A stretch of DNA of 54,245 nt, taken from the NCBI GenBank assembly GCA_964522405.1, contig CAZFTR010000007.1, forward strand, positions 1 through 54,245, given 5' to 3'. Source of the stretch: an uncultured Gammaproteobacteria bacterium (lineage in GTDB: Bacteria > Patescibacteriota > Patescibacteriia > Magasanikbacterales > UBA922). The notes below the pieces were generated by a model that saw only the letters and a list, made by a program, of their open reading frames with translations, was not told the origin of the DNA and searched no databases. Positions 1 through 54,245 of this stretch are shown here, in pieces. Made by a program: the position numbers and the translations under genes. The first letter of the stretch is position 1; each line of letters opens with the position of its first letter.

Positions 1-97
1 CGGAGAATGGTGTTATCACCAGCTATGAATTCATCACAGTTTTGGAGTTTCTTTATGAGCATATATTTATAATCAGTTAGCTTATTTAAAACAAAAT

Positions 98-475
98 TTA
101 TTCATTTTTTTGCTTCAATTTAAAATTTAAAGATATCGAATTTACACAATGACGGATATTTTTCTCTGTTAAACCTTCATCTTCGAAAACATGTCCCAAA
201 TGCCCTCCACAATTATTACAGAGTATTTCAGTTCTTAGGCCATCTGCATCTTTAACTTTTTTGATAGCATCAGCTATTTGATCATCAAAACTTGGCCAGC
301 CACAGTCTGATCTAAATTTATGATCTGATGTGAATAGGGGGGCATCGCATTGCTTGCAAGTATAAATCCCATGTTCAAAGTGTTTGTTATACTCTCCTGA
401 GAAAGGTGCCTCAGTTCCTTTGTCAAGAATTACCTTTTTCTCTTCTGGGTTGAGTGAATTGTATTGATCTTTCAT
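98..475 (-). CDS. msrB: Peptide-methionine (R)-S-oxide reductase MsrB
   Basis: 125-aa ORF with two CxxC zinc pairs (CKQC, CNNC) plus the CGWPSF and RHCVNS motifs typical of MsrB/SelR. Confidence 0.9.
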
Positions 476-485
476 AGTTTTGTTT

Positions 486-1061
486 CTATTTTAGTTCAGC
501 ATGGCTGAACAAAACTTTAAATGGTACACACCAGACCAGTGCTTTATTGTATTTCTCAAGGTCTGCACCATCTGGAATAGTATAATTAACATTTCCTTTG
601 GTAGCTCTGATCTCTCCCAGATCAATAAAATCAGTAGCGTCTAAGCTTGAGGCCAAATAAATGTGTAGATTTGGTCCATTTACAGTTTCAAAATCCTCGA
701 AACGTAGAATATTTGAATCTCCGTTTTGGATTAATTTAGCATTACCCATAACTTCATGTGCATCTTCTTTGAAAACTCCCTGAGCTAATAATTTTACAGT
801 AGGAGGCATTTCCTCTTTTTTGATCATGGTTATTTTCTTGGCTACTACCATTTCTTTTTCAAATTCTTCTCTAACATCCTTCTCCATTTTTTCTATTTGA
901 TCGTTTATTTCTGGTTCAGAAATTTGTATTTCTATTTCAGATTCAACCAGGGGTGTTTCATCTTGTACCTCAATTACTCTCCAGAGAGGGGAGATCAGAT
1001 AATAAGCCACAGCTAAAACAATCACTAGGAAAATTACTATAATCGATTTTTTTTTATTCAT
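486..1061 (-). CDS. DM13 domain-containing protein with N-terminal membrane anchor
   Basis: 191-aa ORF. It has an N-terminal hydrophobic helix ([17 protein letters not shown]). The C-terminal stretch [42 protein letters not shown] matches the DM13 pattern (G.F...H..G.a......L.l..F.t.nGPdL.vyL). Confidence 0.65.
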
Positions 1062-1076
1062 ATTTTAATTTAAATA

Positions 1077-1286
1077 TTAATTAAACTTTTTAATTATTTT
1101 TTTTTGATTTCGAAAAAATTTATTTGCAATAGTGTTAGTCGCAACAAATACTACAATGAAAATCAGGCTTTCAACAAAGAAACTTTTTTCTTCTAAAAAA
1201 CCACGACTTGCTCGTGCAATAATTGCAGCTAAGAAAATCGAAATGAAAATTACTGTAGATTTCCTCTTTTTTTGCTCAGGAGTCAT
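1077..1286 (-). CDS. Small hypothetical membrane protein
   Basis: 69-aa ORF with two hydrophobic segments. It overlaps the stop of the upstream ORF on the same strand. No recognisable family. Confidence 0.45.
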   Translation of the reverse strand: MTPEQKKRKSTVIFISIFLAAIIARASRGFLEEKSFFVESLIFIVVFVATNTIANKFFRNQKKIIKKFN

Positions 1287-1608
1287 ATTTTTTATTTTTC
1301 TTAATAATTTTAATACCTTTTAGGCCAAAAAATAATAAAACAAGAATAAATATTTTTAAAATATAATGACCACCTAAATCTAGAAAATCCCTAGTCATAG
1401 GAGTGATACTCCCAACAAGTAGATGTACAACAATTCCTATTGGCAAAGTTAAAAAAAGCCAATTTCTTTTTGGAATATCTACCCGAAGTTTTAAAAAAAG
1501 TTTAGATAAAAATGGAGCAAGTAAATAGATTCCAATAAAAGAAGCTACAAAATCAAAGACTGCGTATTCTGCAATTCTAAATTGTCTGAGGAATTCTATT
1601 GGGGGCAT
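1276..1608 (-). CDS. Hypothetical integral membrane protein
   Basis: 110-aa ORF with 3-4 predicted hydrophobic helices, in the same orientation as its neighbours. No recognisable family. Confidence 0.55.
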   Translation of the reverse strand: MPPIEFLRQFRIAEYAVFDFVASFIGIYLLAPFLSKLFLKLRVDIPKRNWLFLTLPIGIVVHLLVGSITPMTRDFLDLGGHYILKIFILVLLFFGLKGIKIIKKNKKYDS

Positions 1609-1738
1609 ATAAATTTATTCATTATATTTGTAGTGCTGCAGTGTTTTTTGGGAAGTAGAACGAGTAGTTCTATATATATGATAGCAGATTATTGACAAAT
1701 AAAGGTGGCGGAGGAAGTTAGGAGGAGGGTTTTCATAT

Positions 1739-1990
1739 TTATATGGTGGAATTTTTCGGTTTGGTGTAGTCAATTGTATGATCACACTCATTTGTTTTTT
1801 CGCAATCATTAACTCCGTCACCATCCAAGTCCCAACTTGGATGCATTTTTTTGGTATTTTCTATTTTGTTGCCGTCAACATCGTAGCCAGGTTTACTTGC
1901 TAAGTAGTTGAATTTGTACATTCCAGCGAGAGCAATTATGGCGACTACTGTGATGAAGATGATGATGGTGATTTTAAGAATTTTTTTCAT
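1739..1990 (-). CDS. Small anchored/secreted hypothetical protein with a DxDxDG-like calcium-binding motif
   Basis: 83-aa ORF with an N-terminal hydrophobic anchor (ILKITIIIFITVVAIIALAG) and a DLDGDGVNDCE motif. Confidence 0.55.
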   Translation of the reverse strand: MKKILKITIIIFITVVAIIALAGMYKFNYLASKPGYDVDGNKIENTKKMHPSWDLDGDGVNDCEKTNECDHTIDYTKPKNSTI

Positions 1991-2013
1991 AAGTGGGTGT
2001 TAAGAGTCAAATT

Positions 2014-2466
2014 TCAATCATTTTTCAAATGAAGTAATTCTTTACATTCGTTTCTCATAAACTCTTCAATAAGTTCTAATTTTGGAGTGCCGTTTTTTAT
2101 AATTTCAGAAGCCGGAACATAAACTCTCCATGGATGCTCCTCGGTTTGATCATCTCGGCTGGCTCCGTATACAATTCCTTTCATTTTCGCCCAGACAGCA
2201 GCAGAAGCACACATTGGACATGGTTCATAGGTAGTATACAAGTAACAATCAATTAGCTTATTACCAAGCTTTTTGGCTGCTGCTCTTATGGTATTTATCT
2301 CAGCGTGTGCAGTGGGATCAATGTCTCTTCTTACAGATGTAAAAGCTTCAGAAATTACCTCATCACCCTTAACTATTATCGCTGCGACTGCGTGACCGCC
2401 TTCCTGGTGTTTTGCTTTGGCTAAGTTGATGGCTTTTTCCATTATATTTTTATTTGGGTGGTTCAT
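2014..2466 (-). CDS. Zinc-dependent nucleoside/nucleotide deaminase (CMP/dCMP deaminase fold, TadA/GuaD-like)
   Basis: 150-aa ORF with HAEINTIR (H-A-E zinc/catalytic motif) and EPCPMCASAAVWA (PCxxC motif). Confidence 0.8.
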   Translation of the reverse strand: MNHPNKNIMEKAINLAKAKHQEGGHAVAAIIVKGDEVISEAFTSVRRDIDPTAHAEINTIRAAAKKLGNKLIDCYLYTTYEPCPMCASAAVWAKMKGIVYGASRDDQTEEHPWRVYVPASEIIKNGTPKLELIEEFMRNECKELLHLKND

Positions 2467-2571
2467 AAAGGGGTGGGGTTGGGATATTTCATATAACGTT
2501 AGGGATATACGAAGTTTTTCTGTAGCGTAGCGGAAGAAAAATTTGGGTGAAGCCCGAGCCGAGGGCTGAAC

Positions 2572-2648
2572 CGTATATCCCTTGTTAAGTGACCCGAACG
2601 AAACGAAGTGTAGTGAGAGCGCAGCGTGGCTTGAGTTTTATTTTTGCC
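2572..2648. repeat. Left arm of the inverted repeat bracketing the GIY-YIG gene
   Basis: CGTATATCCCTTGTTAAGTGA (2572-2592) and TTTTATTTTTGCC (2636-2648) are matched by the reverse complement of 3562-3600. The left arm carries an extra ~43-nt insert. 2572-2590 also pairs with 2494-2511 (TAACGTTAGGGATATACG) to form a local hairpin. Confidence 0.7.
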
Positions 2649-2669
2649 GTTATACATCAAGTAGAAACA

Positions 2670-3515
2670 TTAAGAGGAAGAACTATTTTTTCTAATTTTT
2701 TCATCCATTGTTTTGCCATTTTTATCCTTCCATTCAGTCCAACCATTAGCACGTCTTGCAAGGATTACTGCTGCGGATGCACTAGGAGAATTAAATAGAT
2801 AATCTTCTGTAAAAATTAAAACTGAGCCATCTTGTTTTAAAATTCCTTTTTCAATTAAATTTTTACGCATGCCTGTAACCCATGTTCCAGCAGTTTTTGA
2901 TTCTTCAAGATTCGCTTTAGAATTTTTAAAGATAAGAAAACCATCTTCAGTATATTCACCAGTAGCGTAAGCATCTCTTCCTTTGCAAAAATATGTTTTT
3001 GATTGGTCTTTCTTAGATTCTTCAAAAATTGGAAAACCTAAAGTTGCAATAAGAAGTTTTAAATCATCAAAAAAACTCATTACAAAATCTTGATCTTGTT
3101 CAGTTAAACTAGATTGTGTTGGATTAGTGTTATTTTCTAATTCGCATTTATTGATTTTTTTTGCTTGAGAACAAGAATAATTTTCTAAATATTTTATGTG
3201 TGCTTTGTTTATGTTCTTTTTTTCTGAAACAAAACAAATAACTGAATTCCAAAAATCTTTTGAAGAATTATGCTGTTTTATTCTTGTTATTAAAACTTCT
3301 GCTTCACCAATATAAATTCTAGGTTTTCCAATTTCATTTTGTTCACCAATTAAAAAATAAATTCCTGGATCTTGTAATTCTTGTCTTTTTACTGCATCTG
3401 CTAATTTGTTTCTGGGGATAAAAATGGCTTTAACAATACCATCTTTAGTATCACAAATCTTAATTCCTCTTGGATTTGCATCTGGTATATAAATTGAAAT
3501 AGTTCTTCCTCTCAT
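2670..3515 (-). CDS. GIY-YIG nuclease family protein with DUF4357-like C-terminal domain
   Basis: 281-aa ORF. The GIY-YIG signature is GIYFLIG...RIYIGEAEVLITRIKQH. The C-terminal segment SPSASAAVILARRANGWTEWKD resembles DUF4357. Confidence 0.8.
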   Translation of the reverse strand: MRGRTISIYIPDANPRGIKICDTKDGIVKAIFIPRNKLADAVKRQELQDPGIYFLIGEQNEIGKPRIYIGEAEVLITRIKQHNSSKDFWNSVICFVSEKKNINKAHIKYLENYSCSQAKKINKCELENNTNPTQSSLTEQDQDFVMSFFDDLKLLIATLGFPIFEESKKDQSKTYFCKGRDAYATGEYTEDGFLIFKNSKANLEESKTAGTWVTGMRKNLIEKGILKQDGSVLIFTEDYLFNSPSASAAVILARRANGWTEWKDKNGKTMDEKIRKNSSSS

Positions 3516-3561
3516 AATAATTGTTATTATTTAATAGAATATAAATGTTTCCTCATTGGTA

Positions 3562-3600
3562 GGCAAAAATAAAATTTCACTTAACGTTTGCGTATATACG
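3562..3600. repeat. Right arm of the inverted repeat bracketing the GIY-YIG gene
   Basis: GGCAAAAATAAAA (3562-3574) and TCACTTAACGTTTGCGTATATACG (3577-3600) are the reverse complement of the left-arm blocks. Confidence 0.7.
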
Positions 3601-3625
3601 ATCGTTTTAATGTCGTATATGCGTT

Positions 3626-3693
3626 GTTGCACGATGTAAGTTTAAAATTCACCGTTTATTTTATTAAAAAATTTTAAACTTATTTTGTGCAAC
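3626..3693. repeat. Long AT-rich hairpin (24-nt arms, 20-nt loop)
   Basis: GTTGCACGATGTAAGTTTAAAATT (3626-3649) pairs with AATTTTAAACTTATTTTGTGCAAC (3670-3693); 20 of 24 positions are complementary. Confidence 0.6.
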
Positions 3694-3780
3694 TCGCTTT
3701 TATACGAACTTTTAATCTTAATTTATACTGATATGGAACATTAGGCGAACTATCTAATATATTTTCACTTCAAACCAACC

Positions 3781-3960
3781 CTACTTCTTATAACAATTAA
3801 AACACCTCGCCCTATTTCTAGGAATTAAAGTAATTTTACATCTCGGGCATTTGCGCTTGCCGTAGGTATTAAAATCTGTCTTTTTTTCTTTACTAAGACA
3901 GCTGAAACATTTGCTAAATCCAGATTTTACTGTTTTGTAGCATCGTTTACAGCTTGGCAT
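3781..3960 (-). CDS. 59-aa four-CxxC zinc-ribbon mini-protein (below the ORF-track cutoff)
   Basis: Hand translation: MPSCKRCYKTVKSGFSKCFSCLSKEKKTDFNTYGKRKCPRCKITLIPRNRARCFNCYKK*. The ATG lies 9 nt after the stop of the upstream same-strand gene. No SD is visible. Confidence 0.4.
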   Translation of the reverse strand: MPSCKRCYKTVKSGFSKCFSCLSKEKKTDFNTYGKRKCPRCKITLIPRNRARCFNCYKK

Positions 3961-3969
3961 ATTATTAGT

Positions 3970-4524
3970 TTATCTAGTTTCTCTCACAAAAACCAACCTC
4001 CTCACCCCAACAAACCCCAACTCAACAGCTCCAACGAGAATCCCTGTATAAAACAAATCACCCATCAAACTATTCCGAAAAAACGGCACAGCCATGGCAT
4101 AGCTCTCCATCAAACCAGCAAAATTGTGAACATACATAGTTCCAAATGCCCAAACTGCTGCGTTTGTAATTAGGAAAAACAAAACTGACCCAAGTACTGT
4201 TCCGCCGAGGATTGTATGCCATTTTTTATTTCGCTTCACAAGTCTTCCTACTGCAAACATGAGTACAAAACTTGTGTAGACTGCCAACATGACCCTCCAA
4301 TCATAGAGACCAATGATTAGATCACTAGTAAATAGAGCAACTAGGGGAACGACTAGGTAAATTCTCCGTGCCATATAGATCCCTGAGAAGATTGCTATCG
4401 CTCCTATAGGTGCAAAGTTTGCCGGGTGATCTATTAGCCGAGCGCTGAATCCCAGTATTATCAGCAGAACTACTATTCCCATTTTTACTAATTCTCCCTT
4501 TTCCCATTCTCTAAATTTTTTCAT
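3970..4524 (-). CDS. Small polytopic membrane protein, candidate B12 permease (solitary ECF S-component / DUF6580-like)
   Basis: 184-aa ORF with about 5-6 hydrophobic helices and an ANFAPIGAIAIFSG motif. It is the distal gene of a cobalamin-riboswitch-led operon. The function is inferred from context only. Confidence 0.7.
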   Translation of the reverse strand: MKKFREWEKGELVKMGIVVLLIILGFSARLIDHPANFAPIGAIAIFSGIYMARRIYLVVPLVALFTSDLIIGLYDWRVMLAVYTSFVLMFAVGRLVKRNKKWHTILGGTVLGSVLFFLITNAAVWAFGTMYVHNFAGLMESYAMAVPFFRNSLMGDLFYTGILVGAVELGFVGVRRLVFVRETR

Positions 4525-4900
4525 ATCTAAATTCTATTATCGTGTCTGGCGCAAGCACTAACCCCTCATTGTATTCTTGTTCCTCTCCGTTTATATATAA
4601 GATCCATTTTTTCAGCTGTGTTGAAAGTATTCCATCTAGTTCTGTAATCACTTCTTTGTCTTGCATCTGTGATTTGATCTCTAACTGCAGTTCTTCTACT
4701 ATTTTTCCCAGTTCTGTATCTGTTTCTGAGAAGAAGGATTTTTGTTCTACACCATTTAGTCCTGTTCTCACTTTTACTATATATTCCATTCCAGTTACTG
4801 TTGGTTCATCTGGGACTTGCTCTATTTCTTTTTTGGCGCAGCCTGTGCCGAGTAGGAGTACGACTGACAAAACTAGGAGAATTGTTTTTGTGTTTTTCAT
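4511..4900 (-). CDS. DUF4430-type (transcobalamin beta-domain-like) lipoprotein
   Basis: 129-aa ORF. Signal peptide with lipobox LLGTGC. The C-terminal segment WILYINGEEQEYNEGLVLAPDTIIEFRY resembles DUF4430. Confidence 0.75.
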   Translation of the reverse strand: MKNTKTILLVLSVVLLLGTGCAKKEIEQVPDEPTVTGMEYIVKVRTGLNGVEQKSFFSETDTELGKIVEELQLEIKSQMQDKEVITELDGILSTQLKKWILYINGEEQEYNEGLVLAPDTIIEFRYEKI

Positions 4901-4924
4901 ACCTTTGTTTTAGCTGAAATAATT

Positions 4925-5058
4925 TGTCATCCCGAGCGACAGCCGAGGGATCCCTGTCTATTCAGTAAAATGAGCGAATTAAGAATGAAATACTGTACTG
5001 CATAGACAGGGATCCCTCGATTCCGTCTGCTTTTCAGCAGACTCCACTCGGGATGACA
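4925..5058. repeat. MITE/REP-like palindromic element, copy A
   Basis: Termini are TGTCATCCCGAG ... CTCGGGATGACA. Inner arms are CGAGGGATCCCTGTCTAT / ATAGACAGGGATCCCTCG. The reverse complement of its right half matches the left half of the copy at 11712-11859 at about 50 of 57 positions. Confidence 0.7.
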
Positions 5059-5064
5059 ACTTCA

Positions 5065-8000
5065 TTATACCAGAGTCTTCAGCAACCTCCAACCTAGAAA
5101 TGCTCCTGCTGCCAGACTTGCAGCAAGTGCGCTACCAAATACTTTTCTGGCTGTTTTTTGCAATGGTCCTTCGCTTGATATTTCCTGATCTCCTACTAAA
5201 ACCGCTTCTTTCTGGTTTTCCTCATCTACTGGTTCTTCTGGTTTATCATCAGACAGTGGTTCAGCTAGGACCTGTTTTTCAAGTTCCTTTTCTTCTACTT
5301 GCTCTTCAGCAACCGCAGTCACTGGTATTTCTACCACTGGATTTGTGGCAGTCTGGCGTGGACTTGTGTCTGTTGAAGTTTGTGGATTAACCTCATGGGA
5401 TTTTTCTTCTTTAACTGGCTGGTCTTCTAGCATCTCTTCTGTTTCTATTATCTCATTCAAAGTTTCCTTTTCTTCTATAATTTCTATTTCCGGAACTTTC
5501 ACTGTCAAAAGATCAATCAATGAAATCGTTTTCTTTACTTCTTTTTTTGGTGCTGCCGGTGGTGGGGCAGGGGAATCATTTACCACTGTTTCTACTACCA
5601 ATGCACTTGCATCCCATGAGGCAGAGATTACCTGCAAGGCATATGATGTTGACCAAACTTGGTTGCTGGTTCCAAAACTTCCGTCTGAACTCTGAGAATC
5701 TAGTAAGTACTTAAGTGGGTTGGTTGAGTTTATGCTCCAGTCAGATAAATCTGTTTCTCCAAGTTCAAATAACGCATCTAGTGCCCAACTGGTTGTGTCT
5801 ATGTTATTGTTTATGCTTCCATCTGTTTGCAAGCTCTCTTTTAGTTCTGATCGAAGGCTTACTACTTGCTCATCAGAAGAATTTTTTGTAACTAGAAGTG
5901 CTCGAATTGTTGCTGCGCGCAAATCCAGTCCTGAAACGAAATTTTCTACTTCCAGATTGGTTTCCATATAGCTTGTAAGCTCCAGAATTAGCTCTGAACA
6001 ACAATTTAATGAGTCCAGGCTAAGAATACCGAATATTACTTCATTTGCTGCTAAATTGTCTTCTAAAAGACCTTGCTCAAGAATAGGCACCAGTGTTGTT
6101 TGAAACCCATTAGTTTCCAGTCCTAGTGCTGTTCTGGCTAATATTTGTCTCTCAATTCCTGTAGTAATTTGATCAATTTCTTGTGCGCTTAGATATGTTT
6201 TTAGTGAATCTTTACTTGTTTGCAAGCCACTATAATCTTCAGTAATATCTCCATAAGCAATCGCAACCCAATCTGAGAACATTTCACTGCCAAAGCCACC
6301 GTCTTGATCCTGATTTGCAATTAGAAATTGGATTGCAGAATAGATTGCCGACTGAAACTGATCATATGTGTTTGTGTTCGGATCAGGATCACCGCCACTT
6401 GCTGGTGGAGAGGCTGGCGGTGAAGATGGGGGAGTTGTATCATCTTCCTCCTCTTCTACAATCGGCTCAATTCCTGTCACAGTGGTTTCAGCACTATCCA
6501 CAAATCCAGTTTTTGTACCACTGATTGTATATGTTGTTGTAGTTGTTATTTCTAGAGAATAGACTCCGTCGGTTGTGGTCACTACTTCTGAATTGACTGT
6601 CACACTACTACTTGCAGCAGCAGACCAAACAGGAGAGAATGTTGCAGGATCAAAGCCAAATTCCAGGACTGTTAGATTTACATTTGTTCCAACTTCCTGA
6701 TTTGCGCTTGAAGATTCAATTCTAAGCGGCATTGTTCCATAAGTAAGCAGAATTTGATCAGTTTCACTGGGAATATATTCATTTAAGGCTTCACTGGCAA
6801 AGTCTAAATTATGGAAAAATGCCCACCAGTTCCAGTCTGTTCCATCATAGCCATTTATTTTTGAAAGAAAAACTTGTCCATCATAGTTTGAACCTTCTAC
6901 AGTCCAGTCTTCCTGTGCTCCAAGTTGTTTGATTGCACACCAAGCACTTAGAGCATATTCACCACTGTCTTCTACAGCTTCACAAGCAGTAAACTCAAAA
7001 CTTCCATTGAACAGTGTTGTGTCATAAGTCTCAATTTGAATATTTGTGATTGCTGTAGGAAGTGCAGGAGTTATACTAATTTCTGAGCTGGCAATAAAAC
7101 CAGCTTTACTAGTGCTTGCAATATATGTTGTTGAGCTACCTGTAGTTAAAATATAAGTTCCATCAGCTGAATCATATCCAATCCCATTTATGGTAACTGT
7201 TGAGCTGGATGACTCAAGCCAAACAGGGGAGTAGGTAGTAGGATCAAAGCCAAATTCATAAGCTGTAATAGTTGTTTCAGCTCCAAAAGCAGGAGAAAGA
7301 TCACTGACTTCAATTTTCATGGGCATGATTCCGTAAGAAAGTAATATATCCTCGCCATATGCTGGAATATATTCGTTCAGTGCTTCACTTGCAAACTCAA
7401 GATTGTGAAAAAAAGCCCACCAATTCCAATCTGCTCCATCATAGCCATTTATTTTTGAAAGAAAAACTTGTCCATCATAGTTTGAACCTTCTAGTGTCCA
7501 GCCTTCTTGGATTCCTAGCTGGTCAATGGCACACCAAGTACTTAAGCTATAGGTTGTTTGACCTTCTGCAATTGGACACTCTGTATAAGTGAACTCTCCA
7601 CTATATAAAACTTGATCATATGTTTCCAAGTGTAGATTGACCGCATTTGTTTCAAGAGCTTCAAGAGTAAACGACAAAGAAGTAGAAAGTTCTGCAAATT
7701 CAGAAGAATTTACAGAAACAGTATTCTCTGTAACTCCATCACGAATCAGACATTCTTCACTTAGTAGAAATGAATTTGAAACTGAATTCAAATTAAGTGT
7801 ACTTGAAACAGTATCCACTCTATCCAGGATATTTAGTTCTATGCTCAGTTCTCCGCTTGTATCACAAACCGGCTCAGCATATTCAAAACTAATAATTTCA
7901 GTATTTTCTATTGCAGAGCTTGCTGAAATACTAACGCTTCCTGGATTAAAACTATTTAAATTAATCTCAGATGAGCTTGTTGTGGCTCCATGAGCAACAC

Positions 8001-8079
8001 TTGGTGACAGGCAAACTACTGCAAAGGCGATGATCTGCAAAATTCTCTTAGTATTCAGAATCTTCATAAGTCCATTCAA
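5065..8079 (-). CDS. Large surface-anchored transcobalamin-like protein (2x DUF4430 modules, alpha/alpha-toroid prenyltransferase-like domain, C-terminal TM anchor)
   Basis: 1004-aa ORF with a signal peptide. Two tandem ~290-aa repeats contain YDGQVFLSKINGYDG.DWNWWAFFHNL.FASEALNEYIP. A P/S/E-rich linker follows. QDGGFGS-type repeats (IQFLIANQDQDGGFGSEMFSDW, LLDSQSSDGSFG) suggest a terpenoid-cyclase-like fold. The C-terminal helix is VFGSALAASLAAGAFLGW. M5 (8067) is an alternative start. Confidence 0.8.
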   Translation of the reverse strand: MNGLMKILNTKRILQIIAFAVVCLSPSVAHGATTSSSEINLNSFNPGSVSISASSAIENTEIISFEYAEPVCDTSGELSIELNILDRVDTVSSTLNLNSVSNSFLLSEECLIRDGVTENTVSVNSSEFAELSTSLSFTLEALETNAVNLHLETYDQVLYSGEFTYTECPIAEGQTTYSLSTWCAIDQLGIQEGWTLEGSNYDGQVFLSKINGYDGADWNWWAFFHNLEFASEALNEYIPAYGEDILLSYGIMPMKIEVSDLSPAFGAETTITAYEFGFDPTTYSPVWLESSSSTVTINGIGYDSADGTYILTTGSSTTYIASTSKAGFIASSEISITPALPTAITNIQIETYDTTLFNGSFEFTACEAVEDSGEYALSAWCAIKQLGAQEDWTVEGSNYDGQVFLSKINGYDGTDWNWWAFFHNLDFASEALNEYIPSETDQILLTYGTMPLRIESSSANQEVGTNVNLTVLEFGFDPATFSPVWSAAASSSVTVNSEVVTTTDGVYSLEITTTTTYTISGTKTGFVDSAETTVTGIEPIVEEEEDDTTPPSSPPASPPASGGDPDPNTNTYDQFQSAIYSAIQFLIANQDQDGGFGSEMFSDWVAIAYGDITEDYSGLQTSKDSLKTYLSAQEIDQITTGIERQILARTALGLETNGFQTTLVPILEQGLLEDNLAANEVIFGILSLDSLNCCSELILELTSYMETNLEVENFVSGLDLRAATIRALLVTKNSSDEQVVSLRSELKESLQTDGSINNNIDTTSWALDALFELGETDLSDWSINSTNPLKYLLDSQSSDGSFGTSNQVWSTSYALQVISASWDASALVVETVVNDSPAPPPAAPKKEVKKTISLIDLLTVKVPEIEIIEEKETLNEIIETEEMLEDQPVKEEKSHEVNPQTSTDTSPRQTATNPVVEIPVTAVAEEQVEEKELEKQVLAEPLSDDKPEEPVDEENQKEAVLVGDQEISSEGPLQKTARKVFGSALAASLAAGAFLGWRLLKTLV

Positions 8080-8641
8080 TTAAATTATTTTTAGTTATTA
8101 AATTATTTGAAATCCCAACCTTAGCTTTTTCTCCATCTACTGAATAAATCCAGTATTTATTAGATTTTGGATTATTTTTTACTCCATTTATCTCTGTTAC
8201 CATTTCTCCAAGAGTTTTTCCGTAATCTCTTGTAGTAAAACTAAAATCTGTTGAGTCTTGCATCAAGTTCATAACTTCCTGAACAGTTTTTTCACCTTCA
8301 AAGTCTAGGGTGTAAGTTTTTTCACCAACAATAAGTTTTGTGCCTACAGCTTCTGTTTTTACTGGAAGAATTTCGATTTTTAGATCTTTTACTTCTTTTT
8401 TTTCTACTTGAGAATTTGGAAGATCTTGCGTTTCCATGCTTGCTCTTGAGTCTTCCTCGCTTTCAAGTTGAAGATCTTGTTCAGTGTTGTAGTTTACATC
8501 CTCTGATTTTGTATTTATTGGAAGTTTTGAAACTTCATTTTCTGCATCAGAAAAAGCAAAATATCCGCTAATTGCAGTTACTAGAACAAAAGCAATGAAA
8601 ACAAATACCACTAATTTATGTTTCTTATAAAATTCAGACAT
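8048..8641 (-). CDS. Membrane-anchored DUF4430 domain protein
   Basis: 197-aa ORF with an N-terminal TM helix. The C-terminal segment GVKNNPKSNKYWIYSVDGEKAKVGISNNLITKNNLIEWTYE resembles DUF4430. It is the first gene after the riboswitch. Confidence 0.75.
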   Translation of the reverse strand: MSEFYKKHKLVVFVFIAFVLVTAISGYFAFSDAENEVSKLPINTKSEDVNYNTEQDLQLESEEDSRASMETQDLPNSQVEKKEVKDLKIEILPVKTEAVGTKLIVGEKTYTLDFEGEKTVQEVMNLMQDSTDFSFTTRDYGKTLGEMVTEINGVKNNPKSNKYWIYSVDGEKAKVGISNNLITKNNLIEWTYEDSEY

Positions 8642-8654
8642 AAAAAAATCTTTT

Positions 8655-8880
8655 CCGAGAAGAAAAGATTATCTAAAACAATAATTACCTTCCTGCTCGG
8701 GATACACGCGTATTTGCAGATCGGACTCATGGCATTTTCCATACAAGCACAGTTCAAGAAAGCGTACTTGTATGGCGTAGTTCGCCCGCAGGCGAACGAA
8801 GCCATATTACCGTTGCGGCACAGTCAGGGGATCTCACCCTAGTTCCGACTCTGAAAATTTCAGAGCTGTCCATTTGGACA
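8655..8880 (-). promoter_or_regulatory. Cobalamin (B12) riboswitch
   Basis: The minus-strand RNA contains GGGUGAGAUCCCCUGACUGUGCCGCAACGGUAA, which fits the conserved GGUGnnAAUCC...CCGCnACnGUAA core. It also contains a B12-box-like GCCAUGAGUCCGAUCUGC. A hairpin at 8648-8669 with a U-run abuts the ATG at 8641, giving a terminator or RBS-sequestering platform. Confidence 0.7.
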
Positions 8881-8904
8881 CAAATAGCGGTTAGTTGTAA
8901 TGGG

Positions 8905-8933
8905 ATTATATACAGATATTTTTTATATGTCAA
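8905..8933 (-). promoter_or_regulatory. Sigma70-type promoter of the riboswitch-led operon
   Basis: The minus strand reads TTGACA (8933-8928), a 17-nt spacer, then TATAAT (8910-8905). Both hexamers are exact consensus. Confidence 0.6.
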
Positions 8934-9055
8934 TTATGTACTTAGGATAAGAAGTTAATAAAAAGTGGATAACAAATTTATATAAAAGATAAGATACATA
9001 GAGTAATATACAAATAAAAAAATACACGGAATTTATTATAAACTTTACTTAAAGT

Positions 9056-9088
9056 TTGTATTTTATTCCATGTATTTTGTATATTGTC
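9056..9088 (+). promoter_or_regulatory. 33-nt conserved motif, copy 1 (TTGTATTTTATTCCATGTATTTTGTATATTGTC)
   Basis: 30 of 33 positions are identical to 35599-35631, which lies just upstream of dnaG. Function unknown; a promoter or leader element is possible. Confidence 0.4.
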
Positions 9089-9093
9089 GATGC

Positions 9094-9841
9094 TTAGAAA
9101 CTATAGTGGGTCGGGTGCTCGTTGTTGTTCCATTCGTGACCCACCGGGGCGTTGTTGCCCCTTGGGGTCATTCGGGCGGGTTCCGGAAGTGCTTCGGCAA
9201 GTACTCGTCCTCACAGCCGGTGACGCCGGTGACCCTCTCCGGGATCTCCCAGGTGGTCATGGTCTGGCCGTCGTGGTACTTGGACCAGGTCTGCTTGGCC
9301 CGGAAGCTGCGCACGCAGCCCTTGTTCCCGAACTTGGTGGAGATGGCGTAGATCTGAGCCCAGATGCGCTGCTCGCCGTCGAGGAACGTCTTGTAGACCG
9401 AGACCTCGATCTGGTCCCAGCGCAGGGCATGCTCCTCCGGGATCTCGAAGACCGCCTTGCGCACGAAGCTCTCGTCCTCGACGATCTTGCCCATGATGCG
9501 CTGCAGACCCGTGGAGTTGGGGCTGTCGCACTTGTCCGGGCAGATCCAGAGCTCGGCGGTCTGCAGGTTGTCCCGCAGGAAGCTGATGTCGCTGCCCACG
9601 TAGTGCAGGTCGAACTTGGGGTTGCGCCAGTAGTCGTACTCCGGCGTGGAGGGCTCCGTCGTCTCGACGGTGCTCAGAACGGGTTGCGTCTGCTCGGAGC
9701 TGACGCGGTTGGGGATGGAGGAAACGGGGGAATCGATCATGTCCTTCTTGGCACACGCGGAAACCGCGAGAGCCAGGAGGAGAGTGATGAGAATTCTCAA
9801 GACTGTCTTTCCTTCCAACGAGCACCCACTATAATTTCTAA
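9094..9841. mobile_element. GC-rich islet 1: 748-bp unit bounded by 23/28-nt terminal inverted repeats, carrying one lipoprotein gene and no transposase
   Basis: TTAGAAACTATAGTGGGTCGGGTGCTCG (9094-9121) was compared with the reverse complement of CGAGCACCCACTATAATTTCTAA (9819-9841). 22 of 23 aligned positions match, with one 5-nt indel. The interior is about 63% G+C (38/60 counted at 9241-9300) against 16/60 at 9901-9960. Confidence 0.55.
9168..9800 (-). CDS. Hypothetical lipoprotein encoded in GC-rich islet 1
   Basis: The frame has almost all G/C third positions. A TTG start at 9800 gives MRILITLLLALAVSAC (lipobox VSAC), with SD GGAAGGAAAG 6 nt upstream. A GC-rich hairpin (9138-9169) sits at the stop. 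The track ORF extends to 9860 through AT-rich DNA. No family recognised. Confidence 0.7.
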   Translation of the reverse strand: MRILITLLLALAVSACAKKDMIDSPVSSIPNRVSSEQTQPVLSTVETTEPSTPEYDYWRNPKFDLHYVGSDISFLRDNLQTAELWICPDKCDSPNSTGLQRIMGKIVEDESFVRKAVFEIPEEHALRWDQIEVSVYKTFLDGEQRIWAQIYAISTKFGNKGCVRSFRAKQTWSKYHDGQTMTTWEIPERVTGVTGCEDEYLPKHFRNPPE

Positions 9842-9863
9842 TTAAGTTGTAAAAGAACAAAGA

Positions 9864-9892
9864 AATATAGCATAAAAAAAGACTTTTGTCAA
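9864..9892 (-). promoter_or_regulatory. Promoter-like TTGACA-17-TATATT pointing into islet 1
   Basis: Minus strand: TTGACA (9892-9887), 17-nt spacer, TATATT (9869-9864). The surrounding TCTTGACAAAAGTCTTTTTTTA recurs upstream of islet 4. Confidence 0.45.
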
Positions 9893-9938
9893 GATAACAA
9901 CTTGCTTTTTTGGCTTAAATAAGCTAATATATGTCCAT

Positions 9939-10907
9939 ATGTGGATAAATAAGTTTTTAGAAAACAAGCAAAAAATCCTGGCACTTTCACCAATGGCAGA
10001 TATGACTGATTCTGCCTTTTGTCGCGTAGTCAGAAATATTGGTGGTGCTGATATTGTATTTAGAGAAATGGTTAGCAGTGAGGCTCTTATTCGAGATAGT
10101 GAAAAAACTCTCAAAATGACAGATTTTCACGAAGAAGAGCGACCAATTGTTCAGCAAATTTTTGGTGCAGATCCTCAGAAAATGGCTCAGGCTGCTAGAA
10201 TTATTCTCGACAGAAATTCTCCTGAGGGAATTGACATAAATATGGGTTGCCCAGTCCAGAAATTAACCAGTCAATTCAACGGCTCAGCTTTGATGAAAGA
10301 TCCAGAACTAGCGGGTAAAATAGTAAGGGCTGTAAAAAAGGAGATAGGAGATGTGCCTTTGTCAGTGAAAATTAGACTTGGTTGGTCAGATCCGGATGAT
10401 TTTAAAACTTTTATTCCAGTCCTGGAAAAAGCTGGAGCAGATCTAATTACAATTCACGGCAGAACTCGAGTCCAGGGATATTCTGGCACAAGTGATTGGG
10501 AGAGAATCAGACAGGCAAAAGAACTTGCAACTGTTCCAGTTCTTGCCAATGGAGATATCCACGAGCCACATCAAGTGGCAGAAGCGCTGGAGCAAACCGG
10601 ATGCGATGGAGTTATGATTGCTCGGGGAGCTCTGGGGAATCCCTGGTTTTTCAAGCAAGCTCTTGACCCGGAATTTAGAGTTAGTCTAGAAGAGAGAATA
10701 AAAATAATACTTGATCACGCAAAGCTACATATTGAAGAATACGGAGAAAAAGCTCTAGTTACATTCCGAAAACATCTGGCTTGGTATTTTAAAATAAATA
10801 AACTTGGTTTTGAGCTTGAGGGAATTAAGCAGTTTAGAGCTAGATTGGTGCGGGTTTCGACAATTGATGAGTTGGCTGATATACTAAATGAGCTTTTAGA
10901 TAGGTAA
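9939..10907 (+). CDS. dus: tRNA-dihydrouridine synthase
   Basis: 322-aa ORF. LSPMADMTDSAFCRV, INMGCPVQK and the HGRT/ANGDI motifs are typical of the Dus family. Confidence 0.9.
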   Translation: MWINKFLENKQKILALSPMADMTDSAFCRVVRNIGGADIVFREMVSSEALIRDSEKTLKMTDFHEEERPIVQQIFGADPQKMAQAARIILDRNSPEGIDINMGCPVQKLTSQFNGSALMKDPELAGKIVRAVKKEIGDVPLSVKIRLGWSDPDDFKTFIPVLEKAGADLITIHGRTRVQGYSGTSDWERIRQAKELATVPVLANGDIHEPHQVAEALEQTGCDGVMIARGALGNPWFFKQALDPEFRVSLEERIKIILDHAKLHIEEYGEKALVTFRKHLAWYFKINKLGFELEGIKQFRARLVRVSTIDELADILNELLDR

Positions 10908-10945
10908 TATATGAAACCAAAAGAAGAGAGAAAAATTTCATAAAC

Positions 10946-10976
10946 AAAAAACTCATAGAAATCCTATGAGTTTTTT
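10946..10976. terminator. Bidirectional rho-independent terminator between convergent dus and the GT2 gene
   Basis: AAAAA-ACTCATAG-aaatc-CTATGAGT-TTTTT: an 8-bp stem flanked by A and T runs. Confidence 0.6.
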
Positions 10977-10986
10977 AATAGAGATC

Positions 10987-11685
10987 TTATTTTTTCCCAA
11001 ATTTCAACTTAAACATAACCACAAAAAACTCAATTATGTCTTTTCTGCTTAGTTTTGATTTTCCTTCTTGGCGATCTACAAAAACTACTGGAACTTCTGC
11101 AACTCTAAATCCCATTTTTTCAGTTCTATAGAGCATTTCTTCTTGAAAAGCATAGCCATTGCTTTTAATCTTATCCAGTTCTATTGATTGCAGTACTTTT
11201 CTACTAAAACATCTAAATCCTGCAGTGACATCTCTGGTTTTTAATCCGAGAAACATTTTTGAAAACCACATGGCTCCGTTGCTCATAAATTTTCTGGTCC
11301 AACCCCAGCCGACTACCTGTCCACCGGGAATTTTTCTAGATCCGATTACCAGATCTGCGTTTTCTGCAGCTCGTAACATCTCCTTTAGATCTGCTGGATC
11401 ATGAGAAAGATCGGCATCCATTTCATATATATAATCAGCTCCGAGTGATAATGCTTTTTTGAATCCGGCTATGTAGGCTGAGCCTATTCCTTGTTTTGAT
11501 TCTCTTTCAAGTATATGAATAGGAAAATTCTGAGAAAGTTTTTTTGCTATTTCTGCTGTACCGTCTGGTGAATTATCATCTACTACTATTATTTCAAGAT
11601 TTGGTATTTCCTGCTGAAAAACCCGCTTGATTAGAATTTCAATGTTTTTTGCTTCGTTGTAGGTGGGGATAATTATTGTGGGCAT
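10987..11685 (-). CDS. Polyprenol-phosphate mannosyl/glycosyl transferase (GT2, Dpm1-like)
   Basis: 232-aa ORF. IIIPTYNEAKNI, VVDDNSPDGTAEIA and MDADLSHDP motifs. The C-terminal segment FVDRQEGKSKL is typical of polyprenol monophosphomannose synthases. Confidence 0.85.
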   Translation of the reverse strand: MPTIIIPTYNEAKNIEILIKRVFQQEIPNLEIIVVDDNSPDGTAEIAKKLSQNFPIHILERESKQGIGSAYIAGFKKALSLGADYIYEMDADLSHDPADLKEMLRAAENADLVIGSRKIPGGQVVGWGWTRKFMSNGAMWFSKMFLGLKTRDVTAGFRCFSRKVLQSIELDKIKSNGYAFQEEMLYRTEKMGFRVAEVPVVFVDRQEGKSKLSRKDIIEFFVVMFKLKFGKK

Positions 11686-11711
11686 GAAAAGTAGAAAGTA
11701 AAAATAGAAAG

Positions 11712-11859
11712 TGTCATCTCGAGTGAAGTCTGCTGAAAAGCAGGTAATCGAGAGATCTCTGTCTATATAGCTAAGGTAAAATTTTTATTCATTCGAATAT
11801 TATATTGAAAAGGATCTCTCAACTTCATTTTTCTTTCAGAAAATTCCGCTCGAGATGAC
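11712..11859. repeat. MITE/REP-like palindromic element, copy B
   Basis: Termini are TGTCATCTCGAG ... CTCGAGATGAC. The left half TGTCATCTCGAGTGAAGTCTGCTGAAAAGCAGGTAATCGAGAGATCTCTGTCTAT matches the reverse complement of copy A (4925-5058). Confidence 0.7.
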
Positions 11860-11865
11860 TGTTAG

Positions 11866-13203
11866 TTATACCACTCCAATGTAAGTCTCAGGCCGCAGCC
11901 CAAGCAGTTTTTGTTTTTCTGCTGGAGTTATATCTAACTCTTCAATTATTTCTCGAACAGATATCTTATCTAGTATTTTACCATGAGTTAGGTTTTTTAT
12001 CTTGTTATAAGCCTGTATATCTCCATTTTTGCGCATAATTGTTTGAATTGCCTCTGCCAAAACCTCCCAGTGTTCGCTAAGTTCTTGTTTGAGTTTCTGT
12101 TGGTTTATTTCAAGTTTTTCTATTCCTTTTAAAATATTTTTTATACTAATTAAACAGTGGGCTAGGGCAACGCCCTGGTTTCTTATTACTGTACTTCCTG
12201 ATAGGTCACGCTGCAGACGCGAGATTGGCAATTTTTTTGCTAAGAAAATTAAATTTGCATTAGCAATTCCGGCATTTCCCTCTGCATTTTCAAAATTTAT
12301 AGGGTTCACTTTGTGGGGCATGGTGCTTGATCCAACTTCATTTTCCTTTTTCCTTTGAGTAAAAATTCCTCGAGCTATATACATCCACATATCCTGACAT
12401 AGATCTATTAGAATTGTATTGGTTCTGGAGATTTTATGGTATGACTCAGCCAATGAATCATATGAATTTACTTGAGTGGTGAATAAAATATTTTCCAATC
12501 CAAACGACTGTATGAATTTTCGAGAAAAACTAACCCAGTCGATTTCAGGATAAGCTATGGCGTGAGCTGCCCAGGTTCCGGTTGCGCCATTTAATTTTGC
12601 TTGAAATTTCTGTTCTCTGAGTTGGTTGGTTTGCCTGACAATTCGTGAATAAAAAACCATAAATTCTTTACCAATTGTTGTGGGAGTAGCGCTTTGACCG
12701 TGGGTTTTGGAAAGTAGAGGAGTTTTGGTATATTTTTTTGCTAATTTTAATAGTTCTGTTTCTAGTTTATCAATTTCAGGAAAATAAATATCATGCAGCG
12801 CATTTTTCCACATCAGTGTATAGGCTATATTATTAACATCCTCAGAAGTAAGGGCAAAATGTAGAAAACTGATGAAGGGTTTAAGTGGAGTTTTTTCTAA
12901 TTTCCTTGCTAGAAAAATTTCAACAGCCTTTAGATCATGATTTGTAGTTTTTTCTATTTCTTTTACTTCAAGTGCGTCTTGGTCTGTGAAATTTTTATGA
13001 AAAAATCTCAGTCCCTCCCGGTTAATAGGGGAGAGGGTTGGTAATTCTTCTAGTTCCGACTCACAAAGTGCAATAAAATATTCTATTTCAACAAAAATCC
13101 GGTATTTAATCAGAGCTTTTTCTGAAAAATAATCACTCAACTCCTCTGTGTATGAATTATAGCGACCATCTATTGGTGAAATTTTATTTAACTCTTCAAT
13201 CAT
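11866..13203 (-). CDS. purB: Adenylosuccinate lyase
   Basis: 445-aa ORF. The PIDGRY start region, the SSTMPHKVNP signature and the fumarate-lyase-family layout all fit. Confidence 0.92.
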   Translation of the reverse strand: MIEELNKISPIDGRYNSYTEELSDYFSEKALIKYRIFVEIEYFIALCESELEELPTLSPINREGLRFFHKNFTDQDALEVKEIEKTTNHDLKAVEIFLARKLEKTPLKPFISFLHFALTSEDVNNIAYTLMWKNALHDIYFPEIDKLETELLKLAKKYTKTPLLSKTHGQSATPTTIGKEFMVFYSRIVRQTNQLREQKFQAKLNGATGTWAAHAIAYPEIDWVSFSRKFIQSFGLENILFTTQVNSYDSLAESYHKISRTNTILIDLCQDMWMYIARGIFTQRKKENEVGSSTMPHKVNPINFENAEGNAGIANANLIFLAKKLPISRLQRDLSGSTVIRNQGVALAHCLISIKNILKGIEKLEINQQKLKQELSEHWEVLAEAIQTIMRKNGDIQAYNKIKNLTHGKILDKISVREIIEELDITPAEKQKLLGLRPETYIGVV

Positions 13204-14505
<1,302 letters not shown>

Positions 14506-15351
14506 TTACTCAGAATTAAGTCCTGCTATTATTGCAGTATTTAAAAGTAATCTTGCCACTGTAATCGGCCCAACTCCGCCGGGAGTGGGGGTTATATAGC
14601 TTGCTTTTTTACTAACATTTTCAAAATCAACATCCCCAAACATTTGTTTGTTCTCAAAATCTACGCCTGAGTCAATAACAATAGCTCCCTCACTGACCAT
14701 ATCTTCAGTAATTATATGCTTTTTTCCAACCCCACTAACAAGAATGTCTGCGTCCAGTGTATATTTTTCAATATTTTCTGTATGTTCATTTACAGTGGTC
14801 ACGGTTGCTTCCTGGTTCATCATAATTATGGAAAGAGGTTTTCCTACTAGAACTCCAGCGCCAACTATGACAACTTTTTTTCCTTTTAAATCAATATCCA
14901 GATCTTCCAAAATAGATAAAACAGCCCCCGGGGTCGGAGGTACAATTTTATTGGTTTTCATAACCAGTTTTCCAAGATTGTAGTATGTTAAACAATCTAC
15001 ATCAAATTTTGGATCTACAACATTTAAAATACTCGGATAAAAATTTTCTGGTACTGGGAGCTGGATAATAAGACCGGATAAGTCTTGATCTTTTTGGATT
15101 TTTTTAATTTCAAGCTCTAAGTCATCCTGCAAAATTTCTTTGGGGTATTTATGAAGCTCAAAATCCATACCGATTTTTTCAGCTGTTTTGCCTTTTTTTC
15201 TGACATAAGTTTGAGAAGCCTGGTCTTCGCCTACCAAAACTACAGCAAGTTTGGGCTTAATTCCTTGTTTTGTGAGTCTTTCAACTTTTAGTTTAGCTTT
15301 TTCAAGTATTTTTTCTGCTGTTTTGCGTCCATCTATGATTTGAGCTGGCAT
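14506..15351 (-). CDS. folD: Bifunctional methylenetetrahydrofolate dehydrogenase/cyclohydrolase
   Basis: 281-aa ORF. LAVVLVGEDQASQTYVRKK, VVIVGAGVLVGKP and TPTPGGVGP motifs. Confidence 0.92.
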   Translation of the reverse strand: MPAQIIDGRKTAEKILEKAKLKVERLTKQGIKPKLAVVLVGEDQASQTYVRKKGKTAEKIGMDFELHKYPKEILQDDLELEIKKIQKDQDLSGLIIQLPVPENFYPSILNVVDPKFDVDCLTYYNLGKLVMKTNKIVPPTPGAVLSILEDLDIDLKGKKVVIVGAGVLVGKPLSIIMMNQEATVTTVNEHTENIEKYTLDADILVSGVGKKHIITEDMVSEGAIVIDSGVDFENKQMFGDVDFENVSKKASYITPTPGGVGPITVARLLLNTAIIAGLNSE

Positions 15352-15629
15352 AATTTTGGCTAGTTTTAGCTAATTAGTGTAGATGTATAATAGCAGGGGA
15401 TGGGTTTTAGTTCAAGTCTGATCCCGATAGTTTTAAATAATATATAATTAATTTTATCATTTCATTTGAGCAAGGGCAATATTAGCTTAAGTTTGTTTAT
15501 AAGAGCTTTTATATATTAATATTTACAATTTCAGCATATTGTCGTATAATTGAGCTGTTAAAAAGTTTTTTTATGATATATTGGCTTTTGAATTTAAATA
15601 TATCATCCTAAAATTGAATTAGCTAAAAA

Positions 15630-18600
15630 ATGAAATTTAATATGCGAGGTAAAAGGAACTGGAACATACTCTTTTATATCTTTTGTTGTCTCTTGGTTCT
15701 TTTTTTTGGTTTAGAAAAAGTCATATCAATAACAACTACAACTTGGGATTTTGGGACAGCAAGTGATTATATATACAATGATTCGTTTCTTAGTATAACT
15801 AACAGTTCATCTACGCTAGATTTGGTAGATCAGGTGGATGATGATAATACAACTACCGGTTTTGCCGGGGGTTCTCATAGTGATACTCAATTTGACACTG
15901 ATCATATTGAGCTAGATTCCACAGGTTTGACCAATGGAACAGGTACATTTACGTCCAGAATTATTGATTCAGGAACAACCACTTCATGGACCACCCTGCA
16001 ACCAATAAATGCAGCTCCTTATCAAAAAGAATTACCAGATTCGCAAGCTGTTGAAACTGACTATGCTGAGCAAAATGCAGACATGACAAATAATCTCTTG
16101 TTGTTGCACTTGGATGAATCATCTGGAAATGTTATTGACACTTCAGGAAATGGTTATACCGGTACAACTAGTGGCACAGCATATAGCCGGGATGGAGTGT
16201 ACAATACTGCTATTGAATTTGATGGTATTGATGATAATATTATTGTTGCAGATTTTGACGACACCTCTGGAGCAGAAACTTTAACGATTGAGGGTTGGTT
16301 CAAATTTACTTCGGTTAATGCTAGTGATGTGCTTGTTTCTCAGTGGAATAATGGTACAGATGCGCGTTTTTCTTGGCAGACCCACACAGTTTCAGATGAG
16401 TTAGCCTTTTATGTCTCTCAAAATGCAGCTGGTTCGACTAATGAGTGGTGGCGCACAACAGATGCAAATCTTGTGGCTGATACCTGGTATCATCTAGCTC
16501 TTGTTTGGGATGGTACTGCCGGCACTGAGGTTGATAAAGTAAAAATGTACAGAAATGGAACAGCGCTTACAATAACTCAAGCGGGTACTGCCGGAGCTAC
16601 TGCATTTCGATCCTCATCTGGTCTTGATTTGAAAATTGGAGATATGGAGAATTATGACCCAAGAGAGCTACCTGCTGTTATAGATGAAATTGCTATCCAC
16701 AGTCATGCAGCGACTGTTACTGAGATGCTTAACCACTACAAGAGGGGAGCTTTTAGGGCAAAATATCAGGTTCGAACTTGTGATGATGATGCTTGTTCCG
16801 GGGAGTCGTTTGTAGGTCCTTCCGGAGACACAAATGCTTATTATACTGAACTTTTGAGTACAACTACCTCAACTCCAAGTTACACCTTATCTGGCTTGAG
16901 TAATAATAGATATTTTCAATACAGTGTTTTGCTTCAATCATCCAGTACGCTTTATGGTCCGGATGTTAATTCTGTATCAATAGGCCCGGCTCATTATTAT
17001 GGTGGTTCACCAACAACAACCATCACCACTAGCACTGCTTTAAATGTTGGTTCATCAGTAACTAGTTTTTCTACAACTGAGAGTGGTGAAGGTAAAATAT
17101 ATTATCAGGTTTCAAACAACGCAGCTAGTACAACTCCAACTTGGTATTATTGGGATGGTGGAGCATGGGCTCAAGCAACTACAAATTTACACTACAATAC
17201 ATCGTCTACTATAAATACAAATATTTCTACTTTTAGTGCTACAGGAACATTTGGCTGGCGCGCTTTTTCTATGTCTCAAAATGCTACTGAGCAGGCTAAA
17301 TTATCTCAAATTCAGTCAGTTCATCAGGAGCCGGTTTTAGCTTCAAGCGCTGATCCTGATATATTTACTACTTCAAATTTGATAATTGATAGCGGCTATT
17401 ATAGTGCTACTGGAACATTCAAAAGTATTGTTGATTGGAAAGTAGATGGTAGTTCTGTTGCAGTATTGAATATGCCAATGGAACAAAATTATGATGATGC
17501 CTCTTCGGTCGTGGACTATTCAGACAGTGGAAATAATGGAACTGTCTACAATGCAGTTGCCTCATCAACTGCAGGTTTTGATGGTGAAGGAGCCTATGAT
17601 TTTGATGGTTCAGGGGATTATATTTCGGTGGCTCATGATGCATCCTTAGCTTTGACAAATAATTTTACTGTTACAGCCTGGGTAAGAAAAGATACAACAG
17701 CTGCTTATGATGGTTTTGTTGGAAAAATGGCCTGGAATGACGGTTCTCCTAATGGATGGTCTATAAATTATGACTCAGTAAAATCCAGATATTCGGTAAC
17801 AGTTGGATGTGATGGTACTATTTCCACAATTGCTTCAGACATAGGCACTACTAATTCAGTTGATTACGGTTGGCATCATGTTGGAATGCAAGTTTCAAGT
17901 AGTACGGTTAGTTTTTTTATCGATGGTACACTGCAAGAGCAGACAACCACACAAACAATTTGTGAGTCTGGTGATGCGCTTACAATAGGTAGATACTATG
18001 CTGACTCAAGTGGTCATTATATAGATGGTGTTGTTGATGAGGTGGTTGTCTGGAATAAGGTTCTCACTGCTTCCCAAATAAGTACGCTGTATGATGGATC
18101 ACATGACAGAATTGTTGCCGGTCAGGCAGCTGTAGGAGAGGCTTGGAGTGCTGAAATTGTGCAGAATAATGGAGTTTATGATGCTAGTAGTGAAACTTCA
18201 AATGCTCTAACAATTGTTGCTCGATCAGATACTACCCCAGTTATTAGTAGTCACAATCAGGCTAGGAATAATAATTGGATTGCTTCGACAGGTTCAATTA
18301 CTTTGAATATTTGGGATTGTGTTGATGAGGATGGAGATAGCCTAACCTATTCATGGACAGTTGATGGAGTCGCAGCTGCCTCGACCCAGTCTTTTACATT
18401 TTCAGGTGCTGATTATAGTGCCAGTCAACATACGGTTATTGGGTATTGTACAGATGATGATTCAAATAGTGACAGTGTAACATTGACAATTGAAATCATT
18501 GACAGCGATGAATTTGTATTTATGGTACCAAATAATGCTTCTACTCATTCTGCAAATTATGGTTATATTGGTGAGGAGCAAACTCAATGGATTGTGGATC

Positions 18601-19985
18601 AGCAATCAAATATGAATATACAATTTGTAACCTATGCCGGTGATTCAGTAATAGATGGTAGTAGAACTGCTGATTGGTCAACCTTACAAACAAATTTGTC
18701 TTTGTTAGATACTGCTAATATACCATATGCGCTCTCAATTGGAAATCATGATTATGATGATAATCTGATTCCGGATAATTCCGGGACTCGAGCTGCTACA
18801 AATCTTGAAACATATTTTCCTCTTGCCAATTATTCATCTGAAACATGGTGGGGTGGTCAAAAAGGTAGTACAAATGTGAATACTTATCAATATCTAACAA
18901 TTTTTGGAATTGATTATATGTTCGTGCAATTAGAATTTTGTCCGAGTGATGATTCTATTGCTTGGGCCAATACTTTGATTTCAGACAATAGTACCAGAAA
19001 TGTTATATTAGTAACCCATGCATATCTTAATCATGATAATAATTTACTTCTAATGGATGATTATCTTGGTTGTGGAGATTTTTTTGATCCAAGTTTTGAA
19101 AATGGTACAGACAAAAATGATGGTCAACAGATTTGGGATGAGTTAGTGAAGCTTCATGATAATATTGTTTTGGTGCATAGCTCACATGTTTTGGGTGATG
19201 GCCATGCCTATAGAAGTGATTTGGGTAATAACAATAATTTAATTCATCAAGCCTTTCACTATTCATATGCAGCTTATAATGGAGATGCGGAAACTAATGC
19301 CTATGTGGCAATTTATATATTCAAACCTAATGATAATATTGTTCAGGTGAGAAAATATGATCCTCATTTTGATAATTTTAAAACAAGCAATGGGCATGAA
19401 TATAGTTTTGGTTTTTCTTCTACATCTACACCCTCTGACTTTGCAGAAAGTCAAAAAAATCAAACATCTCTTACCTTTTCCTGGGATGCAAATGGAAATT
19501 CGACAAATAATCAGTACTATATTGAAAATACAACCAACGGGGTTAATTCAGGTTGGATAAGTGGAACATCCTACACAATGAATTCTCTGCAATGTGCTGT
19601 ACCATATGTGCTTAGTATAAAATCTCGGAATTCATTCCAGTATGAAACTCCATCAGTTGAATTATCTACACGCACTGATGTTTGTGGCTTCTACAATATT
19701 CCTTTAGACTCTTCAAATACTACTGAACTACCTGATCTTGTTGAGATTGAAGAAAATATCGAAGCAGAAGAAGATTCATCTGAAATCAGTTCAGATGAAT
19801 GTGCTCTCGATGCGGGTAAAGCATACAAACACAATAAATCAAAAGGAGTTTGGTATATCACAAATAATTGTACTAAACGAGTATTTAATAGTGGTGAAAA
19901 GTTTTTCTCCTATTTTAAGTCATGGGCAGATGTAAAAAAAGTGCATAAAATTGACTTAGATAGTATTGAGACTGACAAAAAGTGA
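15630..19985 (+). CDS. Giant secreted multidomain protein (two LamG/ConA-like lectin domains, calcineurin-like metallophosphoesterase, FN3-like, C-terminal repeat module)
   Basis: 1451-aa ORF with an N-terminal signal/anchor. Two LamG-like blocks are present (FDGIDDNI..TIEGWFKF..WYHLALVWDG and FDGSGDYISV..TVTAWVRK..WHHVGMQVS). GNHDYDD and VTHAY motifs indicate a metallophosphoesterase. It ends at a TGA overlapped by the next ORF. Confidence 0.8.
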   Translation: MKFNMRGKRNWNILFYIFCCLLVLFFGLEKVISITTTTWDFGTASDYIYNDSFLSITNSSSTLDLVDQVDDDNTTTGFAGGSHSDTQFDTDHIELDSTGLTNGTGTFTSRIIDSGTTTSWTTLQPINAAPYQKELPDSQAVETDYAEQNADMTNNLLLLHLDESSGNVIDTSGNGYTGTTSGTAYSRDGVYNTAIEFDGIDDNIIVADFDDTSGAETLTIEGWFKFTSVNASDVLVSQWNNGTDARFSWQTHTVSDELAFYVSQNAAGSTNEWWRTTDANLVADTWYHLALVWDGTAGTEVDKVKMYRNGTALTITQAGTAGATAFRSSSGLDLKIGDMENYDPRELPAVIDEIAIHSHAATVTEMLNHYKRGAFRAKYQVRTCDDDACSGESFVGPSGDTNAYYTELLSTTTSTPSYTLSGLSNNRYFQYSVLLQSSSTLYGPDVNSVSIGPAHYYGGSPTTTITTSTALNVGSSVTSFSTTESGEGKIYYQVSNNAASTTPTWYYWDGGAWAQATTNLHYNTSSTINTNISTFSATGTFGWRAFSMSQNATEQAKLSQIQSVHQEPVLASSADPDIFTTSNLIIDSGYYSATGTFKSIVDWKVDGSSVAVLNMPMEQNYDDASSVVDYSDSGNNGTVYNAVASSTAGFDGEGAYDFDGSGDYISVAHDASLALTNNFTVTAWVRKDTTAAYDGFVGKMAWNDGSPNGWSINYDSVKSRYSVTVGCDGTISTIASDIGTTNSVDYGWHHVGMQVSSSTVSFFIDGTLQEQTTTQTICESGDALTIGRYYADSSGHYIDGVVDEVVVWNKVLTASQISTLYDGSHDRIVAGQAAVGEAWSAEIVQNNGVYDASSETSNALTIVARSDTTPVISSHNQARNNNWIASTGSITLNIWDCVDEDGDSLTYSWTVDGVAAASTQSFTFSGADYSASQHTVIGYCTDDDSNSDSVTLTIEIIDSDEFVFMVPNNASTHSANYGYIGEEQTQWIVDQQSNMNIQFVTYAGDSVIDGSRTADWSTLQTNLSLLDTANIPYALSIGNHDYDDNLIPDNSGTRAATNLETYFPLANYSSETWWGGQKGSTNVNTYQYLTIFGIDYMFVQLEFCPSDDSIAWANTLISDNSTRNVILVTHAYLNHDNNLLLMDDYLGCGDFFDPSFENGTDKNDGQQIWDELVKLHDNIVLVHSSHVLGDGHAYRSDLGNNNNLIHQAFHYSYAAYNGDAETNAYVAIYIFKPNDNIVQVRKYDPHFDNFKTSNGHEYSFGFSSTSTPSDFAESQKNQTSLTFSWDANGNSTNNQYYIENTTNGVNSGWISGTSYTMNSLQCAVPYVLSIKSRNSFQYETPSVELSTRTDVCGFYNIPLDSSNTTELPDLVEIEENIEAEEDSSEISSDECALDAGKAYKHNKSKGVWYITNNCTKRVFNSGEKFFSYFKSWADVKKVHKIDLDSIETDKK

Positions 19986-20404
19986 CCTCTATGGCATGGG
20001 GGCCACTCTATGACCCAAAATATGGCGCTCTGGTGAAGATTGATTCTGACCCGAAAGTTTATCTACTTTTAGGTGGTAAGCGATATTGGATAACAAGTGA
20101 GGTAATATTTGAAAGTTTAAATTATCTTTGGGATTGGATAGAGAATATTTCAAATACATTGTTGGATAAATATCAAATGGGCAGTGAGATATCTGAAATA
20201 GCTAAACATCCAAATTATACAATTGTCAAATATATTGGATCACCAAAAGTTTATAGACTTGAGCCTGATGCTCTAGAGCCTGCGAAGCAGATTAAGCGAC
20301 ATATAATAAATGAGAAAGTGTTTGAGGAGCTTGGATTTAGATGGGATAGAATAGTAACAATTGAGGATAGCGAGAATTATCCAGATGGTGAGATATTGCA
20401 GTAG
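19982..20404 (+). CDS. C-terminal repeat-module ORF, probably the -1-frame continuation of 15630..19985
   Basis: 140-aa ORF in the -1 frame, open only from 19976. It contains two more copies of the ~45-aa module that begins at the end of the upstream ORF (PKVYLLLGGKRYWITSEVIFESLNYLWDWI; PKVYRLEP..KRHIINEKVFEELGFRWDRI). It has a GTG start and no SD. Confidence 0.6.
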   Translation: MTSMAWGPLYDPKYGALVKIDSDPKVYLLLGGKRYWITSEVIFESLNYLWDWIENISNTLLDKYQMGSEISEIAKHPNYTIVKYIGSPKVYRLEPDALEPAKQIKRHIINEKVFEELGFRWDRIVTIEDSENYPDGEILQ

Positions 20405-20491
20405 ATATTTTCTTGATATTTAACAAGAATCATTCGTAATCTATACAAAAATAGGATAAATATCCTACTTTTGTATTAATAATTGTATTTA

Positions 20492-21016
20492 TTAGTTTAA
20501 TAGCTTCAGTATTTCATCTGCTATTTCCTCAGGGCTCAATTTCGAAGAGTCAAATATTTTAGCATTATTCGGTGTAAAAAAATCTTTTGAAGAATTATTT
20601 AAAAAAAGTTTTTCATCTGTAATAGAGATTTTACTGCCTGCTTTTTTGGCACTCCTTACGCGCTCGCGAAAACGTTGCAATAGTATTTCTTTGGGTGCCT
20701 TTAGTTTTATATTCAAAAAATTATAAGCATACTGCTCAGCTATCTCAGTAAGATGGTTATATTCCTGCTCATCTTCAATAATTGTCAAAAGCAAAATTGA
20801 AGAGTCGGTTTTGCAGATAATTTCAAAAAATTCTTTTACTATTTTTTTGACCTTCTCCTTGTGTGTGTCCCGGTGATAATTAGAAAAATTCCATTTTACA
20901 TTATCATATGATAAATGGAATATGTCTGGTATTCTGTCTGATAGAATGTCAGCTACACTTGATTTGCCCGTGCAAGATCCCCCTGATAGATGAATAACAA
21001 ATTTTTGGTCTTTCAT
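20492..21016 (-). CDS. P-loop NTPase / small-molecule kinase-like protein
   Basis: Walker A motif SGGSCTGKSS near the N-terminus. The start is set at MKDQKF (21016) because the longer track ORF runs through the tRNA-Gln gene. Confidence 0.7.
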   Translation of the reverse strand: MKDQKFVIHLSGGSCTGKSSVADILSDRIPDIFHLSYDNVKWNFSNYHRDTHKEKVKKIVKEFFEIICKTDSSILLLTIIEDEQEYNHLTEIAEQYAYNFLNIKLKAPKEILLQRFRERVRSAKKAGSKISITDEKLFLNNSSKDFFTPNNAKIFDSSKLSPEEIADEILKLLN

Positions 21017-21018
21017 AG

Positions 21019-21089
21019 CTCGGAGACAGGGATTCGAACCCCGATAGTTGGTACCAGAAACCAAAGTCCTACCATTAGACGATCTCCGA
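21019..21089 (-). tRNA. tRNA-Gln (anticodon CUG)
   Basis: Hand-folded cloverleaf. Acceptor UCGGAGA/UCUCCGA with the Gln-typical U1-A72 pair and G73. Anticodon loop UUCUGGU, T-loop UUCGAAU, 4-nt variable loop. No encoded CCA. Confidence 0.85.
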
Positions 21090-21092
21090 ATG

Positions 21093-22091
21093 TTAGTTTG
21101 TAATAGGGATGCCGGTTTTCAGTAAATCCATGTATTTTGGGCTGATGGTTTTGATCTTGTGCCACTGCCAACCTCGGTTTACAAAAACATTTTCATTTAT
21201 TATATAATGCTTAATTCTACTTTTTACATAGTAGACAGCAGGGGAGCCAGCAGTTTTAACCAGTTCATGGTTGGCAATTTCTGATTCGTTTATTAATGGT
21301 GAAAAACCAAAGTCAACTTCTGTTCCATCCTTGTAACCATCCCCATCTGTATCATCTGTCTTCAGGCTAGTGCCATAGAGCATCTCTTGAGCCTTATTTA
21401 GGCCGTCAGCGTCAGCATCTGTTCCTCCAGACTCAAATACAGTGCCTCTAGTAAAAACAGCTAATTTCTCACCATACTTGGTTTGTCTGTTGGGTAAAAA
21501 ATCATGAATTGCGTTCATCATTGTATCATAATTATAGCGATAGTCAAGACCCTTTCCAACACCAGGTTCATGGGTTATAAAATCTTGAGTTTGATCATCA
21601 TAGCCCTTTACAACTACAACATGATAATACGGACCTCCACCTAGAAAATAGGGATTATTAACAATTCTACCGTAAAAAGGAAGGATTACCGGTCGTTCTG
21701 CATCTATTTCTGATTTTATTTGTTCTAGTGTTGGGTTTTCTACTAAATATGCTTCCCATTCAAAAAAACCATTTATAATCTCAACCATTTCTCTGGCATT
21801 TGTATCTTTGTTAAATCCAAGATATTGATCTTCTAGATCTACTATTTGCAAAATTTCTTTTTTAGCAATTTCTTTGGGGATTCGATCGCTGTGATCACCT
21901 CTATAGAAATGATCAATCATGATTGTGGACGCTTCTTCACAAGCATCTTGCCAAGGCTGACGCCAATCACTATATGGCGCTTGAAGTGTAAAAGGTACAG
22001 GTATTGTTTTGGCAATAACATTGGGTACAAAAACAAAACTTAGTATGGAGACAAGCATGACAAATAATGTTTTGTATTTTTTTATTCTCAT
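21093..22091 (-). CDS. Secreted C39-like cysteine peptidase-domain protein with TSP3-like calcium repeats and C-terminal repeat module
   Basis: 332-aa ORF with a signal peptide. VPFTLQAPYSDWRQPWQDACEEASTIM resembles Peptidase_C39_2. DADADGLN and DDTDGDGYKDGTE repeats are present. The C-terminal PAVYYVKSRIKHYIINENVFVNRGWQWHKIKTI matches the module in 15630-20404. Confidence 0.65.
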   Translation of the reverse strand: MRIKKYKTLFVMLVSILSFVFVPNVIAKTIPVPFTLQAPYSDWRQPWQDACEEASTIMIDHFYRGDHSDRIPKEIAKKEILQIVDLEDQYLGFNKDTNAREMVEIINGFFEWEAYLVENPTLEQIKSEIDAERPVILPFYGRIVNNPYFLGGGPYYHVVVVKGYDDQTQDFITHEPGVGKGLDYRYNYDTMMNAIHDFLPNRQTKYGEKLAVFTRGTVFESGGTDADADGLNKAQEMLYGTSLKTDDTDGDGYKDGTEVDFGFSPLINESEIANHELVKTAGSPAVYYVKSRIKHYIINENVFVNRGWQWHKIKTISPKYMDLLKTGIPITN

Positions 22092-22114
22092 TGATTGTAA
22101 GCTATATTCTGGTT

Positions 22115-23656
22115 CTAGTGTATTATCTCTCCACCAAAAGCTGAAACCAGTTCTGTTAGTTCATTGTTTTGAGTATTTTGAGTAGATTGATCAGAAACTA
22201 TGACATTGATTCTTATTTTTGATTCACAGAGATTTGAAATTATTGATTCCAAATTGTCTTTGCATTTAGCTTCTGATAATTTTTCTTGATGAAATGAATA
22301 TTGTGCAGACATTACCAGAGTGTTTCCATCAACTTCTTTTAATTCTACCATTTTTAGGATAAAAACCAAAGTAGGAAATTCTTTTTCAATTTCAGAAATT
22401 ATGGCTGGCCATTTTTCTTGAATTTTTTCCAATGAAATATCTGATTTTTTGAGTATTTTTTTTACTGTGCTAGTTATGCTTTTTTTAGGTACAACTTCTT
22501 CTTGGATTTTCTCATGGACCTCTTCTTTTATTTCTTTTTTTTCTACAGTTTCCGGTTCTGTTTGCTCTTCTCCGAGTCCGCACCATTCTATAACCAGCAT
22601 CTCAAGTGGAAATTGTTCAATGGGATTTGATTTTACTTCTTTTTTTCTTTTGATAAATAGATCTGTTAGCTTAACCAGATCACTTGGGCTTAATTTATTT
22701 GAGATTTTAGCAAGTTCTTCTGTATTTTTTTGATCTAAATCCAATTCACTTTCAATTAATGATTTATCAATTTGAAAAATCATCATTGATCGCATAATTT
22801 CAATAATTTCATTCATATATTCTTCAATTCTCACTCCATTTTCTATCAGACTACCAATTTTACTAAGTGCTTGCTGAGCGTTTTTCTCGGCTAGAAAATT
22901 AAGAAAATCTAATTGATCTTCTATATTTGTAGTTGGAAGTATAAATTCAACAGATTTTGCTGTTATTTTCTTTTCTCCTGAGCTGATTATTTGGTCTAGG
23001 AGGCTGATAGCATCACGAACACAACCTTCGCTTTTTCGGGCTATTCTTTTGATAATTTCATTTTCAACTTCTACTGATTCTGATTTTGCAATTTTTTCAA
23101 GATGCGTTTGAATTTCTTGGTTTGATACTTTTTTAAAATTAAACCTTTGACACCTTGAAACTATTGTAACTGGGAGTTTGTGGATTTCTGTGGTGGCAAG
23201 TATAAATAGTACATGCTCAGGGGGCTCTTCCAAGGTTTTGAGAAGCGCATTAAATGCTGCTGTTGAAAGCATGTGTACTTCGTCAATGATAAAAACCTTG
23301 TATTTGAGTTTAGTTGGTTTAAATTGAGCATTTTCTATAATATTTTGGCGAACATTATCTACCCCGGTGTGGCTTGCTGCATCTATTTCTATAACATCTA
23401 TTGATCTACCTTGGCTTATCTCAATAGAACACTCTGAACTGTTGTCTGGTTCAGCAGAATTTTTCTCTCGAGGGCAGTTGACTGCCTTGGCCAAAAGGCG
23501 AGCTAAAGTTGTTTTCCCCACACCTCTTGGTCCGGAAAATAAGTATGCATGCGCAACCTTGTCTTGCTTGATTTGGTTTATAAGAGTTTGTAAAATATGA
23601 TTTTGTCCTATTACATCTGCGAATGTTTGAGGTCTATGAATGTGATATAGTGCCAT
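22115..23656 (-). CDS. dnaX: DNA polymerase III subunit gamma/tau
   Basis: 513-aa ORF. YLFSGPRGVGKTTLARLLAKAVNC Walker A with zinc module, IIDEVHMLS Walker B, and the SRCQRF sensor motif. Confidence 0.92.
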   Translation of the reverse strand: MALYHIHRPQTFADVIGQNHILQTLINQIKQDKVAHAYLFSGPRGVGKTTLARLLAKAVNCPREKNSAEPDNSSECSIEISQGRSIDVIEIDAASHTGVDNVRQNIIENAQFKPTKLKYKVFIIDEVHMLSTAAFNALLKTLEEPPEHVLFILATTEIHKLPVTIVSRCQRFNFKKVSNQEIQTHLEKIAKSESVEVENEIIKRIARKSEGCVRDAISLLDQIISSGEKKITAKSVEFILPTTNIEDQLDFLNFLAEKNAQQALSKIGSLIENGVRIEEYMNEIIEIMRSMMIFQIDKSLIESELDLDQKNTEELAKISNKLSPSDLVKLTDLFIKRKKEVKSNPIEQFPLEMLVIEWCGLGEEQTEPETVEKKEIKEEVHEKIQEEVVPKKSITSTVKKILKKSDISLEKIQEKWPAIISEIEKEFPTLVFILKMVELKEVDGNTLVMSAQYSFHQEKLSEAKCKDNLESIISNLCESKIRINVIVSDQSTQNTQNNELTELVSAFGGEIIH

Positions 23657-23853
23657 AATATTGTCCTTTGAGGTCTTAAAATATAAAATTTCACATTTTT
23701 TTGTGAGTTGGTTGCAGATATTATATCCTAATTTTCGATTGCGGTAAATATGCCCTTATTTGATTATTGTGAGTCCAAGGGTTGTATATATTTGCAATAT
23801 ATGCTATAGTGTAGTTATTAAATTAAGTCTTTAATTAGCTAACACAAAATGCT

Positions 23854-24123
23854 ATGCCTAGAAAAGCAAACCCAGCGCTAATGAAACCTCTAAATCTTTC
23901 AGAGGAATTAGAAGCTGTTATAGGTAAGGGACCGCTTCCACGTGGTCAAGTAGTTAAGAAACTTTGGGAATACATCAAGAAGAATGATCTTCAAAACCCA
24001 GAAAACAAGAGAAACATCTTTGCAGATGATAAGCTAATGCCAATTTTCGGGAAAAAAGAAGTTACTATGTTTGAAATGACAAAACTTGTTTCTTCTCATC
24101 TAACAGATCCTGATAAAGCTTAA
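23854..24123 (+). CDS. SWIB/MDM2 domain-containing protein
   Basis: 89-aa ORF. LSEELEAVIGKGPLPRGQVVKKLWEYIKKNDLQNPENKRNIFADDKL matches the SWIB domain pattern. Confidence 0.85.
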   Translation: MPRKANPALMKPLNLSEELEAVIGKGPLPRGQVVKKLWEYIKKNDLQNPENKRNIFADDKLMPIFGKKEVTMFEMTKLVSSHLTDPDKA

Positions 24124-24143
24124 GATTGGATTTACGAAATTTT

Positions 24144-24169
24144 AAAACCCCTCAAATGAGGGGTTTTTT
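24144..24169 (+). terminator. Rho-independent terminator after the SWIB gene
   Basis: AAAACCCCTC-aaat-GAGGGGTTTTTT. Confidence 0.7.
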
Positions 24170-24183
24170 AAGTGTAGATCTTT

Positions 24184-26715
24184 TTAACTGCATTGCTCTA
24201 ATCCAATTTTTACTAGTGATTCACCAAAAGTTGCTGCATAAAGCACATTGTTTACTTCATCAATGTCTAAGTCTTCAATTATGAGTTTATCATCGAGCTT
24301 TCCTAGGTTATTGAAGGTGGCACCACCATCTTTTGAATAATATACACCGCCTTTATTTTCTAAATATAAAGGTAGTCGTACATTGGTGTAAATAGTCCCG
24401 CATGAGTCAACTTCAATATCTAAGAGTGAATAACCATCTAAGGATTTTTTCCAAGTTGCTCCTCCGTCATGTGAATACATAAAACCACTGTTTTCTGCAA
24501 TATAAATTGTTTGGTCGCCTACATAAATCCTCCTAATATATGCAGCTTCAGGTAGTTCAGAAACTTTTTCCCAATTTTGTCCATCTGTTGATCTATCAAT
24601 CATTTTACCATTTGTTTTCCATATAATTGTTGGCTGATTTCCTGTTGTTGATTCTTCCACAAAATAGGCTACAACTGAATCATCAGCTAAAATTTCAGTT
24701 TGAGTAAAATCTTTATTTACTCGAATGAATTTGATATCAAGTGGGATGAAAGTAGAATCAACACCCTCATATGAGCTTGGATCCATGTTTACTTTACCTA
24801 AGAAATACCACCATCCATCTGCATATGTAAAAAGAGGTGGTGCAAATGGTATGCTTTCAAATTTTATTTGATTTAATATCCAGTCAGTTTTTTCATAATC
24901 AATATGCATACCATCGTACAGATAGGATCCATGAGGATCAAAAGCCGGTGTTTCACATCCTAGATCTTCTCCAATACCATACCCTCGTGATTCTCCACTG
25001 TTCAGTCCGTGTACACTACCATCCTTGTCTAACCAATATGATCCATGATGCCAAAGTCCTGCATAGATACGAGGGCAGCTTGTTATTGAGACTCCTCGGG
25101 TATCTCCTAAATATAAATCTGAAACTAAATTTCTGAGTATGCTTTTCTTGTTTCCATAAGCGAATAGTCCCTGATCTCCCGGCATGAGTAGATATTGACC
25201 CTTTGAGCCAACATTAATGACATGCATTTTATCAATTCTCAGATCTCCCGGATTTATCATCATTAATTCAGAGTCTGGATTAAGAACATAACTCATTTTA
25301 CTATATAGCTGGGTATCTTTTGTCCAAGTTACACCAGAATCATATGATTCAAATAAACCGCGCATGTACTGAAATAGATATATATGGTCACTATTTTGTG
25401 GATCAATGGTAAGATCTTGAGACCATAAACTACTAAAATTCTTACTGTCCCATTCGTTGTAATATCCTGGGCTTTTTTCTATATATTTATCTATTTTAAT
25501 TATGTCCCACAATAATCCGCCATTAGTACTTTTAGCTATTGTGTTGTAGACTTCGCCCGCTTTACTGGTTTTTAGTACTAAATATATAATCTTTCCATTA
25601 TTAGAAATATCAAAAGCTCTAATTTTGGCACCGGGAAAATTGTTCTGTACATTGAATATTTTTTTCCAATATTTACCAGAGTCACTTGTCATATGTAGTT
25701 CTATCATGTCTGACATCAATCCATATCCAGTATCATTTATTTTGAAAAGATTAGGTTTTTTGAAGGAATTATCAGCATATGGATTTTCGAAACTCGGTAT
25801 TAAATCGTTATGAACAACAAAGGATTTTAATTCATTATTATTAATAGATATAGAGGCTAAATCAGAATTATCTGTATTCTCAATTATATTATTATAGGCA
25901 AATCTACCTAAAATATTGAGTTCATTACCAACAAAATTTATATGATAAACTTTATCCAGATAGCCAATAGTTTTGGTTTTTGAATCTAACAAATCATTTA
26001 TCTCTAATTTTTTCCAAGTTTTTCCAGAATTATACGATTGATAAATAGAATTATAAATATCTGTATTTGTGGTTTTCAGGTCTGAAACCAACACCTTCTT
26101 TTGGGCATAATCCTTGTATAAAATAACATAATGTTTTGGATTTGTAGGATTTATTCGAACGTATTCAATATTAACAGGAGCTGGTGGATTTAATTTATCC
26201 CACGCGTTACCAAAACTGTAGCTTCGATATAATCCGCTGTCAGCAGAAATTAGGAGGTGGGTTTCTGTTTGTCGATCATAATCAACACTTCTAATAACTC
26301 CCATTCCTTTTATACCGGCATGCTGCCAATCTTTATTCTTAGCAGTAAAGTCAGCATATTGCTTTGTAAGTGGGGGATTCACTCCTTTAACAATGGAAAA
26401 AGGATAGATGCGAAACATTTTTTTACCGCTTCTTAAAGGCTCTCTATTAGATTTTGGTGCCCAATTATTAGTTACAAGATAATTTTTTTCGCCCAATTTT
26501 ACGAACTTACGGTACAGACTGCTACTTCTCTCTGTCATTGGTTTTACTGTTACGCGAGATTTTAATTGTCTTGCGCTTGAAGCCGCTGCTAAGCTGTCGA
26601 GTGTTGAGGCAAATCCAATCCCAACTACAATAGAGCAGGTAACTAAGAAACCTACAACAATACCAACATGAGGTTGTACTTTTGTTTTTGTTAATGTTTC
26701 CATAAGATTTTTCAT
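24184..26715 (-). CDS. BNR/Asp-box repeat beta-propeller protein, N-terminally anchored
   Basis: 843-aa ORF with a TM helix near the N-terminus. At least seven SxDxGxTW-like Asp-boxes are present (SYNSGKTW, SDSGKYW, STNGGLLW, SYDSGVTW, STDGQNW, SHDGGATW, SKDGGATF). Confidence 0.75.
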   Translation of the reverse strand: MKNLMETLTKTKVQPHVGIVVGFLVTCSIVVGIGFASTLDSLAAASSARQLKSRVTVKPMTERSSSLYRKFVKLGEKNYLVTNNWAPKSNREPLRSGKKMFRIYPFSIVKGVNPPLTKQYADFTAKNKDWQHAGIKGMGVIRSVDYDRQTETHLLISADSGLYRSYSFGNAWDKLNPPAPVNIEYVRINPTNPKHYVILYKDYAQKKVLVSDLKTTNTDIYNSIYQSYNSGKTWKKLEINDLLDSKTKTIGYLDKVYHINFVGNELNILGRFAYNNIIENTDNSDLASISINNNELKSFVVHNDLIPSFENPYADNSFKKPNLFKINDTGYGLMSDMIELHMTSDSGKYWKKIFNVQNNFPGAKIRAFDISNNGKIIYLVLKTSKAGEVYNTIAKSTNGGLLWDIIKIDKYIEKSPGYYNEWDSKNFSSLWSQDLTIDPQNSDHIYLFQYMRGLFESYDSGVTWTKDTQLYSKMSYVLNPDSELMMINPGDLRIDKMHVINVGSKGQYLLMPGDQGLFAYGNKKSILRNLVSDLYLGDTRGVSITSCPRIYAGLWHHGSYWLDKDGSVHGLNSGESRGYGIGEDLGCETPAFDPHGSYLYDGMHIDYEKTDWILNQIKFESIPFAPPLFTYADGWWYFLGKVNMDPSSYEGVDSTFIPLDIKFIRVNKDFTQTEILADDSVVAYFVEESTTGNQPTIIWKTNGKMIDRSTDGQNWEKVSELPEAAYIRRIYVGDQTIYIAENSGFMYSHDGGATWKKSLDGYSLLDIEVDSCGTIYTNVRLPLYLENKGGVYYSKDGGATFNNLGKLDDKLIIEDLDIDEVNNVLYAATFGESLVKIGLEQCS

Positions 26716-26720
26716 AAAAT

Positions 26721-27494
26721 TTACTTGGAAATAATATTTTCAACTGCACCCCAAGAGCTTGAACCGTCCTCTGCTACCAATATCACTGCCTCATCTCCGG
26801 GTTTACCTCGATAAAATGTTACTGAAGCTGTAAGAACTTTGTATTTTTTGCCATTATAAGCTATTGTCCATTTTTGTGATTCTTCGTCAAATTCAACCTT
26901 TCCAATAAGTCTTTTTCTCTCAATTGGTTTGATTTGTTTGTAAATGAATGAACCATTGGGTTTAATGGTTAGTTTCATTAGATCTCCATCAACTAACTTT
27001 GATTTGCTGGCATAATTTGGTGGTACTGCATATTCTTTCTGTTCTGAATCAATCATTTTTTCACCATTGAAAATACCCTCAACAATTTGCTCTCCTGTGT
27101 CCAAATTTCTATCTTCTATTTTAACTTTGAGTTTGGCATTAGATTTACCATCTATTTGATCCAGAAGCGCATCAATTTGGTCTTTTATACTGTATAGACT
27201 TTTTTTTATTTGCGCAGTATCAAGGCTGCTTGAATTTTCATTATTTTTTTCTAATTCTTGGTTATTATCTTCCTCTTCAACATCTCTTATTGGCTGATTT
27301 TCGCTTTCCAGCAGCTTCTTTGCTTCTGTAATTTGTTCGCCAGTAGTGTCATGACTGGCAACCTGATTTTCTAAAATTTGATGGGCCTCAAGTGGATTAG
27401 TTTTTTCCTCAACAATAGGATCAGTTTCTTTTTGTTCATCAGGTAATAGTGCAGAATGTTTGTGTTGGTTTAGAAGATCTGTGAGGTTGTTCAT
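26721..27494 (-). CDS. Hypothetical protein (acidic N-terminal half, beta-rich C-terminal half)
   Basis: 257-aa ORF, tightly spaced with the downstream BNR gene. No family recognised. Confidence 0.6.
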   Translation of the reverse strand: MNNLTDLLNQHKHSALLPDEQKETDPIVEEKTNPLEAHQILENQVASHDTTGEQITEAKKLLESENQPIRDVEEEDNNQELEKNNENSSSLDTAQIKKSLYSIKDQIDALLDQIDGKSNAKLKVKIEDRNLDTGEQIVEGIFNGEKMIDSEQKEYAVPPNYASKSKLVDGDLMKLTIKPNGSFIYKQIKPIERKRLIGKVEFDEESQKWTIAYNGKKYKVLTASVTFYRGKPGDEAVILVAEDGSSSWGAVENIISK

Positions 27495-27544
27495 ATTTAT
27501 GTTAGTTTTAAAAATTTCTATTAAATCTTAAAAGAATTATAGCA

Positions 27545-27567
27545 CAAAAAAACTGCACTAAGCAGTT
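27545..27567 (-). terminator. Rho-independent terminator after the VirD4-like gene
   Basis: The minus strand reads AACTGC-ttagt-GCAGTT followed by TTTTTT. Confidence 0.55.
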
Positions 27568-27596
27568 AATTTGTTTACCGATTGTGTACATTCTGT

Positions 27597-30173
27597 TTAT
27601 AAACTGGCTTCAATCATGTCAGTTTTGGCAGTCCCTTCGGACTCTCCAAGTTTGGTTCTTTCCATTATCTCTGCTTCAACAATACTTCGATCTCTTCCGT
27701 ACTTTAGTCGAGATAATTGTTTTATAGCGTCAGCAAGTTCGCGATTACCTTCTTTTGGCGGATAAGAAAGCATGTTAAATGGTTTGGTAGTTTCATTGTC
27801 AATAATCATCTTGGTATAAAAAGAAAAAGGTGGGGGATTGAGTAAGTCATAGGCTCCAAAAGTTGGTGCAAATTCTTTGGCAAGAATATCAGTATCATCA
27901 GGTCCAACTCGACCAATACACATGGTACCCACATTACCGAGTACTGCGTCTTTGACCTCGGTTTTTTGACCTTCAACCAGCTGACCCATATATTGATGGG
28001 CAATAGTTAGATCCAGTTTGTATTTACGTGCCTCAGACAAAATAATAGCTATTGAGTCTGTAACTACATTTTGGAACTCATCAATATATAGATAAAAATC
28101 TTTTCTTTCTTCTTTTGACAGTTCTGCTCTTGCCATGGCAGCCATTTGTAGTTTTGCTACTACTATTAGGCCGATTAAGTTAGCATTAACCTCACCGGTT
28201 ACACCTTTGGCCAGATTTACAAGTAGAATTTTTTCCTGATCCATTACTTCTTTGAAACTAAAACCTGATTTTTGCTGTCCCATAATATTTCTCATCATTT
28301 CATTTTCAACAAAACGTCCAACTTTTGATATTAGGTAACCAAGCATCTCAGATTTGTGAAAATCACTAGTTTTAGCCATTTCCTTTTCCCAAAAAGCTCT
28401 CACCACCGGATCCTTCAATTTTTTCAGATATTTTTTAACATAATTATCATCTGTAAACATTCTAGGAATATCAATGATGGTTCCTGTGTCGCTCAAGTCA
28501 GCCATAAGAGTCAACATGACGTTTCTCATATTGTGTTCAAACATGGGGCCGATAATTTCAGGTGGGAATAGTTTATAGAAGATTGAAATCATCTCTTGGA
28601 CTGCAAAATCTTTTTGATCATCAGTTTTTGCCTCGAGCATATTCAAACCAATTGGACGTTCCATGTCTGAAGGATTGAATACTATAACATCGTCAGCTCG
28701 GTTTTTGGGTACATGAGCAAGTACATCTTCTACTAAATCTCCATGTGGATCAATCAGACAAACACCCTTGCCATTTTGAATATCCTGAATAATCAGATTT
28801 GATAAAAATACTGATTTTCCAGTTCCAGATTTACCAATAACATAGAGATGTCTCCTTCTGTCAGCTTCTTTCATTCTAATTTCTGTGTCTGTTCCGCGGT
28901 ACTTTACATGCCCAAGAAGAAGGCCTGAATCTGGAAGGTTTGTTGGTGGTGGGGCAGTTCTACCTGACAGCCATTTTATATTCGGTGTTTCTGTTGAATG
29001 AAGAGGTAAGTGCCACATACTGGCCATTTCTTCGGTGTTAAGGATTACAGATCTATTATCATGAAAACTTCTATATATAAAGTCCCTAATTATAGTTTTT
29101 TGATTTCTAGGAATAGTAATAGAAAATTCGTTTCCATAGCGATAGAGATTATATTGGCTAAACGAATTTACAATATTTTCCAGATTTATTTTGGCCATTT
29201 CTTCTTGATCTGAGACACTTACAATTCTGATAGTTGTACCAAGTCCGCCCTTTGCCAACTTCTCTTCAATTCCTTTAAGCATCTCTTCTTCCATGGCAGA
29301 AAGTTGATATCTGTTGTCTTTGGTAATGTCTTTTGGATCTTTGGGTACAAATAGTTCTTTAGTAGTTTTGGCGCTGGTACCTAGGGCTTTGGTAAAAAAT
29401 GTTTTATGAATAACATTTTCAAATTTTTCTCCTTTTTTGACTTCACGGACCACTTTTACACCTTTCCTTCGCCATTTTCTAGGTGCTGATCGCACAACAA
29501 ACTGAATTGCCGCTGAGCTGTTATTTTCTCTAATTCTAGCAAGAGCATTGAGAAGTGCGGATAGAGGATCTGATTCACTTTTTTTGTATGATTTAAAAGG
29601 GAAAATGTGAATTTTTTTTGAAGTTAGATTTGCAGAAACTATTTTGCTGTGCTCTCCGAATATATTGTAATCGCCAATTTCTTCTATCTGTGCATATGGA
29701 TATTGAGCATGTATCTGTTGTTCAATAAATTTCTGCACTCGATGGGGGACAGCGACGTAGAAATAAATAAGCCCTTCATGTACTACTAATTCAAATGCAA
29801 TATGATCATTTCTTCCTCTAAACCATGAACCCATACCACGTTCAGCTCTAAGGCCGGCAATAGTTGAGAAAAAAGTTTCTGTAATTCCAATTTCTTCCTT
29901 TATTTGTTCAAGTCGATCCTCGGAAGATCCCTGCCCACTGCTTTCTGATTTTTTTTCCTTTGGTACTTGAATTTGTAGAATTACTCTATCAAAAGCCTTG
30001 CTAGCTTTGAAAATATTTTTAGTAAAGATTCTAACTATAAAAAGCAAAACAAATACCAACAAAATTCCAACAATAATCAGCAATAAACTAAAAAAAAGCT
30101 CTGAATAGACGGCAGTAGCATTTTGAAAGCTATTTCCTCCACCTGCATTTATTGCAAATTGGAATAAAAACAT
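27597..30173 (-). CDS. VirD4/TraG/TraD-like coupling-protein-type P-loop ATPase with N-terminal TM segment
   Basis: 858-aa ORF with an N-terminal hydrophobic helix. Walker A is VIGKSGTGKSVF and Walker B is FYLYIDEFQN. The overall layout matches proteins with a type IV secretion DNA-binding domain. Confidence 0.7.
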   Translation of the reverse strand: MFLFQFAINAGGGNSFQNATAVYSELFFSLLLIIVGILLVFVLLFIVRIFTKNIFKASKAFDRVILQIQVPKEKKSESSGQGSSEDRLEQIKEEIGITETFFSTIAGLRAERGMGSWFRGRNDHIAFELVVHEGLIYFYVAVPHRVQKFIEQQIHAQYPYAQIEEIGDYNIFGEHSKIVSANLTSKKIHIFPFKSYKKSESDPLSALLNALARIRENNSSAAIQFVVRSAPRKWRRKGVKVVREVKKGEKFENVIHKTFFTKALGTSAKTTKELFVPKDPKDITKDNRYQLSAMEEEMLKGIEEKLAKGGLGTTIRIVSVSDQEEMAKINLENIVNSFSQYNLYRYGNEFSITIPRNQKTIIRDFIYRSFHDNRSVILNTEEMASMWHLPLHSTETPNIKWLSGRTAPPPTNLPDSGLLLGHVKYRGTDTEIRMKEADRRRHLYVIGKSGTGKSVFLSNLIIQDIQNGKGVCLIDPHGDLVEDVLAHVPKNRADDVIVFNPSDMERPIGLNMLEAKTDDQKDFAVQEMISIFYKLFPPEIIGPMFEHNMRNVMLTLMADLSDTGTIIDIPRMFTDDNYVKKYLKKLKDPVVRAFWEKEMAKTSDFHKSEMLGYLISKVGRFVENEMMRNIMGQQKSGFSFKEVMDQEKILLVNLAKGVTGEVNANLIGLIVVAKLQMAAMARAELSKEERKDFYLYIDEFQNVVTDSIAIILSEARKYKLDLTIAHQYMGQLVEGQKTEVKDAVLGNVGTMCIGRVGPDDTDILAKEFAPTFGAYDLLNPPPFSFYTKMIIDNETTKPFNMLSYPPKEGNRELADAIKQLSRLKYGRDRSIVEAEIMERTKLGESEGTAKTDMIEASL

Positions 30174-30177
30174 ATTC

Positions 30178-30753
30178 TTATTTGCGCTTACTTAGCGCAA
30201 TTATTCTGTCCACTTTTATTTTGGCTTCTTGTTCCATAAAGAATCTATTAACTCCAGGGAGCATTTTGAGCCATTCTATAACCAGCTTAAAAATCTCTTT
30301 GAATTTGATTCTGGTTTTTCCTAGTATTTTTCTTATTTCCCAAGCAGTTTCTTCACCTTTGATTTTGAATTCTTGTTTTTGAACTGGAGTTAATTCGCTA
30401 TAGGCATCGCCAAGACCCTCTTCCATGATTTGTTCTATTTGAACAGTTACTGGATCCTTTACCTGGGGTATTGTAATTTGTTTTTTCTTCTTGGCTCTTA
30501 ATTTTTTCTTGAGGTTGGAAATAGTTTCATCCATAAAACCTTCCTCATCTTTTGGAGGTTCAATTTTTTCAACTTCTTTTACAGGGACCGTTTCTTTTTC
30601 CGAGAGGACTGATTTTTTTTCTTGTACTTTCTCAGCTTTAATTAGCTCTTGGGCAGTCGGAGGTTTTTCAGACATTTTTGGCTGCTCAGTTAAAACATGT
30701 TCAGTTGCCGGTTCAAATTGAGGGTTGTATTCTGGAGGTTGTTGAGTAGGCAT
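30178..30753 (-). CDS. Hypothetical protein, charged/low-complexity N-terminal half
   Basis: 191-aa ORF ending 4 nt upstream of the start codon of the VirD4-like gene, so probably co-transcribed with it. No family recognised. Confidence 0.6.
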   Translation of the reverse strand: MPTQQPPEYNPQFEPATEHVLTEQPKMSEKPPTAQELIKAEKVQEKKSVLSEKETVPVKEVEKIEPPKDEEGFMDETISNLKKKLRAKKKKQITIPQVKDPVTVQIEQIMEEGLGDAYSELTPVQKQEFKIKGEETAWEIRKILGKTRIKFKEIFKLVIEWLKMLPGVNRFFMEQEAKIKVDRIIALSKRK

Positions 30754-30883
30754 ATTATTTAAATGGGGGAAATTACCAAAAAAATCCTAATTAAATTAGT
30801 TATATACATTATATCAAAAAAATATAAAAAGAGCTATGAAAACTCTTTTATTTGAATAACTTTTTTTGAAAATGTGCTAAAGA

Positions 30884-32248
30884 CTAGTTTTTCTTTAATT
30901 CCTGACCCTCTTTTTTATCTTCAACAGTAAATCCTAGACTAGAAATTTTATTTCGTAATTCATCACTCCTTGCATAATCTCTACTCTCCCGAGCTATTTC
31001 CCTCGCGTTTAATAACTCTTGAATTTCCTCTGAAATCTCAATTTCTTCCTCTTGGTTATTTTTCAGATCAAGAGCAAGAATTTTATCAAACTTAGTAATA
31101 GATTCCAAACTAAAACTATTTGTTTTTAAACCCGTCTGCAAAATTGCCAAGGCTTCTGGCATGTTTAAATCATCATTTACAGCTGAAAAAAATTCTTGAA
31201 CCATTTTCGGGTCTTCTTGGATAGTTTTATCGATTCTTGATACCTTCTCTCTTAGATTTTTTAAACCTTGCTCAGCTCCTTGCAAGGCCTCGATAGTGAA
31301 ATTTAACTGCTTGCGATAATGCGCCTGCAATAGAAAGTAACGATAGGCTAGAGGAGATATACCATTATCCTTCAAAGTTTGCAATCTAACAAAATTATCT
31401 TCAGATTTTGCCATTTTGATATCCCCCATATTTAAGAATTCACCATGTAGCCAAAAATTAACCCAGGGTTTTGTACCGGTAACTGATTCAGTCTGAGCAA
31501 TTTCATTGGTGTGATGAATTGGTATGTGATCAATTCCACCACAGTGAATATCAAATTGTTCACCTAGATATTTTGTACTCATAGCTGAGCATTCAATATG
31601 CCAGCCTGGAAATCCTTTTCGGTCAAAAGCATCCCATTCCATTTGTCTGGTTTCTCCTGGTTTGCTAAATTTCCAAAGCGCAAAATCTCTTAAATTTCTT
31701 TTTTCGCCCATTTCTATTCTAGCTCCGGCTTTGAGTTCCTGCTTATCGAGTAGTGCCAGCTTTCCATAATCATCAATTTTTGTAGTATCAAAATAAATAC
31801 CATCATCAGTTTCGTAGGTGAGACCTTTTTTGATCAGACTTTCCACCATGTCAATTTGCTCTTGAATATGATCTGTTGCCTTGCACCAAGTGCCTGGTTC
31901 AAGTATATTCAGATCCCTTATATCATTTTTAAATGCTTGTGTATAAAATTCTGCAATTTCCCAGGCAGTTTTTCCTTCTCGCTTCGAACCCTTTTCCATT
32001 TTATCTTCTCCCTGGTCAGCATCATCTGTAAGATGTCCAACATCAGTAATATTCATAACATGATTAACAAAATAATCATTTATTCTCAATACTCGTCTCA
32101 AAATATCCTCAAAAACATAGGTTCGAAGATTTCCAATGTGAGCATAATTATAAACTGTTGGACCACAAGTATAAAGTCCAACATTTTTCCCTGATAGTGG
32201 TTTAAATTGTTCTTTTTGGCGAGTGCGTGTATTGTATAATTTGAGCAT
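30884..32248 (-). CDS. cysS: Cysteine--tRNA ligase
   Basis: YTCGPTVYNYAHIGNLRTY (HIGH region) and KMAKSEDN (KMSKS) motifs. The start is set at MLKLYNT (32248); the track ORF extends 22 codons further. Confidence 0.9.
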   Translation of the reverse strand: MLKLYNTRTRQKEQFKPLSGKNVGLYTCGPTVYNYAHIGNLRTYVFEDILRRVLRINDYFVNHVMNITDVGHLTDDADQGEDKMEKGSKREGKTAWEIAEFYTQAFKNDIRDLNILEPGTWCKATDHIQEQIDMVESLIKKGLTYETDDGIYFDTTKIDDYGKLALLDKQELKAGARIEMGEKRNLRDFALWKFSKPGETRQMEWDAFDRKGFPGWHIECSAMSTKYLGEQFDIHCGGIDHIPIHHTNEIAQTESVTGTKPWVNFWLHGEFLNMGDIKMAKSEDNFVRLQTLKDNGISPLAYRYFLLQAHYRKQLNFTIEALQGAEQGLKNLREKVSRIDKTIQEDPKMVQEFFSAVNDDLNMPEALAILQTGLKTNSFSLESITKFDKILALDLKNNQEEEIEISEEIQELLNAREIARESRDYARSDELRNKISSLGFTVEDKKEGQELKKN

Positions 32249-32407
32249 AAGAAAAGGAATTGAAAAGCTGGAAATGTTTGAAATACTTTTCATTATCCAT
32301 GATATTATATTCAATCATCATGTTTTTGTAAATAAGACAGCTTGAGTTGATAGTATTTGAAAAGTTTGAAGGATTTTTAATGAAAACTTGGTTTATTCTT
32401 CTGAAAA

Positions 32408-33120
32408 GTGCCTGCGCCGTCCGCCCCGAAGAGAGAACAGCGCCAGGCTCGTCGTCGTCGGGGCGAAGGGCATGTTGGAAGTGGCATCACTCGGTGACGA
32501 CCTCCACGTCCTCCTTGCGGGTGAAGCTCCAGCGCAGCGAGAAGCGCTCGCCCTCCTCCGTGCTGTAGTTGACCACGAAGGAGCTGTACTCCTCCCAGGC
32601 GCGGTGGAAGATGGCCTGCAGAGCCAGTCGCTCGTCGCGGTCACCATGCTTGCTGATGTGCGCGTTGGCGTCGCCGCTGTTGTGGGACACACAGCTGAGC
32701 ACATCGCCGGTTTGCAGACGGAATCTGCGTATCCGCTGGTTGAGATCTCTGCGCATCACCTCGGCCAGGGCCTTGGCTCCGCCCATCTCACCCAGGAAGG
32801 TGAAAATGGTGACCCGACCGTCGGTGCTGGTATGCACCAGCGCGCCGTAGTTGTGGCCGAGAGCTGCTGAGATCAGCGCAGCCTGGAAATAGGCCGCACT
32901 TCTGGTCATGCGCGAGACCTCGAAGCGCGCGTCGGCATCGAGGAAGATGCGCCGACCCCGTCTGTCGTAGCAGTGAACCAGACCCAGCCCCTGGTCATTG
33001 CCTCCGGAAGTGTGCTCCATGCGCAGAATCCGCTCGGCGTTGTCTTCAGCGAGAGCAGGTACTGCCCGAATAGTAAGCATTATGCTTTCTCCTGCGGGAA
33101 AACCCGCTCAGTCAACTATG
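32408..33120. other. GC-rich islet 2 (compositionally foreign segment with one ORF)
   Basis: There is an abrupt AT-to-GC switch at both ends, and long shadow ORFs on several frames. It is flanked by the imperfect direct repeat AGTATTTGAAAAGTTT (32352-32367) / AGTATTTGCAAGTTT (33142-33156). Confidence 0.6.
32487..33080 (-). CDS. Hypothetical protein encoded in GC-rich islet 2
   Basis: 197-aa ORF (MLTIRAVPALAEDNAERILRMEH...) in the frame with G/C-rich third positions. ATG start, with SD AGGAGA 7 nt upstream. No family recognised. Confidence 0.65.
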   Translation of the reverse strand: MLTIRAVPALAEDNAERILRMEHTSGGNDQGLGLVHCYDRRGRRIFLDADARFEVSRMTRSAAYFQAALISAALGHNYGALVHTSTDGRVTIFTFLGEMGGAKALAEVMRRDLNQRIRRFRLQTGDVLSCVSHNSGDANAHISKHGDRDERLALQAIFHRAWEEYSSFVVNYSTEEGERFSLRWSFTRKEDVEVVTE

Positions 33121-33217
33121 CCTATTTAACCTGATTAGGAAAGTATTTGCAAGTTTTTTTCTTGATTTTATCGCTGATTTTGTATATAATTTAGTCAATT
33201 ATTTTAATTAGAAATAT

Positions 33218-33562
33218 ATGAAATTAATATTACGCTGGATCATAAGCGCGGCGACGCTTTTACTTATTGCTCAGTATATAGAGGGGATTACTGTAAATGG
33301 GTTTTATGCAGCTCTTATTACTGCTCTAGTTTTGGGTTTGGTTAATGCCATTATTCGTCCTGTAGTGGTTTTTTTCACTTTACCTATAAATATTATTACC
33401 CTTGGACTTTTTACATTTATTATTAATGGCGTGCTTTTTTGGTTTGTGGCGACTATTGTAGAGAATTTTGAAGTTAGTGGTTTTTGGCCGGCTTTCTGGG
33501 GTGCCTTAATTTTAACTTTGGTTAGTTGGTTTGCCAATTTATTTCTAAAAGAGAAAAATTAA
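33218..33562 (+). CDS. Phage holin family 4 / DUF360 membrane protein
   Basis: 114-aa ORF with 4 TM helices. The motif LVLGLVNAIIRPVVVFFTLPINIITLGLFTFIINGVLFW is typical of this family. Confidence 0.8.
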   Translation: MKLILRWIISAATLLLIAQYIEGITVNGFYAALITALVLGLVNAIIRPVVVFFTLPINIITLGLFTFIINGVLFWFVATIVENFEVSGFWPAFWGALILTLVSWFANLFLKEKN

Positions 33563-33566
33563 ATTT

Positions 33567-34253
33567 ATGTCAAAGATGAAAATTATTTCTGTTGGTGGTT
33601 CAATAATTATTCCAAAAACTGGATTTGATATTAAATTTTTAAAAAAATTTAAAAAATTAATTCTTGATCAAGTCAAAAAAGGAGATAAATTTATATTGGT
33701 AATTGGTGGGGGAGCTACTTGCAGAAAATATCAAGATGCAGCTGACCGAGTAACCAAGCTAACCGATGCTGATCTTGATTGGTTGGGAATTTACACTACT
33801 GAGCTCAATGCTGAATTTGTTCGCTTGATGTTTGGAAAGTATGCTCATAGTCAGGTTATTGCTGACCCTGGACACAAAGTAAAAACAAGAAAGCCAATTG
33901 TCATTGCCTCTGGTTGGAAACCAGGCTGCTCAACTGATAATGATGCTGTTATTCTTGCTAAGACTTATGGAGCAAGTGATCTTCTAAATCTTTCAAATAT
34001 TGAATATGTTTATGATAGAGATCCTGCAAAACATAAAAATGCCAAAAAGATTGAGCAAATTGATTGGAAGAGTTTTCGAAAGGAGATAGTTGGAAATAAA
34101 TGGATTCCAGGAAAAAATGTGCCTTTTGATCCAATTGCCAGTAAAAAAGCAGAGAAGCTGGGATTAAGGGTTTCTATTCTTGACGGAACCAACTTAAAAG
34201 AAGTAAAAAAAGCTGTTAATGGAGAGCGTTTTAAGGGGACTATAGTTTGGTAG
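33567..34253 (+). CDS. pyrH: UMP kinase (archaeal-type amino-acid-kinase fold)
   Basis: 228-aa ORF. KIISVGGSII, LVIGGGATCRKY, GWKPGCSTDNDAVILA and YVYDRDPAKHKNAK motifs. Confidence 0.75.
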   Translation: MSKMKIISVGGSIIIPKTGFDIKFLKKFKKLILDQVKKGDKFILVIGGGATCRKYQDAADRVTKLTDADLDWLGIYTTELNAEFVRLMFGKYAHSQVIADPGHKVKTRKPIVIASGWKPGCSTDNDAVILAKTYGASDLLNLSNIEYVYDRDPAKHKNAKKIEQIDWKSFRKEIVGNKWIPGKNVPFDPIASKKAEKLGLRVSILDGTNLKEVKKAVNGERFKGTIVW

Positions 34254-34255
34254 GA

Positions 34256-35353
34256 TTAAATTCTTCGAACTATTCCATTCGTCGCATCAACTTCAATTAA
34301 ATCACCATTTTTTAAAATTTGAGTAGAATTCCCTGTACCTACAATACAGGGTTTTTTTAATTCTCGACTAATGATTGCTGCATGAGTTAGAATCCCACCT
34401 CGATTTGTAAGAATTGCAGCAGCTTGCTTCATAAGTGGAACATAACTGGGTGTGGTCATGTCACAAACAAGAATTTCATCCTTTTCAAGATTTGTATTTG
34501 GAATCTCTTTTTCTGATATAATTTTGACGCGACCCTCAGCTAGTCCGGGACTTCCTATTTGTCCTTTTAAAATATAATCATTATCAGCTTTGTCAAGATT
34601 AATTTCATAGTCACTGTAAATTTTACCAAGAATACGGTTGTAATCAATAAATGTCATTCCAAACTCTTCAGTAGTTACTGTTTCAAAATATCCACAAATA
34701 TAGTCGTTTGCAAAACTAGAGTTTACTCTTTCTATGAGTTCATTTTGCTTTTCAATGTTTGTTATGTGTAGGTATGAAACTATACGTTTCAATTCTGCAA
34801 GTGCTTCTTGGTTTTCCTCACTTAATTTCCATGTTTTAAAATCAAATGAAAAATTTATTGGTTTTATTTTTTCATAGAATCCCTGAGTTAATTTTTCATG
34901 ACTTTCATTGATTATTTCGCCAAAAATTCCATTTCTATTGACAACAAAAATCGTACCCCAATTATGGTCACGGGGATGCGGAATAAAACTGGCAATATAT
35001 TTTGAATGATCAATTTTTTGCTCAGTAAACCATCCATTTATTACGTCTTTTATGGCAAATCCCCGCATTCTTAATTTTGGAAGTCTTGAGTCAGTAGGAA
35101 TTAGACGAAGTCCACATAATTCATTGCCTCGATCATTTAGAAATTCTTTAAAATTATCAGATCTATTAAAAACATCCAAGGCAGGAAATTTCGTTGGTTG
35201 ATCATTTGGAAAATCAATAATTGTGTTCATAAATCCCATTCTGTCACGTTTATCATTATCTTCCTTGCGCATTTCTTGCGCATCCTCATGATCAATATTT
35301 TCAAACCATTCAGTAAGGGATATTTGTTTTTTGTAGCGTTTTGTTATATGCAT
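34256..35353 (-). CDS. PEP-utilising enzyme mobile-domain protein (PEP synthase/PPDK-related)
   Basis: The C-terminal segment GSPGLAEGRVKII...ILVCDMTTPSYVPLMKQAAAILTNRGGILTHAAIISRELKKPCIVG is the swivelling phosphohistidine domain. The start at 35353 (MHITKRY) is preferred. The track ORF extends to 35572 through low-complexity codons. Confidence 0.65.
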   Translation of the reverse strand: MHITKRYKKQISLTEWFENIDHEDAQEMRKEDNDKRDRMGFMNTIIDFPNDQPTKFPALDVFNRSDNFKEFLNDRGNELCGLRLIPTDSRLPKLRMRGFAIKDVINGWFTEQKIDHSKYIASFIPHPRDHNWGTIFVVNRNGIFGEIINESHEKLTQGFYEKIKPINFSFDFKTWKLSEENQEALAELKRIVSYLHITNIEKQNELIERVNSSFANDYICGYFETVTTEEFGMTFIDYNRILGKIYSDYEINLDKADNDYILKGQIGSPGLAEGRVKIISEKEIPNTNLEKDEILVCDMTTPSYVPLMKQAAAILTNRGGILTHAAIISRELKKPCIVGTGNSTQILKNGDLIEVDATNGIVRRI

Positions 35354-35598
35354 AGTGATGTGAAAAAAACAAAATACATGGAAAAAAATACAAGATAGAC
35401 TATGAATTAATCGAATGTCTTTCTTGATAAGTTTATATCTTATTTTGTGTATTCTCTTTTTTATCGTAAAGTATATCATATTATCCTGCATATTGCTTTT
35501 TCGACTCAAACGAGCTAAGCTACTAAAATAAGAGACAAAATACCTGGAATAAATTACAAGACAGAAGATCATTTAATCTAATTTCTTATTAAGTAAGA

Positions 35599-35631
35599 TT
35601 GTATTCTATTCCATGTATTTTGTATCCTGTC
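35599..35631 (+). promoter_or_regulatory. 33-nt conserved motif, copy 2 (TTGTATTCTATTCCATGTATTTTGTATCCTGTC)
   Basis: It ends 9 nt upstream of the dnaG ATG. 30 of 33 positions are identical to 9056-9088. Confidence 0.4.
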
Positions 35632-35640
35632 ACAGAAAGT

Positions 35641-37443
35641 ATGTCTGATACTCAGAAAATTAAGGAAAAATTAGATATTGTGGATTTTATTGGTGAATAC
35701 ATTCAATTGAAAACTGCTGGTATCAATCACAAGGGGCTTTGTCCCTTTCACCAGGAAAAAACTCCCTCATTTATGGTTAATCGTGAACGTCAGAGTTGGC
35801 ATTGTTTTGGCTGTTCAAAAGGTGGAGATATCTTTAGTTTTGTAGAAGAAATTGAAGGTATGGAGTTTATTGAAGCACTCAAGTTCCTTGCTACCAAGGC
35901 TGGTATAGATCTGGAATTTTCAGTTCAGGATAAGGTTAAATCAAGCCAAAAAAATCGCATAAAAGAAATTAATCTACAAGCTGCTAGATTTTTTCATAAT
36001 TTTCTTTTGAAAATCGATATATCTCGAGATGCTAGAGAATATTTAGAGAAAAGGGGATTGAGTCAGAAGACAATAGAGGAATGGCAGATTGGTTTTGTGC
36101 CTGATCAGTGGGATTTGTTGACAAAGTATATGCTCAAAAAAGGACATGCTATTGATGACTTGGTTGCATCTGGTTTTACTATTAAGCGTGATGGGGCTGA
36201 TGCCAATAGCGGAAGAGGTTTTTATGATAGATTTAGGGGTAGAATCATGTTTCCTATACGAGACGTTCATGGCGTTGTAGTCGGTTTTACTGGACGAGTG
36301 TTGATTGAGACAGATAGATCTGGTGGAAAATATGTTAATACTCCACAAACATTGGTCTATGATAAATCAAATGTAGTTTTTGGATTGGATCAAGGCAAGA
36401 AAGAGGCTAGAAACAAAGATTTCATTGTTCTCGTTGAAGGTCAAACAGATACCATATCTTCGCATCAGGCTGGTCTTTCAAATGTTGTTGCTACTAGCGG
36501 AACAGCCTTAACTGAAAAACAAATTAAATTAATTAAAAGATACACTTCAAATATTAGAATGGCTTTTGATGCTGATGATGCTGGATTTGCCGCAGCTAAA
36601 CGAGGTATTGATTTGGCGCTTGAGGCGGGTTTATCTGTTAAAGTTATCATAATTCCAGAAGGGGCTGGAAAAGATCCAGATGAATGCATAAAGAAAGATC
36701 AACAGATTTGGTTTAATTGTGTTGATTCAGCAAAAGATGTAATGGATTGGTATTTTGATAGAGTTTTTACTAAATTTGATAAAACTGATCTTCAGCAAAA
36801 ACAAAAAATAGCTAATATTTTATTGGATGAGATTAGTAGGATTCCTTATGCTGTTGAAAAGGATCATTGGATGAAAGAGTTATCAGTCAGGTTGGGTGTT
36901 GAGATTGAGGTTCTCAAACAAGACATAAATAGGATAGTGAACAATAAAAAAACAATAGGTGCCCAAACTGCGGGAGTTCAAGAAAAAAGACAGATTGATA
37001 AAACACCCCGTTATCAGCTGATGATTGAGAGTTTACTATCATTAATATTAAGATTTCCAGAAGTAGCTAGTAAATCTTGGTCTGAGATTGAAAAAATTGA
37101 CTTTTCCACATCAAAGTATCTACCCCTTTACCTAGAGCTCAAAAAGCAGTATAATACAGATAAGTCTATAAATGTAGATAATCTTCGTGATTTATTACAT
37201 AAGGACAATTCAGAAAACCCAGTAGATATCCTGCTCATGAAAGCTGAGTTGGATTTTTTGGCAGTTAGGGGCAAGGAGATTGAGCAGGAGCTGGAAAAAC
37301 TCATAAATCAGATTTCAAAGAGTTTTAGAAAGTCAAAACAAAAAGAACTTGAAATTGAGATAGCTCAAGCAGAAAAACAAGGCAATAAAGAGTTGCTAAT
37401 AAAATTATTAAAAGAATTCAACGATTTAATTTCAAAAAAATAA
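35641..37443 (+). CDS. dnaG: DNA primase
   Basis: [25 protein letters not shown] zinc finger, and a TOPRIM region ([20 protein letters not shown]). The start is set at MSDTQKIKE. Confidence 0.9.
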
Positions 37444-37466
37444 AATTTATTTCTATCATTCAGTTA

Positions 37467-38909
37467 GTGGATGATAAGCAAAATTACATGCCAAGTAAAA
37501 AGGCAACAACAAAAAAAAGGAGGACCACAACTGCTCAAAAAGCAGTTAAGAAAAAAACCCGAACAAAAACCAAGGCTAAAGCTGTGAAAAAAACAGCAGC
37601 CAAAAAAAGAAAAGTCGGGATCAAGAAAAAAACAGCAAAAAAAACCGCTGTAAAAAAGAAAAAACAAGTAAAATCTAAGGTTGCAGTTAAGAAACAAGTA
37701 GCTTCCAAGAAGAAAGCTGCTGTTTCTAGATCAAAGAAAAAAATTCGTCCTAAGAAAAGGCCTTCTAGGAAAGCCAAAAAAAGGTTTACAGATCAAGAAC
37801 CAATTGTGGTTCCGATTTTTGATGATGTAGGAAAACTACTCAACAAGGGAAGAAACAGAGGATTTTTGACTGAAAAAGAGGTTCTCACTCTGTTTCCAAG
37901 AATTGAGCATTATATTCCAGAATATGAGCAATTTTTGGATATGTTGGATAGAAATAGTGTAAATGTAGTTGTCCCGGCTGAACATGGACTTCTCGGCAGA
38001 AGAGATGAACAAAGACAGGTGGTAGCAGGATTGCAAGGAGAGCAGCCTGATGTCAAAGAGGGATACTTTAACCTTGCCAGTATTGCTCAAGATTCAATAC
38101 AAATGTATTTGAGAGAGATTGGAAAAGTTCCATTATTGACTGCAGAGGAAGAAGTAATTTTAGCCAAAGGAAAAGAAAGAGGAGATAAAGAATCAGAGAG
38201 AAAAATGATTGAAGCAAATCTTCGTTTGGTGGTTTCAATTGCTAAGAAATTTGTAGGAAAGAGATTGTCATTGTTGGATTTGATTCAAGAGGGAAATATA
38301 GGTTTGTTTCGAGCTGTTAAGAAATTTGATTATAGAAAAGGGTATAAATTTTCAACATATGCAACTTGGTGGATACGACAGGCTATAACTCGCGCCCTTG
38401 CTGATCACTCTCGAACCATTCGTATTCCAGTACACATGGTTGAAACTATCAATCGTTTGACCCAAATTCAGAGGCGCTTACTTCAGGACTTGGGACGAAA
38501 AGCAACTCCAGAGGAGTTAGCAGCTGAAATGGGAGAGGAAATCCATAAGATTCGCCATATTATCAAGATTTCACAGGATACAGTTTCACTTGAAACCTCG
38601 GTTGGTGATGATGATGAAGATGACACTTCTCTTTCAGATTTTATTGAGGATGTAAAAAATATAAGCCCTTCAGCTTCTGCAGGTGTTGAGCTTCTCAAGG
38701 AGTATATAGATGAGGCAATAACCGATCTCTCTCCAAGAGAAAAGAAAATTCTTGAAATGCGTTTTGGTTTGACAGATGGGGTTACACACACACTAGAAGA
38801 GGTTGGAAAGGAATTTGGAGTAACTCGTGAGCGTATTAGACAGATTGAAGCAAAAGCTCTTGAAAAAATTAAGGGATTTGAGATTATAGATAAGTTGAGG
38901 GATTACTAA
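37467..38909 (+). CDS. rpoD: RNA polymerase sigma-70 factor RpoD with ~110-aa lysine-rich N-terminal extension
   Basis: Regions 2-4 are clear ([81 protein letters not shown]). GTG at 37467 or ATG at 37488 is the possible start. Confidence 0.9.
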
Positions 38910-38925
38910 AAATAAAAAAATAATT

Positions 38926-38953
38926 AAAAAAGCGCTGCAAAGCGCTTTTTTTT
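38926..38953 (+). terminator. Rho-independent terminator of rpoD
   Basis: AAAAA-AGCGCT-gcaa-AGCGCT-TTTTTTT. Confidence 0.75.
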
Positions 38954-38971
38954 GTAATTTTGCTATTCTAC

Positions 38972-39000
38972 TGGACAAAAGACATATTTTCTGCTAATTT
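38972..39000 (+). promoter_or_regulatory. Promoter-like TGGACA-17-TAATTT pointing into islet 3
   Basis: CTGGACAAAAGA (38971-38982) resembles the CTTGACAAAAGA module upstream of islet 4. The -10 element is weak. Confidence 0.35.
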
Positions 39001-39016
39001 TAGAAAAGCATTTATT

Positions 39017-39543
39017 GGGGCCGGTATGCAAATTCCGGCAAGGTTCGATAAAAGGGAGGAGCTGATGAAGCTCGAATACGACGGTAGCATCTTCGAGATC
39101 ACTGAGGACGCGCATGCGCGTGCTTCGGCTCGGGGAGAGCCGGTCTACGTGGGAGGAATCGGCTTCCTTCGCATGACCACAGACGGGATCACGGAGTTCC
39201 CGATCATCGAGGCCAAGGAGGCTGCTGACATCGAGAAGTTGGATGGACTGGCGCTCATCGAGCACAGCAATCGCTTCTTCGCCATCCTGGAGGGCGAGGC
39301 CGACAACGACGTCAACGTGCTGCTCGTGAACGGAATCGTGGTCTGCGTCGAGCGCTGGAACGATGGTGGTACTGGGATCCTGCAAGCCCAGGACTACCGG
39401 CGGGTCTTCCTGCACAGCGGCGACTACATCGGCAGGGCTGACTGAGATCGAGAGCAGCAGAAGTGGGGGTGGCACATGCCTGTCGTGGCGCCCTGACTCA
39501 AGGACGCTGCTTCCGTGGGGCGCGAAGACACGCCCCAGACCTC
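39017..39543. other. GC-rich islet 3
   Basis: The composition switches from AT-rich to GC-rich after the rpoD terminator. It holds one GC3-rich ORF. The 3' hairpin is TGGGGCG-cgaagaca-CGCCCCA (39516-39537). Confidence 0.6.
39065..39445 (+). CDS. Hypothetical protein encoded in GC-rich islet 3
   Basis: 126 aa (MKLEYDGSIFEITEDAHARASARGEPVYVGG...). ATG preceded by SD GGGAGGAG. The track ORF starts 35 codons earlier in AT-rich DNA. No family recognised. Confidence 0.65.
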   Translation: MKLEYDGSIFEITEDAHARASARGEPVYVGGIGFLRMTTDGITEFPIIEAKEAADIEKLDGLALIEHSNRFFAILEGEADNDVNVLLVNGIVVCVERWNDGGTGILQAQDYRRVFLHSGDYIGRAD

Positions 39544-39585
39544 TTATGAATATTAAAACATAGTATTTATAAGAAGTCAGTATCT

Positions 39586-39622
39586 AAAAAAGAAAAGACT
39601 CTTGACAAAAGAGTCTTTTTTT
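39586..39622. terminator. Terminator-like hairpin in the AT-rich spacer between islets 3 and 4
   Basis: AAAAAAG-AAAAGACTCTT-gaca-AAGAGTCTTT-TTTT. The loop and 3' arm overlap the -35 of the islet-4 promoter-like element. Confidence 0.5.
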
Positions 39623-39630
39623 AATATTTT
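39602..39630 (+). promoter_or_regulatory. Promoter-like TTGACA-17-TATTTT pointing into islet 4
   Basis: TTGACA at 39602-39607 and TATTTT at 39625-39630. TCTTGACAAAAGAGTCTTTTTTTA (39600-39623) matches 9894-9873 (minus strand) apart from a 2-nt indel. Confidence 0.45.
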
Positions 39631-39635
39631 ACTTG

Positions 39636-40147
39636 CAGAATTCGTTCGGCCGTCAAGCGGTCGATTTTGAGACTTGGTGCAGTACCTTGGAGGTGGCTGT
39701 GATTCGCAAGTTGGGTACTAATGTCTACGTTGAGGAGAGTGTGGTCAGTCGGCACCTGCGCTTGATCAGCGCTTTTCCGAGCTCTGAGGAGCGCTGCCGG
39801 AGCTGGCGCATGAGCAGGACAGTGAGCTGGTTCGTCTTTCGCGGGCACTACTTCAGCTTCCGTCTCAAGCATGCCTGCCATGGCCTGCTCATCCGGTTGC
39901 CGCTGGTCGAAGAAGACGGCAGCGAGATCATCGTCCAGGTGACCGGCTGGAAGCAGCATGAGTTCCGCCGCAGTCCTAGCACTCGTCGGCGCAACCTCAA
40001 TCCCTGGATCAAGCCGGCCGGTGTCCAGCAGGTCGAGATCTCGGAGGTCGGCGACTAGTACACATTCCGTCCGTCGCCTCCACCAACTTCATCACCAGGT
40101 CTCACAGGGGGAGGGGGGGCGATTCAATCAGCCCCTCCGAGACCAAC
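39636..40147. other. GC-rich islet 4
   Basis: The segment is GC-rich. It ends with a strong hairpin GGTCTC..GGAGGGG...CCCCTCC..GAGACC (40098-40144), followed by AACTATGTACTTTTATT. Confidence 0.6.
39699..40058 (+). CDS. Hypothetical protein encoded in GC-rich islet 4
   Basis: The plus frame has roughly 80% G/C third positions, against roughly 55% for the antisense 112-aa ORF (hand tally). A GTG start at 39699 is preceded by GGAGG. The track ORF starts at TTG 39633. The product is 119 aa (IRKLGTNVYVEESVVSRHLRL...). No family recognised. Confidence 0.55.
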   Translation: MIRKLGTNVYVEESVVSRHLRLISAFPSSEERCRSWRMSRTVSWFVFRGHYFSFRLKHACHGLLIRLPLVEEDGSEIIVQVTGWKQHEFRRSPSTRRRNLNPWIKPAGVQQVEISEVGD

Positions 40148-40177
40148 TATGTACTTTTATTGAGTATTTAGTCGGCT

Positions 40178-40205
40178 AAAAAAGAACCACAGCTGGTTCT
40201 TTTTT
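40178..40205 (-). terminator. Rho-independent terminator of sodX
   Basis: AAAAAA-GAACC-acagct-GGTTC-TTTTTT. The same GAACC/GGTTC stem occurs in the terminator at 42744-42772. Confidence 0.7.
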
Positions 40206-40542
40206 ATATTTTCGAGATTATTTTCGAGATTATTTTACTACTATCTAGATTTCCATAAGTTCTACTATCTGTAGAACTGCTTTTGTTTGTTCCTACGAGA
40301 TTGTAGGTATTATTTTTCTTGATAGCATTTATCTGTTTTACAATTTCTATTTTTTTGTATGGATGCTTTGCTATTACAATATCTCCAATTTTTACTCTTG
40401 CACCTGTATAAACTTTTCTGCAGAAGATCTTCTCACTTTGATGCAGTAGCGGTAGCATGGAGTCCCCAGCTATTTTTCTGATTTTGTTTATACCAATCAG
40501 CCAGAGTAACCAATCTTGAATTCCGGCTTTTCTAATCTGCAT
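40204..40542 (-). CDS. sodX: Nickel-type superoxide dismutase maturation protease (S26 family)
   Basis: 112-aa ORF with a GDSMLPLL catalytic-serine motif, immediately downstream of sodN. The C-terminus carries a tandem SKIISKIISKI from a 12-nt DNA repeat at 40208-40236. Confidence 0.8.
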   Translation of the reverse strand: MQIRKAGIQDWLLWLIGINKIRKIAGDSMLPLLHQSEKIFCRKVYTGARVKIGDIVIAKHPYKKIEIVKQINAIKKNNTYNLVGTNKSSSTDSRTYGNLDSSKIISKIISKI

Positions 40543-40545
40543 AGC

Positions 40546-40995
40546 TTAGTTAGCTCGATACCATTCAACATTTATATCCTTGGTTTCCCAGAAAATTTGG
40601 TGAATTTTTTCAATTGCCTGCATAAGTTCCTCTGCATGCTCAATGCTAAGTTCAACTTTGCAAGAAGAGCAAAGTTTTGCTGCATTCCAGAATATCTCAT
40701 GTAAATCAGGGTATTTCTCTAAATGTTTTGGTTTGAAATAGTCTGTCCACAGAATTAGCAATTCATCTTTTGCTATTTGGGCTTGCTCTTCTTTGATAGT
40801 TATATATCTGGTTAGGGTGTTATGATAAGCATCTAGAGCTTGCTTATTATCTGCGTTGGGCATTTCTAATTCTTGAATTTTTTTGGTCATGGACAAAACT
40901 GCTTCTGCAGCAATTCTGGCTGAGGCTGGATCATAGACTCCGCAGGGACCGTCACAATGAGCATGTACTTGCTTTATTTTGAATATATTTTTCAT
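40546..40995 (-). CDS. sodN: Nickel-containing superoxide dismutase
   Basis: 149-aa ORF. Propeptide MKNIFKIKQVHA is followed by the nickel hook HCDGPCGVYDP. WTDYFKPKHLEKYPDLHE and IHQIFWETK are conserved as in Streptomyces SodN. Confidence 0.92.
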   Translation of the reverse strand: MKNIFKIKQVHAHCDGPCGVYDPASARIAAEAVLSMTKKIQELEMPNADNKQALDAYHNTLTRYITIKEEQAQIAKDELLILWTDYFKPKHLEKYPDLHEIFWNAAKLCSSCKVELSIEHAEELMQAIEKIHQIFWETKDINVEWYRAN

Positions 40996-40996
40996 A

Positions 40997-41206
40997 TTAT
41001 TGATTCTTTATTTTGATTGATTTTGCTTTTTGCACTACTACAAAAATTATAGCAAGAATTGCAGCAAAGGCAATCATATTTTGGATAATATGCTCAATGT
41101 TAAAGGCTTGAGTAAGAATGCCTTCTGTTTGATGGCCACTATGAGCTAGAGCCAGAGAAGGGGAGAGTAAAAGGGTAAATATGCTTAGTAATTTTATTGA
41201 TTTCAT
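40997..41206 (-). CDS. Small secreted/anchored protein with His-rich mature N-terminus
   Basis: 69-aa ORF. Signal peptide ends ...SLALA, followed by HSGHQTEG and then a C-terminal TM helix. It sits directly upstream of sodN. Confidence 0.6.
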   Translation of the reverse strand: MKSIKLLSIFTLLLSPSLALAHSGHQTEGILTQAFNIEHIIQNMIAFAAILAIIFVVVQKAKSIKIKNQ

Positions 41207-41224
41207 AAATTATTTTCTTAATAA

Positions 41225-41818
41225 TTATATTTTCCCAATGAGGTCAACTCCAGGTGTAAGGGTTTTCTCACCTGGTTTCCAGCGAGCTGGACAAACTTCA
41301 CCTCCGTGCTCTGCTACATATTGAGCAGCTTGTAATTTTCGAAGAAGTTCTTCCGCACTTCTTCCGATGCTGTTGTCGTGAATTTCATAGGCTTTTATAA
41401 AACCTTCAGGGTCAATAATAAAGCTACCACGAAGTGAAAGCCCTTCTTCTGCAATGTAGGTTCCAAATGACTTACAGATTGCACCTGTTGGATCAGCGCC
41501 CATAGGGAATTCTACTTTTCCGATGGCCGGTGAATTATCATGCCATGCCTTATGAACAAATGCTGTATCCGTACTAAAACTTATTACTTCTGTATTGATT
41601 TCCTTAAATTTACTATATAAATCTGCCATTTCCTCAAGTTCAGTAGGGCAAATAAAAGTAAAATCTGCAGGATAGAAAAATAAAATTAGCCACTTTCCCT
41701 TGTAAGAATCAAAGCTGGTTTTTTCAATTTTATTGCCTTGATAAAATTCAAATGAAAGATTTTCTATTTTCTCTCCGATTAGTGAACCTGCCTCACAAAT
41801 ATGTTGTTTTTTTTCCAT
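41225..41818 (-). CDS. 2-Cys peroxiredoxin (AhpC/Prx1 type)
   Basis: FYPADFTFICPTE peroxidatic-Cys motif and GEVCPARWKPG resolving-Cys motif. The start is set at MEKKQH (41818). Confidence 0.88.
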   Translation of the reverse strand: MEKKQHICEAGSLIGEKIENLSFEFYQGNKIEKTSFDSYKGKWLILFFYPADFTFICPTELEEMADLYSKFKEINTEVISFSTDTAFVHKAWHDNSPAIGKVEFPMGADPTGAICKSFGTYIAEEGLSLRGSFIIDPEGFIKAYEIHDNSIGRSAEELLRKLQAAQYVAEHGGEVCPARWKPGEKTLTPGVDLIGKI

Positions 41819-41973
41819 AAATATAAAAATAAATAAATACCCCGCTATTATATTTGTTCTTTGTTTAGAGGTCAAGTCTGGAAAGCTTTCAATTCATTAT
41901 CCACATATTGAGCTTTTTATTAAATTTTGTTAGAATATGTACATTAAATTACTTATTTTTATTCAAGCAAAAT

Positions 41974-42729
41974 ATGTCAGAAGAACACAAGAAGTCAGCA
42001 GGTCTGGGAGCATTTTCGCCTGCGCAAACTTTTTCAATGGGAATTATCGGTGGAATACTGGTACTTTGTACTATTGGATTTTTTATTATGCTAGGAATCA
42101 TGATGAATAGTGATGGTGATGATTCAGCAAAGAAGCCAGCCAATGTAGTGCAGGTAGACAAGGGAAATGCTCAAGCCCCAACTCCACAAGTAAATGGAGA
42201 TATTGTGGTTAAGCCGGTTGATGAAAAAGTAGATCATATTCGTGGAAAGAAGAACGCAAAAGTAACAATTATTGAATATTCAGATTTTGAATGTACATTT
42301 TGTGGAAGATTTCACCCTACCATGAATCAAATTTCAGAAAAATACAGCGACGATGTTAGGTGGGTTTATCGACATTTTCCTCTAGAGAGTATTCATCCAA
42401 AAGCCAGGTCTTTGGCAAATGCCAGTGAATGTGCTGCAGATCAGGATATGTTCTGGGAAATGACTGATGCCATATTTGAGGATACCGGTGCCAGTTCAGC
42501 AGAAGTATATGCTACAAAAATTGGCTTGAACCTAACAAAATTCAACAAATGTCTTGCAGATAATAAATTTGACAGTAAAGTTAATGATGATATGCAGAGC
42601 GGTTTAGCAGCAGGCGCTAGAGGTACACCATATTCTATAATTCTTGGGCCTGATGGAGAAACAGTTCCACTTTCTGGCGCCCAGCCACTTAGTGCAGTAG
42701 ATGCTGCTGTGGCTCAGTTCCTGAACTAA
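41974..42729 (+). CDS. DsbA-like thioredoxin-fold thiol-disulfide oxidoreductase, membrane anchored
   Basis: TM helix, then IIEYSDFECTFCGRFHPT (CxxC) and a GTPYSII cis-Pro-loop region. The start is set at MSEEHKK (41974). Confidence 0.8.
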   Translation: MSEEHKKSAGLGAFSPAQTFSMGIIGGILVLCTIGFFIMLGIMMNSDGDDSAKKPANVVQVDKGNAQAPTPQVNGDIVVKPVDEKVDHIRGKKNAKVTIIEYSDFECTFCGRFHPTMNQISEKYSDDVRWVYRHFPLESIHPKARSLANASECAADQDMFWEMTDAIFEDTGASSAEVYATKIGLNLTKFNKCLADNKFDSKVNDDMQSGLAAGARGTPYSIILGPDGETVPLSGAQPLSAVDAAVAQFLN

Positions 42730-42743
42730 TAGTAAATAAAATT

Positions 42744-42772
42744 AAAAAAGAACCTGATAAAGGTTCTTTTTT
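42744..42772 (+). terminator. Rho-independent terminator of the DsbA-like gene
   Basis: AAAAAA-GAACC-tgataaa-GGTTC-TTTTTT. Confidence 0.75.
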
Positions 42773-42807
42773 AATACACCTTTAAATATTTTCACAAATA
42801 TGCAAAA

Positions 42808-43257
42808 GGGTTGAGGGCGTCGCGCGTGTCGCCGCCCTCTGAAGTCGCCAAGAGGTACATCGCAGAACCGGCCACCGCGAATGTGGGTGGTGTCGGTCGT
42901 CGATCTTCTCTCTAGGCGTGGGTCGAGTGTCCGACGTCGCCGTCGCTCAGCTTCTTCATGGTGCTGGCGATGAAGACCAGGAGCGGGTTGTTCTTGAGGT
43001 CGACTTTGCCGGGGAACGTGATGTTCCAGGTGTCCGGCTTGCCATGCCGCTCGATCAGCTCCACCTTGTTGCTCCTGTGCAGCTCGTTGAGCTGCTGCAG
43101 CACCCAGCCGGCGTTGATGTTCAGGCTCGGGTCGATCTGAAGCAGGCTCTTGCAGAGCTCCTCAGCAGTCTGTGGATCGTTGCCGTCAATCAACAGAAGC
43201 AGGATCATGGTTTTCTTCATCTTTTCCCTCCAGGGAAAGAGCAGTTGTGTAGACGAG
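42808..43257. other. GC-rich islet 5
   Basis: A GC-rich segment between the convergent DsbA-like and clpB terminators. The 3' hairpin is GAGGGCG...CGCCCTC (42813-42839), followed on the minus strand by AACCCTTTTGC. Confidence 0.6.
42912..43220 (-). CDS. Hypothetical protein encoded in GC-rich islet 5
   Basis: 102 aa (MKKTMILLLLIDGNDPQTAEELCKSLLQIDPSLN...). ATG at 43220 is preceded by SD GGAGGGAAAAG. The track ORF starts 15 codons earlier. No family recognised. Confidence 0.6.
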   Translation of the reverse strand: MKKTMILLLLIDGNDPQTAEELCKSLLQIDPSLNINAGWVLQQLNELHRSNKVELIERHGKPDTWNITFPGKVDLKNNPLLVFIASTMKKLSDGDVGHSTHA

Positions 43258-43284
43258 TTAATCATATTTTTTACTACTTGTCAA

Positions 43285-43320
43285 TAAAAAACAGTCTCTA
43301 AATCAGAGACTGTTTTTTTA
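43285..43320 (-). terminator. Rho-independent terminator of clpB
   Basis: AAAAAA-CAGTCTCT-aaat-CAGAGACTG-TTTTTTT: a 9-bp stem flanked by A and T runs. Confidence 0.75.
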
Positions 43321-43331
43321 ATTTTTAGAAA

Positions 43332-45974
43332 TTATTTAAGTACAATTTTATTTTTTTCAATATCTACATCTACTGTTGCGCCTGCATTTATCTTTCCTTC
43401 TATAATTTGCATAGCAAGTGGATCAAGAAGTTCTGTCTGAATCACACGCTTAAGTGGTCGCGCACCTAGATTTGGGTCATAGCCATGGTTTGCTAACCAG
43501 TCTTTTGCGTTTGTACTTATATTTACTTTAATTTTTTGTTTTTCAAGTCTTGAAGCAACTTTTTCCAATTGAAGATCAACGATTTGACGAATTTCCTTTT
43601 TATCCAGTGGTTGGAATATAGTGATTTCATCAATTCTATTGAGAAATTCCGGTTTAAATCTCTCTTTCAACGCTTCCATTACTTTCTCTTTCATTTTGTT
43701 AGTTTTTTGTTTAGTGCTAGCTTTACCATTTTTCTTTTCTTCAAATCCAAAATCACCTTTGCGACCCATATCCATAATAGTATCACTGGCCAGGTTGCTG
43801 GTCATAATGATAACTGTATTTTTGAAATTTACTTTTCTTCCTTTGGCATCTGTTAGATGACCATCTTCAAGAATTTGGAGCATGATATTGAAAACATCCG
43901 GATGGGCCTTTTCAACTTCATCAAGTAAAATTACGGAATATGGTTTACGTCTGATGATTTCAGTTAATTGACCGCCCTCATCAAATCCAACATACCCGGG
44001 TGGAGAGCCGATCATTTTACTCACTGCATGTTTTTCCATATATTCGGTCATATCTACTCTGACTAGAGCCTCTTCATCATTAAACATAAATTCTGCTAGA
44101 GTTTTAGCTAGTTCTGTTTTTCCAACTCCGGTTGGTCCAAGAAAGATAAAAGAACCGATTGGACGTTTTTCTTCTGAGATACCGGCTCTATTTCTTCTAA
44201 TTGCGTTTGAAATCGTAGTTATAGCTTCTGTTTGACCAATAACTCTCTTGCTCAGCTCATCTTCCATTTTAGCCAGTTTTCGAGTTTCATCCTCGAGCAT
44301 CTTGGATACAGGAATTCCAGTCCAGCGAGCCACAACTGCGGCAATGTCTTCATTGGTTACTTCTTCTTTGAGAATTCCTTTTTTCTTTTGTAGATTTGCC
44401 AGTTTTTTCTCCAGGCCAACAATGGCTTCTTCGGTTGTTGGGATTTTCCCATATCTGATTTCTGCAACTTTTTGAAGATCGCCTTTTCTTTCCATTATTT
44501 CTGCTTGCTGCTTTAGTTTATCTATTTCTTTTTTATATTCACGAATTTTAGTAATAATTCCTTTCTCATTTTGCCATTGAAGTTCAAGGGCCTTGGTTTT
44601 TTCTTTAAGATTTGCTAGATCTTCTTTTAATTTTTTCTCCCGGTCTTTTGAATCCTGATCTGTTTCTTTTTTAAGTGCGTTAAGTTCAATTTCAATCTTC
44701 ATGATCTTGCGTTTCATCTTGTCGAGATCATCAGGCATAGAATCAATTTGCATTTTAAGGGCTGAGGCAGCTTCATCTATTAAATCAATTGCTTTGTCTG
44801 GTAAATATCTATCACTGATATATCTTGAAGATAGCTCAACTGCTGAAACAAGTGAGGGATCAGTGATGCGCACACCATGATGAACTTCATATTTTTCTTT
44901 TATTCCACGAAGTATGGCAATAGCATCTTGCTCATCTGGTTCACTTACTAGTACAGGTTGAAAACGTCTTTCAAATGCAGCGTCCTTCTCTATGTGTTTC
45001 TGATATTCTTTTAGGGTGGTTGCACCAACCATGCTCAGCTCTCCGCGGGCCAGTCCTGGTTTTAACATATTAGAGGCATCAACTGCTCCGTCAGAGCTAC
45101 CAGCACCGACAATACTGTGCAACTCATCGATAAAAAGTATAATTTTCCCTTTTGCTTCTGTAATTTCTTTTATAACTGCCTTAAATCTCTCTTCAAATTC
45201 TCCTCTAAATTTAGTTCCAGCAATAAGAGATCCAATATCCAATGAAATAATTTCTTTGTCTTTTAGATTTTCAGGGACATCTCCATTTACAATTCTCTGG
45301 GCTAATCCTTCAGCAACTGCGGTTTTTCCAACCCCAGGTTCACCAATCAGTACTGGATTATTTTTTGTTCTTCGAGAGAGTACTTGCATGACTCGTCTGA
45401 TTTCATCATCACGTCCTATGACTGGATCAAGTTTTTCCTTTTGGGCTTGTTCTGTAAGGTTTAATCCGTATTTTTCTAGAGCATTGTATTTGTTTTCAGG
45501 TTGTGGGGAATCGACTCTCTGATTTCCACGAATGCTGGTTAGGGTTTTTAAAATATCACCAAATTGAACTGCTTGAGAAGCAAGAGCATCGCTAATTGGA
45601 TTTTTATTTATAAGAAAAGCGAGTAGAATATGTTCTACACTTATGTACTCATCTTTCATTTTTTTTGATTCTTGCTCAGAAGCCTGTAAAATATACATTG
45701 AGGCTTGACTAAGTAAAACCTGACCAACACCGGTAGGTGGAGCAGAAACCTGTTGACGGGGTATAGAGTTAATAAGATCTTGTATAGTTTCCTGGAGCTG
45801 TACAAGGTTTACATTTAATTTTTTTAAAACCGAAACAACCACCCCTTCGTCTTGATCAAGTAATGCCATAAAAATATGAGGTGGATCTACTTGGGGATGA
45901 CCATTTTCATTTGCTATTAGTTGTGAATTTTGAATTGCTTCTTGTGATTTATGCGTAAAGTTTTGTGGAAGCAT
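43332..45974 (-). CDS. clpB: ATP-dependent chaperone ClpB
   Basis: 880-aa ORF with two AAA+ modules ([15 protein letters not shown]; [15 protein letters not shown]), a long coiled-coil middle domain, and a Clp N-domain. Confidence 0.95.
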
Positions 45975-45986
45975 AATATGTATAAT

Positions 45987-46706
45987 TTATCTAGTAATAT
46001 ATTTTGTTACAAAATACCTAATCATCTGTTGAAATGTTTCAGAAGATCTAAATTCTCTTTTGTGGCGCAATGCAACCTTTTCTTCATTGTATAGTTCTTC
46101 TGCTCTTTTTAAATAGGCTAATGCTTTTCTTTTTTTTGCTCCTTCAAGCTCAGATAAGATAGTGTTGTGTAGTTCAAAAAAATTAAAATCCTTTTTAGCT
46201 CTTCCATATCCATCATCTGACCAGCCATTAAAAGCATCTATATATTGTATTCTCCCTTTATCGTCAACAATATAATTATTGAACGACCTATCGACGCCCA
46301 AACCAGCGTTTAATAATTTATTTTTAATAGAGTGATGTCCAGGTCTTGGCTCCTCATACATGTTTCTACTTGATTCTTTATCAATGTTGACTCTCTCATT
46401 TATTGTCTGTGGATTAGGCTCTGCAGCAGAGACAAGATGTATATTTGGTACATTCTCAGGAAAAAGCAAATACGCAATTTTTCCAAGGTAATACTGTACT
46501 TTAACAAATCTTTCACTTCGATAAATATCTTTATATTCAGTATCTTTAGAAAAATGCGGCCCTTCAAAAGTCTTTATTACTTTTTTTGGGTTATCATCTG
46601 AATATACTTTTTTTTCTTCTCCAGCACCTAACTCCTGATTATGATTAATTTTTGACCTTGGCATTTCTGGCATATATTTATAATGACTTCGGAAGTTTAT
46701 TAGCAC
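45987..46706 (-). CDS. Hypothetical protein, possibly an atypical kinase-like fold
   Basis: 239-aa ORF. GTG at 46706 or ATG at 46673 (MPEMPRSK) is the possible start. There are weak G-loop/VxK-like (LGAGEEKKVY..VIKTF) and DFG-like (IQYIDAFNGW) stretches. The family call is low confidence. Confidence 0.6.
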   Translation of the reverse strand: MLINFRSHYKYMPEMPRSKINHNQELGAGEEKKVYSDDNPKKVIKTFEGPHFSKDTEYKDIYRSERFVKVQYYLGKIAYLLFPENVPNIHLVSAAEPNPQTINERVNIDKESSRNMYEEPRPGHHSIKNKLLNAGLGVDRSFNNYIVDDKGRIQYIDAFNGWSDDGYGRAKKDFNFFELHNTILSELEGAKKRKALAYLKRAEELYNEEKVALRHKREFRSSETFQQMIRYFVTKYITR

Positions 46707-46726
46707 TCATAGTACTTGAGTGCTAA
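46700..46726. promoter_or_regulatory. Perfect 10-bp inverted repeat (candidate operator) in a divergent spacer
   Basis: TTAGCACTCA-tagtact-TGAGTGCTAA, with no adjacent T-run. It overlaps the longest possible start of the 45987..46706 ORF. Confidence 0.4.
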
Positions 46727-46795
46727 TAACTATAACATACTGGAAAAAAATGTCAACTAGTGATAAACTAGCGTTATTATAGCATAAATTTAGTC

Positions 46796-47551
46796 ATGAT
46801 ATTGCTCGGAATACGAATAGATAATCTGTCAAAAAAAAAGGCGATTGAAAAAATTGTTAATTTTTTGGACGGTGGACAACATAAAATTTTTACTCCAAAT
46901 CCTGAAATGTTGGTTGATGCAAGTAGGGATGATTATTTTAGAGAAGTTCTTAATAGTGGCTCACTTAATATTTGTGATGGTTCTGGTATAAAATTAGTTT
47001 CAAAAGAAAAAATACAGAGAATTCCAGGTATTGATTTCATGTTAGATATTTGTCAGGTTGCAGAAAGTAAGGGTAAGAGTATTTATCTACTTGGATCTGG
47101 AAGTAGAGAAGTGCTTGATAAAACTATTGTTAATTTAAAATTAAAATTTACGAATTTACGAATAGCCGGCTCAAATCAAGGTCCAAAAATAGAAATGCAG
47201 AAAGAAAATGAAAGAATAGTGAATAAAATAGACCAGAATCAGAACGAGCAACTAGTTGATGATATAATAATGGCAGCTCCTGATATATTATTTGTTGGAT
47301 TTGGTCACTCTAAACAAGAAAAATGGATTGATGAAAATTTATCACAACTTCCAAGTATAAAAATCGCTATGGGAGTTGGTGGATCATTTGATTATATTGC
47401 CGGTAAAATAAAAAGAGCACCAAAATTAGTGCAGAGAATAGGATTTGAGTGGTTGTGGAGATTAATTCATCAGCCAAGTCGAATTAAGAGAATTTATAAA
47501 GCAACAGCAGTATTTATGTTTAAGGTTTTTTTTACAAAAAAAGCTCTATAA
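46796..47551 (+). CDS. WecB/TagA/CpsF family glycosyltransferase
   Basis: 251-aa ORF. FTPNPEMLV, GIDFM, FVGFGHSKQEKWI and RAPKLVQRIGFEWLWRLIHQPSR motifs. Confidence 0.85.
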   Translation: MILLGIRIDNLSKKKAIEKIVNFLDGGQHKIFTPNPEMLVDASRDDYFREVLNSGSLNICDGSGIKLVSKEKIQRIPGIDFMLDICQVAESKGKSIYLLGSGSREVLDKTIVNLKLKFTNLRIAGSNQGPKIEMQKENERIVNKIDQNQNEQLVDDIIMAAPDILFVGFGHSKQEKWIDENLSQLPSIKIAMGVGGSFDYIAGKIKRAPKLVQRIGFEWLWRLIHQPSRIKRIYKATAVFMFKVFFTKKAL

Positions 47552-47554
47552 AAT

Positions 47555-48020
47555 GTGTGACCCTCGCGTTCGTGCGAACCGAGGGTCGGGTAGCGGTGAT
47601 GGCGTCGACTGGGCCGGTTGTGTTGTTCAGGCCACGAGGCTGAGCGCGGCGAACGGAATACGGGAACCCGTGTCCTGATCCACGATGCAGTCTTCGATCT
47701 CGGCCTCGCCAGTCTCCTTGCGGAAGAACATGACGAAGTCAATGTTGAAGCTTACGCCGTTCATGGCGCAGATGCGCCCGTGGATGCGAACCCGAACCCC
47801 GTGTTGGTTCTGGTTGAGCTCGTAGATCACCAGCTTGCCAGGCCGATGCCACTTGCCGTTGCTGTCTCGGCAGCCAGTGGTCATACGTCCGAAGTAGACC
47901 TGAGCCATGGGCTCGAGATCATGCGGAATTGCCAGCACATGATGCGCCGGCAATCGGCGTACGAGTGCATCGCCGATTTCCTCCCTGGTATACATTGTTG
48001 CGGACCCTCCGTGTCCTCTA
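47555..48020. other. GC-rich islet 6
   Basis: The GC-rich segment begins 4 nt after the WecB-like stop. The hairpin is GACCCTCG-cgttcgtgcgaac-CGAGGGTC (47559-47587). Confidence 0.6.
47627..47995 (-). CDS. Hypothetical protein encoded in GC-rich islet 6
   Basis: 122 aa (MYTREEIGDALVRRLPAHHVLAIPHDLEPMAQVYFGRMTTGC...). ATG at 47995 is preceded by SD GGAGGG. The track ORF starts at TTG 48031. No family recognised. Confidence 0.6.
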   Translation of the reverse strand: MYTREEIGDALVRRLPAHHVLAIPHDLEPMAQVYFGRMTTGCRDSNGKWHRPGKLVIYELNQNQHGVRVRIHGRICAMNGVSFNIDFVMFFRKETGEAEIEDCIVDQDTGSRIPFAALSLVA

Positions 48021-48031
48021 ATTCTGAACAA

Positions 48032-48060
48032 ATTTTAATCCATAAAATAATATTAGTCAA
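48032..48060 (-). promoter_or_regulatory. Promoter-like TTGACT-17-TAAAAT pointing into islet 6
   Basis: Minus strand: TTGACT (48060-48055), 17-nt spacer, TAAAAT (48037-48032). It lies in AT-rich DNA just outside the islet. Confidence 0.45.
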
Positions 48061-48090
48061 ATAATCCAGGTGTGAATTAAATTTAAATAT

Positions 48091-48846
48091 ATGGTTTCAA
48101 AAAAAATAGTAAAACATATCAATAAATTGCAACAAAAAAAATATCGGAGAGAGAATAAAGAATTTGTAGTTGATGGTTTAAAAGGAGTTTCTGAAGCTCT
48201 CAGTTCTGATCTAGAGGTTTTAATGCTTCTAGTTGAAGGAAGTAGAAGAGATGAAGAAAATTTTGCTGAATTGATTAGAAAAGCAGAAGAACAGTCTGTT
48301 GTTGTAGAATTTATATCCAGAAAGGAAATTGGCGATATAAAAAGCACAGATACTTTTCCGGGAATTATGGCTGTGGTTACTCAACAAGATATCTCTCTTG
48401 AAGGTTTATTAAATAATTCGGCAGTTATTTGCCTTGATGGGGTCAAAGATCCTGGAAATCTTGGTACAATTATCAGAACTGCAGATTGGTTTGGAATCAA
48501 GAATATTTTACTCAGTGAAGACTGTGTTGATCCATATAACCCAAAAGTGGTTCGTAGCACTATGGGTTCAATTATGCATTTGAATATTTTTGAGAGTCTT
48601 GATCTCTTAAAAACTTTGGAAAAACTTAGAGTCGATTACAAGATTTTTGGTCTCACAATGAACGGTCAGCAAATAGATAGTATCAAATCCGAAAAAAAGG
48701 CAGTTTATATATTTGGAAGTGAATCACATGGAGTAAGAAAAGAAGTTGAAGATATGTTTGATGCAGAGTATACTATTCTCGGAAAAGGGCGTGCAGAATC
48801 ACTAAATGTAGCGGTTGCTGCAGCCATATTGATGAGTAAATTATAA
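48091..48846 (+). CDS. TrmH/SpoU family RNA 2'-O-methyltransferase
   Basis: 251-aa ORF. LDGVKDPGNLGTIIRTADWFG, IFGSESHGV and ESLNVAVAAAILM (SPOUT knot) motifs. Confidence 0.85.
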   Translation: MVSKKIVKHINKLQQKKYRRENKEFVVDGLKGVSEALSSDLEVLMLLVEGSRRDEENFAELIRKAEEQSVVVEFISRKEIGDIKSTDTFPGIMAVVTQQDISLEGLLNNSAVICLDGVKDPGNLGTIIRTADWFGIKNILLSEDCVDPYNPKVVRSTMGSIMHLNIFESLDLLKTLEKLRVDYKIFGLTMNGQQIDSIKSEKKAVYIFGSESHGVRKEVEDMFDAEYTILGKGRAESLNVAVAAAILMSKL

Positions 48847-48861
48847 ATAAGTATAGATTTT

Positions 48862-50346
48862 ATGATAAAAACAAGATTTGCACCAAGTCCAACCGGTTTT
48901 TTACATGTTGGAGGACTTAGAACAGCACTTTTTGAATATCTTTTTGCCAAGAAAAACAATGGAGTTTTTTTGATGCGTATAGAAGACACAGATAGAGAAA
49001 GATTTGTGGAGGGTGGAGTAGAAAACCTGGTAAACTCTCTGAAGTGGGTTGGAATAGAGATTGACGAGGGTGTGGATATAGATGAAAATGGCAAAATTTT
49101 TCAAAAGGGTGATCATGGGCCATATATTCAATCAGAAAGATTGGAAATATATCAAAAATATCTAGATCAGCTAATAGAGTCTGGGAATGCATATCATTGT
49201 TTTTGTAGTAGGGAGCGTCTGGATGAGCTTCGAAAAATGCAGGAGTTAAATAAACAGGCAACAGGCTATGATGGTCTTTGTCGAAATTTGACCAAAGAAG
49301 AGGTAGAATCAAAAATCAATTCCGGAGAATCTTCTGTGGTACGTATGAAAATGCCTGATGATGGAGTTACCAAATTTACAGATATGGTTCGTGGAGAAGT
49401 TGAATTTCAAAATAGTTTAATTGATGATCAGATTATTCGTAAAACAGATGGATTTCCAACTTATCATCTGGCAAATGTAGTCGATGATCATGAGATGAAG
49501 ATAACCCATGTAATTCGTGGGGAAGAGTGGCTTCCTTCAACACCAAAACATATTATGCTTTATAATATGTTTGGTTGGGAAGTCCCTGAATTTGCGCATT
49601 TATCATTACTTGTCAATGAAAAAAAAGCAAAGCTTAGCAAGCGTCATGGAGATGTTTCTGTTGAGGATTTTAAGGAAAAGGGATATTTACCAGAAGCATT
49701 GATAAACTTTATTGCTTTTCTTGGTTGGAATCCTGGCGATGAAAGAGAGTTTTTTAGTTTAAAGGAATTGGAGCAGGAATTTGATTTTGAAAAAGTCGCA
49801 AAATCTCCAGCTGTATTTAACCGTGAAAAACTTGCTTGGTACAACAAAGAATATTTTAGAAGCGCGGACTTATGTGAGTTTACCAAAAAATCAATTCCTT
49901 TTTTGGTAAATGCAGGACTTATAACTCACCAAGAAGCTTGCACTGAAGACACCTTTGAATGGTTAAAGGGGGTCGTAGCTCTAGAAAAAGAACGGGCTGA
50001 AACTTTTTCTGAACTTGTTGAGGCTTTGGGCTTTATTTTTGCTGAGAGTTTGGAATATGAATCAGAACTTCTGGTTTGGAAAAAGAGCACAAGAGAAGAT
50101 GCACAAGAAAAATTAGGTTTGTTAGCTGCTGAGCTTGAAAAACAAGAAGACTGGAATGCAGACGATTTAGAAAAAAGAATAATTCCTTGGATAAAAGAAA
50201 ATGAGTTTGGAGTAGGGGATGTACTTTGGCCAACGCGAGTAGCTCTATCAGGTCAGAAAAATTCTCCAGGTCCTTTTGAAATAGCAGCTGCACTTGGAAA
50301 AGAAAAGGCTTTAGATAGAATTAATTTTGCTATAGATAAATTATAA
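48862..50346 (+). CDS. gltX: Glutamate--tRNA ligase
   Basis: 494-aa ORF. RFAPSPTGFLHVGGLRTALF (HIGH region) and KLSKRHG (KMSKS) motifs. Confidence 0.93.
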   Translation: MIKTRFAPSPTGFLHVGGLRTALFEYLFAKKNNGVFLMRIEDTDRERFVEGGVENLVNSLKWVGIEIDEGVDIDENGKIFQKGDHGPYIQSERLEIYQKYLDQLIESGNAYHCFCSRERLDELRKMQELNKQATGYDGLCRNLTKEEVESKINSGESSVVRMKMPDDGVTKFTDMVRGEVEFQNSLIDDQIIRKTDGFPTYHLANVVDDHEMKITHVIRGEEWLPSTPKHIMLYNMFGWEVPEFAHLSLLVNEKKAKLSKRHGDVSVEDFKEKGYLPEALINFIAFLGWNPGDEREFFSLKELEQEFDFEKVAKSPAVFNREKLAWYNKEYFRSADLCEFTKKSIPFLVNAGLITHQEACTEDTFEWLKGVVALEKERAETFSELVEALGFIFAESLEYESELLVWKKSTREDAQEKLGLLAAELEKQEDWNADDLEKRIIPWIKENEFGVGDVLWPTRVALSGQKNSPGPFEIAAALGKEKALDRINFAIDKL

Positions 50347-50969
50347 TGCAATACCTTGTTTTAATCGGAACAGTGACACTGGTGCATTTTCTAGCCCTGA
50401 TAAGTCCAGGTCCTGATTTTATTATGACAGTTAGAAATTCTCTTTCTTATTCGCGTAAGATTGGTTTTTGGACATCATTTGGTTTGTGTTTGGGAATTTC
50501 TGTGCATATATTTTATTCTATTGCTGGCCTGGCTTTGATAATTTCAAAATCTATAATTATTTTTAATTTTATTAAATTTTTAGGTGCTGGATACTTGATT
50601 TTTATCGGTGTAAAATCTTTTTTTTCTAAATCATCAAAAATTAGAGAAATTGAAAAAATAAAGAATGATATTTCAAAGTTTAAAGCGCTAAAAATGGGAT
50701 TTTTTACAAATGTACTTAATCCAAAAGTTACCTTATTTTTTCTTAGTATATTCACTTTTGTAATTTCACCAGACACGCCCTGGTTTGTTATCCTGATTTT
50801 AGGGGTAATTATGGTTGTAAATACCTTTCTCTGGTTTTCATTTGTTGCAACTATTTTTACGCATGATAAAATTAGGAAGGGATTTGAGAAATTTCAAGGA
50901 ATTTTTAATAAGATATTTGGAGGATTGCTTGTGGCTATTGGTCTAAAAGTGGCACTTACAGATAAATAG
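50346..50969 (+). CDS. LysE/RhtB family amino-acid exporter
   Basis: 207-aa ORF with 5-6 TM helices and an N-terminal ISPGPDF motif. The start overlaps the gltX stop (ATAATG). Confidence 0.85.
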   Translation: MQYLVLIGTVTLVHFLALISPGPDFIMTVRNSLSYSRKIGFWTSFGLCLGISVHIFYSIAGLALIISKSIIIFNFIKFLGAGYLIFIGVKSFFSKSSKIREIEKIKNDISKFKALKMGFFTNVLNPKVTLFFLSIFTFVISPDTPWFVILILGVIMVVNTFLWFSFVATIFTHDKIRKGFEKFQGIFNKIFGGLLVAIGLKVALTDK

Positions 50970-50989
50970 TTTTGTGATATAATATACTC

Positions 50990-52234
50990 ATGAAACGAAT
51001 TTTGACAATTCTAATTATTATCATATTCGGCTTTGCTTCACAGCCGTATTTTGTATTTAGCGCGCCAGAAGTATCTACAGCTGGTAATAAAGAAGAGGTT
51101 GACACTCTTAATCAGAAAATACTTGAAAAAAAAGCAAAAATAAAAGAAATTGAAAAATCTATAGAAGCTTATAAGAAAAAAATTACCCAGAAACGCCTTG
51201 AGTCAGTTTCTCTTTCAAATCAAATTGGGCTTTTAGATAATCGCCTTAAACAAATTGAACTGGATATCGAAGTTACAGAGGCTAGGATTGAAACTATTAA
51301 TCTTGAAATTGAGCAACTTGCTTTGGCAATTGAAGACAAAGAAGAATTAATTGAAAGACAAAAAGAGATTTTAGCGGAATTTATTCGTACACTTCATTTT
51401 GAGAATGATAAAAAATTTATTGAAATTTTGGCTGCTTATGATAGTTTTTCAGATTTTTATAATCGAGTTAGGTATTTGCAAAAAATTGAAAAAGATTTAA
51501 ATGTCCATGCAAATTCTCTCAAGTTGGCTAAAGTTGATCTTGAAGACAAGAAACTTAATTCAGAGAATAAAAAAGGTGTTTACGAGGATCTAGAAGAAAA
51601 TCTTGAAGATAAGAAGAAAGACGTGGAAGAGCAGACTTTTGCTAAGCATACTGTTTTGGCTCAATCTCAATCATCTGAATTACAGTATAAAACTTTAGTA
51701 AATAATCTTCGATCACAATATCAGGAAATTGAGGGAGAAATTAGCGGTATTGAACAAGAAGTTAGGAAACGTTTAGAAAGCAGTGATTCTTTTGCAACAG
51801 ATCCAGATGATCCAGGAATTCTTTCTTGGCCAACCCAGAGTAGATACATAACAGCACAGTTTCATGATCCTGGCTATCCTTATCGTCATGTTTTTGAGCA
51901 TAATGCTGTTGATATTCGTGCTGCTCAGGGTACAACGGTTAGGGCAGTAGCTTCAGGATACATGGCTCGAGTTAAAAATTGTTTTAGAGCCTCTTGTTAT
52001 GCATACGCTATGATTGTTCACTCAGGGGGTATTTCAACGGTATATGGACACTTAAGTAAAATAGTTGTTCAAGAAGATCAGTTTGTGACTAGGGGAGATA
52101 TTATTGGTTATTCTGGAGCTAGGCCTGGAACTATTGGCGCTGGTCCTTTTACAACTGGGCCACATCTTCATTTTGAAGTTAGAAAAAACGGTATTCCTGT
52201 TAATCCGCTTAGTTATCTGGTGAAGGATTATTAG
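50990..52234 (+). CDS. M23 family peptidoglycan metalloendopeptidase with N-terminal coiled coil (EnvC-like)
   Basis: 414-aa ORF with a signal peptide and a long coiled coil. The C-terminal HNAVDIRA...YGHLS...GPHLHFEV zinc motifs match LytM/M23. Confidence 0.85.
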   Translation: MKRILTILIIIIFGFASQPYFVFSAPEVSTAGNKEEVDTLNQKILEKKAKIKEIEKSIEAYKKKITQKRLESVSLSNQIGLLDNRLKQIELDIEVTEARIETINLEIEQLALAIEDKEELIERQKEILAEFIRTLHFENDKKFIEILAAYDSFSDFYNRVRYLQKIEKDLNVHANSLKLAKVDLEDKKLNSENKKGVYEDLEENLEDKKKDVEEQTFAKHTVLAQSQSSELQYKTLVNNLRSQYQEIEGEISGIEQEVRKRLESSDSFATDPDDPGILSWPTQSRYITAQFHDPGYPYRHVFEHNAVDIRAAQGTTVRAVASGYMARVKNCFRASCYAYAMIVHSGGISTVYGHLSKIVVQEDQFVTRGDIIGYSGARPGTIGAGPFTTGPHLHFEVRKNGIPVNPLSYLVKDY

Positions 52235-52246
52235 TTAAATTAAAAT

Positions 52247-53389
52247 ATGCAATTAAAAGTTAAGACAAGAAGTAAAACAAAATTAGTTGTTATATTCTTG
52301 ATAGGTTTATTTTTAGTAGGTGGTTTAGCATGGGGTTTTGTACCTATGCCTAGAAAAATTACTATTACTCACAAAGGTAAAGAATTGTCTGATTATTCAT
52401 ATGCCAAGGCATTTTCAAACAAATATTTTTCTAATAAAAAGGCAGGTTGTTACTTGAGTATTGAGGGGAAAGCAATTCTACTTAGTGATAAAAAAGATAC
52501 TGATTGTGGAAGTATTTTTGTTGCTAATAGGTATGCAGGAAGAAAAATTTTTTTTAGATTATTAACCTCTCTTGAGTACACAGGTTTCACAGAAAAAGAT
52601 ATTTTAAACACTAAGAATGAATTAAAAGTATATAGGGTTATTAATTTTAAAATAACTGATGTGTTCGCAGGTCTTGAAAAAAGTTTTGAAGCAAATACTT
52701 GCAAAGAAATAAAGTATTTTGGTGTTCCACTAAGTTGTTTTAATAAAATTACAGGACAAAAACCAGATAATTTGAAATATATTATAAAATATTTTACTAT
52801 TTTGAAATATACAAATAATCTTGAACATCAAAATCAATTAGTGGGTAAGATGGTAAAACCTTTTGATTTTATTCTTAATAGTGGTGTTAAATATTATGAT
52901 GCTTCTTATCCAAATTTCTATGGTGAGTCATTAGAAAGTACAAAGTGCACTGAAGATAAGGGTGATGCTAATTATCAAGATGGAAAGGTTTATGTATGTT
53001 CAAAAATTTTAAAAAAAATGAACCCAAATAAAGAAATCAGATATGCTGCAACAATGTATCATGAGGCTAATCATCTACATCAGGAAGGTCATAGTTTTTA
53101 CCATACCGAAGACATGAATGAAGATATGGATACTGACACTCTTTTAAGTCTTAATATTAAAAATAGTTGTAAAAAAACCAATACCTACATGCCAAGAAGA
53201 AGAGATTGGGATTTTAATAGTGTAAATGGAGCACATATTAATTACCTATTTTCTATCTCAGAAAATTCTTTAGTAGAGTGTCAATCGCGTATATTTGCTT
53301 TCAAAGAAGCAGAAGAAAAGATGAAGTTGAAATTATGCCAATTTCCAAATAAACCATATCACAACCATCAGAAGCCAGATTGTAATTAG
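52247..53389 (+). CDS. Hypothetical anchored protein with an HExxH motif
   Basis: 380-aa ORF with an N-terminal TM helix. It has a single MYHEANHLHQEGH (HExxH) motif and several Cys. No family recognised. Confidence 0.6.
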   Translation: MQLKVKTRSKTKLVVIFLIGLFLVGGLAWGFVPMPRKITITHKGKELSDYSYAKAFSNKYFSNKKAGCYLSIEGKAILLSDKKDTDCGSIFVANRYAGRKIFFRLLTSLEYTGFTEKDILNTKNELKVYRVINFKITDVFAGLEKSFEANTCKEIKYFGVPLSCFNKITGQKPDNLKYIIKYFTILKYTNNLEHQNQLVGKMVKPFDFILNSGVKYYDASYPNFYGESLESTKCTEDKGDANYQDGKVYVCSKILKKMNPNKEIRYAATMYHEANHLHQEGHSFYHTEDMNEDMDTDTLLSLNIKNSCKKTNTYMPRRRDWDFNSVNGAHINYLFSISENSLVECQSRIFAFKEAEEKMKLKLCQFPNKPYHNHQKPDCN

Positions 53390-53405
53390 AGGTTTTTCCT
53401 ATTTG

Positions 53406-53433
53406 AAAAAACTCGGAAGCTCCGAGTTTTTTT
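53406..53433 (+). terminator. Rho-independent terminator
   Basis: AAAAA-ACTCGGA-agc-TCCGAGT-TTTTTT. Confidence 0.7.
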
Positions 53434-53518
53434 ATTTTGTTGGTTTATCAACACCTATCCCCTCGGGGCATAAGTAAGAGTTATACACAATCGCAAAGAC
53501 TTGAGACACTAGCGTATC

Positions 53519-53549
53519 AATAAAAAATCTGATATAGTAGTATCAGATT
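53519..53549 (-). terminator. Rho-independent terminator downstream of the atypical tRNA
   Basis: Minus strand: AATCTGATA-ctacta-TATCAGATT followed by TTTTTTATT. Confidence 0.5.
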
Positions 53550-53608
53550 AAGGAGGAACTTAAAAATATGAAGTCCATGCTAGAACAAACACACTTCTTT
53601 GTCAACTC

Positions 53609-53636
53609 TTGACAATTTTTTTGGTTTATGTATAAT
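53609..53636 (+). promoter_or_regulatory. Near-consensus promoter TTGACA-16-TATAAT reading antisense into the tRNA gene
   Basis: TTGACA at 53609-53614 and TATAAT at 53631-53636 on the plus strand. The only downstream element is the minus-strand tRNA. Confidence 0.4.
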
Positions 53637-53676
53637 ATCTAGTCTGACTAAAAATATCTTGTAAAAAGGCAAATAG

Positions 53677-53759
53677 TCTGGCGAACGAGGTTCGAACTCG
53701 TATGACGTGCCGTCAGTGATTTTGGAGATCACCGTGTCTACCAATTTCACCATCGCCAG
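53677..53759 (-). tRNA. Atypical class II tRNA: Leu-type body (3-bp D stem, AAAUUGGUAGA D loop, 14-nt variable arm, A73) with anticodon CCA
   Basis: Hand fold. Acceptor CUGGCGA/UCGCCAG. Anticodon stem GUGAU/AUCAC with loop CUCCAAA. Variable arm UGACG-gca-CGUCA-U. T arm ACGAG-UUCGAAC-CUCGU. No encoded CCA. Confidence 0.75.
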
Positions 53760-53800
53760 TTCTAATTGCCCTTTTACAGAATATTTTAATATTGTAGATA

Positions 53801-53855
53801 CTAATTATTACCCAACATATTTTTAAATTCTAGAAATACACTGGGTAATAATTAG
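53801..53855. repeat. Perfect 14-bp inverted repeat with 27-nt spacer
   Basis: CTAATTATTACCCA (53801-53814) / TGGGTAATAATTAG (53842-53855). Confidence 0.6.
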
Positions 53856-53915
53856 GGAGTGAGCGAGATGCCACAAACTAATTTAAACAGCGGGTTAACC
53901 CCGCTGTTTGCCTTT

Positions 53916-54245
53916 CTATGGCAAATTTATAATTGAAGAATCCCTGTTTTTTAATGTTATTATTTTTGCATTGAGCACTTTACACATTTTATCTTCATAG
54001 CTATCTTTAACTATTGTTTTTAGCCCTTTTTGATTTAGATATTTTACGGCTATAGCATAAGCAAGCAAATCTGCAACCTGTGTTTCAATATCATAATTAT
54101 TTTTACTTACAAAACTTAAGGCAGTAACCATCTCTTTCATTTTTTTATGATTTATATCAAATTCTGGAATACCAGCAGATAAATAAGATATATATTGTTT
54201 ATAAAATGCTATATCTTTTTGACCGCCAGCTGATTCAATCAAAAT
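53916..54245 (-). CDS. DUF3800-like protein, 3' part (gene probably continues past the window edge)
   Basis: The ORF is open to the window end. The stretch ETQVADLLAYAIAVKY resembles the conserved QxADxxA segment of DUF3800. A hairpin AAACAGCGGG-ttaac-CCCGCTGTTT (53886-53910) lies just after the stop. Confidence 0.55.
   Translation of the reverse strand: MLIESAGGQKDIAFYKQYISYLSAGIPEFDINHKKMKEMVTALSFVSKNNYDIETQVADLLAYAIAVKYLNQKGLKTIVKDSYEDKMCKVLNAKIITLKNRDSSIINLP

Follow-up and report, generated by a model that had tools for sequence, protein, structure and literature searches.

The closest described counterparts of the locus reported here are phage morons, integron cassettes, individually transferred Patescibacteria genes and GC-rich RNA islands. 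Phage morons, a concept connected with Juhala and Hendrix, are reportedly single ORFs with their own promoter and terminator, lodged between genes that are adjacent in relatives. Their composition is unlike that of their neighbours, and their products are often lipoproteins or of unknown function. Klein, Misulovin and Eddy are said to have described, in 2002, GC-rich islands of non-coding RNA within AT-rich genomes. For Patescibacteria, one study reports that horizontal transfer within the phylum is frequent, and that single-gene transfers run mostly between Patescibacteria (PMC12455944).

Here we analysed a window of 54,245 nucleotides, which is an entire NCBI contig belonging to a Candidatus Magasanikbacteria MAG (Patescibacteria/CPR) and holds six short GC-rich islets (I1 to I6). 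Like morons, the islets are single ORFs with a promoter-like site and a composition unlike that of their neighbours, and the genes flanking I2, I3 plus I4, and I6 are adjacent in related genomes. Unlike morons, they are found on a bacterial chromosome, between housekeeping genes and with no phage genes in 54 kb, their shift is toward high GC, and all six fall within 39 kb; their proteins gave no matches among PHROGs and phage records. With integron cassettes and CALINs they share a unit size of 0.5-0.8 kb, one ORF (mostly ORFans), a structured 3' element and tandem cases (I3-I4, and a pair with conserved 3' elements in the CPR genome L088), but they have neither attC core nor IntI, share no 3' repeat among all six, are dispersed singly and each appear to have their own promoter. 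Like the RNA islands, they stand out sharply as GC-rich stretches of otherwise AT-rich intergenic DNA and are preceded by AT-rich promoters, whereas their strong codon periodicity, intact ORFs and lack of an Rfam match set them apart. The genes and islands of PMC12455944 belong to the same phylum and were individually transferred, and the passages of that study consulted here make no mention of GC-rich single-ORFan islets, transcript-shaped limits or recurrent rpoD/clpB 3' sites. Our literature search found no paper describing the GC-rich single-ORFan islet pattern.

Results

A composition scan gave a GC content of 0.610 within the six blocks and 0.348 elsewhere in the window. The blocks (450-723 bp, individual GC 0.59-0.62) each lay 6.3-8.3 SD above background windows of equal length, the highest of which did not exceed 0.46. 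At every border, GC rose from ~0.22 to 0.5-0.7 within 60 nt. The original prediction had described an abrupt switch to high GC at six segments; by computed composition this discontinuity is real, and the hand counts given with it (38/60 at 9241-9300, 16/60 at 9901-9960) were exact on recount. It had also named an assembly or construction artefact as the alternative. A chimeric contig arising in assembly, binning or construction has the abrupt composition change in its favour and nothing else. All 12 junctions were spanned at 100% identity by Logan contigs, de Bruijn-graph contigs assembled independently from runs SRR8146440 and SRR8146441, so that the six islets were reproduced with both flanks: L003 (window 8412-11855, 100% identical) for I1, L204 (31107-34561) for I2, L202 (38820-41814) for I3 and I4, L002 (41826-46496) for I5 and L001 (45524-48800) for I6. 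The sole divergent contig end was an Illumina adapter, placement was exactly intergenic for 6/6 islets, and islets of the same kind occur in MAGs of many studies and assemblers. At the level of assemblies, an artefact is thereby refuted, and we consider its probability negligible. The flanking genes are housekeeping genes and all intact, as had been claimed in stating that no flanking ORF is truncated.

The islet blocks are coding. In each block one frame had a GC3 far above GC2 (GC3 0.75-0.93, as against 0.25 in the host), and GC1/GC2/GC3 ranged from 0.53/0.42/0.93 (I1) to 0.62/0.39/0.75 (I6), which bears out in 6/6 cases the single plausible ORF proposed in the frame with G/C-rich third positions (Table 1). 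The high GC3, the lowest GC content at second positions and an Arg/Lys shift indicate both coding and long residence in a GC-rich background. A structured non-coding RNA gene was ruled out by the GC3 > GC1 > GC2 periodicity and the intact ORFs with Shine-Dalgarno sequences; Rfam gave no match for the islets at gathering or permissive thresholds.

The quoted Shine-Dalgarno strings were present at all six ORFs, and a GC-rich 3' hairpin was present in 6/6 islets. The T-runs behind these hairpins were short and offset by 2-12 nt, I1 having none, and a consensus terminator scan called 0/6 of them as terminators. Each GC block extended from ~25-65 nt 5' of the start codon to just beyond the 3' hairpin, that is, over one transcription unit. 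In the adjoining AT-rich DNA, sigma70-like promoters were predicted at 10-11/12 consensus positions for I1, I4 and I6; candidate sites for I3 and I2 were recognised by inspection, and that of I5 was weaker, with a poor -10. Inward-pointing promoters had been expected outside five of the six islets, and consensus-like sites were found just outside five, the -10 of I5 being weak. With an ORF, a Shine-Dalgarno sequence and a 3' hairpin each, and with promoters read from sequence, the islets look like the individually equipped expression cassettes of the original prediction. Short AT-rich promoter and hairpin modules were common to some islets only. The putative I1, I3 and I4 promoters aligned across 31 nt, spacer included (z = 4.9-6.9), a module not seen at host promoters; TTGACAAAA promoters were widespread through CPR intergenic DNA. 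The hairpins common to I4 and I5 double as terminators of the host genes S26 and dsbA.

Table 1. Islet features in window coordinates.
Feature	Position	Strand	Basis or measure
Islet 1, GC-rich block, GC 0.62	9106..9828	-	composition, z = 8.3
I1 ORF, 210 aa, TTG start after GGAAGGAAAG	9168..9800	-	GC1/2/3 = 0.53/0.42/0.93
I1 promoter-like site TTGACA-17-TATATT with TG, AT-rich DNA	9864..9892	-	11/12 consensus
Inverted repeat bracketing islet 1, left arm, in I1 mRNA 3' UTR	9094..9124	.	repeat search
Inverted repeat bracketing islet 1, right arm, in I1 mRNA 5' UTR	9816..9841	.	repeat search
Islet 2, GC-rich block, GC 0.62, flanked by divergent cysS and holin-like gene	32408..33120	-	z = 8.3
I2 ORF, 197 aa, ATG after AGGAGA	32487..33080	-	GC1/2/3 = 0.64/0.45/0.79
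I2 GC-rich 3' hairpin, 17-nt arms	32416..32471	-	inverted-repeat search
I3 promoter-like site TGGACA-17-TAATTT (CTGGACAAAAG module)	38972..39000	+	inspection, alignment
Islet 3, GC-rich block, GC 0.61, 3' of rpoD	39017..39543	+	composition
I3 ORF, 126 aa, ATG after GGGAGGAG	39065..39445	+	GC1/2/3 = 0.64/0.37/0.81
I3 GC-rich 3' hairpin	39516..39538	+	sequence inspection
Bidirectional terminator-like hairpin, AT-rich, between I3 and I4, I4 promoter -35 in loop	39590..39622	.	terminator scan
I4 promoter-like site TTGACA-17-TATTTT	39602..39630	+	10/12 consensus
Islet 4, GC-rich block, GC 0.60	39636..40147	+	composition
I4 ORF, 119 aa, GTG after GGAGG (141 aa from alternative TTG at 39633)	39699..40058	+	GC1/2/3 = 0.58/0.45/0.80
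I4 GC-rich 3' hairpin	40098..40144	+	sequence inspection
Islet 5, GC-rich block, GC 0.59	42808..43257	-	composition
I5 ORF, 102 aa, ATG after GGAGGG	42912..43220	-	GC1/2/3 = 0.55/0.31/0.89
I5 GC-rich 3' hairpin	42813..42839	-	sequence inspection
Islet 6, GC-rich block, GC 0.60, flanked by wecG and SpoU methylase gene	47555..48020	-	composition
I6 ORF, 122 aa, ATG after GGAGGG (134 aa from alternative upstream TTG)	47627..47995	-	GC1/2/3 = 0.62/0.39/0.75
I6 promoter-like site TTGACT-17-TAAAAT	48032..48060	-	10/12 consensus
I6 GC-rich 3' hairpin	47559..47587	-	sequence inspection

None of the six proteins had a homolog other than itself among about 15 billion proteins, a set that takes in every assembly made from the same runs, and none had a match in Pfam, PHROGs, NCBIfam, PADLOC or PDB, or in phages, plasmids, viral or metagenome contigs. 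The exhaustive search returned self matches only for I2 (a singleton cluster), I3, I4, I5 and I6, and no homolog of the I1 protein, which is missing from protein databases because gene callers annotated a shadow frame at this islet and not the I1 ORF. The six products are ORFans, in agreement with the remark that none was recognisable. The I1 protein has a lipoprotein-type signal peptide (LLLALAVSAC), that of I4 is Arg-rich, and that of I5 is rich in Lys/Asn/Ile/Leu, as are host proteins. AF2 models of I2 (single-sequence, pLDDT 39) and I5 (pLDDT 57; winged-helix-like structure matches, all non-significant) were uninformative. The suggested immunity or adaptor function is pure speculation.

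Domain searches of the ORFs found no integrase, transposase or reverse transcriptase encoded in the 54 kb window, as anticipated for integrases, transposases and recombinases, and phage structural genes were likewise absent from it. Within the islets +/-120 nt, a regular-expression search of both strands found no attC cores (RYYYAAC...GTTRRRY), and border direct repeats did not rise above chance at any of the six. An integron cassette or CALIN was ruled out by the missing attC core and IntI and by the absence of a repeat common to the islets. A transposable element or MITE with a passenger gene was rejected for want of target-site duplications and transposase, a bracketing inverted repeat being found at I1 only. 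A classical genomic island (>10 kb, tRNA-adjacent, with integrase and direct repeats) does not fit blocks of this size with no integrase; neither tRNA call (21018-21089, 53676-53759) adjoins an islet. A retroelement locus (retron, DGR or group II intron) was discarded because the window has no RT domain and no Rfam match. The description of the islets as a 'dispersed family' did not hold up, as no DNA or protein similarity, shared ends, recombination site, attC-like cores or target-site duplications connected the six.

A search of related genomes for empty sites was successful for I2, I3 plus I4, and I6. The holin-cysS gap is at most ~100 nt in the closest relative (L145) versus 903 nt in the window (I2), the rpoD-S26 gap is 54 nt in the closest relative (L085) versus 1295 nt (I3 and I4), and wecG and the SpoU gene overlap or lie <=33 nt apart in >15 relatives versus 540 nt (I6). 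Since the flanking genes adjoin in relatives, these islets are insertions with respect to the closest relative. Islet 5 is flanked by the dsbA (42741-42775) and clpB (43286-43318) terminators, and synteny in relatives breaks at its site, 3' of clpB. A conserved block, separate from islets and possibly non-coding, lies 3' of clpB in L024, L025 and L029. Other CPR loci also carried similar single-ORF GC islets, several with lipoprotein products, and no non-CPR locus had one. The rpoD 3' spacer of L088 is occupied by islets that differ from I3 and I4, and L018 has an islet at the clpB 3' spacer. In two tandem cassettes of L088, the AT hairpin, the promoter and the GC-rich 3' element are conserved and the ORFs unrelated; the 3' element is restricted to that genome.

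Pooled islet proteins contained 8.0% R and 3.8% K, versus 3.8% R and 8.2% K in the host. Their protein composition is intermediate, nearer to GC-rich Patescibacteria than to ordinary high-GC bacteria: GC1 0.60, GC2 0.40, FYMINK 0.24 and GARP 0.25, beside 0.62, 0.40, 0.22 and 0.28 in genes of GC-rich Patescibacteria (L163, L109). At matched GC3, small genes of ordinary high-GC bacteria had a GC1 of 0.68 versus 0.60 in the islet ORFs (p = 0.002) and a GARP of 0.35 versus 0.25 (p = 4e-4), and the same deficit was seen in 14 islet ORFs of other CPR genomes. I1 and I5 had a GC1 at or under the 1st percentile of such genes; at a GC3 of 0.89-0.93, they were yet host-like in GC1, GC2 and amino acids (GARP 0.17-0.21, host 0.20). 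I2 was ordinary for a ~60% GC genome. The preferred codons (CTG/CTC, GTC, CGC, CCG, AGC, GGC) were typical of high-GC bacteria, codon-usage distance to Sphingomonad and Myxococcota (0.47-0.49) was below that to sampled GC-rich CPR, and in G/C-ending codon preferences the one sampled GC-rich CPR lineage was not closer than proteobacterial groups.

Discussion

We favour, at about an even chance, the reading that the islets are single-gene cassettes resembling morons, which came by horizontal transfer out of a GC-rich gene pool not yet sampled. Each would be an autonomous expression cassette whose sigma70-type promoter sits in AT-rich DNA, and behind it the GC-rich block would span about one transcription unit, with a leader carrying the Shine-Dalgarno sequence, the ORF and a 3' UTR with a GC hairpin. 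The six would be separate horizontal gains of the Candidatus Magasanikbacteria chromosome, lodged in its intergenic spacers at gene boundaries by host terminators or promoters, with no recombinase in cis. In its proteins, the source pool may resemble GC-rich Patescibacteria, or mobile elements of these, more than ordinary high-GC bacteria, and entry could have been by DNA uptake and illegitimate recombination, then deletional trimming to the selected gene. The products may be accessory cell-envelope or interaction factors; I1 and several islet genes of other CPR genomes encode lipoproteins. No donor sequence of any kind was found, so that composition and synteny alone point to a foreign origin; acquisition may have been recent, to judge by the unameliorated GC3. 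Random DNA uptake alone would leave unexplained the six one-gene, transcript-shaped blocks, the 31-nt module of three promoters and the two L088 cassettes with common flanks and different ORFs; host-like amino acids at a GC3 of ~0.9 in I1 and I5 are odd for any ordinary donor, and G/C-ending codon preferences no nearer to GC-rich CPR than to proteobacterial groups also speak against the favoured reading.

If the islets had instead come directly from a conventional high-GC bacterium on which the episymbiont lives, the donor suggested in the original prediction, then their high-GC codon choices, the short Sphingomonad and Myxococcota distances and the ordinary composition of I2 would follow; so would the T-runs, as weak or offset T-runs at hairpin terminators are common in high-GC bacteria. 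We consider this quite unlikely: 0/6 proteins had a homolog even with same-run assemblies included, GC1 and GARP were significantly low, most extremely GC1 in I1 and I5, and random host fragments are seldom single complete genes. The transcript-shaped blocks could also reflect a dedicated Patescibacteria mechanism that captures transcript-sized GC-rich ORFs behind portable AT-rich modules at terminator-proximal hotspots, and which could be integron-like, hairpin-targeted or mRNA retro-insertion. The promoter module absent from host promoters, the tandem L088 pair, and rpoD and clpB 3' spacers holding different islets in different genomes argue for it, but the six have no common end sequence, attC-like cores or target-site duplications above chance, the 54 kb encode no integrase, transposase or RT, the I4/I5 hairpins are host terminators, the TTGACAAAA promoters are widespread, and the L088 3' element is found in one genome only; this is an unlikely though conceivable account. 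A related reading, in which Patescibacteria acquire transcript-sized, GC-rich ORFans behind portable AT-rich promoter and terminator modules at terminator-proximal hotspots such as the rpoD and clpB 3' ends by an undescribed route, seems distinctly doubtful; if true, single-gene cassettes would be interchangeable and would occur in arrays or as scattered sets, with no integron system of the attC/IntI type, and their source could even be RNA, via retro-insertion. Very improbable, finally, is an in situ GC-driving process limited to certain transcription units, such as targeted A:T-to-G:C hypermutation or biased gene conversion, that saturated synonymous and non-coding sites while selection held the protein. 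It would suit the host-like I1 and I5, the match of GC blocks to transcription units behind promoters that stay AT-rich, and the GC1/GARP deficit repeated in other CPR genomes. The genes are, however, absent from the same spacers of relatives and not just AT-rich there, no AT-rich homolog of any islet gene exists among about 15 billion proteins, and pooled R/K usage has moved to the GC-rich type; such a mechanism is not known from bacteria.

The inverted repeat at islet 1 has a left arm complementary to 9816-9841 over 18 nt at 94% and 12 nt at 100%. By MFE and by centroid folding alike, the arms are predicted to pair into a helix of 26 bp that closes the entire transcript.

Six single-gene blocks of GC-rich DNA

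We computed the base composition of the window and found a mean GC of 0.364, made up of 0.348 outside and 0.59-0.62 inside six blocks (I1-I6, numbered in coordinate order). These blocks lie 6.3-8.3 SD above same-length windows elsewhere in the contig, and at every border the GC rises from about 0.22 to 0.5-0.7 inside 60 nt. The original prediction had claimed an abrupt discontinuity at these six segments from the sequence alone; the computed steps and SD values bear this out, and its hand counts of G+C were exact on recomputation. In each block one frame has a third-position GC (GC3) of 0.75-0.93 and its lowest GC at the second position (GC2), the signature of a gene evolved in GC-rich DNA, and host genes have a GC3 of about 0.25. 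A non-coding RNA reading of the islets was ruled out by this codon periodicity together with zero Rfam hits.

The expression signals described earlier were largely recovered. The quoted Shine-Dalgarno strings are present at all six ORFs, and a GC-rich 3' hairpin was found in 6/6 islets. The proposed inward sigma70-like promoters, just outside the blocks within AT-rich DNA, are consensus-like for I1, I4 and I6 and promoter-like for I3 and I2, and the site at I5 is weaker. Every GC block begins about 25-65 nt upstream of the start codon and stops just past the hairpin, and therefore matches a single transcription unit in extent. The I1 product is a lipoprotein, the sole functional assignment made among the six proteins. 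In its place, automatic annotation of the Logan contig spanning I1 (L003) had chosen a 218-aa shadow ORF on the opposite strand, at window 9189-9845 (+), corresponding to L003:778-1434. Since this ORF was called instead, the real I1 protein is absent from protein collections. The wrong-frame call shows that gene callers can miss genes of this kind, and similar miscalls may hide comparable genes in other AT-rich genomes.

Positions of the islets, the Logan contigs spanning them and other features of the window
Feature	Position	Strand	ORF	Description	Logan contig (window span)
I1	9106-9828	-	9168-9800	210 aa; lipoprotein-type signal ending LAVSAC	L003 (8412-11855)
I2	32408-33120	-	32487-33080	197 aa	L204 (31107-34561)
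I3	39017-39543	+	39065-39445	126 aa	L202 (38820-41814)
I4	39636-40147	+	39699-40058	119 aa	L202 (38820-41814)
I5	42808-43257	-	42912-43220	102 aa	L002 (41826-46496)
I6	47555-48020	-	47627-47995	122 aa	L001 (45524-48800)
Inverted repeat at I1	9094-9124 / 9816-9841				
Hairpin core AAAGAACC-loop-GGTTCTTT	40181-40202 and 42747-42769			exactly two in window, 0 expected	
VirD4/TrwB-like gene	27597-30173	-		858 aa	
ORF between clpB and wecG	45987-46706	-		239 aa	
ARAGORN tRNA-Trp (CCA)	53676-53759	-		84 nt	
DUF4430-containing ORF	5065-8079			1004 aa; internal repeat 6841-6958 / 7435-7550	

The islets in the chromosome

By its ClpB, RpoD and CysS proteins, which are 75-84% identical to those of the nearest species representatives, the contig belongs to Candidatus Magasanikbacteria (Patescibacteria/CPR). 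The flanking genes are ordinary and, as predicted, untruncated: MsrB, Dus, PurA, PurB, FolD, DnaX, CysS, PyrH, DnaG, RpoD, signal peptidase, Ni-SOD, peroxiredoxin, DsbA, ClpB, WecG, SpoU methylase and GltX are all intact. The domain search over all ORFs of the 54-kb window found no integrase, transposase, reverse transcriptase or phage domain, in line with the earlier statement that no integrase, transposase or recombinase is visible. A VirD4/TrwB-like type IV coupling protein adjoins cysS; this synteny is conserved across many Patescibacteria, and this DNA-translocation ATPase belongs to the core neighbourhood, not to a mobile element.

By exact-protein look-ups, the window corresponds to one whole NCBI contig of 54,245 bp. 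An artefact of assembly or construction had been offered as the alternative origin of the islets. This is contradicted by Logan contigs from SRR8146440 and SRR8146441, independent assemblies that reproduce each islet with both flanks at 100% identity, which makes an artefact extremely improbable. The one Logan contig end that departs from the window (L203) was considered as a strain variant with an empty site and ruled out, the end being Illumina adapter sequence. Neither the Logan contigs nor a metagenome scan with host DNA yielded strain variants with empty islet sites. Host DNA at 100% identity (L200 and L201, window 7435-8863) was also present in SRR31802801 and SRR31802802, from a different accession series, so the same strain recurs in other samples; these two contigs end short of I1.

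Empty sites at the same spacers were found in related genomes for I2, I3 with I4, and I6. The wecG and SpoU genes overlap or lie <=33 nt apart in >15 Magasanikbacteria genomes; in the window they are separated by 540 nt, filled by I6. In the closest relative (MAG SRP090828_co3_39), 54 nt separate rpoD from the signal-peptidase gene and <=~100 nt separate a holin-like gene from cysS, versus 1295 nt (I3 and I4) and 903 nt (I2) in the window. I5 lies between the dsbA and clpB terminators, where synteny is not conserved. The 239-aa ORF between clpB and wecG contains no Pfam domain and has an 11/12 consensus promoter-like site upstream (46729-46756). It is AT-rich and host-like in composition, and protein comparison gave no match to it at loci of the relatives in which both neighbours, clpB and wecG, are matched; spacer insertions here may therefore not all be GC-rich.

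Elements shared between islets

The six islets had been described as a dispersed family, a view that the comparisons did not support: we found no DNA or protein similarity among them, no attC-like core sites in or around them, and no border direct repeats or TSD above chance at any islet. The promoters of I1, I3 and I4 can be aligned across about 31 nt, spacer included (z = 4.9-6.9; consensus CTKGACAAAAG..TTTT.TGCTA.ATTT), and this module is missing from strong host promoters. The motif TTGACAAAA occurs 12 times at islet borders versus 1 expected, an enrichment that we set aside because every border is intergenic and promoters gather in such DNA in any case. Near-identical AT-rich hairpins (AAAAAAGAACC...GGTTCTTTTTT) stand about 30 nt past the 3' ends of I4 and I5, where they double as terminators of the host signal-peptidase (S26) gene and dsbA. 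An inverted repeat straddling the AT/GC border brackets I1 and is absent from I2-I6. In the predicted fold its arms join the 5' UTR to the 3' UTR in a 26-bp helix (panhandle) closing the whole mRNA, and the whole-transcript fold has z = -2.9.

Searches for homologues and for similar islets

The six proteins were joined for an exhaustive phmmer search of 1.84 billion representatives, which stand for about 15 billion proteins; the only hits were the five proteins called in the window itself. Each islet protein is a singleton cluster, the I1 frame itself being uncalled by gene finders. Word-indexed searches gave no homologue, and the proteins had no match in Pfam, PHROGs, NCBIfam, PADLOC, PDB sequences, phage and plasmid records (tblastn), or viral and metagenome contig scans. 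Single-sequence AlphaFold (AF2) models were of low confidence (pLDDT 39 for I2, 57 for I5), and Foldseek with the I5 model gave no significant fold match.

Scanning about 1.6 Mb of fetched loci, we observed high-GC islets of 300-1100 bp at many Patescibacteria loci and at no non-CPR locus. Many hold a single high-GC3 ORF, often for a lipoprotein (L018, L028, L030, L032). Some occupy spacers that also hold islets in the window, one islet lying directly 3' of clpB (L018) and two directly 3' of rpoD (L088), without homology to the window islets. The L088 pair (L088:5105-6300) consists of tandem cassettes with unrelated ORFs of about 85 and 131 aa, one of which is also an ORFan, with no homologue by word-indexed search. 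Both cassettes carry the same AT-rich hairpin and the promoter TATACCAAT.ATATTGACAAAAC. They also share a GC-rich 3' element, which GTCGAAGGAGGG/CCCTCCT.CGAC closes. On the opposite strand this element carries AAGGAGG-N7-ATG; the mini-ORFs so opened are 10 and 27 codons long and follow a conserved promoter-like site. This arrangement could represent an antisense or small-peptide partner. The element is confined to that one genome; three exact 22-nt matches elsewhere (one in Streptomyces) were rejected as chance RBS-plus-ATG with unrelated flanks.

CPR GC islets are not all coding. One conserved GC-rich block, about 400-650 nt long and 3' of clpB (L024:5598-6151, L025:10301-10990, L029:12672-13309) has flat codon-position GC, no Rfam match and, among three sequences only, compensatory changes at 24/103 predicted pairs. 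It may be an undescribed structured RNA of other Patescibacteria lineages.

Source of the genes and their route into the chromosome

Pooled amino-acid usage in the islets (R 8.0%, K 3.8%) versus the host (R 3.8%, K 8.2%) is of the GC-rich type, which indicates genes long resident in GC-rich DNA. For an episymbiont, a high-GC host or partner had been named as an obvious donor candidate, and we compared the six ORFs with 124 small genes of ordinary high-GC bacteria from the fetched loci at matched GC3 (about 0.8). First-position GC (GC1) was lower in the islets (0.60 vs 0.68, p = 0.002), as was the amino-acid fraction GARP (0.25 vs 0.35, p = 4e-4), and FYMINK was higher. The same GC1 and GARP deficit appears in 14 islet ORFs of other CPR genomes (p = 1.6e-5 and 2e-5), and I1 and I5 are extreme, combining host-like protein composition with a GC3 of about 0.9. 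A conventional high-GC host is therefore disfavoured as donor, and we consider transfer from one unlikely. GC-rich Patescibacteria genes (L163, L109; GC 0.57) have GC1 0.62, GC2 0.40, FYMINK 0.22 and GARP 0.28, a protein composition that matches the islets well. The candidate source that fits best is a GC-rich CPR lineage or the mobile elements of one; G/C-ending codon preferences do not favour the one such lineage sampled. A GC-rich CPR source agrees with PMC12455944, which reports that single genes transferred into Patescibacteria mostly originate in other Patescibacteria.

Every insert lies at a gene boundary and comprises a single intact gene with its own expression signals; no recombinase is encoded in cis. 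As the most likely mechanism we favour, at about an even chance, separate horizontal acquisitions. Genes would enter one by one, with DNA uptake and illegitimate recombination as a plausible route, and each insert would then be cut back by deletion bias to the selected gene. The genes would be retained as accessory envelope or interaction factors, much as phage morons are, only here in a chromosome. Separate acquisition explains poorly the transcript-shaped block limits, the shared promoter module, the modular pair in L088, the recurrence at particular spacers and the resemblance of I1 and I5 to the host in composition. These observations keep alive a dedicated mechanism that installs cassettes, which we regard as rather unlikely, and, ranked below it, a process driving GC upward in situ, which we regard as very unlikely.

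CPR bacteria, with their tiny genomes and their dependence on other cells, raise the question of how new functions are gained. Here six accessory genes, about 6% of the contig, are placed singly in spacers between core genes. Moron-like units are already known, and so are ORFan genes gained by horizontal transfer. What is unusual is how far, and in which direction, the composition shifts, the presence of six islets within 39 kb of core chromosome, limits that strictly enclose one gene and have the size of a transcript, the complete absence of homologues, the intermediate protein composition and the recurrence at the same spacers across CPR genomes. Neither a description of this GC-rich single-gene islet pattern nor a paper on the sequencing runs was found in the searchable literature. 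Plain horizontal transfer would suggest that a large unsampled GC-rich gene pool feeds CPR bacteria; a dedicated placement mechanism would add a new kind of system for gene capture.

Other features of the window

With Rfam, one tRNA in the window passes and no further RNA family appeared even at a permissive threshold. The tRNA-Trp called by ARAGORN falls below the gathering score of the Rfam tRNA model and may be a false call, or else a tRNA that is atypical or carries an intron. The DUF4430-containing ORF holds an internal repeat with 86% identity over about 118 nt (secondary BLAST hit).

Follow-up and report, generated by a model that had tools for sequence, protein, structure and literature searches.

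An islet of GC-rich DNA in the divergent intergenic region between DUF4430 and Dus of a Candidatus Magasanikbacteria genome (Candidate Phyla Radiation, CPR) holds a single orphan lipoprotein gene and is bounded on both sides by the arms of a long inverted repeat, which raises the question of what that repeat is for. An earlier note on this DNA had offered three readings for the islet, here islet 1: a non-autonomous element with terminal inverted repeats (TIRs) and a passenger gene, foreign DNA inserted into the loop of a pre-existing host hairpin, or a stem between the 5' and 3' ends that closes the whole mRNA. We analysed the islet within the whole available stretch of 54,245 nucleotides (hereafter, the window) and compared it to related genomes and loci.

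The inverted repeat and its junctions

The left arm comprises 31 nt (9094-9124, TTAGAAACTATAGTGGGTCGGGTGCTCGTTG) and the right arm 26 nt (9816-9841, reverse complement TTAGAAATTATAGTGGGTGCTCGTTG), and the two are identical at 25 of 26 positions apart from one 5-nt insertion in the left arm, CGGGT, which is an imperfect tandem copy of TGGGT. They enclose 692 bp, or 748 bp with the arms included. The arms had been given as 23 and 28 nt long, with 22 of 23 positions matching and a 5-nt indel; the repeat and the indel are real, but the length was underestimated by 3 nt. A repeat search returned the structure as an 18-nt arm pair at 94% identity (9094-9111/9824-9841) and a 12-nt arm pair at 100% identity (9113-9124/9816-9827). 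Gapped alignment of the two boundaries scored 43, compared to a mean of 18.6 and a maximum of 34 in 2000 shuffles and a maximum of 30 among 2114 real window pairs at equal spacing. The similarity of the arms is far beyond chance, and the alignment that the earlier note had derived by hand stands upon recomputation. AT-rich DNA yields many weak inverted matches, and the other long repeat pair, at 20291/21182, consists of two paralogous coding segments on opposite strands.

Complementarity of the arms stops sharply at their outer ends, 9094 and 9841, and a larger palindrome enclosing them was rejected (flanks by themselves, p=0.23). The repeat is a composite that straddles the AT/GC transition, as had been proposed, with its outer 14 nt AT-rich and its inner 12 nt GC-rich. 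Read from the sequence, the arms have no internal dyad symmetry, the two halves of each not being complementary, and the 11-6-11 dyad of the 28-bp pdif-type (Xer-site) modules is absent from them. We found no direct-repeat target duplication, as the flanks GATGC and TTAAG are unrepeated and the sole candidate is a TA that is palindromic and part of the repeat.

Logan contigs of two independent public assemblies, SRR8146441 (contig covering 8412-11855 of the window) and SRR8146440 (contig beginning at 9089), match both junctions of islet 1 at 100% identity, which refutes the chimeric junctions that the earlier note had named as a test of its claim. The islet has one orientation in all three assemblies, that is, in the window and the two Logan contigs. 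Exact-protein look-ups placed the same strain in four samples, with contigs that either carry the islet or end before it. The start of contig L002 at 9089 lies 5 nt outside the repeat, unlike the k-mer branch points expected from an inversion or an empty-site variant. That the arms resemble each other by chance, or that the islet is an assembly or amplification chimera, is scarcely credible and effectively refuted already: although weak inverted matches are plentiful in such DNA and gene callers have mis-annotated the islet, the alignment score lies far outside both shuffles and real-sequence controls, the two assemblies agree at the junctions, the islet is a complete gene with a Shine-Dalgarno (SD) sequence, a signal peptide and strong codon-position periodicity, and comparable islets occur in MAGs of many studies.

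The lipoprotein gene and its transcription unit

The features of the predicted transcription unit and of its downstream neighbour are as follows, in the direction of transcription.

9864-9892, minus strand: promoter P1, host-type sigma-70, with TTGACA, a 17-nt spacer and TG-n-TATATT (11/12 consensus, TG before the -10)
9842-9859, minus strand: AT-rich leader block, TGTTCTTTTACAACTTAA, kept upstream of GC-rich lipoprotein genes in L022 and L008
9816-9841, minus strand: right arm, putative 5'-UTR strand of the closing helix, UUAGAAAUUAUAGUGGGUGCUCGUUG
9807-9816, minus strand: SD sequence, GGAAGGAAAG, read from the sequence, immediately 3' to the helix and separated by 6 nt from the TTG
9800-9168, minus strand: orphan lipoprotein gene, 210 aa, TTG start at 9800, stop at 9168, with signal peptide and lipobox
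9137-9170, minus strand: predicted compound GC-rich hairpin over the stop codon, UGACCC..GGGGC..GCCCC..GGGUCA, with no U-run after it
9094-9124, minus strand: left arm, putative 3'-UTR strand of the closing helix, holding the 5-nt bulge
9010-9087, minus strand: long AT-rich hairpin with 38-nt arms and a U7 tract (z = -5.2), probable terminator of the lipoprotein transcript
8905-8933, minus strand: promoter P2 of the riboswitch-DUF4430 operon downstream, with TTGACA, a 17-nt spacer and TATAAT (12/12)

The GC contents of the lipoprotein gene by codon position (0.53/0.42/0.925) are the signature of a true reading frame, and together with the 210-aa translation they uphold the earlier description of a TTG-start lipoprotein with SD and lipobox. 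Its GC3 of 0.925 compares to 0.25 in host genes. The translated N-terminus, MRILITLLLALAVSAC, contains the lipobox VSAC, and signal peptide and lipobox, as read from the translation, fit the [LVI][ASTVI][GAS]C rule for putative Lgt/LspA substrates. In islet 1 the public gene calls lie on the antisense strand; the real lipoprotein is consequently missing from protein databases, and genes like it may be systematically overlooked.

The homology and structure searches that had been suggested for the lipoprotein returned no homologs and a poor model. No family was found in Pfam, NCBIfam, PHROGs or PADLOC, and no homolog appeared in either a 5.8-billion word-indexed search or an exhaustive phmmer search of 1.84 billion representatives; plasmids and phages searched by tblastn gave no match, and the antisense ORF product, used as a query, found itself only. 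The sole match to the lipoprotein, P0001, was an artefact, a 14-fold identical low-complexity repeat protein, and paralogy with the host lipoprotein at 4511-4900 was rejected, the likeness being confined to CAKK. The single-sequence AlphaFold2 model was poor (pLDDT 48.7) and Foldseek against the PDB returned no hit at E <= 0.001, so that no fold was assigned.

P1 precedes the right arm by 22 nt, with the transcription start predicted near 9857, and near-identical promoters stand ahead of other genes in relatives L006 and L093. From the stop codon to the left arm no intrinsic terminator was predicted, and a terminator-like structure first appears at 9087-9010; with P1 upstream of the right arm, both arms therefore lie inside the predicted mRNA. 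The hairpin that the earlier note had placed at the stop codon (9138-9169) is also predicted here, one nucleotide longer at each end. The hairpin at 9010-9087 is built from a host repeat motif that occurs also at 35367-35625, and P2 marks the far edge, by synteny, of the DNA that is extra compared to related genomes. Rfam held no family matching leader or helix in the window, L008 or L022.

A predicted helix closing the mRNA

In structure predictions the helix formed by the arms is present in both the MFE and the centroid structure of the 748-nt RNA (z = -6.7), and in the 853-nt predicted transcript most of its pair probabilities are 0.9-1.0, with a duplex energy of -35.9 kcal/mol. Folding the transcript, a check that had been proposed for this locus, thus yields a predicted ensemble dominated by the helix, in which the SD has a mean unpaired probability of 0.37. 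At the one position where the arms differ by substitution, the mRNA sense has U·G and the antisense A·C, a direction that a single G·U-compatible change would take with 50% chance.

Leader block and arm match L022 at 32 of 43 nt, the 5' arm of L022 having six changes of its own; the best match of the 47-nt leader in 2.4 Mb is L022 (score 22 versus a null maximum of 19), and within 1.38 Mb an exact leader 13-mer is confined to L022 and L008. The leader-bearing genes of both are GC-rich and encode lipoproteins unrelated to that of islet 1. The likeness to L022 runs 17 nt further outside the supposed TIR, as would be expected of a conserved leader more than of the end of a transposon. Directly after the leader block, L008 has a local hairpin of 25 bp, with a very small loop and with arms that share little with the window arms beyond AATTAG. 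The L008 gene further shows perfect 14-bp complementarity between its 5' UTR and 3' UTR, present in MFE and centroid and unrelated in sequence to that of islet 1; none of 300 shuffles reached 14 bp, and 42 host genes gave 13 at most. Both complete leader-bearing genes therefore have closing stems, which differ in sequence, and a closing stem was found in none of 14 other GC-rich islet genes. A shared leader motif, TAGAAGCTACGGGTGCGGGTG, in L013/L018 was rejected, as the loose pattern also matches unrelated sites.

The reading of the repeat as a 5'/3' stem is the best supported of the three in the earlier note, and we tentatively interpret the arms as a helix that closes the mRNA through its two ends, an interpretation that we regard as a serious possibility, somewhat short of probable. 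The promoter, the lack of an early predicted terminator, the dominance of the helix, the G·U mismatch and the L008 stem all point to it, with the transcript ends taken from prediction. Islet 1 would then be a single promoter-less GC-rich cistron for a lineage-specific surface lipoprotein, transcribed from the host-type promoter P1 outside the repeat. Its arms would be the 5'-UTR and 3'-UTR strands of a 26-bp helix with a 5-nt bulge (about -36 kcal/mol) that ends directly 5' of the SD and joins both ends of the mRNA. The function would be post-transcriptional. The length of the helix is typical of substrates of double-strand RNases of the RNase III type, which may act upon it, and with both mRNA ends also tied together either of two regulatory outcomes would follow: the cistron may be excised from read-through transcripts and its half-life thereby set, or new translation initiation may be limited once the 3' end has been made. 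Several points weigh against a closing helix. Complete examples number only two, the L022 gene being cut by the end of contig CAYWEU010000056.1, so that no true covariation test is available; a near-perfect repeat of 26 nt exceeds most known regulatory UTR pairings; SD and start codon are left uncovered; and a recent functionless duplication at the DNA level is equally possible.

The hok mRNA is subject to fold-back inhibition. In Staphylococcus aureus icaR (PMC3868564) and Bacillus subtilis hbs (PMC5737220), the 3' UTR pairs with its own 5' UTR at or near the ribosome-binding site. Islet 1 resembles icaR, hbs and hok, in which such a double strand controls translation and RNase attack, in the predicted pairing of 3'-UTR sequence near the ribosome-binding site, but its predicted helix has 26 bp compared to roughly 6-20, lies just upstream of the SD instead of over it, and flanks a GC-rich orphan gene in a CPR genome. 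RNase III stalks with defined cleavage sites bracket rRNAs and the phage T7 early cistrons. Like them, the helix of islet 1 is long and formed from both sides of an RNA unit, permitting excision from a longer transcript; unlike them, it brackets a single cellular lipoprotein mRNA, and its cleavage is presumed. If the helix works as proposed, it would be among the longest natural bacterial 5'/3'-UTR closing stems, and none would have been suggested before in the Candidate Phyla Radiation, a group in which, to our knowledge, hardly any gene regulation is known and whose surface lipoproteins probably serve to attach the cells to their hosts.

Alternative origins of the repeat and the GC-rich islets

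The arms could instead be a functionless scar of origin, left when a cassette entered an existing leader hairpin or palindrome at its loop, or when a junction was copied in inverted form during repair. The earlier note's idea of insertion into a loop may in this way describe how the repeat arose, and the 25-bp hairpin of L008 lends it substance, as it lies at the homologous leader position and a gene in its loop would have the architecture of the window; the arms of that hairpin are, however, mostly dissimilar to those of the window. The DUF4430/Dus spacer behaves as an insertion hot spot: it is empty and 290-520 bp long in L084, L012, L008 and L111, and other small genes occupy it in L023, L026/L107 and L022. 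The nearest Dus relatives are only 72-74% identical, so that only distant empty spacers can be compared. The composite repeat, host-like and AT-rich outside and GC-rich inside, also suits an insertion, and repair could have left the 5-nt duplication seen at one arm's inner end. Yet we know of no mechanism by which genes are directed into hairpin loops, such arms are absent from five other islets in the window and from seven in relatives, and a match of 25/26 maintained without selection needs a very recent event, whereas the right arm is conserved in L022, whose Dus protein is only 70% identical. We consider a scar unlikely.

Mobile insertion cassettes and cargo-carrying MITEs (definitions in PMC3129680; the qnrS2 cassette in PMC5444012 is an example) share with islet 1 the placing of terminal inverted repeats around one non-transposase gene, and a non-autonomous element of this kind, mobilised by a transposase in trans, would explain why the arms are sharply bounded at the exact unit ends and have typical IS length, why the islet is extra DNA compared to the ancestral synteny, and why a related end sequence stands beside different cargo in L022. 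The TA on each side might be an IS630/Tc1-type duplication, but it belongs to the palindrome and hence is no evidence for one. We found for islet 1 neither the IS-family ends nor the target duplications, multiple copies and cognate transposase that mobile insertion cassettes have. No second copy of a 17-mer or of a 26-mer from the arms turned up in the 54-kb window or 162 related loci; the 12 single 17-mer matches in viral contigs diverge past the 17-mer and look like chance. No transposase, integrase or other recombinase was found among the window ORFs scanned (16 by Pfam, the others read as housekeeping genes), in agreement with the earlier note, which had likewise seen neither a transposase nor an obvious target-site duplication. 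The extension of the L022 likeness beyond the supposed TIR would be unexpected for independent insertions, the promoter of the gene lies outside the element, and other GC-rich islets have no TIRs. We therefore regard the TIR-element reading as rather improbable. Integron cassettes resemble islet 1 in combining a promoter-less SD and orphan ORF with a 3' hairpin and a composition unlike that of the host, whereas the islet units lie scattered instead of in arrays; 9094-9167 contains no attC R''/R' core sites (RYYYAAC / GTTRRRY), and no integrase or intI was found in the window.

Inverted repeats beside a fixed promoter are also a mark of invertons and phase-variable lipoproteins, as in Salmonella hin/hix, the Bacteroides invertible promoters and Mycoplasma vsa/vpma. 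Site-specific or homologous recombination between the arms of islet 1 could flip the gene relative to the fixed P1 and so switch a surface lipoprotein, a classic object of phase variation, ON and OFF. The 26-nt repeats do bracket a 692-bp segment with the promoter just outside and SD and gene inside, the leader and arm are kept before a different lipoprotein in L022, and the L008 lipoprotein gene is likewise bracketed by repeats. However, islet 1 differs from known invertons in having the whole gene rather than a promoter inside, and the scanned ORFs of the window include no recombinase. Unlike core sites of the hix, lox or dif type, the arms have no internal dyad, and one of them is longer by a 5-nt insertion. 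The L008 repeat, at only 14 nt, is of unrelated sequence, and all three assemblies show a single orientation. These observations make an inverton quite unlikely.

Boundary repeats are present in 0/12 other GC-rich islets (five in the window and seven in relatives). The islets have GC3 values of 0.72-0.93 versus 0.12-0.38 for the other genes of the genome, and many related genomes have GC-rich single-gene islets, some of them in conserved synteny, with no detectable homologs. Such islets are apparently a general and long-lived feature of the clade, which calls for care with the idea of a foreign splice. Islet 2 likewise has no homologs, and islets 2, 3a and 5 have no plasmid matches. It is conceivable, if doubtful, that Magasanikbacteria carry a new kind of gene cassette, a GC-rich promoter-less unit shaped like a transcript, with a helix-bracketed subset of lipoproteins in which the bracket possibly marks capture. 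Such cassettes, placed behind host promoters, may begin with a short SD-bearing 5' UTR, continue with one orphan ORF and close with a terminal hairpin, and they may keep a GC3 of 0.7-0.9 over the long term in genomes of 36% GC, with no relatives in about 15 billion proteins. The bracket could mark capture, of foreign or host-derived DNA or of cDNA into a leader hairpin, as well as mRNA processing. The subset may comprise surface lipoproteins with a common AT-rich leader block and long-helix brackets, of which islet 1 would be the clearest example.

The islet and its inverted repeat

The window is 36% GC overall and holds several sharply bounded GC-rich islets, of which islet 1 (approximately 9081-9800) reaches 61.5% GC. 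A repeat search of the window returned two pairs of inverted arms there, 9094-9111/9824-9841 (18 nt, 94%) and 9113-9124/9816-9827 (12 nt, 100%), which join into one repeat with 25/26 identical positions and a single 5-nt insertion, 3 nt longer than that of the earlier note.

Features at islet 1
9094-9124: left arm, 31 nt, TTAGAAACTATAGTGGGTCGGGTGCTCGTTG
9816-9841: right arm, reverse-complemented, 26 nt, TTAGAAATTATAGTGGGTGCTCGTTG
9800-9168, minus strand: lipoprotein gene, TTG start, 210 aa
9892-9864, minus strand: promoter P1, TTGACA, 17 nt, TG-n-TATATT (11/12, near-consensus)

Gapped alignment of the islet boundaries scored 43, compared to a mean of 18.6 and a maximum of 34 in 2000 shuffles, and a maximum of 30 across 2114 real window pairs of equal spacing. 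The repeat is discrete, because the flanks outside 9094/9841 show no complementarity (p=0.23). These results confirm the earlier observation of a repeat-bracketed islet. An assembly chimera was excluded, since islet 1 is present at 100% identity in two independent Logan assemblies (SRR8146441, window 8412-11855; SRR8146440, window 9089-11127).

The bracketed gene had been described as a TTG-start lipoprotein gene with a lipobox, a Shine-Dalgarno (SD) sequence and a hairpin at its stop, and this description held: the N-terminus MRILITLLLALAVSAC is a signal peptide with lipobox, the SD GGAAGGAAAG stops 6 nt short of the start, and the stop codon lies in a predicted compound GC hairpin. Its codon positions 1/2/3 have GC fractions of 0.53/0.42/0.925, compared to a GC3 of 0.12-0.38 (mean 0.25) in the window's 42 other ORFs. 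Public gene calls place a 218-aa antisense ORF on the islet (window 9189-9845, plus strand; 778-1434 in the matching locus L001), and the true lipoprotein frame (9168-9800, minus strand) is absent from protein collections; GC-rich genes of AT-rich CPR genomes may be mis-called systematically.

The protein matched no family in Pfam, NCBIfam, PHROGs or PADLOC, had no homolog among 5.8 billion clustered proteins and no tblastn match in plasmids and phages; the sole phmmer match among 1.84 billion representatives was rejected as a low-complexity repeat artefact. An AlphaFold2 single-sequence model was poor (pLDDT 48.7), and Foldseek returned nothing from the PDB with E <= 0.001. The homology and structure searches suggested in the earlier note thus gave no genuine homolog and no fold match in these libraries, and the protein is an orphan.

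A predicted closing helix in the lipoprotein mRNA

P1 precedes the right arm by 22 nt, and terminator prediction gave nothing from the stop codon to the left arm, so both arms are predicted to fall within the lipoprotein mRNA; past the gene, the first terminator-like structure is the AT-rich hairpin at 9087-9010, which has a U7 tract and a z of -5.2. The arms paired in both the MFE and centroid structures of the 748-nt RNA (z = -6.7), and folding of the full predicted transcript (853 nt), which the earlier note had proposed as a check, gave most of the 26 arm pairs a probability of 0.9-1.0. The arm duplex has an energy of -35.9 kcal/mol, its lone substitution reads as a U·G pair on the mRNA strand and would be A·C on the antisense strand, and the helix ends one base before the SD. 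Neither the leader nor the helix matched any Rfam family. We tentatively favor, as the most likely reading of the repeat, that the arms would pair as a helix closing the mRNA of a lineage-specific orphan lipoprotein gene.

We then compared islet 1 with two loci from related genomes. L022 encodes a Dus protein 70% identical to the window's, with three GC-rich cassettes upstream, the distal of which carries a different lipoprotein (MLRSIFLALCATLSTVAC..., truncated by the contig end) without protein similarity to that of the window. The 5' boundary of this cassette matches the window right arm and a further 17 nt upstream at 32/43 nt, and L022 was the best match in a 47-nt leader search of 2.4 Mb (score 22, null maximum 19). 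The core 13-mer TGTTCTTTCAAAT has just two exact matches in 1.38 Mb, one in L022 and one in L008; in L008 it precedes a third, unrelated GC-rich lipoprotein gene, and a local leader hairpin of 25 bp comes after the block. The L008 gene shows perfect 14-bp complementarity (CAAGCAAAGAGGCT) between its 5' UTR (7386-7399) and 3' UTR (6114-6127), a stem that closes the mRNA in MFE and centroid structures and whose length was reached in 0/300 shuffles (maximum 13 among 42 host genes). Both complete leader-bearing genes thus have a 5'/3' closing stem, with different sequences, while none of 14 other GC-rich islet genes has one. Constant architecture combined with stems of variable sequence is expected of an RNA-level helix, and not of transposase or recombinase sites.

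The fold-back inhibition of hok is a 5'/3'-UTR pairing and among the closest working analogues of this helix. RNase III stalks around rRNAs resemble it in that helices flank a functional RNA unit on both sides. The other closest analogues are the 5'/3'-UTR pairings of icaR (PMC3868564) and hbs (PMC5737220). If true, the islet 1 closing helix would be a new variation on a known regulatory principle.

Mobility, inversion and insertion as rival readings

The earlier note had also raised a terminal-inverted-repeat element with a passenger gene, and had pointed to further repeat copies and a cognate transposase as its tests. Neither was found: the 17-mer TTAGAAAYTATAGTGGG is confined to the two arms in the window and absent from 160 other loci, fuzzy searches of 1.38 Mb for arm relatives gave one related site (L022), and no transposase or integrase was found in the window, where a scan covered ten unassigned ORFs and the remainder of its 48 read as housekeeping. 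Islet 1 has no target duplication apart from a palindromic TA. Significant boundary repeats were found by the same alignment test in 0/12 other GC-rich islets of the window and relatives (L008 was marginal), and the repeat is therefore not a general delimiter of islets. A cargo-carrying element thus fails its own tests so far, within the window and the related loci searched. MICs and MITEs (PMC3129680, PMC5444012) resemble islet 1 in appearance, but their defining features were not found there; integron cassettes share the cassette shape, whereas islet 1 has no attC or intI.

An invertible segment (inverton) fits the repeat, and a fixed promoter ahead of a surface lipoprotein gene suits a phase-variable arrangement; however, no recombinase was found among the ORFs scanned in the window, the arm sites lack dyad symmetry, and no sign of a second orientation was seen. 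The repeat may have originated when the gene was inserted into a leader hairpin, since the local hairpin of L008 resembles a possible 'empty' form. Such an origin and the present-day function of the repeat are compatible, not exclusive.

Two further candidates were rejected. Twelve single 17-mer matches in viral contigs diverge directly past the 17-mer; in four related viral contigs (L163, L166, L167, L170) TTAGAAAYTATAGTGGG directly follows a terminator hairpin, AGGCCATGAAGGCCT, in a promoter-like position, and these sites probably have no connection with the window. The inverted repeat at 20291-20324/21182-21215 (34 nt, 82%) is not a mobile element: its arms are paralogous stretches of coding sequence (..IKRHIINEKVF.. 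and ..IKHYIINENVF..) from opposite-strand genes flanking tRNA-Gln.

GC-rich islets in the window and its relatives

Relatives of the Dus gene (closest 72-74% identical) assign the host to Candidatus Magasanikbacteria (CPR). Many share the gene order big surface protein, DUF4430, Dus, GT2, with a DUF4430/Dus spacer of 290-520 bp that contains a cobalamin-riboswitch-like leader and divergent promoters. Compared to this arrangement, the window has three additions: islet 1 itself, 160 nt of AT-rich sequence that includes a long hairpin (9010-9087), and P2 (8933-8905), a second promoter. In L023, L026/L107 and L022 this spot is taken by other small genes, and the spacer is therefore an insertion hot spot.

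The window has at least five further GC-rich single-gene islets (57-63% GC, GC3 0.72-0.86).

Further GC-rich islets (approximate coordinates in the window)
32381-33110
39041-39545
39640-40160
42800-43250
47541-48025

Searches of Pfam, NCBIfam, PHROGs and PADLOC assigned no family to any of the five, and islet 2 is without a single homolog. Each islet includes an SD of its own and ends in a GC hairpin, while an AT-rich promoter of host type lies beyond it; inverted repeats are absent from the boundaries of all five. All window islets are transcript-shaped, the GC-rich part running from 24-60 nt upstream of the start codon to the post-stop hairpin, and their -35/-10 boxes, as read from the sequence, lie in the AT-rich flank.

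GC-rich islets are present in related genomes too. A lipoprotein family directly downstream of Dus, in conserved synteny, has a GC3 of 0.78-0.90 and 32-48% identity between species, and its leader is conserved and structured (..AGCTAGAAGCTACGGG..GACGC..GCGTC..).

Members of the GC3-rich lipoprotein family (also in L091, L092, L096 and L100)
L013: 6625-7503
L018: 6526-7314
L019: 6411-7274
L020: 6487-7383

This synteny at such divergence argues that GC-richness persists through speciation and is not a mark of very recent transfer only. We found no paper on GC-rich islets in Patescibacteria. Orphan GC-rich genes that are transcript-shaped and persist in AT-rich CPR genomes, in part with a common leader and bracketing helices, are a wider, unexplained phenomenon that may be a more interesting lead than the helix.

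The three L022 cassettes (1-1960, in a related MAG) form an array upstream of Dus with short AT-rich spacers and encode a lipoprotein, a 355-aa membrane/coiled-coil protein and a 99-aa protein. P1-type promoter sequence also precedes other genes in related loci L006 and L093. Compact 'terminator-promoter fusions', in which a hairpin with TTGACA in or beside its loop is followed by a T-run and a -10 box, recur across the clade (window 39590-39635 and 9864-9895; L006 6040-6075; L093 4981-5010). Between the genes for a 1004-aa surface protein and a host lipoprotein, a nested structured element (4930-5055, minus strand) combines a 10-bp outer stem (TCATCCCGAG/CTCGGGATGA) with a 24-bp hairpin (96%) and has no Rfam match at gathering score. 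Upstream of the DUF4430 gene lies a probable cobalamin riboswitch (8784-8866, minus strand, reaching ~8890) that matches AdoCbl-II under the gathering score (21 bits, E=0.06) and is conserved in this position in many relatives (L084, L012, L008, L111, L023, L026). A host repeat motif, TATTCCATGTATTTTGTAT, has four copies (9010-9087, 35367-35393, 35533-35559, 35599-35626) where chance would give 0.07; in two intergenic regions, one of them adjoining islet 1, it folds into long AT-rich hairpins, and it may be an operator or terminator.
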